DNA from: Candidatus Heimdallarchaeota archaeon
GTDB taxonomy: Archaea > Asgardarchaeota > Heimdallarchaeia > Hodarchaeales > Hodarchaeaceae
Reading direction: 5' to 3'
Length of the DNA: 62,967 bases
Assembly: GCA_011364965.1 (NCBI GenBank)
Contig: RDOB01000009.1
Location: 1-62,967, forward strand
Both the position numbers and the translations under genes were made by a program. Of the stretch, positions 1 through 62,967 are shown piece by piece. Every line of letters starts with the position of its first letter. Positions within the stretch are counted from its first letter, which is position 1. The notes beneath the pieces are model-generated. The model was not told the DNA's origin. It searched no databases and saw only the letters and a list, made by a program, of their open reading frames with translations.

Positions 1-1216
1 CTTGACACATCTGGGGAAATGTTTCCAAAAATATCGGAATATCTGATTTTAATCTTTTTACCTTTCGTTGCCATTTGATTTCATCAGGTATGGTTTGAGT
101 TAGAATTTTTTTCCAGCTAATATGGAAATAGGGAATTTTAACCTCTGAAGGAATTTCACCCAATGCTTCTTGGAATAAATCTTTTATTCGTTCTTCACTA
201 TAGAATGTTTTCCGCATTGCGCTAACCATTACGCTTCCATTGGTATAAAGTCTTCCAGCGATATTGGCATACATCATGTGAGGAAGAAACCAATTATGTT
301 CAGAGCAATCTGTATTATATATTTTCCAAATACTCCAATCAGAAGGCTTTAAAATATTTGGAACGAGTTCTCCTACTCCAGTGAATGTCCAAAAATAATC
401 TCCAACCAAACTCTCATTATGATAAGCTAAAACAGGATCATAACCAATAAGCGTAGTTATAGGTCGTGATTGAAGAAGATATAGCTTTCCGTGCCAAATA
501 GCCCATTCGATATCTTGGGGAGCTTTAAAATCCTTTTCAACTTTTGAAGCTAGTGAATATAACTTCTTAGAATATTTCTTGAACTCTTCTGGACCCTTAT
601 ATTTACCCTTTGGACGAGATAATTCGAATTGAAAGGCATCCGATTCTCCTGAAACCAATTGGTCTCCCATACCGTAAATAAAGCTTCCCGACATTGTATT
701 AATACTTCCAGTGACAGGATCAGCCGTGAATAAAACACCTGATATCTCTGAATCAACTAATTGTTGTATAATTACTGCAATTTCATGTTGAAAATCGATC
801 CCCTTTATCTTAGAGTAAGCTTCCACTCGCTCGGATCGTTTTGATGCAAAAACAGTATGAATGGCAGTAAGGATTTCATCATCGTTTTTAACTCCTAGAA
901 TGGTCTCAAATTGCCCCGCAAAGGCCGCAAAAGCCGAGTCTTCTGCCAAGGCTGAGGATCGAACTGCAAAAGTGGCACTTTTGTCTCTTTTCCGATGTTT
1001 TGACAAATAAAATTGAACTTGATCCCACGCTTCAGCCCTTAACTCATCATTTCGAAATGCAGAAGGAAGGATAACAAAACCATCTGGAACTGGATATCCA
1101 AGTTGAAGTAATTGTGCTAAAGCACTTCCTTTGCCTCCTGCTTTAGGGAGGATTTCAGAATCAAGTTCCTTGAAAGAATAAACAACTTTTTCAAGGTTTT
1201 TACTAATAGATTTCAT
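1..1216 (-). CDS. PEP/pyruvate-binding (PPDK_N ATP-grasp) domain protein, rifampin phosphotransferase/PEP synthase-like; runs off the window's left edge
   Basis: Not in the ORF track; hand-translated from ATG 1216: MKSISKNLEKVVYSFKELDSEILPKAGGKGSALAQL...FAVRSSALAEDSAFAAFAGQFET...SGVLFTADPVTG...PQDIEWA...LLQSRPITTL, the PPDK_N motif series. Confidence 0.88.
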   Translation of the reverse strand, partial: MKSISKNLEKVVYSFKELDSEILPKAGGKGSALAQLLQLGYPVPDGFVILPSAFRNDELRAEAWDQVQFYLSKHRKRDKSATFAVRSSALAEDSAFAAFAGQFETILGVKNDDEILTAIHTVFASKRSERVEAYSKIKGIDFQHEIAVIIQQLVDSEISGVLFTADPVTGSINTMSGSFIYGMGDQLVSGESDAFQFELSRPKGKYKGPEEFKKYSKKLYSLASKVEKDFKAPQDIEWAIWHGKLYLLQSRPITTLIGYDPVLAYHNESLVGDYFWTFTGVGELVPNILKPSDWSIWKIYNTDCSEHNWFLPHMMYANIAGRLYTNGSVMVSAMRKTFYSEERIKDLFQEALGEIPSEVKIPYFHISWKKILTQTIPDEIKWQRKVKRLKSDIPIFLETFPQMCQ

Positions 1217-1228
1217 TTCATTCTCACT

Positions 1229-1265
1229 CAATTGCAATTTTTATTATTTTCATGCAATTGCAATT
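1229..1265. promoter_or_regulatory. Two CAATTGCAATT boxes (palindromic core AATTGCAATT); probable operator
   Basis: Exact 11-mer at 1229-1239 and 1255-1265, between the PPDK_N gene and a divergent regulator. Confidence 0.55.
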
Positions 1266-1368
1266 CATCTCAGATCAATGAAAAAGATATATAAAAGGTT
1301 TATCATCTTGGCCATTTCACAATATTATTTATAGTTATAGTCAATATAACCACTTATTAATTTATTTT

Positions 1369-1926
1369 ATGGAAGGGTTTTCTATAAGACATAATCAAAC
1401 AGAAGACTACACCTTATCGGAACATGAGAAGGAATTTCTTACTCTTTATGGCAAGATATTTGAAATAAGGCGGTCAAATAACTTTGGAAGAATCTTTGCT
1501 CTTTTAACCTTAAAAGCACGCTTTGTTGAGAACGGTCTAGATCAACAGGAAATTGTTGATTATTTTAACACCAACTTTCCAAACAATTCGATCTCAGTTA
1601 GTACCGTTAGTCGTATTTTAGCAAAAATGGAACGTAGTAAATATTGTGAAAGTATCCCCTCTCAAGCCCGAAAAAGGAAATATTTCACTCAAGCGAATTT
1701 TTCCCAACTTACCATTGAAAGGATCTCATACAATATCAAAGAGGGGGAAGATTTAATACTTAAATTGCAAAAATTAGCGAATAATCTCACTGATGATGAG
1801 AAAACAAAAAATCCTTATCTTATTGACGTGATTAAGAACTTGGAACAGGTTTATGAAATAATAACAGAGTATTATAAGGTTTCTCTTCAAAAGATCATCC
1901 ATCAACTCGAGGAAATAAACACATAA
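1369..1926 (+). CDS. MarR/GbsR-like winged-helix transcriptional regulator
   Basis: GRIFALL...LDQQEI...ISVSTVSRILAKM HTH, RKRKYF wing, helical C-terminus. Confidence 0.75.
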   Translation: MEGFSIRHNQTEDYTLSEHEKEFLTLYGKIFEIRRSNNFGRIFALLTLKARFVENGLDQQEIVDYFNTNFPNNSISVSTVSRILAKMERSKYCESIPSQARKRKYFTQANFSQLTIERISYNIKEGEDLILKLQKLANNLTDDEKTKNPYLIDVIKNLEQVYEIITEYYKVSLQKIIHQLEEINT

Positions 1927-2165
1927 CTAAAAAAATTCCTTAAATCGCCATCTAATTTGCTTTTTGATTAAATAATTTTATTTTCTCTATTCATGAAATT
2001 TGGGATTTTAAAACCAAGAAGGGAGCTAACTATTGGAAGTGCTTTTTATGCTCTCTCATCATCAACAGATGAATCCATTCCGAGGATTGACACTTTCAGT
2101 CCATAAAACTCAATTGATCATGAATTAAGATTGAAATGTTCTTTTTCTTGGTCTCATTCTTTGAT

Positions 2166-2696
2166 TTACATACTCTTGCGATCCAACTTTAGACGTTCTC
2201 TCACTAAATGTTTAACCACCGCCTCAAGCTCATTTCTATTCTTTAAAGTGCATTCAAAATAGGCACAATTGAGGAATTGCTCAGTTAGTGCTTGTGCTTC
2301 TTCCGTGGAAATCTCTTCAGAATCGGAGGTGATACCAACCACAGCAATGGGAAATTGAGTTGAGTGAGCATGTTTTCTGAATTCCTCGTACCATTTAGGA
2401 ATATCTTGATATGAGGAGCGATCCTTTTTCTCAAAAAAAATAATACAAGCACTTAACCTTGTTTTTATAAACTCCTTTACTCTAGCTCTACTAATTCTAT
2501 AAAATTTTCTCTGAGATGAAATTCTGACAAGAAATAACTTTACGATATAATTGTCAATCGTGATTTTCTTTGTATCTACAGCTATACCTAATGCATCAAA
2601 ATAGTCTTCTTGAAACTTGGATTCGGTATAAATAGTTACAAACTTTTTGGATACTTCAGAACTCCCAATTAAAACGATTTTGAAAAAATGCTCCAT
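2166..2696 (-). CDS. Rab-like small GTPase homolog with degenerate G motifs (pseudo-GTPase)
   Basis: FKIVLIG, FQEDY, KKITID..VKL, YFEC scaffold. G1 reads GSSEVSKK, G3 reads RISSQ, G4 reads GITSD. Confidence 0.8.
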   Translation of the reverse strand: MEHFFKIVLIGSSEVSKKFVTIYTESKFQEDYFDALGIAVDTKKITIDNYIVKLFLVRISSQRKFYRISRARVKEFIKTRLSACIIFFEKKDRSSYQDIPKWYEEFRKHAHSTQFPIAVVGITSDSEEISTEEAQALTEQFLNCAYFECTLKNRNELEAVVKHLVRERLKLDRKSM

Positions 2697-2782
2697 TAGA
2701 AATTCCCTTTTCTATTTTGTTATGTTACTAATCACACCTCAGAATTAGAGCTTTACTATTTAATCATTCCTCTTTTTTTTTT

Positions 2783-2970
2783 GGTCTACAGCTTGATAGG
2801 ACGTGTGTGGAACAGCCCGTAAGCCAAGCAGGTGTTGATATCACGGACAATATTGCGTTGGGGCAATGGGCACGTAAGCAGGGGTTAGATAGCTTCCGAG
2901 TGCAGAACGTGTCAACTGGGAAGGAAAAACCCCTGTGGACCTCGTTGCCGTGATGGTTCGACATCAGACT
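2783..2970 (+). ncRNA. Candidate structured non-coding RNA, family unknown
   Basis: About 53% GC by hand count in an AT-rich intergenic region. Nested helices: GGTCT/AGACT, GCTTG/CAAGC, GGTGTTGA-TATCACGG/CCGTGATG-TCGACATC, TATTGC/GCAATG, CAGGGGTT/AACCCCTG, CTTCC/GGAAG. G-U pairs favour the + strand. Confidence 0.6.
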
Positions 2971-3320
2971 CATAATCGGGATCCCCTTAAAAGGTGGACT
3001 TATAACTGGTTTCTATATCTCACCAATTGCTAGCTGTCCTCTCTTAATAGCATTTAGTGATATTAGCAGCATATTAGAGCATTATTATCATTTTGTTTCA
3101 TTAATTATGATAATAATTCTATTTTCCTTGGGAATTATCTACCTATTTATGTTGAAATCCTTCTTAATGAGGGGTAATAGGCTATTATTCATAAATAAAT
3201 AAAATTCAATACCTACATGGAGACTTGTAAAACATGAGGAGAGAGGAAAGTCCCTCATCTTTTTTTTCTTTTTGGGAGCTTAAGAATAATTTTAGCAAGT
3301 CCCAGTGGAAGTGAACTTTA

Positions 3321-3938
3321 TTGCTTTCACAAAGACAATTGACAAATCCATTCCGTCCCTTAAAAATTGTGATACTAGGAGAAGGAGGAGTTGGAAAAAC
3401 TACACTGGCCAAAACGTTCATAGATAACAGTTTCTTTGCAAACGCAAAGCAAACTATTGCTGTAGCGTTTCATTCGACTTTTTTCCGCCTTTCGGATCAA
3501 GAAACTAAAGCTAAACTTCAGCTATGGGATTTAGGAGGACAAGAACAATTCAAACGTATGGGAGTATTCCAAAATTATTGCAAAGGGTCAGATGGTGCTA
3601 TTCTTTGTTTTGATTTAACAGATTTGGGCTCATTATATGCTTTATCAGAGTGGGTAAGTTATCTTTCCCCTGATACACCCAAATTTTTAATAGGTACAAA
3701 AATGGATATTGCGTCAGTTGATGAACAGAATGTAAATTTACAACAGAGTCAAATACGCTTAAATTGCGAATTCGCCATGAAAATGACATCAAAAGATATT
3801 AGTACTGTAATAGAAACATTTCGTCATATTTTACTCTCGATTCAGCAACATAAATATAAAATGGGGTATTGTCAGGTTGAATCAACGGAAAAACAACCGA
3901 AATGGATGAAAATCATCCCAAAATTGATATCTTCTTAA
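3321..3938 (+). CDS. Rab-like small GTPase
   Basis: GEGGVGKT, WDLGGQ, TKMD motifs. Confidence 0.92.
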   Translation: MLSQRQLTNPFRPLKIVILGEGGVGKTTLAKTFIDNSFFANAKQTIAVAFHSTFFRLSDQETKAKLQLWDLGGQEQFKRMGVFQNYCKGSDGAILCFDLTDLGSLYALSEWVSYLSPDTPKFLIGTKMDIASVDEQNVNLQQSQIRLNCEFAMKMTSKDISTVIETFRHILLSIQQHKYKMGYCQVESTEKQPKWMKIIPKLISS

Positions 3939-3945
3939 GAAGGTA

Positions 3946-5055
3946 TCAGAAAAGTGGAGTAATGGGGTCTAGTATTGAATATTTTTCTTCAGGAATATTG
4001 TCTCCTGTGGCAAGTAATAGATTCTCTACAAAACTGGCTGCCTCATTGATATCTTTAAAATCAAAAACGTTGATATACTTAGATCCTAAACACAACCATT
4101 CTGTTTTTGACGATAAATCATTTATTTTATGGGTAAATTGAAGAATATCAGCTTCTTGAGCTAATAATCTTTCATATATTACCGTTTCAATTAGAGAAGA
4201 TGTTATTTTCTCAATAACCATCTGAGGTTCGTCTCCTGCTTTTGGATATAATTTTTGTAGACGATTCCAAGAAGCATCTAATTCTAGCATCGTTGGTCGC
4301 ATATCATTTAAGAGAGCTAATTGATCTAGTGATAAATCTGATCCCATAAGGGCGATAGCTAACGCGCGAGCGAAAATTCGAGCATTTACGAGACTCAATT
4401 CTGGCAATTTACGTTTTCCAAGTCTTGCATTTCCGGGAACTAATTCAGAGAAATATTCTTGTTCCAAACTATTCACAATAACCTGTTCAAGTTGTGTAAA
4501 GGAAATTTTATAAGAACTGAGCTTAAGATGCCTTGGAATAATATGAAAACCCCGGCTATAATAATCTATACTACATTCACTCGCCTTAGCTATAGTTTCA
4601 CAGATTTTCTCGGCAATTTTTGGAGTTTCCTCTTTCAATCGTTCATTTAAATCTCTCTTTGTAACAATAATCCCTAAAGGAAAGTTTTTATATGGAATTA
4701 CCTTGGATATGTTAATTATTTGTTCCAACGAATTCTCCCAAAATCCTTTTGTGCTAGCATCAACAATTACAATAGCGCCTTCCGCTGTAGCACCGAATCT
4801 TTCTCGGAGAGTATGCCATTTCTCTTGTCCTCCTATTGGAAGTAATAAACCAAAGAAAGAATCTTGTCTATAACTCACTTTGAAATATTCGGTTTCAATG
4901 GTACCCCCAAAATCCTCACGGTATTTTGTATCATGTTCAGTTCGAGCAGCAAGCTGTGTTACAAAGGCTGTTTTTCCTCCCGCTTGAGTTCCGACAACTA
5001 ATATTCTACCGGCATTTATTTGTTCCTTTACTTCAGTTTCCATTGCTGTCACCAT
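3946..5055 (-). CDS. Atypical Ras-superfamily GTPase with a long helical insertion or extension
   Basis: GTQAGGKT, GTIETE, PIGGQ, TKRD in the first ~135 aa, followed by ~230 aa of unrecognised sequence. Confidence 0.8.
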   Translation of the reverse strand: MVTAMETEVKEQINAGRILVVGTQAGGKTAFVTQLAARTEHDTKYREDFGGTIETEYFKVSYRQDSFFGLLLPIGGQEKWHTLRERFGATAEGAIVIVDASTKGFWENSLEQIINISKVIPYKNFPLGIIVTKRDLNERLKEETPKIAEKICETIAKASECSIDYYSRGFHIIPRHLKLSSYKISFTQLEQVIVNSLEQEYFSELVPGNARLGKRKLPELSLVNARIFARALAIALMGSDLSLDQLALLNDMRPTMLELDASWNRLQKLYPKAGDEPQMVIEKITSSLIETVIYERLLAQEADILQFTHKINDLSSKTEWLCLGSKYINVFDFKDINEAASFVENLLLATGDNIPEEKYSILDPITPLF

Positions 5056-5067
5056 ATTCTAGTATCA

Positions 5068-8000
5068 TTATATCATTCCAGATAAAAATGTCATTAAATC
5101 ACGAGGATCTTTGGCATTAACACGATCTAAAAGAGGCTCCAATTGATTTTGGGATGGCTCTCTGTTTAAAAATCTGTGAGGACGGAATATTACTTCCACA
5201 GGGTCAATACCATTTATATCATCAATATTAGTCTCCCTAAAAATCAGTGTTCTGAGGATGTCACCTTCTTGGCTATAATATGCAATATAGGTTTGTTCAT
5301 TAATATGAAAAACTGATTGCCTAAGAAAAATGCTTTGCTGGCCATAAAGAGATTCCGTGAAAGATACTTGCATGTAATCTGATATTAGAGTCTCCAATGA
5401 TTTATTTACATGCCTATACCAAGGATAACCAGAAATTTGAGCAAAGCGATATTGATATATGAATCCAGATCGTCCCCAAACATTCAGATAATCAGGATTT
5501 TCTATTGTATCAGATTTTTGAAGCTGAGGTTCAGTTATAAATTCTGTTAGAAAGATTGGAACGAATTTTTTCGAAATAACTAGATGAGATTTATCCTCAT
5601 CTTGAAAAATACTTTTAATGAGTCGAACCGCATCTGGTTCTTCATAAACAAGTAATTCTTCTAAGATAGTAATAAGCAAACTACCAATTCCGTTCCATAC
5701 CCGTTTAGGAAGCTGATTTGTACGAATCCAATTCCCCTCAGCAATATCATTTCTATTAACTCTTCCAGAAAGAACACTATTACTTAATTGTTGACAAATC
5801 TCTAAAACATCAAACTTAGGTTGTTTGTCAGAGACTAAGAAAAGTGTAGACCGTAATATGCCCCCTGAAGTTCCAGAGTAATCATAAATCCAAGCTTGGG
5901 ATGCTAGGCGACTTACATCCCCTATTTCAAATTGAGCGCTTTTCATATACACTTGTTCTTGCTTCAATTCATGAAAAGGGGCAAGAATTTGCTCAAGAAG
6001 ATTTTCCAGCCCTTCTACATTACCCAAAACCTCCTTCCTTCTATGTTTATCCATAAACGATAAACCAATCAAATGTTGCCTTTGATGAGACCTATCATGA
6101 GATTCTGATAATTCAGATTCAGTAGAAATGGATCTTTGCCGTATTATTCCATTCAACCATTCAATGAACTGACCAATTGGATATCGATCAGTTGAAGAAT
6201 CATATATATCATACATACCTCGTTTTTCTTCATTTTTTATTTCAGGAACTAATTCTTTCAATATAGTATTCACTTGTCTTTCATTAAATTGGCCATCGTT
6301 TTTGTCCCTTTGATATTTGGACCATTCGAACTGTTCTTCAATTTTCTGGAATTGAAGTCGGGATTCTATAATTGTATCAAGTTGACGATCAACATTTCGT
6401 TGACGTTGTTTACTCAGATCTTCTCCGAGTAAAGTAAGGGCTAAAGAATCTGTATAGAGATTATTCTTATCGTAAGCAACGTTTGGTCCAAGATAACGTG
6501 TTTCTACTTCTTTACAGGCCTCAGATACCGTTCGATATTCAGTGTGTGGCCATAAGACAAGCCCAAATGCTGTGGAGACGCTATATCTTTTAGCAAGTTT
6601 CAACAACTGCTCTCTACGTTTGACGATACTTTTTTTAAGCTCCAAAATTTCTTCTAATTGCAACCCGAGAAGAGTATCATTTTTTATATCCCTCCAATAC
6701 TTACCAGAGATTTCTTTTAGTTGAAGAGTTGTTTTGGTCTGTAATTCCTGTAGATGGACTTCTAATTCGGATAAATCATCGTATATTGGTGCTATTACGG
6801 GTGTTAACCATGTTTGAAGCATGTTTAAGGATGTAAAAAATTTCTGACTAATTAATCGATTTTTTGGATTTTCCAGCTGTGTTACCAAGTTCCGTGTTTG
6901 TCTTATGATTTCTAATTGTGGGATTAAATACTCAATCCCTCTTTCTCCAAATTGCAGCTCAATTTTTTCAATTGCATTCTCTCGTTTAAATTGATCAAGC
7001 ATCAGATTTTGTTTTTGATCATATAGAATATTTAAGAATTGGAATTGAGTTTGATAAAGACCTTTGAATATAGAATCTAGGATTGCCTGCTTCCTTAATG
7101 GAAGCATATCTATACCTGCAAATAGGAGTTCATTTGATTTCAAAGTGAGAATTGAATTATAATAATCAACGACTGGGATTGGGTTCTGATCTACAAATCG
7201 AAACGCTTCATTTCCATACTGTTTCAATAGAGATTGTGGAGTATCAGTTGTTCCTGCAATTTCTTCTCTCAGGTCTTGGTCACCCGCGCTTCGTTTGAAC
7301 TCCTCAACCTCGTGTTTAAGATTTTCAAAAAATTGTTCTGCTCGGGGTACAAGTATTGTATAAGGTTTTTTTATTAATTCAATCAGCTCATCCTCTTTTT
7401 CTTCCTCAACTAAAGAATTAAGCTGATTAAAGGATTCCAAGACTTCTTCTTGAACATCCATGGTTAATATCTGCTTTCTCAAATTATTACGACGCTTGTT
7501 AAGAACAAGTCGTGCCTGTTGTCGAGACATGCCTTCAGGCTCTGGAATTTGTTGCCCAAAATGACGAACTATTGACTCCAATACAGAGAGTGCAAAGAAC
7601 TGATTTAAGCGTTCGTTTTGAAAATCTTCAAGATCTACAGAAAGAAGAGACAAATCCTTGCCTAGGATATTAAAAAGGTGATTCCTTTTTTTTATGAAAT
7701 GTATAATTTCAGATGCGTAATTTTTAAAGTGTGATTTTGCAGTATATTCATTTTTCAACAATGTCAAAAGTCTTTCTTTATGTTGGTACAGTTGATAGAA
7801 CCTTAGAACTTGAACTATTAAATTAGCATAATTAGAAGGCGGATATTCTTCTAAAAATGAATCTTTATGAGTTTCAAGCTGTTTACGAAAAGGAGGGTCA
7901 AACTGAAGAATATTGTACAAAAATAGAATGAAAACTCTTCGAGAATAGTACTCAGGGTCATCTCCGCCAAGATATTTCAATAGAAAATTGATTTTTAAGC

Positions 8001-8706
8001 GAACTTCAGCGTTATCTATTCCTATCCAAGGTTTAAGATTCTCTTCTGAGATATTCGGACTAGCAAATCTCTTAACCAAGATTTTATCACTTTGTTCGAC
8101 ATCTAGTAAGGCCGTTACTACCTCAATAAGCTCTTCATCAGTTAAAACATAAAGATGGTCTTTAATTATATTTAATAATCCATAAAACTCAATTTGGCAC
8201 TTAGAAAATTTTAAAGCTCTTTCCTCTGGATCTAATCTATATTTCTCGAAAACTGACCCTGGTTGATCAGATGGAATAGATTCAGGGGGATCTAGTTCAG
8301 TTAATAAGGTTTTTCGAGCTTGGAGATATTTTCCTTCTATATCATTGGATTCAGAAAGGAGAGATGTGCGCAAGATGAAATCCAACTCGTTCTCGGGCAT
8401 AGGAGGAAGAAGGTGAAGGGAATCTATAAAGAATGTTAACTTGGAGTATCTTTCTCTGACAACATATTCCTGTGTTGCCATTACCCTTTGAATAATCGTA
8501 TTTCTGATACCAGTTGCATCCCAAGCATGAACAGTATCATCGTGCTTCAATAACGATTGACGATAAGCTTGAGCTTCCTTTGTCCCGACTTCTATTGGAT
8601 ATCTAACATAATATGTATCTCCGAATACTGGGGATGCCCATTTAGTTTTTGTTAATAGCTCTTGCCAGAATTGATATGATTCTTCGAACCCTGCCATCAT
8701 ATTCAC
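5068..8706 (-). CDS. Large helical/coiled-coil protein, possibly with C-terminal longin/uDENN-like domains
   Basis: 1212-aa ORF rich in L/E/Q/K, ending 12 nt before the GTPase start. The domain call is inference only. Confidence 0.7.
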   Translation of the reverse strand: MNMMAGFEESYQFWQELLTKTKWASPVFGDTYYVRYPIEVGTKEAQAYRQSLLKHDDTVHAWDATGIRNTIIQRVMATQEYVVRERYSKLTFFIDSLHLLPPMPENELDFILRTSLLSESNDIEGKYLQARKTLLTELDPPESIPSDQPGSVFEKYRLDPEERALKFSKCQIEFYGLLNIIKDHLYVLTDEELIEVVTALLDVEQSDKILVKRFASPNISEENLKPWIGIDNAEVRLKINFLLKYLGGDDPEYYSRRVFILFLYNILQFDPPFRKQLETHKDSFLEEYPPSNYANLIVQVLRFYQLYQHKERLLTLLKNEYTAKSHFKNYASEIIHFIKKRNHLFNILGKDLSLLSVDLEDFQNERLNQFFALSVLESIVRHFGQQIPEPEGMSRQQARLVLNKRRNNLRKQILTMDVQEEVLESFNQLNSLVEEEKEDELIELIKKPYTILVPRAEQFFENLKHEVEEFKRSAGDQDLREEIAGTTDTPQSLLKQYGNEAFRFVDQNPIPVVDYYNSILTLKSNELLFAGIDMLPLRKQAILDSIFKGLYQTQFQFLNILYDQKQNLMLDQFKRENAIEKIELQFGERGIEYLIPQLEIIRQTRNLVTQLENPKNRLISQKFFTSLNMLQTWLTPVIAPIYDDLSELEVHLQELQTKTTLQLKEISGKYWRDIKNDTLLGLQLEEILELKKSIVKRREQLLKLAKRYSVSTAFGLVLWPHTEYRTVSEACKEVETRYLGPNVAYDKNNLYTDSLALTLLGEDLSKQRQRNVDRQLDTIIESRLQFQKIEEQFEWSKYQRDKNDGQFNERQVNTILKELVPEIKNEEKRGMYDIYDSSTDRYPIGQFIEWLNGIIRQRSISTESELSESHDRSHQRQHLIGLSFMDKHRRKEVLGNVEGLENLLEQILAPFHELKQEQVYMKSAQFEIGDVSRLASQAWIYDYSGTSGGILRSTLFLVSDKQPKFDVLEICQQLSNSVLSGRVNRNDIAEGNWIRTNQLPKRVWNGIGSLLITILEELLVYEEPDAVRLIKSIFQDEDKSHLVISKKFVPIFLTEFITEPQLQKSDTIENPDYLNVWGRSGFIYQYRFAQISGYPWYRHVNKSLETLISDYMQVSFTESLYGQQSIFLRQSVFHINEQTYIAYYSQEGDILRTLIFRETNIDDINGIDPVEVIFRPHRFLNREPSQNQLEPLLDRVNAKDPRDLMTFLSGMI

Positions 8707-8985
8707 CGAATTGTCCTAGTTAATCAAATTGAGAGAGAATAAGATTATTTGTGGGACTAAGTGATTAAACCCTACAATATTTTCATATAAACAATTACAT
8801 TTGGATCTAAATATCATGAGTAAATTTGGATTTAAGACATAAAAGACATAAAAATGAGGACGAATTCTTATTAAATATCTGGAATGTTATTTTTATCTAA
8901 TAATGCATTATTTCTGAACCAAGATTTTGATCCAATAATCTTCTATTGTTTTATGATAAAATTCAATCAAGCTAAACGAAACCTT

Positions 8986-9762
8986 CTACTTTTTTGCGAA
9001 AATGACGATAACTGAGGCTGGAGCGTATCCATTTTCTTGAATATAATTTTTAATATGGTTCACTTGATCTTTTATGTCATTATATTCATTAAAACTCTTA
9101 ATACTCTTCAAGCTTGTCTCAATTGATCTTAATCCAATATTTATCATCTTATTACTCTTAGTATCAGTACACTTCTCAATATATTTACATAAAGCACACT
9201 TCACAGGTTTTTTAGAAACATAACTTTCGATACATTGAAAACCAACCATTTCTAGCATGCTAAGTATTTCCTTCTGTAAGTAAAATCCATGGTGGTATTT
9301 TCCGCGAAGAATATCATTCCTTGAAAGAAAACGATGAATTTTTACATCAGAAAGTTGGGCTTTTGATTGATTGGAGTCAGAAAATGATTCATGAAGGATA
9401 AAATTCCCTTTTTTGTTTAAAATTCTTCTTATCTCCTTTAAAACCTTAATAGGGTCTTTGAGATGATGTAAGGATTCGGAAGTTGACACTAAATCAAATG
9501 ATTCATCCTGAAAACCCATATTTCCTGCATTCATAGATAAGAAATTAAAACTATGTGTTTTAAAAGTTTTAAATGCTTTATTCAGGGCCTTTTGGTCTAT
9601 ATCTACCCCAGTAAATGTGTTGTAGGACTTCAATATTTTTGTTAATGCTTTAATAAAATTTCCATCGCCTGTAGCAACATCCAATGCATTTTTGCTGACG
9701 ATGTCTCCAAACTTCTGAAAAATCGTTCGCAATTGACCATCATTGTCGGGTTCTTGACTCAT
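8986..9762 (-). CDS. Class I SAM-dependent methyltransferase
   Basis: ALDVATGDG, GVDID, FDLV..SLHH motifs. Confidence 0.9.
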   Translation of the reverse strand: MSQEPDNDGQLRTIFQKFGDIVSKNALDVATGDGNFIKALTKILKSYNTFTGVDIDQKALNKAFKTFKTHSFNFLSMNAGNMGFQDESFDLVSTSESLHHLKDPIKVLKEIRRILNKKGNFILHESFSDSNQSKAQLSDVKIHRFLSRNDILRGKYHHGFYLQKEILSMLEMVGFQCIESYVSKKPVKCALCKYIEKCTDTKSNKMINIGLRSIETSLKSIKSFNEYNDIKDQVNHIKNYIQENGYAPASVIVIFAKK

Positions 9763-9923
9763 AATTTTCTCGTCTCCCTTTAAGATTATTAAAGATTTGG
9801 ATTTTTTTTTAAAATTCTTAAATACGTCTAAAAGTCTTATAAAATCAACCTATACTCAGAATAACTTTAAATTTCACATTTTTCATCTCTTAAGAGTTTA
9901 AAAATGAAAATTATTTTATAAAA

Positions 9924-10466
9924 TTATCTTGTAGAGATGTTCTCTGATGTTAAAAAGCTATCAAGTTGTGATATCGTAGCACTATTTTTCCGCTCATGTT
10001 CTAATAGCCACTCTTTGCGCCAAAGTCCACCACCATAACCAATGAGTTTTTTATTACTTCCAATAACACGATGGCAAGGAATTATTATCACAATTGGATT
10101 TTTGTTATTTGCGAGACCTACTGCACGAGAGGCATTTTCATTGCCAATTTTGATAGCTATGTCTTTATACGAACGAGTTTCTCCGAAAGGGATCTTAAGT
10201 AACTCATTCCAAACCTTTTTTTGAAATGATGTTCCCTCATGAGCAAGTGGAAGAGAAAACACTCTTCTCTCCCCTTTAAAATATTCCCCCAGCTCTGCGA
10301 CGCACTTACTCAATATAGGATCCTCTATAGTTTTCAAATTCTCTATAAATTCCTCGTCAACAAATTCTAATGAAGTAATCCCTTCTTGATTAGCTTTTAT
10401 TTTCAAGAATCCAACAGGAGACTTGAAATGTACAATTTTTGAAATTTTCATAATAATATCACTCAT
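9924..10466 (-). CDS. ogt: Methylated-DNA--protein-cysteine methyltransferase
   Basis: IIPCHRV active site, RAVG motif, GYGGG. Confidence 0.95.
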   Translation of the reverse strand: MSDIIMKISKIVHFKSPVGFLKIKANQEGITSLEFVDEEFIENLKTIEDPILSKCVAELGEYFKGERRVFSLPLAHEGTSFQKKVWNELLKIPFGETRSYKDIAIKIGNENASRAVGLANNKNPIVIIIPCHRVIGSNKKLIGYGGGLWRKEWLLEHERKNSATISQLDSFLTSENISTR

Positions 10467-11040
10467 ACTTTACGTAAAGTAAATCTTTCTTAGATAATTG
10501 GCTTGGAGGGTACCCAAACTCCTTAATAAATGCAGATCTAAATCCACTGGAGGAATTGAACCCAATCTGCTTCCTAATAACCATATAATTGTTCCCCTCT
10601 TCAATTAACTTATGTGCGACCTTTAGTCGAATTTTTCGATGAAATTGTCCTGGAGTCATTGATAAGTTCTTTTTGAAATATCTGCGAATAGTGGAGATAT
10701 CTGTCGCTGAAAACTTTACAAGCTCTTCCTCTAATACCTTTCTTGTTATATGATGCTCCAAATAGCGAATGATTGCATAGTACCAATTAGGTAAACTATT
10801 CGGAAAATCCTCAGCTCTGCAGCGTTTACATCCACGATAACCTGCTTCAATAGCGTCTCTTTTAGTTTGAAAAAAGACTATATTCTTTACATATGGTCTT
10901 CTAGCTTTGCATGATGGAAGACAGAATATTTTGGTTGATGTAACACCAAAATAGAAAATTCCATCATAATTAGAGTCTCGTTCATCTGTTATTATTAACA
11001 TTTGATTTCGTGATAGAGGTTCTATTTTTGTCATTTTCAA
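10459..11040 (-). CDS. adaA: AdaA-like methylphosphotriester methyltransferase/regulator (Ada Zn domain + AraC HTH)
   Basis: FCLPSC...GYRGCKRC Ada zinc motif; GFNSSSGFRSAFIKEFGYPP AraC HTH; overlaps ogt by 8 nt. Confidence 0.9.
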   Translation of the reverse strand: MKMTKIEPLSRNQMLIITDERDSNYDGIFYFGVTSTKIFCLPSCKARRPYVKNIVFFQTKRDAIEAGYRGCKRCRAEDFPNSLPNWYYAIIRYLEHHITRKVLEEELVKFSATDISTIRRYFKKNLSMTPGQFHRKIRLKVAHKLIEEGNNYMVIRKQIGFNSSSGFRSAFIKEFGYPPSQLSKKDLLYVKYE

Positions 11041-11230
11041 TCATTCGAATCCAGTAACAGATATTTGAAATTTGTTTCTATTAATAAGTCAGAAATCTTA
11101 TTATAAGAAGATTTTGCCGAAAAAACGGTATACATTTTTAGACAAGAATTTGGAGTGATTAATTCCCTTAAAAAATCAATCTATTACCTAGATTATAGGT
11201 AATATCGCTATTATTTAATAACGATAACCC

Positions 11231-11776
11231 TCAACGGTTTTTTATTTGAAATAAACATTTCCGAGCTAGCTCAACATAAACCTGAGGAATAACATCTCCT
11301 CCAAGTTTAGCAGAACATTCATAAAAAGGAAAATGATGTTTTTGAGAAAATTTTTTGCCTTCTGCTGTTGAAATTTGACGTTGTTTTGCTAAATCAATTT
11401 TATTTCCTATAATTGTTATAAAAGCGTTCTCACCTGCAACATTTCTGTATTCTGCAATCCATCGGTGTAGACCTTCAAAAGTTACTTTCTGTGTAATATC
11501 ATAAACTGCTATACAACCTAAAGAACCCTCAAAATAAGTATTCCGAAGTCTACCGAACTTTTCTTCACCTGCAGTATCCATTAATACAAGTCTGACGCGT
11601 TCATTTTTAATGATCATTCTCTTAACAGTTATATCTACACCTAATGTTGGTAGATAATCCTCAGAGAATGTATTTTCGGTGTAACGTCGGATTAGAGATG
11701 TTTTTCCAACACGAAATGACCCAACCGAATTGATCTTGATTACAACTTCATCAGACACGTTTAACTTCTCACACAC
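11231..11776 (-). CDS. Rab-like small GTPase
   Basis: GSFRVGKT, YLPTLGVD, DTAGE, NKID, ECSAK motifs. Confidence 0.93.
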   Translation of the reverse strand: MCEKLNVSDEVVIKINSVGSFRVGKTSLIRRYTENTFSEDYLPTLGVDITVKRMIIKNERVRLVLMDTAGEEKFGRLRNTYFEGSLGCIAVYDITQKVTFEGLHRWIAEYRNVAGENAFITIIGNKIDLAKQRQISTAEGKKFSQKHHFPFYECSAKLGGDVIPQVYVELARKCLFQIKNR

Positions 11777-12131
11777 TCTAAAATGGTTAAGTACTAAGAT
11801 CTAATGAGAAAATTAAGGCAAAGGATTCTCTCTGGTATCTTTTAAGATTTGGTATTTATTCAATTACTGCATCTCACAAAAACCTTCCTATTCTCTCTAT
11901 TGAAAGTTACTAAGAATGCATATTGGAACTTCAAAAATATGAAATTACATGATATTACAGATTGAATCTATTCTTTTTTAAGACTGAGTTGAGAATCTGA
12001 TCAAAAAGACAATGAATCTCGTTTTCAACTCCTAAAATCGAATTATACTAAATAAAAAGATGATCAGGCTTTGGACTGTTTAGCCCAAATTAATTTATTC
12101 CACCAGTGATCAGTGGATAATTGAGATTCAA

Positions 12132-13340
12132 ATGGTTGTCTATTTTGCGTTTTTACTCCATATTTATCAACCTCCAGTTCAAATAGCTCCAGTTATAAAG
12201 CAAATTGTTAGGGAATCCTACTTACCGATTATCAATGCACTAAGGGAAAATATTGGTGCAAAAATCAGCTTAAATATTAATGGAACCTTAACAGAGCAAC
12301 TTGATGATTATGGATTCAATGAAGTTATCTTGGGATTTATTGAATTAGCTAAAAGAGGACAAATAGAATTCACTGGTAGTGGAAAGTTTCATCCACTTCT
12401 TCCTTTAATCCCAGAACCTGAAGTCGTTCGACAAATTAAACTAAATAATGAAACAAATCGAAAGTATTTTGGGAGTATTTATAATCCCAAGGGCTTTTTT
12501 CCGCCAGAAATGGCAATAAGTGAGGAAATTTTTCCTGCAATTAAAAATATGGGGTTTAAATGGATTATAGCGTCTGGAATTGCCAATTCGCTCCCTGAAT
12601 TTCCAACAGAAGCTATCACTAGGGAAAAGAATACAGATTTACAACTCGTCTTTCGAGATGATTATATTTCTGTTGATTGTGCATTTGATAAAATCAATAA
12701 TGTTGAAGCATTTGCGAATCGATTGAAATATAAAAACCAAAACCACGATTATTATGTCATTTTAGCGATGGATGGAGAGACATTTGGTCATCACGTAAAA
12801 CATGCCATCTCGAATTTCCTTATTCCACTATTTCAGTCATTACCTCATAGAAACGATATTAAGATATGTACTATATCCGAAATAGTGGAAAAATTTCCGC
12901 AAGGGCCGAAACAAATACCTAAAGCGTCCAGCTGGAGCACAATGGCCTATGATTTGGATCAGAATGTTCCTTTTCCCTTATGGTTTAATCCTCAAAATCA
13001 ATTACATCAGGATCAACATAGATTTTTCATGTTGGCTCTAACTGCAGTCCATCTTGTCCAAAAATACTATGAAAGTATGAATGAAGAACAAAAATCCACA
13101 TTTAATAATGCTCGCACATTTTTGGATAGAGGTATTCATTCCTGCCAACAATGGTGGGCTTCGAAGAGGCCATGGTATTCTCCTGATATGATATTAAGAG
13201 GATTAAGTGAAATAATATTATCAGGAGTAAATATTAAACGCTGTATTCCCTATGGGGTTATTTCTGACATTCCTGAAATGATAAATACTATTCTTGAAGA
13301 GATGCTAGCTATTCAAAATCAAATTATAATGTCACTTTGA
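12132..13340 (+). CDS. Glycoside hydrolase family 57
   Basis: HIYQP, HPLLPL, FPPEMA, DGETFGHH motifs. Confidence 0.9.
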   Translation: MVVYFAFLLHIYQPPVQIAPVIKQIVRESYLPIINALRENIGAKISLNINGTLTEQLDDYGFNEVILGFIELAKRGQIEFTGSGKFHPLLPLIPEPEVVRQIKLNNETNRKYFGSIYNPKGFFPPEMAISEEIFPAIKNMGFKWIIASGIANSLPEFPTEAITREKNTDLQLVFRDDYISVDCAFDKINNVEAFANRLKYKNQNHDYYVILAMDGETFGHHVKHAISNFLIPLFQSLPHRNDIKICTISEIVEKFPQGPKQIPKASSWSTMAYDLDQNVPFPLWFNPQNQLHQDQHRFFMLALTAVHLVQKYYESMNEEQKSTFNNARTFLDRGIHSCQQWWASKRPWYSPDMILRGLSEIILSGVNIKRCIPYGVISDIPEMINTILEEMLAIQNQIIMSL

Positions 13341-13347
13341 AGCTGTA

Positions 13348-14697
13348 TCATTTAAATTGAGGTAAATAATCTTTAAATTCAGTAATGTAAGCATGAGTAA
13401 TTTTCTCAGCTAGTTCTAGATTATTTACCGTTGAATCTAAAGCCATAGCTTGTGCAATCATATCGACATCTCCTTTAATTGAACCACAAGTAATTAACTT
13501 TGCAATAGAGATCTCACGGTTGCAAAGAGCTGCAATTGGTTCAGGAAGGTTTCCTAAACTTACTCCTTTAACCCCTATTCGTCTTAAAATCGAAGGTACT
13601 TCAACAATTGCGTCAGAGGGAAGATTCCCTATACTATTATTATTTTCAGTATTTATAGCGGGTTCGAAGGAGTTTGAATCGGTATGTATTTTAGTTATTA
13701 TTGTTGATAATCTTTCTGAAACATCAAAATTAAGAGATTTAGCTGAAAGCTTTCCGTTTATGATGTTCTCCATGGTGTTGAGGTTCCTTTCCTTGTCTTT
13801 CCGAGCATCGTTGAAATTAAAATTATATAAATTGTATTTTTTCCAACCATTTTCGGTCGCACTGTATGGTAAGTACTCAGATAGATGTGTTTCACCAGAA
13901 ATCGGTAAATACTCAAATACTTGGAAAACATGTCTAGTTAATGCCTCATATTCTGAAGGTAATTCGACAACTGCTTTTTTTACGAGGGGATACATATCTT
14001 CTTCAGAAGATTTCCTTTTAACATCAAGCATCCATGTGAAATGGTTTAAGCCTGCAGCTGTGACTTGATATTCCTGCAAAGCAGCATTACGTAATGATTT
14101 ATATTCAAGATTCTCTAAATTATATCCCCTCTCCTTTAGATCTTGAATCAGAATCCGGCCTAATAGATAATGCCCAGCCCAAAATTGATGGCAGAAACTA
14201 ACACATTTAAGTTTTGTATAATATTTCACAGCATAATGGATGCGGGGAACAGGATTAGTGAAGTTCACTATCCATGCATTTGGTGCTAAGTCTTGAATAT
14301 CATCAAAGATTGGTAACAATGTCGCAATGTTCCTTGCAGAATGACCAAATGCTCCAACTCCTCCGTTCTCTGCATAAGACCAAATACCAAATTTCCTAGC
14401 CAAACTAATATCCTTTTTCCAAGTTGCTTCACGATCTACTGCGATAATCAGGATTATAAAATCCGCATCGTGTAAAACCTTCGTTCGATCAGTTGATGAG
14501 ATTATTTTAATCTTGGAATCGAATTCCTCAGCAACTTTCTTTGCTAATGCATCAACTTTTCCCAAAATAGTTGCGTTTACATCAACTAAACATAATGTTG
14601 AATTTTGAAGGGCTTTCTCTTGAAATATATCTCCTAAAGTGGAGAGGTAAAACCCTGCGCTACCAGCTCCAATAACAACAATTTTCGGACCTGACAT
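13348..14697 (-). CDS. Glycoside hydrolase family 4 (NAD-dependent alpha-galactosidase/glucosidase)
   Basis: IGAGS, NFTNP, FCH, GLNHFTW, HLSEY motifs. Confidence 0.92.
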   Translation of the reverse strand: MSGPKIVVIGAGSAGFYLSTLGDIFQEKALQNSTLCLVDVNATILGKVDALAKKVAEEFDSKIKIISSTDRTKVLHDADFIILIIAVDREATWKKDISLARKFGIWSYAENGGVGAFGHSARNIATLLPIFDDIQDLAPNAWIVNFTNPVPRIHYAVKYYTKLKCVSFCHQFWAGHYLLGRILIQDLKERGYNLENLEYKSLRNAALQEYQVTAAGLNHFTWMLDVKRKSSEEDMYPLVKKAVVELPSEYEALTRHVFQVFEYLPISGETHLSEYLPYSATENGWKKYNLYNFNFNDARKDKERNLNTMENIINGKLSAKSLNFDVSERLSTIITKIHTDSNSFEPAINTENNNSIGNLPSDAIVEVPSILRRIGVKGVSLGNLPEPIAALCNREISIAKLITCGSIKGDVDMIAQAMALDSTVNNLELAEKITHAYITEFKDYLPQFK

Positions 14698-14816
14698 TCT
14701 TGTTCATTCTCTCTAAGTTTAATGAAAGAAGATCTATATTTAATTTCTTTTTGGAAATTTATACATTAACAAATTCCCCTTTTCCTTTTTGTAGAATGTA
14801 ATATGTTACTCTGGGG

Positions 14817-15452
14817 TCATGCATTAATAAATAAAAGATACCAGTTGACTTCCATTTCATTATTAAATTGCACTTCTTCACGGTAATCATTAACACGTCT
14901 AAAGCTTAATTTGGATAAGCTTTCCTGATACCATTCAATTGAAAAATTACTCCATAACATCTTCTTCGCACCTAACCATCCAGTAACTTCTTCTTCAAGT
15001 GCATTTTCCCCCAGAGAAATAAGAATTGGGGCATTAGGTTTTAGAATCCGCTTAATTTCTATAAATAATGGTTTATGCAACTCTCTTGGGAGATGAAAAA
15101 TAGAAAAAAGAGCTAAAAGCCCTCCAAATGTATTATCATGGCCTTTTCCACAAAATTCTAACATTTCTCTTGCATAAAATTTAAATTGGCTTTGATGATA
15201 AGTTTGCTTTGCAAGTTGAATTTGTTTTTCCGCTAAATCAATCCCATAATACGAAGTAGGGGTATCTACAAAAAATTGACAGACAGGATAGCCAGAGCCA
15301 CACCCCAAATCTAGTACAGGCCCTGGAAGAAGAAGTGAACACCATTTTTTAAAAATTAATAAATCTAAAAGGTGAAGATCTTTTTGTTTCCTATAATTAT
15401 CTGCAGCTTCTTCATACCCATCTTTAACTAGATTTATTTGCCGTTTATACAT
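14817..15452 (-). CDS. Class I SAM-dependent methyltransferase
   Basis: VLDLGCGSG motif. Confidence 0.9.
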   Translation of the reverse strand: MYKRQINLVKDGYEEAADNYRKQKDLHLLDLLIFKKWCSLLLPGPVLDLGCGSGYPVCQFFVDTPTSYYGIDLAEKQIQLAKQTYHQSQFKFYAREMLEFCGKGHDNTFGGLLALFSIFHLPRELHKPLFIEIKRILKPNAPILISLGENALEEEVTGWLGAKKMLWSNFSIEWYQESLSKLSFRRVNDYREEVQFNNEMEVNWYLLFINA

Positions 15453-15482
15453 TTATAGAACCTGATTATCAAATATGTCCTA

Positions 15483-15932
15483 TTATAAAGGCTTCATCCC
15501 CCAAATTTTATAAGTTTCGAAGATATAGAAACCTATTGCGGAACCAAGAAATACCAGAAACAAGAGGTCAACAGTCTGGAAAGATCTTCTTTCAAAGAAG
15601 AATGCTATCCAGAATAAAGAAAACCCACAAATTAGAAAAGATAAGTAAAATAGCATCCTTGGAATCATACGTCTTCCAATTTTGACATAAAGCCCGAGGA
15701 CTCCAGTTTGAACCTCATCTCTGATTCTATACTTACCTGTTCTCACCTCTTGAAAAACTAACCCCGCATTCATCAGCTTAGTCAAATGGTATGAGACAGA
15801 AGAAGGAGAATTTATGTTCAAATCTCGTTGGACTTCTCTAACACCAGCTTCACCCCGAGTAAGCAAAAACCAGTATATTTGAAGGGTTTTACCTTTTAGA
15901 AGGGAATCTAAATCAATTTCATCAGAGTTCAT
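15483..15932 (-). CDS. Membrane-anchored winged-helix regulator (paralog 1)
   Basis: LKGKTLQIYWFLL..GVREVQR..SPSSVSYHLTKL wHTH followed by two hydrophobic helices. Confidence 0.85.
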   Translation of the reverse strand: MNSDEIDLDSLLKGKTLQIYWFLLTRGEAGVREVQRDLNINSPSSVSYHLTKLMNAGLVFQEVRTGKYRIRDEVQTGVLGLYVKIGRRMIPRMLFYLSFLICGFSLFWIAFFFERRSFQTVDLLFLVFLGSAIGFYIFETYKIWGMKPL

Positions 15933-16057
15933 TAAAAAAACCTGTAGTTGTAGTAAATAAAATGGACTTGGACATAGGTGTTATTAATGAGGATATATAG
16001 CTAAAAAGTCTTTAGATGAAGGTAGAAAAAAATGAATAGAATGATTATGTTCTCTTT

Positions 16058-16747
16058 CTATTCTGGAAAAATTTCATGGATCCATGTTTCAAATGCTTGT
16101 ATCGCTGCTAACATATACTGCGTATCTGTGATTTCCAAAAATACTTCTCCAATAGATTCACGGGTGAAATCTAAGAGCTGAATTCCATACCGATAATGAG
16201 GGGAGAACTCCCATGTGCCATTATGAATGCTTAAAACTTGATGGGTTTTGGAAAATATCAAAGATAGGGAAGTTCCATCCTCATATGCAATATCAATCAT
16301 AAAGTTGGGAGGCCAGATTTCCATCAAATCAGAAACAGAACTATAGCCAGCAACATTAGTTACAGCACTTCGAAAAGATGCCATAACTGAATTTAATGAG
16401 CTTTGACTAACCTCTGTGCTTTCTGCTAAAGGTTCGTGAATCAATGCCATTATAAGAGAGTCATTAAGGGATTTCCCAATGGATAATCCATCAATGTACA
16501 TCTCATAATATTCACTTAAATTCCCATTAACAAAGCTGTTATTATAGCACCAAACATGGGAAATGTTTTCCTCAGCTTCAGCCATTCGGGCTGCAATTCG
16601 TTCTCCAATCAGATTTTCTTGTGGAGGCACGTTAGGATTTGAAGGCAATTCGAGATTGTAAATTATTAAAAATACACTAAAGGCCATCACTCCACCTAAA
16701 AGTAAACCAATTGCACCGATTCTCTTAATATTTCCATTTAATGACAT
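16058..16747 (-). CDS. Exported, N-terminally anchored protein of unknown function
   Basis: KRIGAIGLLLGGVMAFSVFLII N-terminal TM/signal followed by an acidic domain with NxS/T sequons. Confidence 0.75.
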   Translation of the reverse strand: MSLNGNIKRIGAIGLLLGGVMAFSVFLIIYNLELPSNPNVPPQENLIGERIAARMAEAEENISHVWCYNNSFVNGNLSEYYEMYIDGLSIGKSLNDSLIMALIHEPLAESTEVSQSSLNSVMASFRSAVTNVAGYSSVSDLMEIWPPNFMIDIAYEDGTSLSLIFSKTHQVLSIHNGTWEFSPHYRYGIQLLDFTRESIGEVFLEITDTQYMLAAIQAFETWIHEIFPE

Positions 16748-16816
16748 AATTTATCACTTTAATGATCATTTGGTCTGATAAATAGTGAAAATCACCCTTT
16801 ATTAAATATATACATT

Positions 16817-16843
16817 AGAACAACCTGTTCGAATTTTTGTACA
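16817..16843 (-). promoter_or_regulatory. Tripartite operator TGTACA-N6-CGAACA-N3-TGTTCT (minus-strand reading)
   Basis: Same hexamer spacing as the sites at 35029-35055, 35113-35139 and 43154-43192. Confidence 0.65.
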
Positions 16844-16929
16844 CTTTAATTTACCATTTATTATGATTATTTTAGTGTTTTTTCTGTCTACCTCGAAACT
16901 AATCTATAAAAGTTGAAAATTTTTTAGGT

Positions 16930-18288
16930 TTGCTAAGGCTTCCAAAACTGGTTCTAGTGAGAAGATTTCATTTGATCATTAATCCAATAATAAATTTTTT
17001 AGGAATAAGACAATCACTTCCTCAGAGTGCTCAAAGTTTGGTACAGAAATTTCTAATTCTTACATCATGTCAATCAATGATCTTTTTTGTGTCAGGCACA
17101 TTTTATGTCCTTTTTATTATTGATAAAGTAGGTTATGCAGAGTTGGGAATACTCGCAGGGTTCTCATTCCTCGTTCAAGCCATACTAGATTACCCTAGTG
17201 GATCATTAGGCGATTGGATAGGACAAAGATGGATATTAGCTATATCTTTTTTCACGTATGGGCTGAGTTATCTACTATTAGTCATTGCTAAGAATTTTTC
17301 AGATCTATTAATTGTATACCTTTTAGCTGCCTTTGCTGCATCTCAAGAATCAGGAGCATTACAAAGCTGGTTTGATAAAAATTACAAATTTGCAGCGAAG
17401 GAGGTAGATATAGATCGAAGAATTTATCAGCTATTTCAAGGGAAAATAACTATGCTTCTTGGCCTTTTATGGGCAGCAGCAATTCTAGTTGGAGGGATAC
17501 TCGCCACATATTTCTTCAGAGAAACTGTGTTTGCAGTTCAATCTATTGGAATGTTTTTTCTCTCATTTGCAAGCTTTATTTTCGTGAAAGACCTCCCAGG
17601 ATACAAAAAACCTGCTGCATCACTTAAACAATACTTCCATATCTTCATTAAAGGGTTGGAATTTACCTTCACCAAAAACTACATCTTTTTCTTTGTTGTA
17701 GCGATTTGCATTTCTAGCGCTTTATGGGCTGTATGGGGAAACATGATTTTATTTCCTTTGTACTTTGGGTACACAGGGAATGACCTTGGTGCAGGAATAT
17801 TCAGATTTTTGGCATGGGTTGGAGCTGCAATTACTGCATCAAAGGCTGCTCAAGTAGCTACACGATTAAATGAAAGAAAATGGATTCCTAGATTAGAATT
17901 ACTTATGATGCTGGGATACTTTGGTTTCTTTGGCCTTCTTATAACAATATTCCCGTTAAATAATGAATTCAATATATCTGGAATAATCCTTACAATCGTT
18001 GCAATGTTCATTTTAGATATGGGGATAAATGCAGCTGATAATCTTAGGAAAAAGCTCTTTTTAGATTTAATTCCTGATGAGATTCGAAATTCGATCTACA
18101 GTCTGATACCAACTCTTGCTCTTATAGTAAGTGCTCCCGTTGTCTCTATTGCAGGAGGTATAGTAGAAACAGGAGGTTTTCCTCAGACTCTTGCAGCGCT
18201 TGCAGGAATATCCACAATCTCTGCATTTTTCTTCTTCATATCGACAAAAAAGATGCCTCTAGTCGAATTAAAATCAAACGATAGTTAA
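16930..18288 (+). CDS. MFS transporter
   Basis: PSGSLGDWIGQR motif A; about 12 hydrophobic segments. Confidence 0.9.
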   Translation: MLRLPKLVLVRRFHLIINPIINFLGIRQSLPQSAQSLVQKFLILTSCQSMIFFVSGTFYVLFIIDKVGYAELGILAGFSFLVQAILDYPSGSLGDWIGQRWILAISFFTYGLSYLLLVIAKNFSDLLIVYLLAAFAASQESGALQSWFDKNYKFAAKEVDIDRRIYQLFQGKITMLLGLLWAAAILVGGILATYFFRETVFAVQSIGMFFLSFASFIFVKDLPGYKKPAASLKQYFHIFIKGLEFTFTKNYIFFFVVAICISSALWAVWGNMILFPLYFGYTGNDLGAGIFRFLAWVGAAITASKAAQVATRLNERKWIPRLELLMMLGYFGFFGLLITIFPLNNEFNISGIILTIVAMFILDMGINAADNLRKKLFLDLIPDEIRNSIYSLIPTLALIVSAPVVSIAGGIVETGGFPQTLAALAGISTISAFFFFISTKKMPLVELKSNDS

Positions 18289-18486
18289 TTTCCACAGATG
18301 AATTATTATCCTTTAGGAGGAGTATAAACAATTTATCTGACTAAAATGAAAAGATTCTGGTAATATCAATTCAGTTAATGGTTTGATTTAGCTAAAATGC
18401 AAAATATGACTACTTTCTTACTTTAAGAGTGCATTAAAATTCTTTTAATTTCTGGTTGCCGCAAAATTTACGTATTTAAGTCAAAA

Positions 18487-18516
18487 TGTAATTCTTTTAC
18501 ATGTAAATCTTTTACA
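18487..18516. promoter_or_regulatory. Tandem palindromes TGTAA-N5-TTACA x2 upstream of the ABC operon
   Basis: TGTAATTCTTTTACA directly followed by TGTAAATCTTTTACA. Confidence 0.55.
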
Positions 18517-18576
18517 GTCCAATTGAAAATAGTTTTGGATTTTTAAATATTCATGTTCAAAGAGGTAATTTAATCC

Positions 18577-19614
18577 ATGTCAGTCGATCAAATTATCCAA
18601 GTTCGTGATTTAACTAAAATATATAAGTCTAAGAAACGCACGGGTCTTTTTCGGAGTAAAAAAAATGAAGTGCATGCTCTTAAGGGAATCTCATTCAATG
18701 TGGATGAAGGAGAAATCTTTGGATTATTAGGACCAAATGGAGCAGGTAAAACTACCCTCATAAAAATCCTTACGACTTTATTATTACCAAGTTCAGGAAC
18801 AGCAAGGGTTAATGGTTTCTCCCTAGAGGACGAAAATGGCATTAAAGCATCCATTGGAGCAATGCTGATGGGTGAGCGGGGTCTTTATTGGAAATTAACA
18901 GGAAGAGAGAATCTTGAATATTTTGGAGCTTTATATCACGTTCCTAAATCTATCCGTAAATCTAGAATTCAATCATTAATCGATTTATTAGAGCTAGAAA
19001 AAATAGTTGATCGTACAGTTGAAACATATAGCTCAGGACAAAAAATGAAAATGGTTTTTGCACGAGCACTTATCAATGATGCTCCTATCTTAATGCTAGA
19101 TGAACCAACGAACACTCTCGATGTTAAAGAAGCACGACGCCTTCGCAATATCGTAAAAAATCAAAATGAATTAGGAAAAACCATAATTTATTGCACTCAC
19201 CAGATGTACGAAGCGGAAGAGCTGTGTCATCGCGTAGGAATAATCGATCAAGGACAAATTATTGCTTTAGATGATCCTCATGATTTAAAGGATTCCTTAG
19301 AAGATAATGATATTTTAAGTGTAGAAGGAAACATTCCTGAAATTGCAAGAATGGCTGTAGAAAGCATACCAGGAGTAATTTCAGCATCCATGCTGACAAA
19401 ACGCGTAAATAATGGATCAAGTGAAGAAAGACCTTATTTAAACATCGTTTGTGATAATAGCAGGACAAAATTACCTCAAATTATCTCTGTTCTAAGTTCC
19501 AATGGAACTATCATTCAAAATATTGATAAGAAAGAGACTACTCTTGAAGATGTTTTCATCAATATTACTGGTCGGTCTCTGATGGATGATACTAGGGTCG
19601 AATCATCAAATTGA
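18577..19614 (+). CDS. ABC-2 type exporter ATP-binding subunit
   Basis: GPNGAGKT, YSSGQ, LMLDEPT motifs. Confidence 0.95.
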   Translation: MSVDQIIQVRDLTKIYKSKKRTGLFRSKKNEVHALKGISFNVDEGEIFGLLGPNGAGKTTLIKILTTLLLPSSGTARVNGFSLEDENGIKASIGAMLMGERGLYWKLTGRENLEYFGALYHVPKSIRKSRIQSLIDLLELEKIVDRTVETYSSGQKMKMVFARALINDAPILMLDEPTNTLDVKEARRLRNIVKNQNELGKTIIYCTHQMYEAEELCHRVGIIDQGQIIALDDPHDLKDSLEDNDILSVEGNIPEIARMAVESIPGVISASMLTKRVNNGSSEERPYLNIVCDNSRTKLPQIISVLSSNGTIIQNIDKKETTLEDVFINITGRSLMDDTRVESSN

Positions 19615-19629
19615 GAAGAGGATAATCAA

Positions 19630-20490
19630 ATGTCTCAGTTGAGTCTTAGCTTACAAGGACATCTTGGAGTCGTTTGGGGAACCTTCATCGTGAGATTAAA
19701 AACAATCTCGCGGTATAAAGGATCCTTATCCATGGATATCTTTATGCCTATTATGTTTGCTGCCATGCCAATCCTTCTGGGGCAAGCAATGGCTGGATCT
19801 ATATCCGAAGCTTCTGCAAATTTTCAAGCAAACACAGGGTTGACTAATGCAAGTTACATAGCTTATATGATCATTGGTGCGAATGTTTTTTCCACAGTAA
19901 CAGCCTCATTTTGGCTATTTGGCTTTTTTATCCGACGTGAACAAATATTGGGGACTTTAGAATCATTATTTATGACTCCAGCTAGTAAAACCTCAATATT
20001 AGCGGGATTAGCATTTTATGTTGAAGCAAGATCTGCTTTCACTTTTGTACTCGGATATCTCCTTGGCTGTATCTTATTTGGAATCAATCCACTTCAAGGA
20101 CAGGTAATTCTTGCATTATTAATTCTCCTTATTGGGTTAATTCCTATACATGGACTTTCTTTTCTGATGGGAGCATTAGTATTAAAGGTCAAACAGGCTA
20201 ATAGCTTGATGAACTCTCTCCAATGGGGATTAGGTATCATAATGGGGGCTTTTATACCAGTTACCGCTCTTCCTTTGTTCATACAGATAGTTTCGTTTAT
20301 TTTTCCTGGATTTTATCTTAATTATGGTATCCAAGCTGCGTTGACTGGTATTGAATGGTTTTTTGGGAATATGTATCTAGATCTCACTGTGATTTTCATT
20401 TTCGTTTTAATCTGTCCATTAGTTGGTTATTGGGTCTTTTCTAAAGCTGAATCTCGTATAAAAGCTGCAGAGGGAGTAGGACAATTTTAG
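19630..20490 (+). CDS. ABC-2 type permease
   Basis: About 6 TM helices; REQILGTLESLF motif. Confidence 0.9.
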   Translation: MSQLSLSLQGHLGVVWGTFIVRLKTISRYKGSLSMDIFMPIMFAAMPILLGQAMAGSISEASANFQANTGLTNASYIAYMIIGANVFSTVTASFWLFGFFIRREQILGTLESLFMTPASKTSILAGLAFYVEARSAFTFVLGYLLGCILFGINPLQGQVILALLILLIGLIPIHGLSFLMGALVLKVKQANSLMNSLQWGLGIIMGAFIPVTALPLFIQIVSFIFPGFYLNYGIQAALTGIEWFFGNMYLDLTVIFIFVLICPLVGYWVFSKAESRIKAAEGVGQF

Positions 20491-20501
20491 GAGGCATAAT
20501 A

Positions 20502-21341
20502 ATGGGATTTGCACCGAGAAAAGTCGTAAGAACTGAAGAATTTCAATTGTGGTGGAAACAATTCTGCTCTATGACAAGAAAGGAATTTATTATTTTAACT
20601 CGTTACAAATTTCAATTTTTTCTAAGCTTTATCCAAGTTTTTCTTATTATGTTCCTTTTTACAGCAGCAGCATTAATTTTAAGCCCAGCTGATAAGACAA
20701 GTTATGGTTTAGGACTTATGTATTATTCTTTTATTCTCTTCATGTTTCTCTCAACCGCATTGTGGGATATTGGAAATTCATTAAGAGAAGAACAATATCA
20801 GGGAACCTTGGAAAGTCTGTTTCTATCACCTATTTCCTATATTTCGACCCTAATTTCTAGAATAATTACAAATCTCATCTGGACTAGCTTAAATGTTATT
20901 GTTACGTTTTTTGTCATGTCTTTTGTGTTTGGTGAATTACCAATAAAGAATGTGACATGGGGAATCTTAATTCTAATCCTTGGAACAATCGTATGCTTTG
21001 GATTCTCGTTTGGATTTGCCGGATTAGCTTTACGTTATAAGGAGTCTATGAACACTTTAACAAATTTCCTACAATTAATTTTCATGATCGTATGTGCCAT
21101 GTTTTTTCCCTTTTCAGCCTTACCAGAAGTAATCCAGTGGATCTCACGTTTGATTCCTCTCTCCTATTGTGTAGATTTATTTCGTACAACGATGATTGGT
21201 GTCACACCAGAACTTCTACCCTTTGAAATTGAAGTAATTATTGTTGCGGTATCTGCAGTATTATTTCCGGTTATAGGGGTATATTATTTTCGTCGAACTG
21301 TCCAACAAGCTAAAAAAGATGGAAATTTGTCTGAATATTAG
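20502..21341 (+). CDS. ABC-2 type permease
   Basis: About 6 TM helices; EEQYQGTLESLF motif. Confidence 0.9.
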   Translation: MGFAPRKVVRTEEFQLWWKQFCSMTRKEFIILTRYKFQFFLSFIQVFLIMFLFTAAALILSPADKTSYGLGLMYYSFILFMFLSTALWDIGNSLREEQYQGTLESLFLSPISYISTLISRIITNLIWTSLNVIVTFFVMSFVFGELPIKNVTWGILILILGTIVCFGFSFGFAGLALRYKESMNTLTNFLQLIFMIVCAMFFPFSALPEVIQWISRLIPLSYCVDLFRTTMIGVTPELLPFEIEVIIVAVSAVLFPVIGVYYFRRTVQQAKKDGNLSEY

Positions 21342-22356
21342 TAAAGAAATGGATTGTACAAAGATAATGCTTATGAATAACTTCAGAATACGAAAATGGG
21401 ATCCAAAGACGGATTTAGAGTATTTTATCCAACAAGAATTTATTGCTATCCAAGAAATGGGATTTTTAAGAATAACCTCGTCGGAGGATGACGCTTTTCA
21501 AAAACATAAGGCTGATATCCAAAGTTTGTTAAAACAAAAGGAAAAATTTTTTGTTTTTTTTATTGAAACTAGTGATGATAACCGCTGTGGCTATATCTGG
21601 CTCGCAGACAGGGGAGGAGGAGAACCTTGGGATTTTGATACAAACACTTGTTGGATTTATGATATCCGCGTCAAACCAGAGTACCAGCGTAAAGGTTTGG
21701 GAAAGATGCTTTTAGAAAAAGCTATTCAATGGGCAAGAGCGGAGGGATTCTCTAAAATTGGTTTACACGTTTTCAGTTCAAATTCAAAGGCCTATAACCT
21801 CTATTGCAAGGTTGGTTTTAATGTCAGCCATTGCTATCACCAAAAATTTATTCAAACAGAAAAATTCAGTAATAATGAACAAGAAGGGGATTTTAGTCCC
21901 TTTACTATTCGTTCAGCAACCTTTCCAAAAGATAAAGAGGTTGTACGGGAGCTTATAAAAGACAATTTTACTAAAATAGTACTAGAGAGAAATAATAACA
22001 TTGCTATAAAAAATATTAATGAAAGATACAACTGCTATATGGACAAAATTGACTTATCTAAAGAAAAACATCAAATTTTCATTGTAGAGAATCAGGAAGA
22101 AGAAATAAAAGGTTATGTTTGGGGATATCGGTCAAAAGGAGACATAGGAGAAAAGGAATATCTATGGTTGCAAGATATAGCAGTCGAAAATGAGTCACTA
22201 GAGACTCTTTTGATCCAAAAAATCGAAAATTGGGCTATTAAGCAAAACTTGGATACCATCCGAACAGGCGTTCGCACCTCAAAACAAAAATTCTGGTTCA
22301 AACTCAGCAGTCTGGGTTTTCATGTAAGTAATTATTTCATGGAAATTAACTTGTGA
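21319..22356 (+). CDS. Tandem GNAT acetyltransferase
   Basis: VKPEYQRKGLGK acetyl-CoA motif, then a second degenerate GNAT repeat. True start may be slightly downstream. Confidence 0.85.
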   Translation: MEICLNISKEMDCTKIMLMNNFRIRKWDPKTDLEYFIQQEFIAIQEMGFLRITSSEDDAFQKHKADIQSLLKQKEKFFVFFIETSDDNRCGYIWLADRGGGEPWDFDTNTCWIYDIRVKPEYQRKGLGKMLLEKAIQWARAEGFSKIGLHVFSSNSKAYNLYCKVGFNVSHCYHQKFIQTEKFSNNEQEGDFSPFTIRSATFPKDKEVVRELIKDNFTKIVLERNNNIAIKNINERYNCYMDKIDLSKEKHQIFIVENQEEEIKGYVWGYRSKGDIGEKEYLWLQDIAVENESLETLLIQKIENWAIKQNLDTIRTGVRTSKQKFWFKLSSLGFHVSNYFMEINL

Positions 22357-22416
22357 AAAAAAAATTGATTTCAGGGTAATTCATACTATAGACATTTTAA
22401 AAGAGAATTCAGAATC

Positions 22417-23865
22417 TTAAGTTGGCACTAATCGCTTCAACTGACGAATAACACCAAGTCTCAAGTAATACCAATAGGCACGTCGCTTATATTTATTCCG
22501 AGCAAAAATTCCAGAAAAACGACGAATCCAGCTATCATAAACATGACGATAAGCCATATAAAGCTCATACTGGAGCTCTGGGGCAGTTAAATGCTCCATA
22601 TCACAGACAGCATGAATCATATCATAATTTGTCCAATTTTTATCAATAATTCGCCCTTTCTGATCTAATTCTGTAAACATGGGAGTACCTGGATAAGGTG
22701 TTAGAAGCATAGAAATAATAATATCAGGTTTAACCACCTCTGTCGCCCAGTGCATGGTTTTCTGAATTGAGGTATGAGTTTCTTTTTCATGTCCCAGAAC
22801 AATCATCAACTGGGCTAAAATATTATGTTTGCGAAGTAATTTTATTGCTTCAACCGTTTGGTCTCCCCTAATTCCTTTCTGATACATATCTAAAACTTCA
22901 GCAAATGGCGACTCTCCTCCGACTAATTGCCAATAATTACCTGCTCTGTTCATTAGACCAAGGATGTTCTTACATTTAAGAATACTATCAACACGCATCT
23001 GAGCAAACCATTCAATATTATCTCCATTTAATCCTCTTCTAAGGAGTTCATTACATAGCTCTTCTACAAGCTGGGGCGAACCTCCACAGAAATTATCATC
23101 TGTAAACCAAAAAAAGCGACTCCCAAGCTCATTATACATCCATTCCATTTCATCTACAATACGTTTAACCGATTTGGTTGCCCATTGTCGTCGATAAAAC
23201 CCGCTTTGTGAACAAAAAGAACATTGATGAGTACAACCCCGAGACCCTTCTAAAATTATATACGGATTATCAGACATCAGAGCAAAATGATATCGTTCCA
23301 ACGGTACAAAATGGTAAGCTGGGAAAGGTAAAGTCTCTAACTCAGCATTAGTAAGCGGGGGCCGATCAGGAGTGCGAATGAAACCATTCTCAGATATAAA
23401 AGCTATCCCAGAAATTTGTTCTAGTCCTCTTTTTGTTAATCCGTGGCGAGAAAAATGTTTCAATAAATCTACGATTGTTTTATCAGCCTCATATCGCGTT
23501 ATAACATCAATCACAGGAAATTCAGCGAGCGTTGCGTCATCTAAAGCAGTAAAATGTGATCCTCCAGTAAGAGTCATAATATTGGGATTAATCCCTTTGG
23601 CAAGATCCAATGTACGAATTGTAGTAAATACATTACATGTAGCATGACTTCCAGAGCCTACAATGTCTGGTTTTTCCTGTTTAATTCGCTCCTCTAATTT
23701 AATCCAATCTAAATCCTCAGCTTGGCAATCAATTACTTTCAATTCAATACTTGGGAACTCTTTTTCGATAATCGCTGCAAGAAGTAACAGATTATATGGA
23801 GGGGGAAGATAATTACCCATTACAAACCAAAACTTCTTTGGGGGTTCAATAAGCATAATTTTCAT
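22417..23865 (-). CDS. Cobalamin-binding radical SAM protein
   Basis: N-terminal B12-binding domain; SRGCTHQCSFC; TDDNF; TPYPGT. Confidence 0.92.
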   Translation of the reverse strand: MKIMLIEPPKKFWFVMGNYLPPPYNLLLLAAIIEKEFPSIELKVIDCQAEDLDWIKLEERIKQEKPDIVGSGSHATCNVFTTIRTLDLAKGINPNIMTLTGGSHFTALDDATLAEFPVIDVITRYEADKTIVDLLKHFSRHGLTKRGLEQISGIAFISENGFIRTPDRPPLTNAELETLPFPAYHFVPLERYHFALMSDNPYIILEGSRGCTHQCSFCSQSGFYRRQWATKSVKRIVDEMEWMYNELGSRFFWFTDDNFCGGSPQLVEELCNELLRRGLNGDNIEWFAQMRVDSILKCKNILGLMNRAGNYWQLVGGESPFAEVLDMYQKGIRGDQTVEAIKLLRKHNILAQLMIVLGHEKETHTSIQKTMHWATEVVKPDIIISMLLTPYPGTPMFTELDQKGRIIDKNWTNYDMIHAVCDMEHLTAPELQYELYMAYRHVYDSWIRRFSGIFARNKYKRRAYWYYLRLGVIRQLKRLVPT

Positions 23866-23954
23866 ATTTAATCAACAAGTGCTAGATCAAGCCTCAGAGG
23901 ATCCTTAAGTATCAATAAAGGCAGGAATAGTCATTAAATCTAAAAATACAATAT

Positions 23955-24119
23955 TTACTCATTTAGAGTAAAGTAATAATTAAGCCAAGGACAGCTAATC
24001 GGATTAAATTCCGCTCCAACATTGCATTTTTCCAAGTGATCACAGATCAAGCATGGGGTATCCCATGGTGGATTTAATTCTGGATAATTTTCTATTGTAA
24101 GGAGTTCTTCCATAGACAT
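23955..24119 (-). CDS. Stand-alone TFE-beta/RPC34-type four-Cys Fe-S domain mini-protein
   Basis: PCLICDHLEKCNVGAEFNPISCPWL. ATG at 24119 is preceded by GAGGA, giving 54 aa. Confidence 0.7.
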   Translation of the reverse strand: MSMEELLTIENYPELNPPWDTPCLICDHLEKCNVGAEFNPISCPWLNYYFTLNE

Positions 24120-24149
24120 GAGTGTATCCTCGAAAACAGGGATTTTTAT

Positions 24150-25043
24150 GTGCAAAATTATAGGACTTTCAAATGTTTCATTAGTCTTTTGACAATGATA
24201 GAAAAGGAAGAATGGATTTTGGTTCTAGTTGGTGCTTTTATATTACCTCATGGGAGTATGATTTTAAATCCAGAGAAAAAAAATCTACCTCAAGGAGCAA
24301 AAGATCTGCATTATGCCATGCAAAAGGTTAGAAAACTGATTGAGAATTTAAATGCAGAATTATGCGTTCTTATTACCCCACATGGATTTTGCCTTAATGA
24401 AGATTTTGGCCTCTATTTTAATGAAAAAGCTGCAGGAACAGCAGAATGGGAAGGAGAGTACAAAGAATATCAAGTAGAAGTACAATTAAATAGGAAATTA
24501 ACCCAAAAACTCTTCAATGATTTAAAAGAAGAGGGAATACCAGTTTCCACCATAGTTAGTTATACATCGAATGCTGCTTTTCCTCTTCGGTGGGGAGAAG
24601 TTGTACCTCTGTATTTTTTGAAAAAAATATCATTAAACTATATGATAATATCGATTCCTACCCGACGGTATGAACATGGATTAGAGATGATTCCAGAACT
24701 ACAAACCATGGGAAAATTCTTAAAGGATTTCATTGAGAATCTTGAAGAAAGAATTATTGTTATTATTAGTGCTGATCTCGCACATACGCATTCACATGAT
24801 GGACCATACAGTTTTTCCACTACTGCAGCACAATTCGACAATTATATTGAGGAATATATCAAGACTCAAGAAGAAACATTTCTTCTCGAAAAAGCAGGGA
24901 ACATTCTGAATCAAGCTCTTGCTTGTGGATTCGCAGGAATTGTGATTTCACAACAACTTCTATTAAATTCGGGATTACAGGCAAAGATTTTAATTCGAAA
25001 CCATCCTTCTTATTATGGGATGATGATTGTAACTTATATCTAG
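24150..25043 (+). CDS. LigB/MEMO1-like (extradiol dioxygenase class III fold) protein
   Basis: LPHG, ITPH, WGEVVPL, SADLAH, ACG, YYG motifs. True start is probably downstream. Confidence 0.8.
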   Translation: MQNYRTFKCFISLLTMIEKEEWILVLVGAFILPHGSMILNPEKKNLPQGAKDLHYAMQKVRKLIENLNAELCVLITPHGFCLNEDFGLYFNEKAAGTAEWEGEYKEYQVEVQLNRKLTQKLFNDLKEEGIPVSTIVSYTSNAAFPLRWGEVVPLYFLKKISLNYMIISIPTRRYEHGLEMIPELQTMGKFLKDFIENLEERIIVIISADLAHTHSHDGPYSFSTTAAQFDNYIEEYIKTQEETFLLEKAGNILNQALACGFAGIVISQQLLLNSGLQAKILIRNHPSYYGMMIVTYI

Positions 25044-25277
25044 AGGGTTTCTTTAGGGATTATAAGACTATTCCTAGGTTAAATGAGTAATATTTTTGAA
25101 AATAAGGACATTCAAAACCTAGAGGAGCATTTATGAAACTTAGAAGTATTGCTAATAAGACGAAGTTAACTCCAATAGGGATCAGGGTCAGTCAATTTAT
25201 CTGGATCTCCAAGTTATCCAGATCTTGGATTTCTAATCAATCCATTTCATAAAATACCAATTTATCTTAAACTTCTT

Positions 25278-26888
25278 TCATTTGATATTAGGACTCACAA
25301 CATCACTCATAACTGATTTGCGAAGGAGAGTATCTTTTGGAGTATTCCGATGATAAGGGTAATTGACATTATAATGTACCCCACGAGACTCTTTTCGATG
25401 ATATGCAGATTCAATAATCATCTGCGCAACATCAGCAATATTCCGTAACTCGATTAAGTCAGAAGTAATCTTAAAATCCCAATAATATTGATTTATTTCA
25501 TCTTGAAGGAGTCGAATCCGTCGGATCGCCCGACGAAGGCGTTTATCTGATCGAACAATCCCCACATAATTAGACATCAAAAGTCGAACTTCAGCCCAAT
25601 TTTGACTCACAACCACAGATTCATCACTATCGACAGCATCACCCGAATGCCAAAAAGAAAAAGATTCAGCTTTCATTGAATCCTTTTGCAAAAACTCTTG
25701 ACATTTAATTGCAGCAAAATGGGCCATTGCACTGGCTTCCAGCAAGGAATTTGACGCGAGACGATTTGCTCCGTGAAATCCAGTACAAGCTGCCTCACCT
25801 AAGGCTAGAAGTCCCTTGATATCTGTAGTGCCAGATAGGGACGCACGAATCCCACCAATTATATAATGAGCCCCAGGAACAATTGGAATGGGTTGTTTAG
25901 TGATATCAATTCCAAGTGAAAGGCATTTTTCATAGATGCCAGGAAATCGGGAAATGATAAAGTCTGAATTTTTAAAAGAAATATCAAGATATAAATGGTC
26001 TTCACCTGATCGTTTTAATTCAGAATCAATAGCACGCGCAACAATATCTCTAGGCGCTAATTCCATAGCATCATTATACTTTTTCATAAAACGATTTTTT
26101 TCCCCATTTATTAAAATCGCGCCTTCTCCCCGGAGTGCTTCAGAAATAAGAAAAGATTTAGCATACGGATGGTAAAGAAGAGTAGGATGAAACTGAATGA
26201 ATTCCATATTCATTATCGTGGCTCCAGCACGATAAGCCATAGCAATACCATCACCACTTGCTACATCAGGATTACTTGTGTAAAGAAACGCTTTCCCCAC
26301 TCCTCCTGTAGCAATAACTGTAATACGGGCAGAAAAGTTATGAACATTCCCTGTTTTTTTATTTAACGCATAAACTCCCAAACAGCGCCCAGCACGAATT
26401 TTTAGATTAATAGCGACATGATTCTCAAGGATGGAAATATTTGGATTATCATGAACTGCAATTCGCAAAGCACGATGAAGCTCCTTCCCAGTAATGTCCT
26501 CTGCATGAACTACTCTTCTATTCGAATGACCAGCTTCAAGTCCTAAATCATATTCTCCTGAATTTGTCTTAGAAAACTGAACTCCTAGACTAGCAAGATC
26601 ATTGATTAACTTTGGACCTTCTCTAACAATAGATTCGACAATTTTCAGGTGACACAACCCATCTCCAACGGAAAGCGTGTCAGCGATGTGCTGTTTAAAG
26701 GAGTCCTTATCCGATGTGACAGCAGCGACCCCTGCTTGAGCGAGGATCGTAGCACATTCATTAATCTTTGTTTTTGTTAGTATAACAACTTGCGCGGATT
26801 TAGCAACCTTCAGTGCAAAATATAATCCTGCTAGCCCAGAACCGATCACGACAACATCAGAATGGATTTCAATTTCATCAGAATCCAA
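25278..26888 (-). CDS. nadB: L-aspartate oxidase
   Basis: GSGLAG, EAGHS.RR, QFHPT, SEALRGEG, HGANRLASNSL motifs. Confidence 0.95.
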   Translation of the reverse strand: MDSDEIEIHSDVVVIGSGLAGLYFALKVAKSAQVVILTKTKINECATILAQAGVAAVTSDKDSFKQHIADTLSVGDGLCHLKIVESIVREGPKLINDLASLGVQFSKTNSGEYDLGLEAGHSNRRVVHAEDITGKELHRALRIAVHDNPNISILENHVAINLKIRAGRCLGVYALNKKTGNVHNFSARITVIATGGVGKAFLYTSNPDVASGDGIAMAYRAGATIMNMEFIQFHPTLLYHPYAKSFLISEALRGEGAILINGEKNRFMKKYNDAMELAPRDIVARAIDSELKRSGEDHLYLDISFKNSDFIISRFPGIYEKCLSLGIDITKQPIPIVPGAHYIIGGIRASLSGTTDIKGLLALGEAACTGFHGANRLASNSLLEASAMAHFAAIKCQEFLQKDSMKAESFSFWHSGDAVDSDESVVVSQNWAEVRLLMSNYVGIVRSDKRLRRAIRRIRLLQDEINQYYWDFKITSDLIELRNIADVAQMIIESAYHRKESRGVHYNVNYPYHRNTPKDTLLRKSVMSDVVSPNIK

Positions 26889-26936
26889 TTAATACTCTCC
26901 AAAGTATAATTATTGAGATGGCACGGTAATTCTATT

Positions 26937-28457
26937 TCAAGTTTTATGGTTATACCCCTCTCGGAATTTCGGGGAATTTGATATTTTATCAATAGCATTT
27001 CCTACAAACATGATCGAAGTTGTAAGTAATGCCAAACACAGACCAGGAGGAATAATAGCCCACCAAGCTCCAATAACTATTCCTCCTTCAAAATAGGTTT
27101 GAGCACACATAAAACCCCAAGAAAGAATAACGTTTGTATTTCTTTTTTCATACACATTTTCAGCGTTAAAAATTCGAAAACCCAGAAAAGCCAGACCAGC
27201 TTCTAACAAAACCGCATACACAGCAGTAGTAGTTATCTGAACTATTGCTAATCCCAAAAGGCTTGGTAATATGTGATTAAACATAATATATCTATCATTT
27301 CCGCCAGCAGCCTTAGCAGCCTCAACATAAAGCTTCTCACGTTCAACAATTACCTTAGATCTAATTATTCTGGCTGTTAATGGCCATGAGAAAAATGCAA
27401 TAAGGAATGGTATTAAAATGGAGGGAATTCTATATTGTGTGATAAATACAAACAATATTATAAGAGTAGGAAAGATTAAAATGAAATCAACAATACGCAT
27501 GATAATATCATCAATTATTCCTCCTTTATATCCAGCAATTAATCCAGCTATAAAGCCAATTCCAGCAGAAATTATACCTCCAAAAAATGCTGTATAGAGA
27601 GATAGTTGAGCACTCCAGAAAATTTGAGCAAAAATATCTTGTCCATAGTGATTTGTTCCCAACATTCCAAAGGCTGGTCGCGTTATTTGGAGTTCAAGCT
27701 GATCAAACCATACATTTATTGTTCCAGTTAACGTAGGATTATACTCACGAAATTCTACCCCTATTTCCAAGTCAAAAATCATCCCTCGCTGAAAAAGAGA
27801 GTATAATAGAATTAGATTGATATCCCTATCATACAAAGTCCATTCTGCTTCTTTTTGCGGTCTTAAATCTATTTTTGTAAGGAAAGGATTGAGACTAATA
27901 TTAGGAGAATTAAATCGGATATATGGAAAAATGGACCGAAATGTTAGATTTCCAATGATAGAATATTTCATAACACATACGATTGAAGCATTCAGGGGGG
28001 GATTGTACTCCCAGTCAATCCTGCTATATCCACTTGAAAAACCATTAATTGTTTCAGAGGGATTATCATCAATAACAGTAAATTTAATGGAACCAGATCC
28101 TGCAAAATATTCTTCTGAATCAAAGGAGTAATTGATATTTGTAGGTTGGGAACTTTGAAATATCCACCCCTGAGCATTTTCAAAGCCAGAATTAGTAATA
28201 TAATTCCCAGAAGGGGGAATATTTTTATCAAAGATTGTGACCCATCTAGGAGGAGCATAATCAGGACCAATATAAGACTCTTCCCCATAGATGGGTGGTA
28301 AAATTCCAAAGTGAGTTAGGATTGGAGCAGTCAAGGCCATTCCAGTCAAAAGAAGTATCCCACCAAACCCAAACACCCCGCGTTTTTCACTAAAAAACAC
28401 TCCAATGTAGTTTTTCCATTTTTTTCTCCTAGATAAGCGATAAGTAATATCCTTCAA
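26937..28457 (-). CDS. DppC/OppC-type ABC permease with a large extracellular insertion
   Basis: LGTNHYGQD, YVEAAKAAG EAA loop, HILP, WWAIIPPG motifs. Confidence 0.88.
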   Translation of the reverse strand: MKDITYRLSRRKKWKNYIGVFFSEKRGVFGFGGILLLTGMALTAPILTHFGILPPIYGEESYIGPDYAPPRWVTIFDKNIPPSGNYITNSGFENAQGWIFQSSQPTNINYSFDSEEYFAGSGSIKFTVIDDNPSETINGFSSGYSRIDWEYNPPLNASIVCVMKYSIIGNLTFRSIFPYIRFNSPNISLNPFLTKIDLRPQKEAEWTLYDRDINLILLYSLFQRGMIFDLEIGVEFREYNPTLTGTINVWFDQLELQITRPAFGMLGTNHYGQDIFAQIFWSAQLSLYTAFFGGIISAGIGFIAGLIAGYKGGIIDDIIMRIVDFILIFPTLIILFVFITQYRIPSILIPFLIAFFSWPLTARIIRSKVIVEREKLYVEAAKAAGGNDRYIMFNHILPSLLGLAIVQITTTAVYAVLLEAGLAFLGFRIFNAENVYEKRNTNVILSWGFMCAQTYFEGGIVIGAWWAIIPPGLCLALLTTSIMFVGNAIDKISNSPKFREGYNHKT

Positions 28458-28667
28458 AAAAAATCAGCCCTTTAATGATTCTGGATAAAGAAAATTTCTT
28501 AAAACTACATTTATAGAATAAGAAAAAGCTTTTTTGGAACAGGAAAAAGGGACTTAATCTGATTGATAAAATTTTTGGCAAATTATAATGTAACAAGAAA
28601 AATATGATAAGCGAAAAATTGTAGCTATCTACACACTTAATAATGTTAAACCAAAAGTGAAAGCTAT

Positions 28668-29861
28668 ATGCCAAAACGAGTTACATATCCTTTTTCAGCC
28701 ATTGTTGCACAGGATAAATTGAAATTGGCTATCCTGCTTAACGCAATAAACCCTAAAATAGGGGGAGTATTAATTCAGGGACCTAAAGGTTCAGGAAAGA
28801 CAACAATAGTGCGAGGATTAGCAGAAATACTCCCAAACTTAGAAATAGTCAAAGGATGTCCTTTTAATTGTAATCCTCATGACCCCACTAATATGTGTGA
28901 AAACTGTAGTGAAATTAATACTAAAGGGGAGTCTTTTATGGTTGAAGAAAAAGGAATGACCGTTATTAATCTTCCTCTAGGAGCTACTGAAGATAGAGTA
29001 GTTGGAAGTCTCAATGTTGAGAAAGTGATAAAGCTTGGGGTAGGGGCATTGGAACCAGGTATTTTAGCAGAGGCAAATCAGAATATTTTATATGTGGATG
29101 AAATAAATTTATTACCAGATCACATTGCAGATGATTTATTAGATGCAGCAGCATATGGTTGGAATGTAGTTGAACGAGAGGGAATATCAATAAGTCACCC
29201 GTCCCGATTCATATTAATTGGTACAATGAATCCTGAGGAAGGCTATCTTCGACCCCAACTATTAGATCGATTTTCTCTATCTGTTAATGTCCAAAATATT
29301 ACTACAGTAGAGGATAGAATGGAGATTGTGAGGAGAAACTCGGCTTTTGAGGCCAATCCAAAGGAATTTATGACGAAATTTGCGATTTTACAAGAGGAAC
29401 TAAGAACAAGAATAATTCAAGCTCGAAAGATGTTTTCACAAGTCAATATGTCTGAAAAACTCCTAGAAGCAATATGTAAAGCTTGTCTAGATTTAAAGGT
29501 GGATGGTATGAGACCTGATCTAATCATCAGTAAAACTGCTAAAACACTTGCTGCGTTTGAAAATAGAGACTGGGTGACATCTGATGATGTAGTTCTGGCT
29601 TCTGAACTTGTTTTGAACCATAGAACACGAGAAGGAGGATTTCTTGACCCCGCCACTTCTGAAGAAATAAAAAGAATTTTAGGTGCAAAAATTAAAGACG
29701 TAAAATATATTGAAAAAATCAAATCATCAGAAAGTGAAGATCAAAAACCACGCGGAAACGCGAAAGGCCGTACTATGATTTATGCTTCTCAAGAGGCACA
29801 TGATAAAGAAGAAGAAAAAGTGAAAAAAAAAAGGTCAGAGCAAGATTCTTTAGATTCTTAA
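28668..29861 (+). CDS. Mg/Co chelatase AAA+ subunit (ChlI-like); zero-frame product of a frameshifted chlD
   Basis: [38 protein letters not shown] motifs. Confidence 0.92.
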
Positions 29862-31024
29862 GTCGGATAAGTCCTGTTTTCGGACTAGGAAAAAAAGCTA
29901 AAATTGCACCTGAGAATACACCTGTAACTGATGGGGTTTCATTTGGTTCAAATAATTTGAAAGGAGAAGTAGAAGAAGAACTGGGTGTGGGTGCAACAAA
30001 AGGAATTCCTACAATTGAATTAGCGTTGCAAACTCCTAGAATGACAAAGGGAGAGGGATTTATTTCTCGACTCAAATCAAGTATCTTATCCCCTTTTCAG
30101 CTTACTTTTAAAATAAAACCAACTAGATTGCAAACTAGTAGTGTTTCTGGTAAACGAGTGGAAGCTATAACTACCCTTCACCGAGGTCGCCCTCTGGGAT
30201 GGAAAATTCCTAAAGGAAAACCGAAAGATATTCACTTACCAGCCACAATTAGAATTGCAGCAGCAAAACAGAAATTTAGAACTATTCCAATTGAAAAAGC
30301 TCTCGAAATTTCACTTGAAGATGTTCGAGAGAAATTAAGACTCTATAAAGCTCCAATGACAATGGTTCTTGTGCTTGATTTAAGTGGTTCTATGATGTTT
30401 AGCGTCGATGCAGCAAAAGAAGCCCTTTTAAAGCTTCATAGAGATGCTTATCGTTATAGAGACAAGATTGGAATAGTTGCTCTCAAAGAAACACAAGCTG
30501 AAGTTGTTCAACATCCAATTGCCAATTTAGGAGTAGTGGCGAACAGATTGATGAGTCTTAAGATTAGCGGATTCACACCACTCGCAAGTGGCATGCTGAA
30601 GGCTTTGGAAGTGTTGAAAACTGCTAAACAACGAGACCGAAACGCTATTCCAGTAATGGTAATAATAACAGATGGAAACGCTAACGTTCCGCTCTATAAA
30701 AGTTTGGAAACAGGCGAAATTAGGAATTTTGATGAAGTAAGTATAGCAGTTAGATTTTTTGAAGACTTAGCGGTAAAGGATACAATAATAGTTTCCAGAT
30801 TAATAAAAAAAGCCAAGATTCATACAATTGTAGTTAATACCAATCAATATATACGTGGGAAGGAAGCATATGGCTCCATTGTGACGGAATTAATAGCAAA
30901 CATTACAAGAGGTTTCTGTTATCAGGTAGATAGATTGTCAGCTGGACCAGAATTATATGAAGATATATTCACAGGTGTATCTGATGGCCAAAACAGAATA
31001 ACACAAATGATATTTTCAAAATGA
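29822..31024 (+). CDS. chlD: vWA-domain half of the ChlD-like chelatase subunit (-1 frame, open from 29807)
   Basis: [30 protein letters not shown] motifs. The frame is open back across the A10 run at 29823-29832. Confidence 0.85.
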
Positions 31025-31035
31025 GATGAAAAAAG

Positions 31036-31509
31036 ATGATTGCTGCAAACGAGAGTAATGAGAAAAAAGAACAACCCTTAGGTAGAACAAGACTCCAGAA
31101 ATTATTCATTTCAATAGGAATAATATGTTATTTTCTGAGCATTTTCCTATTGCTTAATACTGTCTTTTTAAATCCATATTCATTTGAGTATTTTCTTTCA
31201 ACTATAGGTGCTGGAATAATATTTGGGGGTGCATTATTCTTTGAAGGATATGGTTATTATCTTATTGGCAAGATAGATGAGTCAAGATTGAGTTATTTTG
31301 GGAGTGTTACATTATTTCAAGTTATGCGGATAATTTACCGTATCCCATATGTTTTATTATGTTATAATGCATTTATGATTGTAGGAGAAATCAATCTAGA
31401 ACTAATTTTTCTTTATGTACTTTGTTATCTACCTTTTGTTCTTAGTCGATTAAGTTGGAGATGGATAAAACTACAAAACTGGTTAAAAAATCTCGATCAA
31501 CAATTTTAA
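31036..31509 (+). CDS. Hypothetical 4-TM membrane protein
   Basis: Four hydrophobic segments; starts 11 nt after chlD. Confidence 0.7.
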   Translation: MIAANESNEKKEQPLGRTRLQKLFISIGIICYFLSIFLLLNTVFLNPYSFEYFLSTIGAGIIFGGALFFEGYGYYLIGKIDESRLSYFGSVTLFQVMRIIYRIPYVLLCYNAFMIVGEINLELIFLYVLCYLPFVLSRLSWRWIKLQNWLKNLDQQF

Positions 31510-31546
31510 ACACGTTGGACAATAAGAGGAAAAACTAAGGATTCTG

Positions 31547-31974
31547 ATGGCATAAGTTTCTGATACATATTTATCATTAGTAGACAGCACTGCACCGACC
31601 CTCACACACATTTTTTATTGTCGATTTGTAAGTGGGGATCCAGACATAAAATTAATATGGTCTGCATATGATTTACACCCTGCTTCTTATGAATTCAAAC
31701 GAAGTGATGAATCCTTAGGTCGATTTGACTGGGATGGGTCAAATATCGTATATCACCTAGTGAGCTGGGTACCTGGAAATCATACGCTCTATTTAGAAGT
31801 GAAAGACACGTCTGGAAACATGATTACAGATGAAGTTTTAATAACTCTAGTCATAGTAGAAAATATAGAAACACAAACTGCCATAGGTACAGCTGGTTTC
31901 AATTTACTCCTTGTAGGAATAGCTGTTTTTGTTGTTATAAATTTAGAAAATTAAGAAGAAAGAAGAATTTATAG
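31547..31974 (+). pseudogene. Remnant of an Ig-like surface protein with a C-terminal anchor
   Basis: ATG GCA TAA, then an open frame VDSTAPTL..W.AYDLHP..WDG...GNHTL..KDTSGN..AGF-TM. The basic tail KFRKLRRKK lies in a different frame. Confidence 0.65.
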
Positions 31975-32194
31975 TGAACGTTCATGTGTACTTTAAAACA
32001 TGTTCACACTTTCACCTAGAGAAATTATTCGCATATTCCAAATCTTACCATATCATTAACTCATAAATTTCGGATAATTTTTCTCTCTAAAAATTAATAG
32101 ATTAATTATATTTCTACATCAAGACCACTCAATTGAAGGAGCTTTTCATCGTCGGTTGAAGTAAATATCAGTAGATATTATACCAAAAGAAAGT

Positions 32195-32728
32195 TCATTG
32201 AGGTCTCATCCGCCAAATCCGAATTGATTCAAAAATAAAAGCAAAAATACCCAAGAATAATATTAGTAGAATAATCCAGTTAAAAGGATCAGTGATAAAC
32301 GCATCACCACGATCGAGAGCAGTGAGTATAAAACAAAATAGGCCAAGAAGGAAGAGTAAAAGATAGATGGAGAAGCGAGGAATCATTCGGTAGCCAATTC
32401 GGATGTAAAATCCAAGAATTCCAGATTTAATTTCTGCTCGAACTCTATATTTATCTTGCTCTGGATCCTTTACAACCACTCCAGCAGATTCAAGCTTGGA
32501 AAGTTGATATGTAACTGTACCTGGAGAGGCAAAATCCAAAGCACGCTGAATTTCCCGGATACTAGCTGTATCATGGGTAACTAAGAACCAGTATACCTGA
32601 AGAGCTTTCCCCTGCACAATTTCCTTATCAATTGGAGATCGGGTCGTTCCAATAGACCGAATACGATCTATTATGTTTGAAAAAAGCTGAAAGATCCTTT
32701 CTTTCAAGCTTTTTTCTTCCTTCGACAT
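32195..32728 (-). CDS. Membrane-anchored winged-helix regulator (paralog 2)
   Basis: QGKALQVYWFL..IREIQR..SPGTVTYQLSKL..SGILGFYIRIG.RMIPR, two TM helices, IWRMRPQ end. Confidence 0.85.
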   Translation of the reverse strand: MSKEEKSLKERIFQLFSNIIDRIRSIGTTRSPIDKEIVQGKALQVYWFLVTHDTASIREIQRALDFASPGTVTYQLSKLESAGVVVKDPEQDKYRVRAEIKSGILGFYIRIGYRMIPRFSIYLLLFLLGLFCFILTALDRGDAFITDPFNWIILLILFLGIFAFIFESIRIWRMRPQ

Positions 32729-32772
32729 CTCGAGAGTCTCAACTGCAATCTCCTGAGAAGATTCTTTAATAA

Positions 32773-34914
32773 TTATTGTAATAAAAATTCCTCCTTAATA
32801 TTCTTCAAAAAGATCCGATTAATCAGAATTACTGCTGCCCCCAGAGAGATAACTGTCCCAAGTAATATTAGATAAGGAAAAAGAAACGTGAAGGATCGAA
32901 CAACTTCGTCTAGGATGGGAATTGGTGGTACTTCAAATCCAATACTAAAAATCTGAGGTTCAGAAGAAAGATCAATGGATGTTTCAATGTAACGAAAATC
33001 AAAATTTGAGGAGCGAACCTCTAGCTTATTCCATAATCCTAGCGAACTATTCCATACATAGATAGAAGGTGGTTCTATGTTAGAACTTTCATTAAAATCT
33101 GAAAGATCGTAATAAAAACGTAGCGAATATAGTTTCTCTTCATCTGCAGTAAGACGATAGAACTTTGCCAACATATCTGTTTGAGAGTAAAAGAAATGAT
33201 TGAACTGGGAAGTATATTCAATAGAGATACTTGAATCATACTTCATAGAACCTGGAAAGATAGATAAATCTGCTAATTGACAATATAGGGGACTATCGGA
33301 GACAGGAATATTAGAGATGGACAGAATTGGATCAGTTTGTACAGGAAAATTAAATGTTATCTCCCCATTGACATTCCACTCTACTAGAGAACTTATCGTG
33401 GATGCTCGTAAATAACAGATTCTTCTTTCTTCAAGGAAAAGATATGGGACTTTTTCTTGTGATAACCATTGAATAAGATAATAGTAATATTCGCGTTCCT
33501 GTTCTACAGGAGTAGATTGAGCATATGAAATCAATAAATCCATGTAAGTATCATTAAATCCCCCCAAATTTAAACGACCAGAAGAATGAAGAAAATTCCA
33601 AACATAGCTGGGGTCAACCATTCCACCAAATCCTCCGATATAGATATCAAAAGGTGCAATCCCGCTATAGAAATCCTCTACAGGAGGAAAAGAAAGAATT
33701 GGATTGATCCCAATTTCAATTAGTTGATTTTGAATGAAGTACACTTTTTCTGATCTAGCTTCATTACTAACGAGATTCAGTGCAAAACGATATCCATCAG
33801 AGCCTCGAGGGTATCCTGCAATATCAAGAAGAGCATTCGCAAGATTTGGATCGTAAAGATAACCAGGAACGGACTCATCGTGAAAAAGTGAGGTTGAAAA
33901 AAGGATACTTGTAAGAACATTGCGTGAATTTGGGACTTGAGAAAACTGAAGAGAGAGATTGACTTTATCAATGGCATAATTTATGGCAGAACGAACTCTA
34001 GAATCCGCTAAATACGGATTAGAATGATTAAACCATCCCAGCTCAAGAGCTGCCCATCCTAGAGAATCCTCCCAATAATTATCATCTTCAGGTAGTAGAT
34101 CATATAGAGGAATTAAACCAAAATCTCCCTCATGATTAAGCACCGCGTCATCATAAGCTCCAAGATCATCGAAAACGTTGTAAAGAATCTGGGAAAAAGG
34201 AGGTATCCCACGGAAATGGTGAGTATTACGAGTGAGAAGATATGTTGAGAGATTATTTGAAGCCTCTGTAAATTGATAAAGCCCTGTTCCGATGGGAAAA
34301 GAAATATTAGGACCGGTAAAGCTTCTTGGTGAATAAATACCAAGTAAAGCAGCTTCATTATACAAAAAAGGCGCATAAGGCTCAGAAAAATGGAAAGTAA
34401 CTGTGAAGGGATTCATAATAGTCACAGACTCAAGAGGAAAAGATTGAAGATCCAGAGCATATAATCCAGGATCAATATAAGCAGGATGAGAGGGATCGAT
34501 GATTCGGTCATAGGAGAATTTTACAGCGGATGCATTAAAAGGAGTCCCATCGTGGAAAAATACGTTTCGACGAAGGAAAAACGTCCAATGCCGACTATCC
34601 AGACTAACAATCCAAGAGGTTGCAAGGGAAGGGATTAACTCTTCTCTTTCAAAAGAATAATCTACAAGAGAATCAAAAACTAGAGATGGGAGAGGGGAAA
34701 AAGAGGCTAAAAAATCGAAATTTTGAAGAGTTCTAGGTGAATCAAAATAAAAAGAAAGGATACGAAAAGGAGTATCTTCAGGTAGTGTAGTTGATTCCAA
34801 AGAAGTAGCTAAGGAGAGATTATAGTAATAATTTGGAATTGAAACAGCAAATATACTACTAGAAACAAGAAAAACACCTGTCAAGAATGGGATTAAAATA
34901 TAACGAAATTTCAT
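32773..34914 (-). CDS. Family 5 (DppA/OppA-like) substrate-binding protein with an extra C-terminal domain and TM anchor
   Basis: PSLATSW, FHDGTPFNASAVKFS, PIGTG, VRSAINYAID motifs; signal peptide and C-terminal TM. Confidence 0.9.
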   Translation of the reverse strand: MKFRYILIPFLTGVFLVSSSIFAVSIPNYYYNLSLATSLESTTLPEDTPFRILSFYFDSPRTLQNFDFLASFSPLPSLVFDSLVDYSFEREELIPSLATSWIVSLDSRHWTFFLRRNVFFHDGTPFNASAVKFSYDRIIDPSHPAYIDPGLYALDLQSFPLESVTIMNPFTVTFHFSEPYAPFLYNEAALLGIYSPRSFTGPNISFPIGTGLYQFTEASNNLSTYLLTRNTHHFRGIPPFSQILYNVFDDLGAYDDAVLNHEGDFGLIPLYDLLPEDDNYWEDSLGWAALELGWFNHSNPYLADSRVRSAINYAIDKVNLSLQFSQVPNSRNVLTSILFSTSLFHDESVPGYLYDPNLANALLDIAGYPRGSDGYRFALNLVSNEARSEKVYFIQNQLIEIGINPILSFPPVEDFYSGIAPFDIYIGGFGGMVDPSYVWNFLHSSGRLNLGGFNDTYMDLLISYAQSTPVEQEREYYYYLIQWLSQEKVPYLFLEERRICYLRASTISSLVEWNVNGEITFNFPVQTDPILSISNIPVSDSPLYCQLADLSIFPGSMKYDSSISIEYTSQFNHFFYSQTDMLAKFYRLTADEEKLYSLRFYYDLSDFNESSNIEPPSIYVWNSSLGLWNKLEVRSSNFDFRYIETSIDLSSEPQIFSIGFEVPPIPILDEVVRSFTFLFPYLILLGTVISLGAAVILINRIFLKNIKEEFLLQ

Positions 34915-34990
34915 ATAACCAATACCTCACAACCTGGATCTCTCAAGTATTCTAACAGGAAAAACATCAAAATAGATAGAATTTTCCCCC

Positions 34991-35055
34991 TACTTAAAAC
35001 TTTCCACGATACATGCAATGAAAAATTCTATACGGTCTGTACAAAACTTTGTACA
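34991..35055 (-). promoter_or_regulatory. Operator TGTACA-N6-TGTACA-N3-CGTATA, then N24, then BRE/TATA GAAAGTTTTAAGTA
   Basis: Read directly; mirror image of the promoter at 35113-35177. Confidence 0.75.
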
Positions 35056-35112
35056 GCAAATAAAGGGAATAAAGGAAGTATTCAGATATTTTCCTCAGAA
35101 CATCCTTTTTGG

Positions 35113-35177
35113 TGTACAGACCCTTGTACACAGTGTACAAAGATTAATACATGTCTAATTGTAGAAAAGCTTAAGTA
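35113..35177 (+). promoter_or_regulatory. Operator TGTACA-N6-TGTACA-N3-TGTACA, then N24, then BRE/TATA GAAAAGCTTAAGTA
   Basis: Three perfect TGTACA hexamers at 35113, 35125 and 35134. Confidence 0.78.
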
Positions 35178-35370
35178 GAAGAAAGATATAGCTTTTTTAG
35201 CCTTAATTTATTAAATAAATATCCTTCTAAAGAATATTTTAACTATGATAGATATTTTGAAAAGTTAAACCAGTAAATTCAGAAGAAGAACTATTATTCT
35301 ACAGCTAATTTATGCAAGATGACTTAATATAATCAGATTTCCCAAACAAAAGAACCATTAAATAAAGCAA

Positions 35371-36930
35371 TTGGAAAGAAAAAAAATGATCAATTCAAAG
35401 AATATAGTTAAGCAAAGAATTTGTGTTTATTTTTCCCTTGTGATACTTATTTTCCTAATATATCAAGGAGTTCAAGGGGAAGAACGGAACGCTGGATTTT
35501 TTATAAACTATTCTACTCAAGCGACATCAGATTGGGTAAAAATGAACCCAGCGATAGCTCCTCCTGCACGGTATTATCTTGGAGGGCAGATGGCTTATGA
35601 TTCGGAATCAGATCGAGTAATCATTTTCAGTGGCGCTGTACAATCAGGAGTAGGATGGTTTATAAGTATTAATGATACTTGGGCGTATGATTACAACTCC
35701 AATATCTGGGAGAATATGACGAATGAGCAAATGCGCGATAATGGTCGAATATATGGTGGGATGGCTTATGATTCGGAATCAGATCGAATCATTCTGTTTG
35801 GGGGGGCAGATAGTCGGTATATGGCGAATTCCACTAGAGTAGGTGAAACATGGAGTTATGATTATAATACAAACACTTGGACAAATTTAACCACAGCTAA
35901 TGGCCCTCCTGCCCGAGGGTGCCATTCCATGACCTATGATGAAGCTAATGACCGTATGATAATTTATGGTGGGATGCATCCAGGGATCTATTATGAGAAT
36001 CTTCACTTTTACCAGGACACCTGGGCTTATGATTATAATTCAAACACCTGGACGAATATGTCGCCCCCAGTGAATCCTGGACCGTTAATCCAACAGGGAT
36101 ACGCATATGACTCTGAATCCGAAAGAACTGTCATCTTCGGCGGGAGAAATCAATCACATAGCGATGATGGCGTAAATTATCCTGCTTTCTCAAGCAGCAA
36201 CACCTGGGTTTATAGCTACTCCCACAACAATTGGACGAAAATGTCTCCTGCTAATTCTCCCTCGAGAAGAGCGATTGTTGGGATGGCTTATATGACTCAT
36301 CTTGACAAAGCTTGTTTCTTTGGGGGAATTATTCCATGGAACGATTTTTCTGATACATGGACTTATGATTATAATACTGATACTTGGACTGATATGAATT
36401 CTCCTTCCCCCCCATCCGCTCGTTATTTTCATTCTTTCGCGTATGATTCCGAATCCGAGGTAATTATTCTATTTGGTGGGATGCAGTATGGAGGAGGATA
36501 TGTGGATGATACATGGGCGTATACTTATCAGGCAAATCCACCCAGTACTCCTTTAGATTTCCAAGGACATTTTGTCAACGATGAAGTCAAGCTAAACTGG
36601 ACTTCTCCGAAGACCGATGCAGGCTCACCCATCACGGGGTATTTGATTTATCGAGGAAGTACAGACAATGATCTAACTCTGTACAAAACAATACAAGGAA
36701 AAGACACTTTAGAGTATAATGATACAGATATCAGTAAAGGAAGTACTTATTATTATACTATCCGGGCAAAAAATACTGTTGGTGAGAGTAAAAGTTCAAA
36801 AATGGTTTCAATAACCATTTCTTCGTCTCCAAGTGTTACTGGATTTCCCCTTATCTTGATAAGTGCAACTATTATCTGTTTAGCGATTCGACGAAAAATG
36901 ACAAGAAAAAAGAACAAAAAGTGGATTTAG
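35371..36930 (+). CDS. Secreted kelch-repeat beta-propeller + FN3 protein with C-terminal anchor
   Basis: Six AYDSES..IILFGG..DTW.YDY..NTW repeats; FN3 (W..P..GSPITGY..YYYTIRAKN.VGES); TGF-TM-RRK tail. Confidence 0.9.
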   Translation: MERKKMINSKNIVKQRICVYFSLVILIFLIYQGVQGEERNAGFFINYSTQATSDWVKMNPAIAPPARYYLGGQMAYDSESDRVIIFSGAVQSGVGWFISINDTWAYDYNSNIWENMTNEQMRDNGRIYGGMAYDSESDRIILFGGADSRYMANSTRVGETWSYDYNTNTWTNLTTANGPPARGCHSMTYDEANDRMIIYGGMHPGIYYENLHFYQDTWAYDYNSNTWTNMSPPVNPGPLIQQGYAYDSESERTVIFGGRNQSHSDDGVNYPAFSSSNTWVYSYSHNNWTKMSPANSPSRRAIVGMAYMTHLDKACFFGGIIPWNDFSDTWTYDYNTDTWTDMNSPSPPSARYFHSFAYDSESEVIILFGGMQYGGGYVDDTWAYTYQANPPSTPLDFQGHFVNDEVKLNWTSPKTDAGSPITGYLIYRGSTDNDLTLYKTIQGKDTLEYNDTDISKGSTYYYTIRAKNTVGESKSSKMVSITISSSPSVTGFPLILISATIICLAIRRKMTRKKNKKWI

Positions 36931-36949
36931 TTTAGAGAGAGAAAAGAAA

Positions 36950-38479
36950 ATGAGTGTATATTCAAAAAAACTAAAGTTAGCATGGATTATTATTTTGGGT
37001 TACTCTTGTTTTGCACTTTTAGTCTGTAACAACATAGTTATTGCTAATCATTTAGATATTCCTTTAATGCAAAGAAGTATCTCCCAAAGTAGTTCAGATT
37101 GGGTGGAAATGTCTCCCGTAATTGCGCCACCAGCACGGTATCATCATGCATTTCAAACTGCTTATGACTCACAATCAGACAGAATTATTCTCTTTAGTGG
37201 AGATAATGGAGATTATTCTAGAATGTTTAATGATACATGGGCATATGATTATAATACAAATACTTGGGAAAACCTTACTACCCCTGAAATGAAGAACGTA
37301 GCCAAACTCGCTGCAGCAATGGCTTATGATTCGGAATCTGATCGTATAATCATGTTTGGCGGGTGGAAATGGGCACATGGACATTCAGTATATCAAGATA
37401 CTGGTGTGGGAGAAACTTGGAGTTATGATTATGAAACTAACATCTGGATGAACCTCACCACTGAGAATAGCCCGCCATTTCGAGGATGTTGTTCCCTGAC
37501 TTATGATGAGGCGAATGATAGGATGATTATGTTTGGTGGCTTTGATTCGAATATGAACTTGAATACTGATTTGCCATTTTATCACGATACTTGGGCTTAT
37601 GATTATAACACTAATACTTGGACCAATATGAGTCCTACTGTAAATCCTCCATCCTTGGGGAACCCTGGGTGCGCCTATGATATAGAATCCAATAAAACAA
37701 TTCTTTTTGGTGGAGTTTCCTGTAGGAACACCTACAGGTGTGTTGATCGTGATGAAACTTGGGTTTATGATTATAAAGAAAACACATGGACCAATATGAA
37801 CCCAGTAGTTCACCCCACTAACCGAGTTCTTGGAATGATGACGTATAATTCAAAAATAGATCGTGTTTTATTCTTTGGTGGTTTGTTTTATAACGGTGGT
37901 ATTTATCTTGGAGATACTTGGAACTATGATTATAATAGTAACATTTGGACAAATATGAATTCCCCTAATCCACCGTCACGACGTATGATTCATTCATTTG
38001 ATTACGATTCAGAATCAGATGTTGCAATTCTCTTTGGTGGGAAAACTATTGATTCTATCGGCGCAAGCGTATTAATTTCTGATACATGGGCATATAGGTA
38101 CCAAGCTAATGCTCCTACTCCTCCCACTAATCTACAGGCTGAGGAAGTCAATGGTGAGGTGAATTTAACATGGACTGTACCTTTAACTCATGCAGGATCC
38201 CCTATTACAGAATATGTAATATATCGTGGAAGTGAAGCTGATTCACGCACTCTCTATAAAACAGTTTTAGGTGCAGAAACATTTAATTTCCATGATACAG
38301 AAGTAAATAAAGGAGGGACCTATTTCTATACTGTGAGAGCAAAAAACGCAGTTGGTGAAAGTGAGGATTCCGATATTGTAGAAATTAAGATTCCAAGTAC
38401 AGCTCCTGGCTTCTCGATCCTAATTGTATCAAGTACATTTCTAGTTTGGGCAATTTACAAGAAAAAATTTGTAAAATAG
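36950..38479 (+). CDS. Secreted kelch-repeat beta-propeller + FN3 protein (tandem paralog)
   Basis: Same architecture; APGF-TM-KKK tail. Confidence 0.9.
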   Translation: MSVYSKKLKLAWIIILGYSCFALLVCNNIVIANHLDIPLMQRSISQSSSDWVEMSPVIAPPARYHHAFQTAYDSQSDRIILFSGDNGDYSRMFNDTWAYDYNTNTWENLTTPEMKNVAKLAAAMAYDSESDRIIMFGGWKWAHGHSVYQDTGVGETWSYDYETNIWMNLTTENSPPFRGCCSLTYDEANDRMIMFGGFDSNMNLNTDLPFYHDTWAYDYNTNTWTNMSPTVNPPSLGNPGCAYDIESNKTILFGGVSCRNTYRCVDRDETWVYDYKENTWTNMNPVVHPTNRVLGMMTYNSKIDRVLFFGGLFYNGGIYLGDTWNYDYNSNIWTNMNSPNPPSRRMIHSFDYDSESDVAILFGGKTIDSIGASVLISDTWAYRYQANAPTPPTNLQAEEVNGEVNLTWTVPLTHAGSPITEYVIYRGSEADSRTLYKTVLGAETFNFHDTEVNKGGTYFYTVRAKNAVGESEDSDIVEIKIPSTAPGFSILIVSSTFLVWAIYKKKFVK

Positions 38480-38777
38480 TTTTTTGGGGTATATAGCATC
38501 CCAAACAAATTCCTTTTTTCTCTTAATACGTAAAATTTGTTTAAGACTTACATTTATTAGAAATTAAGACTAATATGAGTCCCATAACAAGCCTCAAAAA
38601 TCAAACTTAAGAACTGATACCTATATTTAGCATCTGAAAAGATGAAACAGAGAAAAAAGAACGAAGACTAAAGTCTCCGTTTCCGAGTTAAGAGGAAAAT
38701 CATCCATAAATTCTTCTTATCATCACATATTCTGTTGTTACCGTAAAATTTTTCTTGCATCAAAATAATCTATATTT

Positions 38778-39539
38778 GTGATACTCATGATTGATGTTCT
38801 AATACAAGAAAATATTGCGATAGCCTCATTAAATCGCAGTAGAACTAATGCTCTTAATACTGCACTGCTTAACGAACTCCAAACGACACTCAGCTATTTC
38901 TCTGCTGATGATAATATCCGAGCATTAGTTTTAACCAGTTCTAGTGATCGATTTTTCTCAATTGGCCTTGATGTCCCTGAAGTCTTCGATTTGTCTCAAT
39001 CCGATTTTGAATCCTTTTATCGATTGTTCACACAGGTCTGTTTAGATCTTTTTATATTTCATAAGCCTGTGATCGCAGCTATTCCTGGGCATGCTACCGC
39101 CGGGGGTTGTATTCTCGCACTATGCTGTGATTATCGCTATATCAGTCAAGGAAAAGCTGTAATGGGATTGAATGAAATAAAACTCGGAGTTCCAGTCCCA
39201 TACCTTGCAGATTATATTCTCCATAGTATAGTGGGGACTAAAGATGCCCGATCGCTTATGGAATCAGGAAATTTCCTTCCTGTGGAGGAATTAGCTCGTT
39301 TTGGTTTAGTAGATGAAGTAATTAATCCTCCATCTGAGTTATTAAAGCGTGCTATGGAGAAAGCTAAGGAATTTTGCTCTTACTCCCCCACTGCTTACAC
39401 TGCTATCAAATATAACCGAACAAATCCCATTATTACCCGCTATACACAAACACGAGAGGAAGAGGTTAAGTTGTTTGTACAGTGTTGGTACTCTGATACA
39501 GCTAGACACGTACTGAAGGAAATAATAAACAAATTTTAA
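38778..39539 (+). CDS. Enoyl-CoA hydratase/isomerase
   Basis: FFSIGLD, GHATAGGC, GLNEIKLG motifs. Confidence 0.92.
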   Translation: MILMIDVLIQENIAIASLNRSRTNALNTALLNELQTTLSYFSADDNIRALVLTSSSDRFFSIGLDVPEVFDLSQSDFESFYRLFTQVCLDLFIFHKPVIAAIPGHATAGGCILALCCDYRYISQGKAVMGLNEIKLGVPVPYLADYILHSIVGTKDARSLMESGNFLPVEELARFGLVDEVINPPSELLKRAMEKAKEFCSYSPTAYTAIKYNRTNPIITRYTQTREEEVKLFVQCWYSDTARHVLKEIINKF

Positions 39540-40094
39540 GAAAACATTGAGACTAAAACTCTTCGACCTCGTTTCATTCATCGTAGAAGAATATGATAAA
39601 CATTAGAATAACCTCAGCTGCAGTATTTCGATTGCATGGCTTTTTAATGTCCGTGTCGTCTTCAACAGAGGGAATGGAGTCAGGAATACTCGCACCACCA
39701 TCAATGGAATATTACTGGACATTGCATAAAACATTATGTTGAATCAGAGGATGTTGGGTTAGGAGGAGGTTATGCAGCAACCTCTCATTATATGAAAATA
39801 CGTATAATGGATTCACAGTCAGGAAATATTTTGTGGGGAAAAGACGCTTATTGTACACAACCTCCAGATTGGGAGACTTTTTATCCAATGATTCTCTGCG
39901 ACGATCCTCACTCACTTGATATTCATTGGACTATTACTGTATGTTATGGGCTGATGCAAGTTATATAGCGAATGGAATACAATGGCGCAAATCCTCCTTA
40001 CTGGACTTATGTCACTCCATAAAACAGGAAAACTCAATTATAACTTCGTTCTTTTTATCTTAAATTAAAATTATAAACAGGATGAATAATTCAA

Positions 40095-40808
40095 ATGAAG
40101 CTGCTATCCGTAATAGCAACAATCAGCTTTTTAGTCTTATTCATATCTCCTATTTTTTCTGCAATGGGAATCCAGACAGAAGTCGCTTATAGAGAGTTCC
40201 CTGTAGGAAATGTATATTCGTGGCAATTTATGACCGTTTTAAATAATTCCCAACCATGTTATACCAATTAGCGTAGCGGATTGGATAATTTAACACAAAA
40301 TGATAAAATTTCTCTGAAAATTCTCTTTTCCACCAATTCTACCCTTAGATATGAAATTTCAGCCAATAGTCAATCATTTGAGGAAGGATTTATATTAAAT
40401 TCCTTCTTACAACAACTAGGAGAAGGAAATTCATATATACACCTCGGATATTATTTTTTCCTTCCAACAGGAGAGGAATTCTGGAGCGAGCTGGCATTGC
40501 ATATTAGTTCTACTTATCCAGCTGCTGATGTACACAATGGGGAATCCATTTTTTCATTTAATGCTTCAACAATATTCCATCAAACATATTCTTGGACGTT
40601 TGATAAAGCAACTGGCCTTTTGAGATCATTCAAACAAGTTGTGAGAGATCCAACCTTGAATTATGGGGTTCGTACTCCAGATGAATTGTATTTACTTCGA
40701 ACTGACTTAAAATCGAAATTACCAGAAATCATCCATATAGGTTTAGGAGCATTGATCCTAAGTGCTATCTTTGGATTAATAATTTTAATTCAGAAGAAGA
40801 ATAGGTGA
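40095..40808 (+). pseudogene. Secreted, C-terminally anchored protein interrupted by one in-frame TAG (40269-40271)
   Basis: ATG 40095 gives the signal peptide MKLLSVIATISFLVLFISPIFSA and is in frame with ORF 40281-40808. Confidence 0.75.
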
Positions 40809-41247
40809 ATTGTTAGTTTAATTCCTCTTTTCCTCTTTTTCTATTAATGAAAATCCACAATCATTGATAGAATAATCTTTAGAAGGTAAATAGCTCTACT
40901 ATAGATCCCTGATCCTCACTAAAACTTTATGTAGCAGATCAGTGGCTGATAGAGCTCCCATAGAAACATCAAATGCTCAAATGGATCAACGTAATCATGA
41001 CTTTGCTCTAAACATGCACAAAGATGACGGACTTGGGCTTTATGAGCCATTTTGAAGGACAACCATTGGTTCTTATAGTACAATTCTGTAGGGAAAATCC
41101 ATTTCTTTCAATTCTTTGATAAACACCTTCCTAGAAGCTAGATTTGATAAAATAGCTTTGATTTGATGCTCACACAGTTTAAAGCCACTCTAGCAGCATA
41201 TGAAAGAGATAGTGAGTGAGTTTTACCGAGTACTTTTCCTAGACCTT

Positions 41248-42945
41248 TTATTTTCTTCGAGAAAGCATTACTACTCCAACAAACAACACGAAGAATGAAA
41301 AACCAGGACTTGGAAATGATGAAGTTGTGGTTGAACTGGTTGTGGAAAGATCTACTGTTATGGATACCACATTAGATAATCGACTAGAACCAAACGAATT
41401 TTCCGCAGTTATAGCATAATAGTATGTTCCACTTGTGTTAACAGTATCAGTATATTCATTGGCAACTACTGCTTCAATTGATGACAATCCTGAAGTGGAT
41501 GAAAACGATGATGATTCCCTGTATATTTTATAACTCGTTGCAGCATTAGAAGCGGTCCATTGAAGTTCTAATTCCTTTGGATTATTATTATTTTGTATAA
41601 TCGGACTGAGGGAAGGAGTTGTCGGTTCTCCTGATAGAAATTTATAAAATATATCGGGATCCTCACCCGCTCCAACGATATCCATAAAATCCAGCCAAAT
41701 TAAATGGAGAAAACCTAATTTGTCGCAAAAAATTTCAGGGTCATCACTGTTTTCGGAGCTTTCTGCAGTAAGTAAGGTCATGGAGTCCCAAGTTCCTGAA
41801 GTTGAATTCTTATACTTATAATAGATATCAGAATCTGAACCAGAGGATCCATAGTTTGTTTGGTCTCTCCATACAATATGGAAATTATCCGACGGATCAA
41901 TGACTAAACATGGAAAACCACAATCTTCTGTGCTGTTTACAGAAATTACTTCGGTTGGGGTCCACGTAGAAGTGTGAGGATTAAGAGTTTTATAGAATAC
42001 ATCAAACTGATTTAAAATCTCCTCTTCGGCATATGGAAGTTCAGTTCGGTCAATCCAGACAATATGCGGGTTTCCACCAGAATCCAAACTAATTCTACTT
42101 CTGTACGCCTCTTCTGTACTTTCAGTAGAAATATAAACAGTGGCCAACCATGAGTTAAGGGTTTCATCATATTTCTTATAAAAAATCGACCCCGTCCCTG
42201 CTTCAGCGCCATTATATCCCGAAAAATCTGTCCAAGTTAAATGAATATTATTAGAATCATCAATTGCTACATCTGGCCAAATAGAATCATAATCTTCATC
42301 TTCCACTGAGATTTCTTCAATTGTTTGCCATTGATCATTAATATATGCCCTGTGATAAATTTCTTGGGGAGCATTTTGTTCTGTCCAAAAAACATGTCGT
42401 TCTCCAGAATCTGTAACAGCAATTACTGGATCGAATGAATTATTGGATCCTATTGATATCGGCATAGGTTGTGTCCACTCTTCAGTTGATGCATTCCACA
42501 TTCGGTACACAATATCTTTATCATTTGTATCTTTAAAAAAAACTGTAGAATCTTCCCAAACAACGTGTAGGTTTCCGCTTGAATCCATAGTACAATGTGG
42601 ATTACTAGCAGCTCCCGTACTTGTGTTTGAAACAAGCACTGGCGCATAATATTCTTCACTAAAAAGGTTCCAGCGTTGGTAGATTACATCTTGGTATACA
42701 TCATCATCACCAGCACTGGTATATGGAGCTTGTTCGCCCCAAATGACGTGGATATTGAAATCGTCATCTACAACAATATTAGGGTCCATTGAAGTCATAT
42801 TACTTTGATCAGAAACCACTTTCAGAGTTGACCAGGTCCAAGTTACGGGATTTTGCATAGAAGAATAGACAGGGGGTCTATGAATTCCTATAAAGATCAA
42901 GATTAAGAATAAACACAACATTATATAGTTCTTATTTCTCTTCAT
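41248..42945 (-). CDS. Secreted beta-propeller (D..GN.H.VW repeats) + FN3-like protein with PGF anchor
   Basis: Signal peptide; repeated P.I..D....HIVW.D...DIYY; S/T linker; SPGF-TM-RRK tail. Confidence 0.85.
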   Translation of the reverse strand: MKRNKNYIMLCLFLILIFIGIHRPPVYSSMQNPVTWTWSTLKVVSDQSNMTSMDPNIVVDDDFNIHVIWGEQAPYTSAGDDDVYQDVIYQRWNLFSEEYYAPVLVSNTSTGAASNPHCTMDSSGNLHVVWEDSTVFFKDTNDKDIVYRMWNASTEEWTQPMPISIGSNNSFDPVIAVTDSGERHVFWTEQNAPQEIYHRAYINDQWQTIEEISVEDEDYDSIWPDVAIDDSNNIHLTWTDFSGYNGAEAGTGSIFYKKYDETLNSWLATVYISTESTEEAYRSRISLDSGGNPHIVWIDRTELPYAEEEILNQFDVFYKTLNPHTSTWTPTEVISVNSTEDCGFPCLVIDPSDNFHIVWRDQTNYGSSGSDSDIYYKYKNSTSGTWDSMTLLTAESSENSDDPEIFCDKLGFLHLIWLDFMDIVGAGEDPDIFYKFLSGEPTTPSLSPIIQNNNNPKELELQWTASNAATSYKIYRESSSFSSTSGLSSIEAVVANEYTDTVNTSGTYYYAITAENSFGSSRLSNVVSITVDLSTTSSTTTSSFPSPGFSFFVLFVGVVMLSRRK

Positions 42946-43153
42946 TCTATTTCCACATCAAAAGCTTTTGACTAATGACATTTAATACCAAGGTTAATAT
43001 TATTTTTGATATTCCAAGATCAAAATTATGAAATTTTCCAAGCAACCTGCTTTAATTGTCTGCAAATCTTAATTATAGTGAAATAATCTTCGCAGAGGTG
43101 AGTAATAAGGCAGTAAAGGAATTAGCATCCCTATGTATTTTTAATTTTTTTGC

Positions 43154-43239
43154 TGTTCTACAATTAAAACACCGCGTTTAACTCTTTAAACACCCATTGG
43201 AGGGAGGAAATCGGTTTCACAGTTAGATAGGTTTATATA
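43154..43239 (+). promoter_or_regulatory. Degenerate operator TGTTCT-N6-AAAACA-N3-CGTTTA-N6-TAAACA with TATA TTTATATA at 43232-43239
   Basis: Same N6/N3 spacing and the same 40-nt core-to-TATA offset as the two 35 kb promoters. Confidence 0.55.
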
Positions 43240-43337
43240 TGAATACCTTCCATATATTTAAACAAGGAAATAATGTTTTTCCACAAATAAAAACCCATCA
43301 TTGGTATTTTCCAATACATGGAGTGTGTTATAAATAA

Positions 43338-45524
43338 ATGAGTCGAAATAATACTTATGCAGTCCTTGGAGGGATTTTTCTAGCGGTTTTAGTGTTCACA
43401 GTTGGTTTAACTGTTTTTCAGCCCCGACTACCTTTTTCAAATACTCCATCACATGAAACCCCGAATACTCTTCCTGGATCTGCTTCTAGTTTCCATATTG
43501 AGCAATCAGTAACTACCTCATTCGGAAATTATGAACCTCTCTCCCTTGATTATACCCCTCAAATCCCCCTTTACACAATCAGGTCAGATTTATCCAATGT
43601 TAACATGCAGGGTCTTTCAATTACATCCCCCACTATTAAAAACCAGCTTGCAACTTATGGATTCTCTTTAGTAGATGAGGGAGTTGAAGACATTTATGAG
43701 CTATATAAATTTCAAGAGTCAAGCCCAAAATTTGTCACCTCTGATTTGTGTCTTCATGCTTACCATGTTCTTTACGATATTAGCTTGCGTATACTCGAAG
43801 GGACGAGATTTACCTCAGATTTTGAATTATTACTAGATCTTTTACGAGAGGACCAACAAAACAAACGTAATTTAGCAATATCATCAGTGGTTCAGGACGC
43901 GTTTGATCGAAATATTGCTTTTCTATCCGTTATGCTTTATCTACTGGATAATTCAACATATCCTATTCCTAGTTCCGTCTCCTCTTTGGTAAACACAGAA
44001 ATCACTAATATTCAAGGATTCAATCGTGCGCCATCTGCAATTTTTGGATATGAGGAGGATTATTCTCAATATAAGGTACGGGGTCACTATACTAGGAATG
44101 ATGTTCTCAAACAATATTTCCAAGCTATGATGTATGCTGGACGTATGGGATTCCTCCTTCAGAGTCCAACTGGAGAAATTGAAATGGGGATTGACCATAC
44201 TAGGATGAGTATGCTATTAATCAGTTCTTTCAACGCAACCAGTGGATCATATTCAGCTTGGGACCACTGGGATCAAGTATATGAACCTACAGTATTCTAT
44301 GTTGGAGCGAGTGATGATCTAACTCCTAAGGAATATTATCAAGTGTGGCGAGAATATAATTCTCCAGAAGGAGATCAACTCGCTGACGAATCTCTCATCA
44401 TAGAAATCATCTCAACTTTAAAAGCCCTCCGAAGCCCTAAGATTAACTCAATGCTCATTAATGAAATGTTTGATGCTGCGAATGTCACACAAGGATTTCG
44501 TTTAATGGGACAGCGATTTATTCCTGATTCATATATCTTTCAGGAATTAGTTCATACTGCAGTAGGGGGACGGTTATTCCCCAACGGTTTAGATATCTTT
44601 TCTGTGTTTGGTAGCCCTCGTGCAGCTATTCATCTTCAATCTGAGAATGAAACTTACCCTGATTATAACGACCAGATTCTGAAGTTACGAGTAGAATTTG
44701 GAAATCTTAGTGTATATGATTGGACTCAGAATTTATACTGGCTTTGGTTGTACAGTCTTTTCCCACTTTTAAGTCCTGCGACTGAAGGATATCCTATGTT
44801 CATGCTGAGTGATGCTTGGACGGACAAATCGTTGATGACCACCATGGGTTCGTGGGCCGAACTCCGTCATGATACCATCCTTTATGCGAAACAGTCCTAT
44901 ACTTATGAAACGTCCATGCCTGAGATAGCTAAAGGATATGTTGAACCTTATCCGGAAGTTTATGCTCGATTAAGTAGTCTCGTTGGCTTGATGAAAGACG
45001 GTCTTAGTAATAGGGGATTATTAGCAGAAGCTTTCCAGTACAAATTAACTGCCATTCAACAGCTTTTCGATCGATTAGTCGAAATTAGCATCAAGGAGCT
45101 AGAAAATATTCCTCTAAACGAGACGGATTATTACTTTATTAGCTATGTCGGGCAAGAAATCGGGGGAATTGCTAGTTATAATGATCCTGATGCAAATGAA
45201 TGGACATCTGAAGCTGATGATCGAATGGCAATTATTGCTGATGTTCATACTGATCCAAATACTGCTCAAGTCCTCGAGGTCGGAACAGGTAATCCTTTTA
45301 CCATTTATACGATTGTACCTAGCTCTAATGGAGGTCTATACTTAACCCGTGGTGGAACTTTTTCTTATTACGAATTTAAACATCCCATGACCAATAGATT
45401 ATCTGATGAAGAATGGCATATTATGTTGGATACCTCACCGCCCCCTCTCCCAGATTGGATTTTAGAAAATGTACCAATTGCGTCTAATATCAATACATTG
45501 ATATTCACAACGAAGGAGGAATAA
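43338..45524 (+). CDS. DUF3160-family exported protein
   Basis: N-terminal TM; DYSQYKVRGHYT, FRLMGQRF, SWAELRHDTILYAKQ, GYVEP, IADVHT motifs. Confidence 0.85.
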   Translation: MSRNNTYAVLGGIFLAVLVFTVGLTVFQPRLPFSNTPSHETPNTLPGSASSFHIEQSVTTSFGNYEPLSLDYTPQIPLYTIRSDLSNVNMQGLSITSPTIKNQLATYGFSLVDEGVEDIYELYKFQESSPKFVTSDLCLHAYHVLYDISLRILEGTRFTSDFELLLDLLREDQQNKRNLAISSVVQDAFDRNIAFLSVMLYLLDNSTYPIPSSVSSLVNTEITNIQGFNRAPSAIFGYEEDYSQYKVRGHYTRNDVLKQYFQAMMYAGRMGFLLQSPTGEIEMGIDHTRMSMLLISSFNATSGSYSAWDHWDQVYEPTVFYVGASDDLTPKEYYQVWREYNSPEGDQLADESLIIEIISTLKALRSPKINSMLINEMFDAANVTQGFRLMGQRFIPDSYIFQELVHTAVGGRLFPNGLDIFSVFGSPRAAIHLQSENETYPDYNDQILKLRVEFGNLSVYDWTQNLYWLWLYSLFPLLSPATEGYPMFMLSDAWTDKSLMTTMGSWAELRHDTILYAKQSYTYETSMPEIAKGYVEPYPEVYARLSSLVGLMKDGLSNRGLLAEAFQYKLTAIQQLFDRLVEISIKELENIPLNETDYYFISYVGQEIGGIASYNDPDANEWTSEADDRMAIIADVHTDPNTAQVLEVGTGNPFTIYTIVPSSNGGLYLTRGGTFSYYEFKHPMTNRLSDEEWHIMLDTSPPPLPDWILENVPIASNINTLIFTTKEE

Positions 45525-45649
45525 AATTCCTCATTCCTCCCATCCTTTTTTTCTTTGTTTTCCTAGTTTTTCGACTTCCTATTCCATAATCTAATAATAT
45601 AGAATTATTACTTTTTTCATGAAATTTAAAATTTCAGGAATATTCTCTA

Positions 45650-46090
45650 ATGACAAAAATTTCAGAGGATCTTTTGCAAGGGAAAACCCTAAAGGTTTAT
45701 TGGTTCTTATTAGAACATGCAAATTCTGGTGTAAGGGAGATTGATCGCCAACTTGGATTTAACTCCCCTTCGACTGTACTCTACCACATTAACAAACTAG
45801 TTGAGGTCGGACTTGTCGAAAAAACGACTCAAGATAAATATACAGCCAAAGAATATGTGAGTTCAGGTATACTTGGTTTATATTTGAAAATAGGACCTAA
45901 AATGATTCCAAGAATTGTATTTTACCTTTCTTTCTTTATCGCTTTTCTAGTCCTTTACTTTTTCTTGCTAATTTCCCGTAATCCTTTTGTTTTCTACTTT
46001 GAAGATTTTTTTACAATTTTAATTAGCTTAAGTGGTATTTTTTTCTTCACTATAGAATTTTACCGTATCTGGACACTGAAACCACTCTGA
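45650..46090 (+). CDS. Membrane-anchored winged-helix regulator (paralog 3)
   Basis: LQGKTLKVYWFLL..GVREIDR..SPSTVLYHINKL..SGILGLYLKIG.KMIPR, two TM helices, IWTLKPL end. Confidence 0.85.
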   Translation: MTKISEDLLQGKTLKVYWFLLEHANSGVREIDRQLGFNSPSTVLYHINKLVEVGLVEKTTQDKYTAKEYVSSGILGLYLKIGPKMIPRIVFYLSFFIAFLVLYFFLLISRNPFVFYFEDFFTILISLSGIFFFTIEFYRIWTLKPL

Positions 46091-46155
46091 TATAATAGGA
46101 TTCATCAATATAGTAACTTTCAAAAACTAGTTTTCTCAAGATTGAATAATCCGAG

Positions 46156-47172
46156 GTGATCTTTAAAGTGGAAATCGTGCAACAATTATTAACTTCAGAG
46201 GAACCCATGATACAATTAAAGACACGACTTCAATTATTCGATCAAACCTTCGAAGATGTAGATATAAAACAGATTTGTTCTGATCTTAAGACGAAATCCT
46301 CCATTATCTCCAACTTAGTTTCATATTTACCTAAATCGAAAGAAATTACTCCTTATCATGTTTATAAAAAATGGCAGGGTGCCCATTGGATTTTAGTAGA
46401 TTTAGCAGACATCGGGTATCCTCCAGGAGATATAGAATTAATTCCTACGAAGCATCATGAATTGGAATGGCTTTTATCAATACAACGATGGAATCGAAAG
46501 AAAACTCTGGAAGGAAGGAAACGATTTTGTGCTTCACAGGAAGGAAATGGACTATACTCTCTTCTTAAGCTGGAATTGTTAGATATAAATGAGGATGCGT
46601 GCAAACAGCTCTCTAATCGACTTATAACTTACCAATGGGAGGATGGAGGATGGAATTGCGATACAAGGCCTAAGGCAATAAATTCCTCTTATCATGAAAG
46701 TCTTATTCCATTACGCGCATTGAATCTGTATTTCAACAGAACAGGAAGTGTAAGGGCTAAAACTGCTGTAGAAAAAGGATGTGAGTTATTTTTAAAACGA
46801 AAACTATACAAATCATTGGGAACTGGAAATAATATCAGTAGCACCTGGACACAGCTTCATTATCCCCCCTATTGGCGGTATGATATTCTATTCGCATTGA
46901 AAGTCCTTGCAGAATCTAAGAAGATCAAAGATAATCGTTGTAATGATGCTCTTGATTTACTGGAGTCTAAAGAATTAGCTAGTGGAGGATTTCCTGCTGA
47001 AGAGAAAAATTACTCTATTGCTCCAAGTGCTAAAAAGACTACTGGATTTTCTCCCGTAGATTGGGGAGGAAAAAACATAAAGAAAATGAATCCGTGGATA
47101 ACAATTGATGCTTTATATGTTTTAAAACACGCAGGAAGAATAGATATTAATATGAGTAATTATAGCATCTAG
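46156..47172 (+). CDS. Prenyltransferase/squalene-cyclase-repeat-like protein
   Basis: QWEDGGWNC, YPPYWRYDIL, NPWIT..AL motifs. Confidence 0.7.
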   Translation: MIFKVEIVQQLLTSEEPMIQLKTRLQLFDQTFEDVDIKQICSDLKTKSSIISNLVSYLPKSKEITPYHVYKKWQGAHWILVDLADIGYPPGDIELIPTKHHELEWLLSIQRWNRKKTLEGRKRFCASQEGNGLYSLLKLELLDINEDACKQLSNRLITYQWEDGGWNCDTRPKAINSSYHESLIPLRALNLYFNRTGSVRAKTAVEKGCELFLKRKLYKSLGTGNNISSTWTQLHYPPYWRYDILFALKVLAESKKIKDNRCNDALDLLESKELASGGFPAEEKNYSIAPSAKKTTGFSPVDWGGKNIKKMNPWITIDALYVLKHAGRIDINMSNYSI

Positions 47173-47193
47173 GGCGTTTTTATAGAAAAGGAA

Positions 47194-48840
47194 TTAAGAT
47201 AGCATCTCTGCCATCTTAAGATCGAATAAGCGTCTAAGAAAATAAATAGGTAATCCTCCATTATGAAGAATTGTATTATGGAAGAATTTATCAGTATATT
47301 TATCTCCTAGTTTTTCCTTTACTTTGTCTCTAAGTTCAAGTAGAAGAACTTTACCAAGTAGATAGCTAAATTGATAACCTGGTGTAGAAGTGTAACGATT
47401 CAGTTCCGCAATAACAGCGGATTCAGCCATCCCTATCTCTTCCGTCATAAATATCTTAGCTTCATCGAAAGTCATTTGGGACGTATGTATTTTAACATCC
47501 ACAATTATTCGAACAGCTCGCCAAAGCTGATCAATTAATTGCATAAAAATTTCTTCGTCTCCCAAAAATCCTTTTTCAGCCATTAATTGCTCACAATAGT
47601 GTGCCCAACCTTCGATGGTCTCCTCTCCTTGCACGATTGCTCTTATCAAATTGGGTTGTAAGTTTGCAGAAATCAATTGCAAATGGTGCCCAGGATACCC
47701 TTCGTGTACTGCCACGTTTTTAGTACTTGCATAGGAATGCTCTTTCAGCATCTCATCTCGTCCTTCTGTTGGAGTAACAATATATATTCCAGTTTGATCT
47801 TTCGAGAATTTTTCAGCTGACATGTACGCTGCAAAAGGTAAAATTGGTATTAAAAACGAAGGTGTTGCCTCTACTTTAAGTAATTCCCCTTCTGGAATAT
47901 CCATTAAGTTATGATCCTTGATGAATTTTCTAGCATCCTTAGTTAATTCCGCAACGTGCTCTAGGACCATCTCAAATGTCGGAGGATGATTAGCTTTCAG
48001 GATTTCTCTTACTTCTTTAATTGATTTTCCTGGATACAATTTTGAAGCAAGTATTGATAACTCTGCCCGAGTTTTCTTTAACATCGATTCTCCAATCTCA
48101 AGGATCTCTGTAGGAGTTTTTCCAAGTTTTCGAATTTCAACCAACCGAGCGAATTTTTGGGGACCAATGACCCAATCGTGTTTAGCTAGGGGCAATTGCT
48201 CAGTTTCTAGCCACTTAATATAATTATTTATGTCTAATGTAATCTTTTTGATCGTTTCATCTAATTCTTGGTTTAAATCGTCCTTCAGAAGGGGTTTGAG
48301 ATTTTTTTGTATCAATTGAAGAAACCCTATCGTTCGTGGACCTTCTTGAATAGCTAATTCTATCCAGATTTTAACTGGATATTGAAATAATGATTTTGAT
48401 TGCTCGAAATATGTTGCTGCTCCTTTGAGTCGACTTATAATTGCATTAACTCTGGTTTCAAGTGGAGCGAACTCACGAGCATATAATAAATGTATTGCTG
48501 AGCCTATAAAACCGACAGCACCTCCTGATACAGCTCCACTTCTCCAGAATGCAATTTCATTTGTATTAAACAGCTGATATTCCAAAAAGAACTGTAAAAG
48601 ATCAAAATCAATTTGACTTTCAGGAGTAAGAGAATTATAATCAATCTTCTCTTGTAATTTATTTTTATATGAGAAAAGTAATTCTAATTCCTCTTCAGCT
48701 GCTTTCAAAGTACTATTAGGCAGAAGGTGATCATATTTTTCATGATTATATCCTAAAAAAGTTGCATAAGTTGGATTTCGATCCATTACCTCATTAAAGA
48801 TTTCTTGGAATAATTCGATAAGTTTAGCGTCCTCAGACAT
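47194..48840 (-). CDS. DUF885 family metallopeptidase-like protein
   Basis: HEGYPGHHLQ, EGWAHYCE, RIIVD, RY...PG motifs. Confidence 0.9.
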   Translation of the reverse strand: MSEDAKLIELFQEIFNEVMDRNPTYATFLGYNHEKYDHLLPNSTLKAAEEELELLFSYKNKLQEKIDYNSLTPESQIDFDLLQFFLEYQLFNTNEIAFWRSGAVSGGAVGFIGSAIHLLYAREFAPLETRVNAIISRLKGAATYFEQSKSLFQYPVKIWIELAIQEGPRTIGFLQLIQKNLKPLLKDDLNQELDETIKKITLDINNYIKWLETEQLPLAKHDWVIGPQKFARLVEIRKLGKTPTEILEIGESMLKKTRAELSILASKLYPGKSIKEVREILKANHPPTFEMVLEHVAELTKDARKFIKDHNLMDIPEGELLKVEATPSFLIPILPFAAYMSAEKFSKDQTGIYIVTPTEGRDEMLKEHSYASTKNVAVHEGYPGHHLQLISANLQPNLIRAIVQGEETIEGWAHYCEQLMAEKGFLGDEEIFMQLIDQLWRAVRIIVDVKIHTSQMTFDEAKIFMTEEIGMAESAVIAELNRYTSTPGYQFSYLLGKVLLLELRDKVKEKLGDKYTDKFFHNTILHNGGLPIYFLRRLFDLKMAEMLS

Positions 48841-49010
48841 AGGTATCGTCCTCGAAATGATAAATTTAATAGATATTCAATGACCAAATAAAATTGTTAA
48901 AGGATTTTCGATAAAGGTAGCAATTCTCTCTAATTGGTTGAGAAATAATATTTATTGTTTTATCACCTTGGTACGGTAGACCTTTGAGATGTAAATTGGG
49001 GTTTATAAAT

Positions 49011-49301
49011 ATGGCATTTGAACTTTCAGTTGTATTAGGCTCTGTGATTGGGGCAATAGGTGGATTTTTATCGCAATATTTGCGAAAAACAAAAATTAAG
49101 AAAGAAGAACTGGCATTTGAGGCTAAATTTGCGATCTCTGCGATTTTAGCGATAATTATCACATTTATCTTGAGTGAATGGCTAGCTATTGCAGATCCCG
49201 CTATTGGTTTTATTATTGGTTTTTTGCTTGGATTTGGTGGTAAGGACGCTATCGACGAGGTACTAAAATACTATCGTGATTTAAAAGTAAGAGAAGCTTA
49301 A
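49011..49301 (+). CDS. Small 3-TM membrane protein
   Basis: MAFELSVVLGSVIGAIGG...GFLLGFGGKDAID; Gly-rich TM helices. Confidence 0.7.
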   Translation: MAFELSVVLGSVIGAIGGFLSQYLRKTKIKKEELAFEAKFAISAILAIIITFILSEWLAIADPAIGFIIGFLLGFGGKDAIDEVLKYYRDLKVREA

Positions 49302-49354
49302 AAGAAAGAAAAAGAAAAAAATAGAAAACGAATTTTATTAATTTCAATAAGAAT

Positions 49355-49651
49355 TCATTTTCTTCTTCTGTGATTGATGATATGACTCACTAATGCTAAA
49401 ACAGCGACCGAAAGACTAATCTCGAAACTAGGAACTCCATCCATTTGCTTAAGAGAGTGTTCACCAGTTTCAGTGCAAATTGCTGAATAAGTTGTGTCGT
49501 GAGTAATATCCTCATCACCCCAAGTAGGGTAGATTGTAACCACAATATTTTCTCGGAACAGCCAAGAAATCTCTACTGCATGAGTGTTCGCTGACCATTG
49601 AGTTAAAGCTGTTGCATAAGCCTTGTTTGGATGAAGAGAAAGGATTTTTTT
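49355..49651 (-). pseudogene. C-terminal remnant of a surface protein with a PSF-TM-RRRK anchor
   Basis: The frame is open about 100 nt upstream of the listed GTG but has no start codon or signal peptide. It ends VPSFEISLSVAVLALV..HRRRK. Confidence 0.55.
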
Positions 49652-49673
49652 CTATAAAATTAGAGCTATAATA

Positions 49674-49991
49674 TTAGTAAAATAATAATATTTCCCAGTC
49701 CTGAGGGGCAAATCCAGGATGAGCATGAAATCTGTCCACTATTAGGATGGGGAATTGTAATGCCACATTATAAAACTCTTTAAACTCTTTTTTAAACTGT
49801 TCCCTCTCTTCTAAAGGCATGGAATCAATGAAAAAGTACGAATAGGAGAAATTATTAAGGTCAAGCCATTTAAGAGCCTTTTTACACCAATTACAGGTGC
49901 TGATCCCAATAACTAAAATCTCATGAAACTGAGGCCTTGTTCCCTTTATTGTATTAATCGGTACACTGAGATTAATCATGTTTATACTCAT
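49674..49991 (-). CDS. Glutaredoxin-like protein
   Basis: CNWC, FP and GF motifs. Confidence 0.85.
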   Translation of the reverse strand: MSINMINLSVPINTIKGTRPQFHEILVIGISTCNWCKKALKWLDLNNFSYSYFFIDSMPLEEREQFKKEFKEFYNVALQFPILIVDRFHAHPGFAPQDWEILLFY

Positions 49992-50187
49992 TATCTTCGT
50001 TTTGATTCAGAATTCACTATATTTATTCTTTTGGAAACGAATTAAGATATGGTATGATTTCTCCTACAAGAAACCTTTTTTTACTGACTCAAGCTCGAAT
50101 CTATAAAAGTCATTCTATAAATCTGATGCCAATTAGGGAAAATTCTAAATTAAAGTTAAATAATGTCAATTTAAAGGACATAGGAGT

Positions 50188-50874
50188 ATGACCCGTATAA
50201 AAGATAAGGATTATTATTCCAAAAAATTATTTGCGTCAAAATTAAAACATGCATACGAAATCGCCCCTCCAAGAATCCAGCAATACTTAGAAGCAGAGAT
50301 ACTCTATGTATTAGATCTAATTCAAGTAGATTATTATGTATTAGAACTTGGTTGTGGCTATGGTAGAGTGCTTAAACCACTAGCAATGAAAGCACGAAAA
50401 GTTGTGGGCATCGATATTGCTGAAGCTTCGCTAAATTATGCTCGAAAATATCTTAAAGATTTTTCAAATGTAGAATTACACAGAATGACAGCTAGAAACA
50501 TCCAATTCAAACCTGAAAGCTTTGATACAGTTTTAGGAATTCAAAACGCGATTTCAGCAATGAAGATTGACCCTATTCACCTCATTACTCAAGCACTGAG
50601 GGTAACTAAAAGAAAGGGAAAATTAATTCTTTCTAGTTACTCTGACAAGATTTGGGACGCACGATTGAATTGGTTTGAAATACAGTCTAAAGCAGGTTTA
50701 TTAGGAGAATTGGATTATGAAAACACCAAAAATGGTACCATTGCCTGCAGAGATGGATTTAAAGCGACAACATTCAGGACGGAGGACTTTTCTTCCCTTG
50801 TCGAAAAAATGAACTTAAAAGCTCGAATTGAAGAGGTTGATAAATCGAGCATCTTTTGTATAATTACTAAATGA
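50188..50874 (+). CDS. Class I SAM-dependent methyltransferase
   Basis: VLELGCGYGR motif. Confidence 0.9.
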   Translation: MTRIKDKDYYSKKLFASKLKHAYEIAPPRIQQYLEAEILYVLDLIQVDYYVLELGCGYGRVLKPLAMKARKVVGIDIAEASLNYARKYLKDFSNVELHRMTARNIQFKPESFDTVLGIQNAISAMKIDPIHLITQALRVTKRKGKLILSSYSDKIWDARLNWFEIQSKAGLLGELDYENTKNGTIACRDGFKATTFRTEDFSSLVEKMNLKARIEEVDKSSIFCIITK

Positions 50875-51122
50875 GGTTCCTCAGTAAACTATCCACTAGA
50901 ATTCATTCAGACATATTTTAATAATAGGAATTGAATCAAAAAATTGAAGTAAATCCTCTTGGAGATGATTTTAAAAAATGGTATGTCCTCATTTTGACGA
51001 ACAAAATTCAAGGTGCACCGCGCTAGGTCAGAAATTTTATCAGGGAATGCAGAAACCCTGTTTAGATCTGGATGATCCAGATAAGTGTCCTATACTAGCT
51101 ATGAAAAGCTAGGTAATCATTC

Positions 51123-52292
51123 TTATGAAATTGGACCGAGCTTTTCATTGATAAAGATAGTCAGCTCGGCCTTTTTTTGTTTAATTTGATTTTCTACCGC
51201 AGAATCGAGGTTCTGAAAGAGACTCATCACGACTTTATATTCGTTCTTTTGTAGGGATTCAATCTCCCAGCGGCCCACAATTCTTCCATCCACCCAAATC
51301 GATGGCCTGATCTCTCCCATAGCCCTAATACCCTTTGTAATGATATTTAGAGGTTTATCTGGCCAATATATTTTTGCATTTCGAGGAAAGAGCTTTTGTA
51401 CGTCTTCCTGTCTAATAAACCAATCTCGATTTTTATATGCTTTAGGAAAGTGATCTTCATATGGCAGGAAAAAAATAATGGGAGGATTTGCTGTCGAAAG
51501 GTTTTGTGCTTCAGTGTAATCATTTTTCTCCATAAAATGAACTAAACCAGCGATCTTGATTCTTGTTAACTCATCTTTGAGCTCTTTCAAACAGTCCCGA
51601 ATCGGTGTTTTGGCTAAACTTAGCCACCAAACTATGTCCTCTTCACTCACGGGTCCATAGATCGCTATATAATGACGAATTAATTGTATGAGTGCTTCCT
51701 CAGTGGATACTTGATTGATTTTCACATCTGGTACCCAATTCTCTAGTGCAGTATAAGTAGTTAAGTTACTACGGGCGTGTGATGCGGTTGCTCGCACAAT
51801 TTTCCCTTTTGCCATTCCTGCAAGAAGTAGAAAGCGAAATGTATCAGAAAAATCGGGGAGAAGTTTTTTAATTTCATTTGTTCGTTTTGGTGAGTCCTTA
51901 ATTACCTCGCATATCTGATCAAGCTTCTTCTCTAGTTCCTTACTAGAAATATCTATGATCCCAGGTGCTTTTTTAATTGAGTTGAGAAGAATAGGACCAG
52001 TGATCCTTAAAATGATAGCAAGATTATCCGAATGGACTACGTGTAGAGTTCGCCTAAATGCATTAATCCGTACGATTTTATTTCCCGAATTTATTGATTT
52101 AAATAATTCAGCTGGATTGTAATCCCCAATTCTAGCAAAAATTGAAAGATACGGAGTCCAATAATCTGCGGAATGGTACCCTATGTGTTGCTTTATGAGA
52201 TTTTCAAAAGAAGTCTCTTCACTGTTCCAAAGGGATTGCTTTCTTAATTGATTCAATCTGAGCTTCTGAATTAAATCAGTAGACATCCTCAA
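51123..52292 (-). CDS. AlkZ/YcaQ (HTH_42) family crosslink DNA glycosylase-like protein
   Basis: HSAD..PYLS..AR, RRTLH, YGP....WW, LPYED, DGRIVGRW motifs. Confidence 0.82.
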   Translation of the reverse strand: MRMSTDLIQKLRLNQLRKQSLWNSEETSFENLIKQHIGYHSADYWTPYLSIFARIGDYNPAELFKSINSGNKIVRINAFRRTLHVVHSDNLAIILRITGPILLNSIKKAPGIIDISSKELEKKLDQICEVIKDSPKRTNEIKKLLPDFSDTFRFLLLAGMAKGKIVRATASHARSNLTTYTALENWVPDVKINQVSTEEALIQLIRHYIAIYGPVSEEDIVWWLSLAKTPIRDCLKELKDELTRIKIAGLVHFMEKNDYTEAQNLSTANPPIIFFLPYEDHFPKAYKNRDWFIRQEDVQKLFPRNAKIYWPDKPLNIITKGIRAMGEIRPSIWVDGRIVGRWEIESLQKNEYKVVMSLFQNLDSAVENQIKQKKAELTIFINEKLGPIS

Positions 52293-52409
52293 CTCTCTCT
52301 TTTTACAAACTCGAAGATATATGTATAAGATTTCGCATTCAATTCAAGTGGAATCCTTGCAGAAAAAAGAATCTTCCCTCCCACTTTTGAAGAGTACAGA
52401 TGTTTTCAA

Positions 52410-53300
52410 CTAATAGGACATTCTTTGAAGTCGTGCGATTCTTTCTTGGATCGGTGGGTGTGTTGAAAATAGTCCGGCAAGTGTATTTGCAGATAAAGGA
52501 TTCGAGATATACAGATGACTAAGGCTCGGATTAGGATTTGATGTGCGGGAAAGATATCTTGCTGAACTTCGCGAATAAGTCTCCAATTTATCTAACGCTC
52601 GGGCTAATCCAATAGGATTTCCTGTTATTTCTGCTGCCGATTTATCTGCAGCATATTCACGGCTTCTAGATATAGCAAGCTGCACGAGAATTGCAGCAAT
52701 TGGGGCAACAATCCAAGTAACAAGCAAGGCAAGTGGATTAACATTATCTCTGTCAGTGTAGCTAAAGAAGAAAGCCATTCGCGAAATAAACATGATAGCA
52801 GAAGCAAAAAGGGCTGCTACTGTCTGAGTCAGTGTATCCCAGTGTTTTATGTGACTCAACTCATGAGCTAAAACTCCATCAAGTTCTTCTGAATTCATGA
52901 TTTGAAGTAATCCAGTATGTACTGCAATAACAGCTTTCCCTGGCGATCTTCCAGTTGCAAATGCATTAGGAGTAGGATTATTTACAATAGCTATGCGAGG
53001 TTTGGGTATTCCAGCCCTATTTGCTAAGTGGGTTATCCTCATATGGAGCTCAGGAGCTTGATCTTCACTTAATATTTGAGCACGGGTCATAGCCAGTACT
53101 AAAGAATCTGAGAACCAGTAAGAACCTATTACAAATAAACCCGACAGAATTAGAAATAAATAGGGAGGAACATTGAATATAATAGACAAAACGTAGAATA
53201 TCCCAATTAGAATTGTAAACAATAGGCCTGTTTTGAATAGATTACCAAGATCCATAGTTAACATTATCTCCTGTGTATTTTCTGAAGAATCGATTCTCAT
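52410..53300 (-). CDS. htpX: Zinc metalloprotease HtpX (M48)
   Basis: PNAFATG, HELSH, SRSREY.AD, FSTHPP motifs. Confidence 0.93.
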   Translation of the reverse strand: MRIDSSENTQEIMLTMDLGNLFKTGLLFTILIGIFYVLSIIFNVPPYLFLILSGLFVIGSYWFSDSLVLAMTRAQILSEDQAPELHMRITHLANRAGIPKPRIAIVNNPTPNAFATGRSPGKAVIAVHTGLLQIMNSEELDGVLAHELSHIKHWDTLTQTVAALFASAIMFISRMAFFFSYTDRDNVNPLALLVTWIVAPIAAILVQLAISRSREYAADKSAAEITGNPIGLARALDKLETYSRSSARYLSRTSNPNPSLSHLYISNPLSANTLAGLFSTHPPIQERIARLQRMSY

Positions 53301-53371
53301 ATGCTTTTATATTGACTAGGTTGGGTGTAATATATCAAAAAAGCACTTGAAGATTCTTTGCCACTGTATAT

Positions 53372-54862
53372 TTATTCGTTATGTTTTTGACTTTCTCGAA
53401 CTCCTGTTGCCCTACGAGTCTGAGTTTTTTGTTTATACTGATAGAATAGCTCTGATAACTTCTGAATTTGGGTTAAAATAGCTTTGATATCAATTTTAGT
53501 AAATTTATAGTCATCAATTAAAAGTTCTCCATTAGAAAGTAAGTATTGAACCTCATTACCATTCGCAGCCCAAATGAGATTTTCTACAACGTTATCGAGG
53601 CGAGTAGGGGTCAAATTGGGCTTTGAGAGATCAATAACAACAATATCTGCATATTTCCCTGGAGTTAATGACCCCACATTAAAACCTAAAATTTGTGCTG
53701 GTACAATCGTAATTCTTTCCAATACTTCTTGAGCCGTCATAACTGTAGCATCTTGATGTAGCGCTTTTTGATATTGAGCAGCTACTCTTGCAGCATTTAT
53801 TATATTTTGGTTATCTGCACTACCTGATCCATCGGTAGATATTGCAAATTCTATTCCTAATTCTTTAAATTTTAAAAGAGGAGGCATACCTGATCCAAGG
53901 ATAGTATTCGCTAGAGGATTATGAATCACTTTTGTTCTGGTTCTTGCAAGTATTTCTAGATCTTTCTCTGTACTATTCACCTGATGTCCAACAAAAGTGT
54001 TTTCATCTAAGAAACCGATTGATTGTCCGTATTCAATTGGAGTCATACCATATTCATTAGTAAACCAATCAGTCGTTGCCTTCTCTTCACTCGAATGAAT
54101 ATGAATGAGCATTTGATGGGCATTAGCCCAGTGTTTTAGATGTCTTAACAGTGCTGGACCATTTGAAAAAAATTGATCTGGGCCGGGAATTATTTTTACC
54201 ATTTCTTCTTCTTTATATTTCTCATGAAGACGATTTAAACGATCTACAGCAACTGCAGGAGGGATATCAAGAATCCGAGGATCATAGTGTCGATCTTGTG
54301 ATCCCACTGCAATCATAATTTTTGTACCTGCAGTTCTATTTGCTTCTACTAGTTCATCGACATGATATTTATTGAAATTACAATGATGAACTAATGCAGT
54401 GGTTATCCCATGCTGCAAATCATCTAGTCGAGCTTTTAGATATGTCAAGTAGTATGGAGACACTCCAAATTCCTTTGTAAGCTCTTCCTCTTGCTCATGC
54501 AAGAAACCTGTAAATAAATTAACAGCTGAATCAAGCCAAGTGGTTAAGGGAACATCTTTTGCAATACCAATTATCGGGCTTTCATGATCATGACCATGAC
54601 CTTTTACAAATCCAGGTAAAGCTACTCCATTTATTTGAGGAACGTCTGAAGCTATCTTAACTTCTGTATTAGAAGCCCCTACAATTTCTAACTTAGACCC
54701 TATTGTGTCCAGGAGAGCTTGAACATTCTTAGAATTAAATTCTCCAACCTCTTTAATAGATTTATCTTCTATAAGTATATAACCGTCGCTAATCCTTGTA
54801 TTACGTTCTATTTCATCAGAAAGAGGTACCATGACACGTGTTCGAAGTAATTTATATTTCAT
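53372..54862 (-). CDS. Metal-dependent amidohydrolase (SsnA/MtaD/guanine deaminase-like)
   Basis: PGFVKGHGH, HIHSSE, GHQV, STDG, G..ADIVVID motifs. Confidence 0.85.
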   Translation of the reverse strand: MKYKLLRTRVMVPLSDEIERNTRISDGYILIEDKSIKEVGEFNSKNVQALLDTIGSKLEIVGASNTEVKIASDVPQINGVALPGFVKGHGHDHESPIIGIAKDVPLTTWLDSAVNLFTGFLHEQEEELTKEFGVSPYYLTYLKARLDDLQHGITTALVHHCNFNKYHVDELVEANRTAGTKIMIAVGSQDRHYDPRILDIPPAVAVDRLNRLHEKYKEEEMVKIIPGPDQFFSNGPALLRHLKHWANAHQMLIHIHSSEEKATTDWFTNEYGMTPIEYGQSIGFLDENTFVGHQVNSTEKDLEILARTRTKVIHNPLANTILGSGMPPLLKFKELGIEFAISTDGSGSADNQNIINAARVAAQYQKALHQDATVMTAQEVLERITIVPAQILGFNVGSLTPGKYADIVVIDLSKPNLTPTRLDNVVENLIWAANGNEVQYLLSNGELLIDDYKFTKIDIKAILTQIQKLSELFYQYKQKTQTRRATGVRESQKHNE

Positions 54863-55029
54863 AATCTGCTTCCTACCTGTATTGTCAGTAAGATGAATTT
54901 ATCAATATTTTTATTTTTCAAACCTCTTTAAAGAAGTAACCTTGAAAAACTTGAAGCTACTTTTTCATCACTTGATATCGGATAATTCAATTAAGAAAAA
55001 ATTCCTGTTTATTTCAAGGTGAGTTCATA

Positions 55030-56403
55030 TTGGATCTCATTATTAAGAACGGTTCTCTCGTTGATTCTGTTGGGGTTTATCGAGCAAATCTGGCTATCAA
55101 TAAGGGGAAAATTGAAGCTATTTATTCCAATCCTGATAGATTTTCTGCAGAGAAAACCATTGATGCTGAAGGAAAATATATTTTTCCAGGGGTTGTAGAT
55201 AGTCATGTTCACTTTCAGCTCCAAGATCTGGGAAAAGAGATCTCAACTGATAGCTTCGCCTCAGGAACCCAAGCTGCTGCATTCGGTGGTTGTACCACCA
55301 TCATTGACTTTGCAGATCAAACTCGAGGAGCATCCCCTCTTAAGGGGTTTCTAGAACGGCAAAAAGTTGCGAATTCACAGGTCGCTATAGATTATGGACT
55401 TCATGTATCAAAGACAGATTTAGAGTTCTTAGATGAAATAATTGCATTAATAAATGAAGGAGTTTCTAGTTTCAAGTTTTTTACTACCTACAGCTGGAGA
55501 AACTTAGATTTACACGATTCTGAATTAATTAAATTCTTCTCTGTTATTAGAAAAAATCGTGCTCTGGCCATGGGGCACCTAGAAAATGATTCTATTGTTC
55601 AACAGGGAATTCAACAAATGATCGATGAAGGAAAATTAGATCCAATTCATCACGCAGAATCGCGTCCCCATATTGCAGAGGAAGAAGCGATCCAAAAAGC
55701 ACTATTATTTGTACAAAAAACCAAAGCTAAGTTGCATATCGCACATATAACAACAAAAGAGGGCAGTGATTTATTAAGAACTGCAAAGCAGCAAGATATG
55801 CGAGTTACAGGAGAAACTTGCCCCCATTATCTCCTACTCAACGAAAAAGCGTACATGGCTGAAGATGGATACCTTAACTTAATGTCCCCTCCCTTACGGT
55901 ATGCAAAAGATCAACAGGCCTTAGTTAATCGTATAAAAGATGGAACTATAGATTTAATTGTCACAGATCATTGTGAATTTTCGAGAAAAAGTAAAGGAAA
56001 CGGAAATCTCCCATTCTATAAAGTTTTAAATGGTATACCTGGTATAGAAACGTCTCTCCCTCTCATGTACGATCTTCTTATCAATAAATACAAAATGGAT
56101 ATTACAAAATTAATAACGCTGATGTCTACTAATCCTGCTAAGTTATTTGGATTATATCCCCAAAAGGGGAGCCTACAGGTTAATACTGACGCTGATTTAG
56201 TGATTTTTGATCCCTCCATCGAAAAAACTATTAGACCTGAGATTCTTCATCATAATATTGATTGGAATCCTTATTCTGGAATGAAAGTAAAAGGTTGGCC
56301 AATTGCAACCATTTTAAGAGGACAAATTCTATGTGAAAACGGAGAATTTATCGGGCCAAAGAAAGCTGGTAAGTTCTTAGCACGTCAGCTCACCTATCAA
56401 TAG
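55030..56403 (+). CDS. hydA: Dihydropyrimidinase/hydantoinase
   Basis: DSHVH, SFK, HLEN, ETCPHYL, SPPLR, TDHC motifs. Confidence 0.9.
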   Translation: MDLIIKNGSLVDSVGVYRANLAINKGKIEAIYSNPDRFSAEKTIDAEGKYIFPGVVDSHVHFQLQDLGKEISTDSFASGTQAAAFGGCTTIIDFADQTRGASPLKGFLERQKVANSQVAIDYGLHVSKTDLEFLDEIIALINEGVSSFKFFTTYSWRNLDLHDSELIKFFSVIRKNRALAMGHLENDSIVQQGIQQMIDEGKLDPIHHAESRPHIAEEEAIQKALLFVQKTKAKLHIAHITTKEGSDLLRTAKQQDMRVTGETCPHYLLLNEKAYMAEDGYLNLMSPPLRYAKDQQALVNRIKDGTIDLIVTDHCEFSRKSKGNGNLPFYKVLNGIPGIETSLPLMYDLLINKYKMDITKLITLMSTNPAKLFGLYPQKGSLQVNTDADLVIFDPSIEKTIRPEILHHNIDWNPYSGMKVKGWPIATILRGQILCENGEFIGPKKAGKFLARQLTYQ

Positions 56404-56416
56404 CTGGTATCTTATA

Positions 56417-56587
56417 ATGAGTAAAATTAGTAAACCCTATACTGAACGAAAAGATCTGAGAACATGCCCAAAATGTAAAATGACTTTTGCTATATCCTAT
56501 GCCCGTACTTTTGGGTGTAAAGGATGTGAACAAAGTTATTTAACGTGTGGCCATGTGAAATGTCCTTATTGTTATCATGAATGGTAA
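56417..56587 (+). CDS. 56-aa Cys-rich zinc-finger protein (below the ORF-track cutoff)
   Basis: MSKISKPYTERKDLRTCPKCKMTFAISYARTFGCKGCEQSYLTCGHVKCPYCYHEW; starts 13 nt after hydA. Confidence 0.8.
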   Translation: MSKISKPYTERKDLRTCPKCKMTFAISYARTFGCKGCEQSYLTCGHVKCPYCYHEW

Positions 56588-56713
56588 ATTTTCTCTCTGA
56601 AGCAAAGAATTTTCGATCGAATACTGAAGTCGTAATCGTTGGAAGAACTACTTTTTTGTTAGATTTTGTATATCAGGGGGAATCCACCAAAGATAAAAAT
56701 TTTGGAAAAGATA

Positions 56714-57565
56714 TCATCCTCCAAGGGGCTTAATATTTGGCTCGGAACGAATCCATTCATAATGGACTGCCCCCCTATGTCTTGTTTGAACCCGGTATTC
56801 TGAAAGCTCGTGGTTAAATTCCTCTACTTTAAGAATCACATAATTGCGAGTATGTTTACCAATGTTTCCTAAAGCTGCATCTATCACGATCCATCCTATA
56901 TGTGGAGAATAAATTTCACCCCACGCATGTGATTCAACCTTTTCCCCTTGTTTTTGAATAAAATAACCAGTTAAACGGCGAGAAGGGATTCCTTTGAGGC
57001 GTGCTAATGTAATGAAGACATCAGTGAATTCATCACAATCTCCATATCCAAGCAATAAAGCTTTGACGGCACCAAACCTTTCTTTTTGATTTTCCCTGAA
57101 TTTTATTTCTTTTGTAATGTATTCAAGAGCGTTAATCGTCCAGTGATATAAATCATCAGTCTTAAACCAAGGATTTTCTTGAATCTTTGCAAAAATTGTT
57201 GCATCTAAAGGCCAGTACATCGAGGGAACCTGATACTTCTGTCTCAAAGAAAGAGATATTTCAGAACAATTTCCCCATCCGATTTGAGGTTTGATGGCTT
57301 GTGGAATGGGGAAGACTCTTATAATCCGTTCAAATTGAAGAATTCCTTTAGTATGAATTTTTCCTTGGAACGTATAAAAAGTATTGAGTCCCTTTAATTG
57401 AACCTTACAACGTGTAGGAGGAAGTAAAATCTCGACATTTTGCCGATAAGGTGGATAATGATAAAATTTAACTCTAATAAAAGGGGATCCTGAATTCACG
57501 CGATATTTTAATTGTTCTTGGTGGTGAATTTGCCATCCTAGAGGCAACAATCTCTCCGAATTCAT
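56714..57565 (-). CDS. Transglutaminase-like domain protein
   Basis: GDCDEF, HAWGE, W..ID Cys-His-Asp triad. Confidence 0.88.
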   Translation of the reverse strand: MNSERLLPLGWQIHHQEQLKYRVNSGSPFIRVKFYHYPPYRQNVEILLPPTRCKVQLKGLNTFYTFQGKIHTKGILQFERIIRVFPIPQAIKPQIGWGNCSEISLSLRQKYQVPSMYWPLDATIFAKIQENPWFKTDDLYHWTINALEYITKEIKFRENQKERFGAVKALLLGYGDCDEFTDVFITLARLKGIPSRRLTGYFIQKQGEKVESHAWGEIYSPHIGWIVIDAALGNIGKHTRNYVILKVEEFNHELSEYRVQTRHRGAVHYEWIRSEPNIKPLGG

Positions 57566-57591
57566 CAGTCATCAAATTCCTTTAGTCACTC

Positions 57592-58899
57592 TTGCCACAA
57601 GAAGAAATGTTATTATTCTTGGGGATATCAATTTCCAATGCCTTATTTGTGATTGAGTTGATTAGAGAAAGATATGACGCTAAAACTGTTATTAGGAATA
57701 GTGTTCCGTCTATTTTTTCTTGGTCTGAAGTTTATTTGAATCCATACCAAGGTTGTTTCCATGATTGTACATATTGCGATGGTAAATCAGAACATTATCA
57801 TATGCACGAAGATTTTGGCACCAGAATTCGAATTAAGCAAAATTCACCTCAATTACTTGAACGATTTTTTAGAAAACAAGGTTTAAGACCTGTAAATCGC
57901 GAGGAGAAGACTCTGCTCCATCATTTGGGAGTAAATGAGATCCAACAAGAGAAAACCATCGCAAAATTCATTCTTTTCATCGGAGGGGGAGTCTGTGACG
58001 TCTATCAACCTATTGAGGAGGAGGAACAACTTACACGAAAACTTGTTGAACTTGCTTATGAATACAACGTACCTGTTCACATTTTAACTAAAAATCATCT
58101 TGTTCTAAGAGATTTAGATTTATTTAAAACTATAAATGAATCTTCATATGCTTCTATCAATTTTACTATCACTTTAAACGATGATAAAATTCAAAAAATT
58201 ATTGAACCTAACGCTAGTACCTCAGCAGAAAGATTTAGCGCCATCAAGAGTATAAGAAAGGAGGGAATACATTCTGGAGTGTATTTTTATCCTGTGCTTC
58301 CTTTTCTTGGAGATTCAGATAACAATTACCTTGAAATATTCTCTAATGCAAAAAAAGTTGGAGCGGAATTCGTATATTGTTGGGGATTAACCCTCAAGCC
58401 TGGAAGAAGTAAAAACGAATTTCTCAAAACGGTTAGGACCCAATTTCCTTCCTATCTCCCTAAATATGCAAAATTATATGGAAATAACAACAAATATGGT
58501 ATACTTGACTATAAGCAGTTAAAGCCTTTAAAAGTAACCTTACCAGAAGTTAAAGGGTTTCAATATAATTATGAATTTAAAATACCCTATACTGCTAAGC
58601 GTTATATTCCTCCAGGACGAATACAATCAAATTTAGCGTTATCTGAAATTTTAATGCGAGCGCATCATCTAAAAGTTAATGTCCTTAAAGAAAAAAGCAA
58701 GGAGGGAGGGAAATTGTACAAAGCTGCATTGATTTTAGAAAAATGTCCCGAAGATGTTTTAAGAATGAATAAAAATCATTATAAAATGCTTTTTATTCCA
58801 CATGAAGCGGAGGAATATATAATTGATTACTTCGTGAGTGGAAAGAACACGAAATTGAAAGAATTGGAAAGGGAAGTATATCAAAGAATAATGTCATAA
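57592..58899 (+). CDS. Spore photoproduct lyase-like radical SAM protein
   Basis: NPYQGCFHDCTYC, DVYQPIE, ILTK motifs. True start is likely a little downstream. Confidence 0.85.
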   Translation: MPQEEMLLFLGISISNALFVIELIRERYDAKTVIRNSVPSIFSWSEVYLNPYQGCFHDCTYCDGKSEHYHMHEDFGTRIRIKQNSPQLLERFFRKQGLRPVNREEKTLLHHLGVNEIQQEKTIAKFILFIGGGVCDVYQPIEEEEQLTRKLVELAYEYNVPVHILTKNHLVLRDLDLFKTINESSYASINFTITLNDDKIQKIIEPNASTSAERFSAIKSIRKEGIHSGVYFYPVLPFLGDSDNNYLEIFSNAKKVGAEFVYCWGLTLKPGRSKNEFLKTVRTQFPSYLPKYAKLYGNNNKYGILDYKQLKPLKVTLPEVKGFQYNYEFKIPYTAKRYIPPGRIQSNLALSEILMRAHHLKVNVLKEKSKEGGKLYKAALILEKCPEDVLRMNKNHYKMLFIPHEAEEYIIDYFVSGKNTKLKELEREVYQRIMS

Positions 58900-59012
58900 G
58901 TAAACTAATTTAAAACTACACAACAAATTATTTTTGAGAGCTATAATTTATCGTTTGTATAGCCTGCAATTTGGTCATCTCAAAGATCTTTCCAAGCATT
59001 TGAGGTATAAAA

Positions 59013-59960
59013 ATGCCATTTTTCAGAAAGAAGAAGAAAAAAGTTCTCCCAAAACCTCCTAGTTTAGGAATAGATGCTAGTTCTTCTATCCAAGGCCCTA
59101 CAACACAATCTGGGTTTATAAAACCTCCAGAACCAAAAGAATATCGAGAAGTAAAAGAAACGATTACTCCTCCTCCATTTCACACCTATTCAAAACCCTT
59201 AGGAGAGATTCAAGGGCCTCCTAGAGAACAAACACCTAAATTTCAAGAGCCTCATACTGAGCAAACTTCTCAGACTCAAGGATCTCCACAAGATATCGGT
59301 CAAATATTCCAAGAAGAGCTAAATAAATATAGTGGACCTCCTAAAGCTGCTGAATTGCAAAAAGGTTCCCATTCTGGTCCATTAAATCTTCCCGCTCCTC
59401 CTCCATTAGGAGAACAGGGAGCACTTACACCTCCTGGAACAGCTGGTTCTCTTAGTAATGCCCCAACACCTATATTCGGAAGTGAGGAAGCATCTGAAGA
59501 TATTCTTAGTGAATTGAAGAGCAAGAGCTTTGGATCAGGTCTTGCAAAAGCGCCAGAGCATAGATTTGAGAGAAAATCAGTAGATGAGCTCACTCATCGC
59601 CATTTCCAAGAAACAAGACAAAGCTATATTGACGCAGGAAATAAACATTTGGAGCTCAATTTCTATGATAACGCGGCAATTAATTTCGCTTGCGCGATTT
59701 TTTGTGATCTAATATCTGGTGGAATTGAGGCAGCTCGTCGCTCAATAAATGATTTAAGTTCAGGGATGCCCTCGGGTGTTATAGAGAATACTATTTATGA
59801 TAGTGTCCGCCTAGTTATAGAAGCCACGAGAACCAGAAATTTTACATTTCTAAATCGAGCTGAACGAATCCTTCAAAATAATTTAGGGAAATTATATCCC
59901 GAGGATGCAGCTATAATCGAACGAGGATTAGCAGTAGCAAAATCCCATTTTGGGATGTAG
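59013..59960 (+). CDS. Protein with a polybasic N-terminus, Pro-rich disordered linker and helical-repeat C-terminus
   Basis: MPFFRKKKKK, then ~160 aa rich in P/Q/S/G, then TPR/SNAP-like helices. Confidence 0.75.
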   Translation: MPFFRKKKKKVLPKPPSLGIDASSSIQGPTTQSGFIKPPEPKEYREVKETITPPPFHTYSKPLGEIQGPPREQTPKFQEPHTEQTSQTQGSPQDIGQIFQEELNKYSGPPKAAELQKGSHSGPLNLPAPPPLGEQGALTPPGTAGSLSNAPTPIFGSEEASEDILSELKSKSFGSGLAKAPEHRFERKSVDELTHRHFQETRQSYIDAGNKHLELNFYDNAAINFACAIFCDLISGGIEAARRSINDLSSGMPSGVIENTIYDSVRLVIEATRTRNFTFLNRAERILQNNLGKLYPEDAAIIERGLAVAKSHFGM

Positions 59961-59971
59961 GAATAAATCTA

Positions 59972-60883
59972 TCATTTATCGAGAAAGAATATCCCTTCTG
60001 CAGTTTTTCGAACTTTCCCACTTACATGAACCTCATAATCAGCATTTTTCCTTTTTTGAACATAGGTGAGTAGTTGACTAGGCCGGTTCATTTCATAACC
60101 CTGTTCTATCACTACTGGAGTATCCAAACTTACTTTTCCAATGTTATATTTGAGCAGATAGACGCCTAAGGGACCTGCAGCACTCCCTGTAGCTGGATCT
60201 TCAGGGACACCAGCAGAGGGAGCGAACATTCGAACATGAACAGTACTTTCAGGATGAACGGTTTCATTGGAAAATATCAGAAGTTCCTGAGAAGGCATAG
60301 ATTTTAGGTTTTCTAAGAGCATTCGTACATTTGGTGATGCGTTTTGGACAGCAGCTAAAGATTTAAGGTGAATAATTAAAAAAGGAAATCCAGTCGAGAC
60401 AAATTCGGGTATATAATCGTTAGAAAAATCTTGCCTCTTTAAGTTTAGAATACTTGCTAATAAATCCACATCTGGAAATTCTTCTAGGAATTGTGCTCTA
60501 GGTTGTTTCATGGAAATGTACTCGGAAGTGAATTGAATATCTATGGGCCCAATACCAAGCTCCATCGTGGTTTGATTAGTTTTCATGGAAATTATCTCTT
60601 TTTCTTTGAGAACAAATGCTGTTCCTAATGTAGGATGACCTGCAAAAGGAATTTCTCTACCAGGAGTAAAAATCCGCACTTTAGAAGAACAATTACCTAT
60701 CATTGAGGGAAAGAGAAAGGTACTTTCGGAAAAATTCATCTCCCGAGTGATTCCTTGCATTTCCTCCATAGATAATTTCTTATTTTCTTGTGAATCCCAG
60801 AATGTTGCTAATTGGTTTCCGGAAAAATTGTATCGATCATCTATAAAGACGGAAGTCTGAACAAAGGGGATTTTGATTCTCAT
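59972..60883 (-). CDS. PhzF family epimerase
   Basis: GNQL, SES, EIPFAGHPT, EDPATGSA, EQG motifs. Confidence 0.93.
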   Translation of the reverse strand: MRIKIPFVQTSVFIDDRYNFSGNQLATFWDSQENKKLSMEEMQGITREMNFSESTFLFPSMIGNCSSKVRIFTPGREIPFAGHPTLGTAFVLKEKEIISMKTNQTTMELGIGPIDIQFTSEYISMKQPRAQFLEEFPDVDLLASILNLKRQDFSNDYIPEFVSTGFPFLIIHLKSLAAVQNASPNVRMLLENLKSMPSQELLIFSNETVHPESTVHVRMFAPSAGVPEDPATGSAAGPLGVYLLKYNIGKVSLDTPVVIEQGYEMNRPSQLLTYVQKRKNADYEVHVSGKVRKTAEGIFFLDK

Positions 60884-60933
60884 TAAATCACCATATAAAG
60901 GATTAAAAAATAAGGAAAAAGAAAAAAAGAGAA

Positions 60934-61986
60934 TTAATAAAGTCTAGACATTGTTAACGCCATGATAGCCTTCTGAACATGTAAACGATTCTCAGCAACA
61001 TCGTAGATACATGATCTAGATCCACTAGCAACTTCATCTGTCACCTCATGACCACGATCAATGGGCATAGGGTGAGTAAAGATCGCATTATCAGATAACG
61101 CCATCTTTTGTCCATCACAGATCCATTCTGGATATTTCAGTGCTTTTTCAACCTCATTAGTTTTTAGGAATTCGCCATCCTGATATGCTTCTGGACTCAT
61201 CCAATGTCTACTGTAAACAACGTGAGCTCCTTCATAACCTTTGGTGACATGGTTTGTAGTATCAAAGTGTCTGTTATTCTTATTACAGTTTTGCTCGGTC
61301 CACTTCAATACTTCAGGATCTAAATCAAAACCCTCAGGATTTGCAACGGTCACATCCATTCCATAGCGAGAACCAATTAACATGGCTTCTTGTACGGAAC
61401 ACCAAGAACGAGCTAAAGCGCCATGACCCCAAGTAACGAGGAGTTTTTTCCCTTTCAAATTCCGCCAATCTGGAGGAAATTGAGGCCCCTTAGTATACCA
61501 TTCTGACCATCCCAAGATATCAGAAAGACCCTGACAGGGATGATACTTATCATGGGCCATAGAAATGATAGGAATGGACGACCATTTTGCATACTCGCGT
61601 AAAAGATCTTCTCCTTGTCCATATGCTCCTACTTTATCTTCAAGAATTCTAATTCCAAGCCCATGAGCATATCTAGACATCACTTGAGCCGCATCTTCAA
61701 CAGTTTCTCCAGCTGTTTTTTCAGTTTTTAAACGCATAGCTTTAGGCTCTAAAAATTGAGCATGACCACCCAGTTCAGTCGCAGCGACTTCAAAACTTTG
61801 TCTTGTTCTTACACTCGGGTTATAGAAGAACATAAAGAATGTCTTATATTCTAAAAGACTTGTATATTCAGGTGCAAATCGATCTCTTTTCATTCGACCT
61901 GCTAAATCTAAAACTAGGTCTAATTCGTGTTTACTCCAATCTTGAGTACAAATTAAATCTCTTCCATATAAATCTGAAAATTCCAT
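60934..61986 (-). CDS. Carbamoyltransferase of the AOTCase/YgeW-like branch, substrate uncertain
   Basis: NPSVRTR, HPCQ, HPMP, AENRLH motifs; lacks the OTCase GDxxN and SMG motifs. Confidence 0.85.
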   Translation of the reverse strand: MEFSDLYGRDLICTQDWSKHELDLVLDLAGRMKRDRFAPEYTSLLEYKTFFMFFYNPSVRTRQSFEVAATELGGHAQFLEPKAMRLKTEKTAGETVEDAAQVMSRYAHGLGIRILEDKVGAYGQGEDLLREYAKWSSIPIISMAHDKYHPCQGLSDILGWSEWYTKGPQFPPDWRNLKGKKLLVTWGHGALARSWCSVQEAMLIGSRYGMDVTVANPEGFDLDPEVLKWTEQNCNKNNRHFDTTNHVTKGYEGAHVVYSRHWMSPEAYQDGEFLKTNEVEKALKYPEWICDGQKMALSDNAIFTHPMPIDRGHEVTDEVASGSRSCIYDVAENRLHVQKAIMALTMSRLY

Positions 61987-62005
61987 ATTACATTACCTCT
62001 TTTTA

Positions 62006-62967
62006 TCATGGAGTTATAGTAGTGCCAGCTTTTCCTTCAAGAGCGGCTGCAGCCATTTCGGGAGTGGTAATAATTACTTTTTTCCCACCATCCTTGATGA
62101 ATCGGATTGCAGCCTTCAATTTAGGACCCATTGACCCTTTAAGCTTATCCCCAAACGCTCCATCATCGAGATATTGTTCCACTTCTGATACAGACATTTT
62201 TTCAGCTCCCTTTTGCTCAAGAGTGTTGAAATTTAAATAAACCTTGTCTGTGTCAGTAAGAATAGCGAAAATTTCTGCTTTGGTATCAACAGCTAACCTT
62301 TCTCCCGCAAGATCTTTATCGATGACAGCTTCGACCCCTTTAACTGTTCCATCCGCGTTTTTAATTACAGGGATCCCTCCACCGCCACTTGCAACTACTA
62401 TAAAACCTGCATCTAATAAAGCATTTACCTGATCTTTTTCATATATTTCCAACGGATCTGGAGATGGAACAACCCGACGATATCCCCGTCCAGCATCTTC
62501 AATTATTGTGAAATCGGGATGATCTTTGCCAATTTGATTAGCTTGCTCTTTCGTATAGAAGGGACCCACTGGTTTCGTAGGATTTTTAAAGGCAGGATCA
62601 GCCTTTGAAACAATAACTTGAGTAACAATGGTGGCTACATTGATTTTTTTGGATGAATCCAATCTACTAGGAGGACCTTCGGTCAATAATAGGTTTCCAA
62701 GAATATTTTGAATCAAATAGCCAATCTGGCCTTGTGTCATTGCCCCGCAAACATCCATTGGTAATACTGGACGACTGTGAGGAGGGTGACTCCCTGCCTC
62801 CATTTGTAACATAATATTTCCCACTTGAGGGCCATTTCCATGAGTAATGACGACTCTATAATTTGGAATGACTTTCATGATCTGACGAGCTGTCTCATTG
62901 ACGTTTTCAATCTGTTCTTCAATAGTTCCCTTTTGTTTTCCTCGGATCATGGCGTTACCTCCCAAAG
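62006..62967 (-). CDS. arcC: Carbamate kinase; 5' end lies beyond the window
   Basis: LGGNA, THGNGPQVG, PTKPVG, RRVVPSP, EAVIDKD, GSMGPK motifs. Confidence 0.95.
   Translation of the reverse strand, partial: LGGNAMIRGKQKGTIEEQIENVNETARQIMKVIPNYRVVITHGNGPQVGNIMLQMEAGSHPPHSRPVLPMDVCGAMTQGQIGYLIQNILGNLLLTEGPPSRLDSSKKINVATIVTQVIVSKADPAFKNPTKPVGPFYTKEQANQIGKDHPDFTIIEDAGRGYRRVVPSPDPLEIYEKDQVNALLDAGFIVVASGGGGIPVIKNADGTVKGVEAVIDKDLAGERLAVDTKAEIFAILTDTDKVYLNFNTLEQKGAEKMSVSEVEQYLDDGAFGDKLKGSMGPKLKAAIRFIKDGGKKVIITTPEMAAAALEGKAGTTITP

Follow-up and report, generated by a model that had tools for sequence, protein, structure and literature searches.

Membrane-tethered winged-helix regulators paired with exported proteins in Asgard archaea: a candidate transmembrane signalling module

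Asgard archaea are the closest known relatives of eukaryotes and are hard to grow or manipulate; to our knowledge, how they sense their environment is poorly understood. In a 62,967-nucleotide stretch of a Candidatus Heimdallarchaeota genome (here called the window), a gene for an exported protein is followed three times by a gene for a small membrane-anchored winged helix-turn-helix (wHTH) regulator. We asked whether these pairs constitute signalling units and, if so, how an outer protein could act on a regulator with next to nothing outside the cell.

Three regulator paralogs and their partners

The original prediction placed in the window three regulator paralogs, each co-oriented with the gene upstream and bearing the same short motifs, and the open reading frames (ORFs), strands, gaps and 40 invariant alignment columns agree with it. 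The genes and the anchor of partner 2 are as follows.

15483 to 15932, minus strand: regulator 1 (149 aa), with a wHTH, a beta-hairpin, a two-TM hairpin and a His-type recognition helix
16058 to 16747, minus strand: partner 1 (229 aa), with an N-terminal signal-anchor (motif LNGNIKRIG...GG) and an ectodomain of no known family
32195 to 32728, minus strand: regulator 2 (177 aa), built like regulator 1 with an N-terminal extension of about 30 aa added, and a Gln-type recognition helix
32773 to 34914, minus strand: partner 2 (713 aa), with a signal peptide, an SBP_bac_5 domain (E value of 5e-50), one further domain and, at its C terminus, a dedicated anchor
32776 to 32913, minus strand: C-terminal anchor cassette of partner 2, with a pre-TM F..P motif, a TM helix, an invariant Asn and a charged tail
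43338 to 45524, plus strand: partner 3 (728 aa), with an N-terminal anchor and DUF3160 (E value of 2e-179)
45650 to 46090, plus strand: regulator 3 (146 aa), built like regulators 1 and 2, with a His-type recognition helix

A genome-wide search found three regulator copies in the 2.97-Mb source genome, all of them in the window. Their pairwise identity was 40 to 46%, the motifs GK(T/A)L..YWFL, G.LG.Y..IG..MIPR and IW.(M/L)(K/R)P fell in invariant columns of the alignment, and the recognition helix was the most conserved stretch. Pfam returned wHTH matches of the ArsR, TrmB, HTH_20 and LexA type (TrmB, HTH_5, HTH_20 and LexA_DNA_bind) with scores at or slightly below threshold; regulator 1 scored 24.6 bits against the HTH_5 cut-off of 22, which qualifies it as an ArsR-type wHTH. 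Against the NCBIfam ArsR/SmtB model NF033788, the regulators reached 16.5 to 29.7 bits, far under its cut-off of 55, and Trans_reg_C, the OmpR/CadC-type wHTH of Pfam, gave no match in them.

The C-terminal part consists of two hydrophobic TM helices joined by a loop of about 10 residues, and the protein stops just past the second helix. An AF2 model of regulator 1 (pLDDT of 89) comprised the wHTH, the hairpin and the two TM helices, with a beta-hairpin of only about 25 residues leading from the wHTH to the first TM helix; the topology originally proposed was thus recovered by both hydrophobicity and modeling. The modeled N-terminal domain superposed at about 2 Å, over 64 to 69 aligned columns, on ArsR/SmtB regulators, the structural matches being HlyU, CzrA, CadC and SqrR. 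The regulators are ArsR/TrmB-type winged helices joined to a C-terminal two-helix membrane hairpin.

Pfam and ORF analysis also found the unrelated exported genes that had been described upstream: the 229-aa anchored protein, the SBP_bac_5 protein and the DUF3160 protein, at distances of 125, 44 and 125 nt from regulators 1, 2 and 3, respectively, and in the same orientation. The ectodomain of partner 1 had no Pfam family and no clear fold match; its N-terminal anchor motif is unique among the membrane proteins of the source genome. Partner 2 carries the SBP_bac_5 domain of ABC-importer binding proteins, but its gene is not accompanied by those of a cognate permease and ATPase. No Dpp-type permease or ATPase genes adjoin it, the ABC system near the units (18577 to 21341) is an ABC-2 exporter by Pfam, and a single isolated BPD_transp_1 gene is about 4.3 kb distant, with unrelated genes intervening, as expected from the claim that this DppA-like protein has no transporter beside it. 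Elsewhere in the source genome, the SBP5 genes C14 and C12 adjoin permease pairs and C11 lies about 7 kb from one. The anchor cassette of partner 2 differs from the PGF-type anchors on other surface proteins of this genome, including the C14 and C11 proteins. Partner and regulator are probably co-transcribed; the 125-nt spacers of units 1 and 3 contain T-runs and TATA-like boxes, so the regulator may also be transcribed separately.

A widespread family with dedicated partner anchors

The search beyond the source genome, proposed at the outset as a check, recovered members in Hodarchaeales, further Asgard lineages, Bathyarchaeia and Nitrososphaeria, amounting to 643 clusters at 50% identity (E value of 1e-10 or better). 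The regulators form a genuine, large, unnamed family. Enrichment of exported neighbors had likewise been set beforehand as a check: a co-oriented gene for a predicted exported protein lay within 200 nt upstream of 52 of the 81 evaluable members, compared to 53 of 535 other genes at the same loci (about 10%) and 8.3% genome-wide, with "exported" called by a simple hydrophobicity rule on naive ORF calls. The pairing is far above chance expectation. Partner and regulator genes frequently overlap by 1 or 4 nt, and the frequent 4-nt overlaps suggest matched production of the two proteins.

Across the family, partner ectodomains belong to at least eight unrelated types, in line with the interchangeable partners originally envisaged, and partner type follows regulator clade (12 label changes versus 49.8 in shuffles). 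About one-quarter of the members constitute an "orphan" subgroup that has neither an exported partner nor an operator of the type described below. In Bathyarchaeia, a gene for a homologous small two-TM protein follows the regulator in 25 of 28 cases, which is the identical logic in a different gene order.

The unrelated ectodomains are carried on shared anchors. One C-terminal anchor is common to the SBP_bac_5, SBP_bac_1, NosD/beta-helix and SBBP-propeller partners, while one N-terminal anchor is common to the DUF3160 and small-230 partners, where it was present in 13 of 23 compared to none of 823 non-partner genes. In the source genome, the generic type of surface anchor is PGF; the anchor of the partner is unique there. 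Searching 22 genomes with a profile of the C-terminal anchor alone gave 30 strong matches, all 30 directly upstream of a regulator, and anchor type follows regulator clade. Judged from these sequence comparisons, dedicated anchors that track regulator clades support a physical coupling of partner and regulator.

A predicted palindromic operator and candidate regulons

Unbiased 6-mer enrichment upstream of partner genes yielded related hexamers and, from these, palindromes. The resulting predicted operator, TGTWC-N8-GWACA, is palindromic, spans 18 bp and often has a third half-site added. In at least five unit types, it sits just upstream of the partner gene's TATA-like box; the tripartite form is also present in Loki-type genomes. 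Strict sites occurred in 19 and relaxed sites in 28 of 47 partner-upstream regions, while strict sites were found upstream of none of 19 orphan members and at 15 per 776 kb of coding DNA. The source genome contains 14 sites, 4 of them intergenic, and 3 of these 4 are at units 1 and 2. The sites in the window and the surface-protein genes beside them are listed below.

16818 to 16843, minus strand: predicted operator of unit 1, TGTAC-N8-GAACA-N3-TGTTC, whose strict palindrome (16826 to 16843) is among the only 4 intergenic ones in the genome
35038 to 35055, no strand assigned: predicted operator 2a, an exact palindrome (TGTAC-N8-GTACA) in the intergenic region between the divergent genes, on the side facing partner 2
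35113 to 35139, no strand assigned: predicted operator 2b, TGTAC-N8-GTACA-N3-TGTACA, likewise in that intergenic region, on the side facing the kelch/FN3 genes
35371 to 38479, plus strand: genes for two surface proteins of 519 and 509 aa, both of the kelch-propeller/FN3 kind (Pfam) and anchored by the generic PGF type
43154 to 43171, plus strand: TGTTC-N8-AAACA, a candidate unit 3 operator that has one mismatch and precedes a TTTATATA box by about 60 nt

In unit 1, about 5 nt separate the operator from a TATA-like box downstream of it (16803 to 16812); the site lies in a divergent region common with an MFS gene (16930 to 18288, plus strand), and orthologous units show an identical layout. Site 2a is also carried by the orthologous locus L021, and orthologous DUF3160 units have strict TGTTC-N8-GAACA sites. 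In relatives, homologous propeller genes follow regulators, behind operators; the two kelch/FN3 genes probably belong to the regulon of regulator 2.

Operator variants tracked the recognition helix: His-type helices occurred with T-type sites 38 times and with A-type sites 4 times, and Gln-type helices 5 and 23 times, respectively. This simple His/Gln rule breaks down in Loki-type units. A refined rule, drawn up post hoc, pairs x-His with T-type sites in 19 of 21 units, A-x-Gln with T-type sites in 5 of 6 and T/Y-x-Gln with A-type sites in 8 of 8. Regulator, operator and partner are inherited jointly when a unit duplicates, so the covariation could partly reflect shared descent rather than interaction. 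A conserved palindrome whose variants follow the recognition helix supports the idea that the regulator binds DNA.

Candidate mechanism and comparison with known systems

Architecture, family, synteny, operator and anchor specificity are established computationally. On this basis, we lean, with some confidence, toward each unit being a transmembrane signalling module made of two proteins (a "co-component" unit). The regulator would be a membrane-tethered transcription factor, its ArsR/TrmB-type winged helix on the cytoplasmic side, held by the beta-hairpin and the two-helix membrane hairpin with merely about 10 residues outside. Probably as a dimer, it would bind the 18-bp palindrome that precedes the partner gene's BRE/TATA and control the partner, its own gene and, in unit 2, the adjacent surface propeller genes; the operator position favors activation. 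The variable outer domain of the partner, be it a solute-binding protein, DUF3160, a beta-helix, a propeller or an unknown fold, would do the sensing or binding. As the regulator has two TM helices and no outside domain, any contact with the partner must occur within or beside the membrane. There, the anchor cassette (a C-terminal TM helix with a charged tail, or an N-terminal short peptide with a Gly-rich TM helix) would dock onto the membrane hairpin and cytoplasmic parts of the regulator, and the state or amount of the partner would set regulator activity.

Alternatively, the regulator could be an ordinary local one that takes its input elsewhere, for example from lipids, the state of the membrane or a small molecule within it, with the partner as target rather than co-sensor; such input has reportedly been proposed for BcrR or ArnR. 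Transcription factors commonly adjoin their own targets, operators are present at the units, the regulator has almost no outside surface and the orphan subgroup functions without a partner. Nonetheless, we regard this account as unlikely, since it leaves unexplained a regulator-restricted anchor on unrelated ectodomains, an anchor type that tracks regulator clade and the frequent 4-nt overlaps suggestive of matched production. Less likely still is a production feedback: inserted partner would titrate the regulator through the anchor, and its amount would set unit expression with no outside ligand. Sensing more easily explains why partner ectodomains are typical ligand- or glycan-binding folds (SBP families, beta-helix, propellers) and why further surface-protein genes are apparently under the same operator, even though the feedback would suit the dedicated anchors, the translational coupling of the gene pairs and the apparent autoregulation of a unit whose operator precedes the partner gene, itself ahead of the regulator. 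That the protein serves the anchored partner as a scaffold in the membrane or as an assembly factor, using its wHTH for protein contacts, with the palindromes bound by another regulator, seems very improbable: winged helices have protein-protein roles in some archaeal and eukaryotic proteins and the Pfam scores are close to threshold, but the fold comes closest to ArsR/SmtB regulators, which bind DNA, conservation peaks in the recognition helix and operator variants follow the residues of that helix in several lineages.

The two-protein module admits a bolder extension, about which we are slightly more doubtful than confident: that Asgard and Bathyarchaeial archaea use plug-and-play receptors, in which a portable, short anchor cassette makes any exported ectodomain the sensor of a cognate membrane-tethered factor, the signal being read in the membrane and acting directly on a nearby promoter. 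If this is true, such receptors would give these lineages a main surface-to-gene signalling route and would be the counterpart, in prokaryotes, of receptor-plus-membrane-bound-transcription-factor logic. Altogether, our results point to a widespread, undescribed archaeal wiring of cell-surface proteins straight to gene control. They allow many genes labeled "hypothetical" or "ArsR family" to be given a working annotation, and they offer a possible reason for some solute-binding proteins being without a transporter, together with candidate regulons of cell-surface propeller proteins. The predicted operator, DNA-binding domain and docking cassette are separately testable in vitro or in a heterologous host, and interchangeable outer domains on a common anchor may be of use in sensor engineering.

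Among known systems, soluble ArsR/SmtB and TrmB-type regulators (HlyU, CzrA, Phr) bind palindromes as dimers. The Asgard regulators have the DNA-binding domain fold in common with them; compared to ArsR/SmtB proteins, the C-terminal dimerization helix and metal/ligand sites are replaced by the beta-hairpin and membrane hairpin. BcrR of Enterococcus, a one-component regulator bound to the membrane, likewise has its HTH at the N terminus and its TM helices at the C terminus and lacks a sensor domain outside the cell; its HTH is XRE-type, its TM helices number four, and it senses bacitracin directly with no partner protein.

The original prediction knew of no characterized archaeal equivalent, a statement that does not hold for the class: ArnR and ArnR1 of Sulfolobus acidocaldarius are membrane bound and have the same overall layout, a cytoplasmic N-terminal HTH and two C-terminal TM helices, and they are activators that bind boxes upstream of the promoter of genes for cell-surface structures (PMC6396743). 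Compared by architecture, HAMP-like and sensor domains separate the HTH of ArnR from its TM helices (PMC6396743). The Asgard regulators total 146 to 177 aa, and their cytoplasmic part is the wHTH alone. ArnR has no known dedicated exported partner, unlike the Asgard regulators. More broadly, transmembrane transcription regulators (TTRs) are common in archaea, at about four per archaeal genome (PMC10269533), and the Asgard proteins belong to this class, whose definition asks for a predicted DNA-binding domain together with one or more predicted TM segments in a single protein. The words "adjacent," "cofactor," "ArsR," "TrmB" and "Asgard" are absent from the text of that survey, so the family, its partners, anchors and operator are untreated there (PMC10269533).

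The closest functional parallel lies in the co-component systems ToxR/ToxS, TcpP/TcpH, VtrA/VtrC and PsaE/PsaF, which combine a membrane-tethered wHTH factor with a separate membrane-anchored outside protein (PMC9214523). Like these, the Asgard units have adjacent, often overlapping genes, pairs that co-diversify and a fast-evolving partner (PMC9214523). The proposed ToxRS-like character thus stands as regards an adjacent, co-diversifying anchored partner and falls as regards descent. Unlike ToxR and CadC, with an OmpR/CadC-type wHTH, a single TM helix and a periplasmic domain that pairs with that of the partner, the Asgard regulators have an ArsR/TrmB-type wHTH and a two-TM hairpin whose loop is about 10 residues long; homology to ToxR was rejected, and the likeness is one of working only. 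A two-helix hairpin with no outside domain rules out periplasmic domain-to-domain contact. Moreover, the hosts are archaeal, the partner gene lies upstream rather than downstream of the regulator, and in place of lipocalin-like partners the Asgard units display many unrelated large ectodomains on a common anchor cassette.

The regulators, their fold, and their family

All three regulator ORFs of the original prediction, which encode small membrane-anchored winged helix-turn-helix (wHTH) proteins, were found in the window with 40 to 46% identity in alignment, and the motifs described for them fall within invariant columns of the three-paralog alignment. The co-oriented gene claimed to lie upstream of each (hereafter, the partner) was likewise confirmed.

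Regulator-partner units in the window
15483-15932 (-), unit 1 regulator
16058-16747 (-), unit 1 upstream gene, 229-aa N-anchored protein of no family; gap, 125 nt
32195-32728 (-), unit 2 regulator
32773-34914 (-), unit 2 upstream gene, 713-aa SBP_bac_5 protein with signal peptide and C-terminal transmembrane (TM) helix; gap, 44 nt
45650-46090 (+), unit 3 regulator
43338-45524 (+), unit 3 upstream gene, 728-aa DUF3160 protein with N-terminal anchor; gap, 125 nt

The first 60 to 70 residues of the regulators matched ArsR, TrmB, HTH_20, and LexA-type winged helices in Pfam, with scores at or just below threshold, and two hydrophobic helices follow the wHTH in each protein. For paralog 1, an AF2 model derived from a family alignment of 83 rows was confident (pLDDT 89) and runs from three helices and a wing through a beta-hairpin, which holds the G.LG.Y..IG..MIPR motif, to two long helices with about 5 residues between them. 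Minus-strand rows of this alignment start without the initial Met, so that residue numbering in the model is one lower than in the protein. In superposition, the N-terminal domain fitted the ArsR/SmtB regulators HlyU, CzrA, CadC, and SqrR at about 2 Å over 64 to 69 aligned columns; the best overall structural match was the archaeal regulator Phr. Because basic residues lie before TM1 and after TM2, flanking the hydrophobic hairpin, the wHTH and the C terminus should both be cytoplasmic under the positive-inside rule, with the short loop alone outside.

The source genome, G000 (2.97 Mb, 16 contigs, 35% G+C, 87% complete), has only three regulator copies, every one inside the window, and 20 of the 21 other genomes of the genus hold 1 to 12 copies each. 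A profile search against 1.84 billion representative proteins returned 1186 clusters at E ≤ 0.001 and 643 at E ≤ 1e-10, and most matches also covered the TM hairpin. The family has named members in Hodarchaeota/Heimdall, Promethearchaeota (Loki-type), Hermod- and Thorarchaeota, many Bathyarchaeia, Nitrososphaeria, and Aigarchaeota. Their annotations read hypothetical, HTH-domain, or ArsR-family protein. Scores of the family against NCBIfam models all fell short of the cutoffs, and look-alike clusters in the ESM Atlas, with 90 to 100% archaeal membership, are mostly labeled "hypothetical." Our literature search found no description of the regulator family, its anchors, or its operator.

Exported partners and their dedicated anchors

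Gene calling in 80 loci of relatives, done simply by taking the longest ORF, gave 85 family members. For 81 of these the upstream gene could be evaluated, and 59 of the 81 had one in the same orientation no more than 200 nt away. The expected enrichment next to exported-protein genes was borne out: the upstream gene was predicted to be exported or anchored in 52 of 81 cases, compared to 53 of 535 non-adjacent genes of the same loci, although these counts include kin loci, hence are not independent, and the Fisher P value overstates the difference. Across all genes of G000, 8.3% are predicted to be exported or anchored. The independent fact is that the partners fall into eight unrelated clusters, seven of them exported (SBP_bac_5-like, 26 loci; DUF3160, 13; a 230- to 280-aa family, here small-230, 10; a 550- to 645-aa family, 5; a 272-aa family, 5; SBP_bac_1, 1; and two further singletons). 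Many partner-regulator pairs overlap by 1 or 4 nt, and the three units of the window represent one each of the three largest partner types. Regulator clades follow partner type, with 12 label changes on a maximum-likelihood tree (quick search) versus 49.8 when labels were shuffled. In a relative's genome, G018, contig C282 (L023:3917-17630) carries three units within 14 kb, two of SBP_bac_5 type and one of SBP_bac_1 type; this clustering resembles that of the three units within 30 kb in the window and suggests that whole units were duplicated locally.

One relative has, at L078:1571-2143, a gene for an Arf-family small GTPase (E 1.5e-27) immediately upstream of a family member, where an exported partner would otherwise stand. 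For the 229-aa partner, Foldseek gave nothing significant (top rows were lipocalin and START-like, at meaningless TM-scores of 0.11 to 0.19), and the best VIA-align Z of 6.8 was under the tool's noise level; we assign this protein no fold and claim no resemblance to a ToxS-type lipocalin. The window also holds a solitary BPD_transp_1 permease-family gene (26937-28457, -) whose 506-aa product is much extended at its N terminus; the gene adjoins a fumarate-reductase-type flavoprotein gene and has no ATPase or binding-protein gene alongside.

The dedicated anchors of the partners are the strongest new evidence for a putative physical coupling of partner and regulator. In a shared C-terminal cassette, an aromatic..Pro motif and a TM helix are followed by an Asn that is invariant at the cytoplasmic face and by a tail that is first basic, then acidic. 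This cassette is common to unrelated ectodomains, namely, SBP_bac_5 and SBP_bac_1 within the genus and, in Loki-type genomes, beta-helix, propeller, and SBP_bac_5. The matching regulators form one clade, in which the N terminus has an additional segment, the outer loop an invariant Gly-Asp, and TM2 an invariant Glu-Ser. DUF3160 and small-230 partners carry an N-terminal cassette, (I/L)-N-G-x-(I/L)-(K/R)-K-Y-G followed by a Gly-rich TM, found in 13 of 23 such partners versus 0 of 823 non-partner genes; their regulators cluster in the quick tree, with weak support for the branch (SH-aLRT 80).

Alternatively, the partner anchors could be generic sorting signals. The generic surface anchor of G000 is of the PGF type, in which a PGF-like motif is followed by a TM helix and a run of Arg/Lys. 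It occurs in dozens of predicted surface proteins, among them the window's kelch/FN3 and BNR proteins (35371-36930, 36950-38479, and 41248-42945). Genome-wide, these ends look like an archaeosortase (PGF-CTERM-type) sorting signal, and they are often preceded by a Thr-rich linker. The canonical SBP5 genes of G000 lie beside permease pairs on contigs C14 and C12 and about 7 kb from one on C11, and the proteins of C14 and C11 bear PGF-type anchors. The unit 2 partner anchor is unique within G000. A search of 22 genomes with an anchor-only profile yielded 30 strong matches (E ≤ 2e-11), each directly upstream of a regulator and none elsewhere, with 3 of the 30 coming from outside the training set; three marginal matches (E ~0.008) were not upstream of regulators. 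The generic-signal reading was rejected in view of the differing PGF-type anchor and the strong profile matches at regulators only. Class III (pilin-type) signals are usually cleaved in a Lys/Arg-Gly pattern, with which the N-terminal motif is at odds; this would argue against such a signal.

Candidate operator and regulon

The operator search compared 6-mer enrichment in partner-upstream regions with that in other intergenic DNA, with no motif presupposed. CGAACA/GTTCGA were enriched in DUF3160 units (14 observed versus 0.4 expected), AGAACA/GTTCTA in small-230 units, TGAACA in the 272-aa type, and CTGTAC/GTAC in SBP5 units. These combine into an 18-bp palindrome, TGTWC-N8-GWACA, often with a third half-site 3 to 5 nt further on; TGTACA-N6-TGTACA in the window is the same element. 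This predicted operator sits directly upstream of a TATA-like box, and in Loki-type units the same tripartite site abuts an A-rich BRE/TATA. Archaeal activators usually have their sites upstream of BRE/TATA. ArnR boxes exemplify this position (PMC6396743).

Of 47 partner-upstream regions, 19 held strict palindromes (28 when relaxed), versus 0 of 19 regions of orphans, a subgroup of the family without an exported partner. Other intergenic regions had them in 8 of 398 cases, at least 5 of which lie between a regulator and the next exported-protein gene, and coding DNA had 15 per 776 kb scanned. G000 contains 14 strict sites, 4 of them intergenic, and three of these 4 are in the window (16826, 35038, and 35113); the unit 3 site, at 43154-43171, has one mismatch. 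The only strict intergenic palindrome outside the window, TGTTC-N8-GAACA at C11:465297-465314, lies between two divergently oriented genes, whose products are polytopic membrane proteins of 267 and 1001 aa. A relaxed scan (≤1 mismatch) of G000 gave 58.8 sites per Mb in intergenic versus 102.8 per Mb in coding DNA; since relaxed sites were not enriched in intergenic DNA, operator claims are limited to strict sites and extend to no wider regulon.

Within the genus, a His in the middle of the recognition helix goes with TGTTC half-sites (T-type; 38 cases versus 4 A-type) and a Gln with TGTAC (A-type; 23 cases versus 5 T-type), and TGTTC sites also occur at His-bearing members nested in the Gln clade. 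This simple code, valid within the genus, breaks down in Loki-type units, which all have Gln and show both site types; there, the residue two positions before the Gln separates the types. Over all units, x-His accompanies T-type sites in 19 of 21, A-x-Gln T-type sites in 5 of 6, and T/Y-x-Gln A-type sites in 8 of 8, while S-x-Gln is mixed. Because the refinement was made after the fact and each unit is inherited as a whole, the two-residue correlation that would link operator to regulator counts as support but not as proof.

Among relatives, SBP5-type loci have the operator additionally in front of genes downstream of the regulator. The products of these genes are propeller surface proteins (SBBP or kelch-FN3) or surface proteins with no annotation, and most bear anchors of the PGF type or other generic anchors with basic tails. 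Within the window, operator 2b (35113-35139) faces the kelch/FN3 pair at 35371-38479. Operator 1 (16818-16843) lies between unit 1 and a divergently oriented MFS transporter gene (16930-18288, +), which may be co-regulated with unit 1 because its upstream region holds this operator. Co-transcription is likely for the overlapping pairs and for unit 2, which has no T-run in its 44-nt spacer; in units 1 and 3, both 125-nt spacers contain T-runs and TATA-like boxes, and the regulator may be transcribed separately.

Other lineages and known systems

The orphan group comprises about 21 members, approximately one per genome in the genus, and none of this type was found in G000. Orphans (L065-L087; e.g., L065:5935-6450) are oriented divergently from a gene of 158 aa, which has a weak HTH_11 match, and convergently with one of 175 aa; upstream of them, the TGTWC palindrome is absent and CAACAC and ACACCA are enriched.

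In an independent sample of named genomes, Loki-type and other Asgard members (~187 aa) overlap the preceding exported protein by 4 nt, the partners being NosD/beta-helix, SBBP-propeller, or SBP_bac_5 proteins. Loki-type variants of ~255 to 261 aa (L114, L115, L117, L120, L125, L127, L130, and L134) and of 352 aa (L121 and L136) also occur; variants have two additional N-terminal TM helices (4 TM in total) or 6 to 7 TM, and for most of these an exported partner is not adjacent. In Bathyarchaeia the order is reversed, with a small protein 36 to 80 nt after the regulator in 25 of 28 cases. These small proteins are mutually homologous, with one TM at the N terminus, another at the C terminus, and a variable stretch between them. 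The family (L147-L183, e.g., L147:4513-4911; 92 to 160 aa, N terminus like MNK.L.YT..AILLGTVTM.APLALL) gave no match in Pfam or NCBIfam. A GTTGAAAACAG-like element and a promoter-like box, GGGAGAATTATATTATAT, are common to several of the Bathyarchaeial upstream regions, and no TGTWC palindrome was found in the Bathyarchaeial units. At L145, L158, and L172, a Cys-rich soluble protein of ~150 aa (CGMDC.VCSGY...CKGCRP motif) follows the regulator instead. Given the Asgard 4-nt-overlap pairs and the reversed Bathyarchaeial pairs, the tie of regulators to partners that are exported or in the membrane is an old and general one, with gene order and partner varying.

Altogether, comparative genomics makes a well-supported case for the predicted regulator-partner system. 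In their working, the units would resemble the bacterial co-component systems ToxR/ToxS and VtrA/VtrC (PMC9214523). The original description as a ToxRS-like envelope-sensing module holds for this likeness but not for the defining features, namely, the wHTH type and the pairing of periplasmic domains (PMC9214523). The regulators satisfy the broad definition of the TTR class (PMC10269533). They share their overall layout with archaeal ArnR but differ from it in being without its sensor domains and in having a dedicated partner (PMC6396743).
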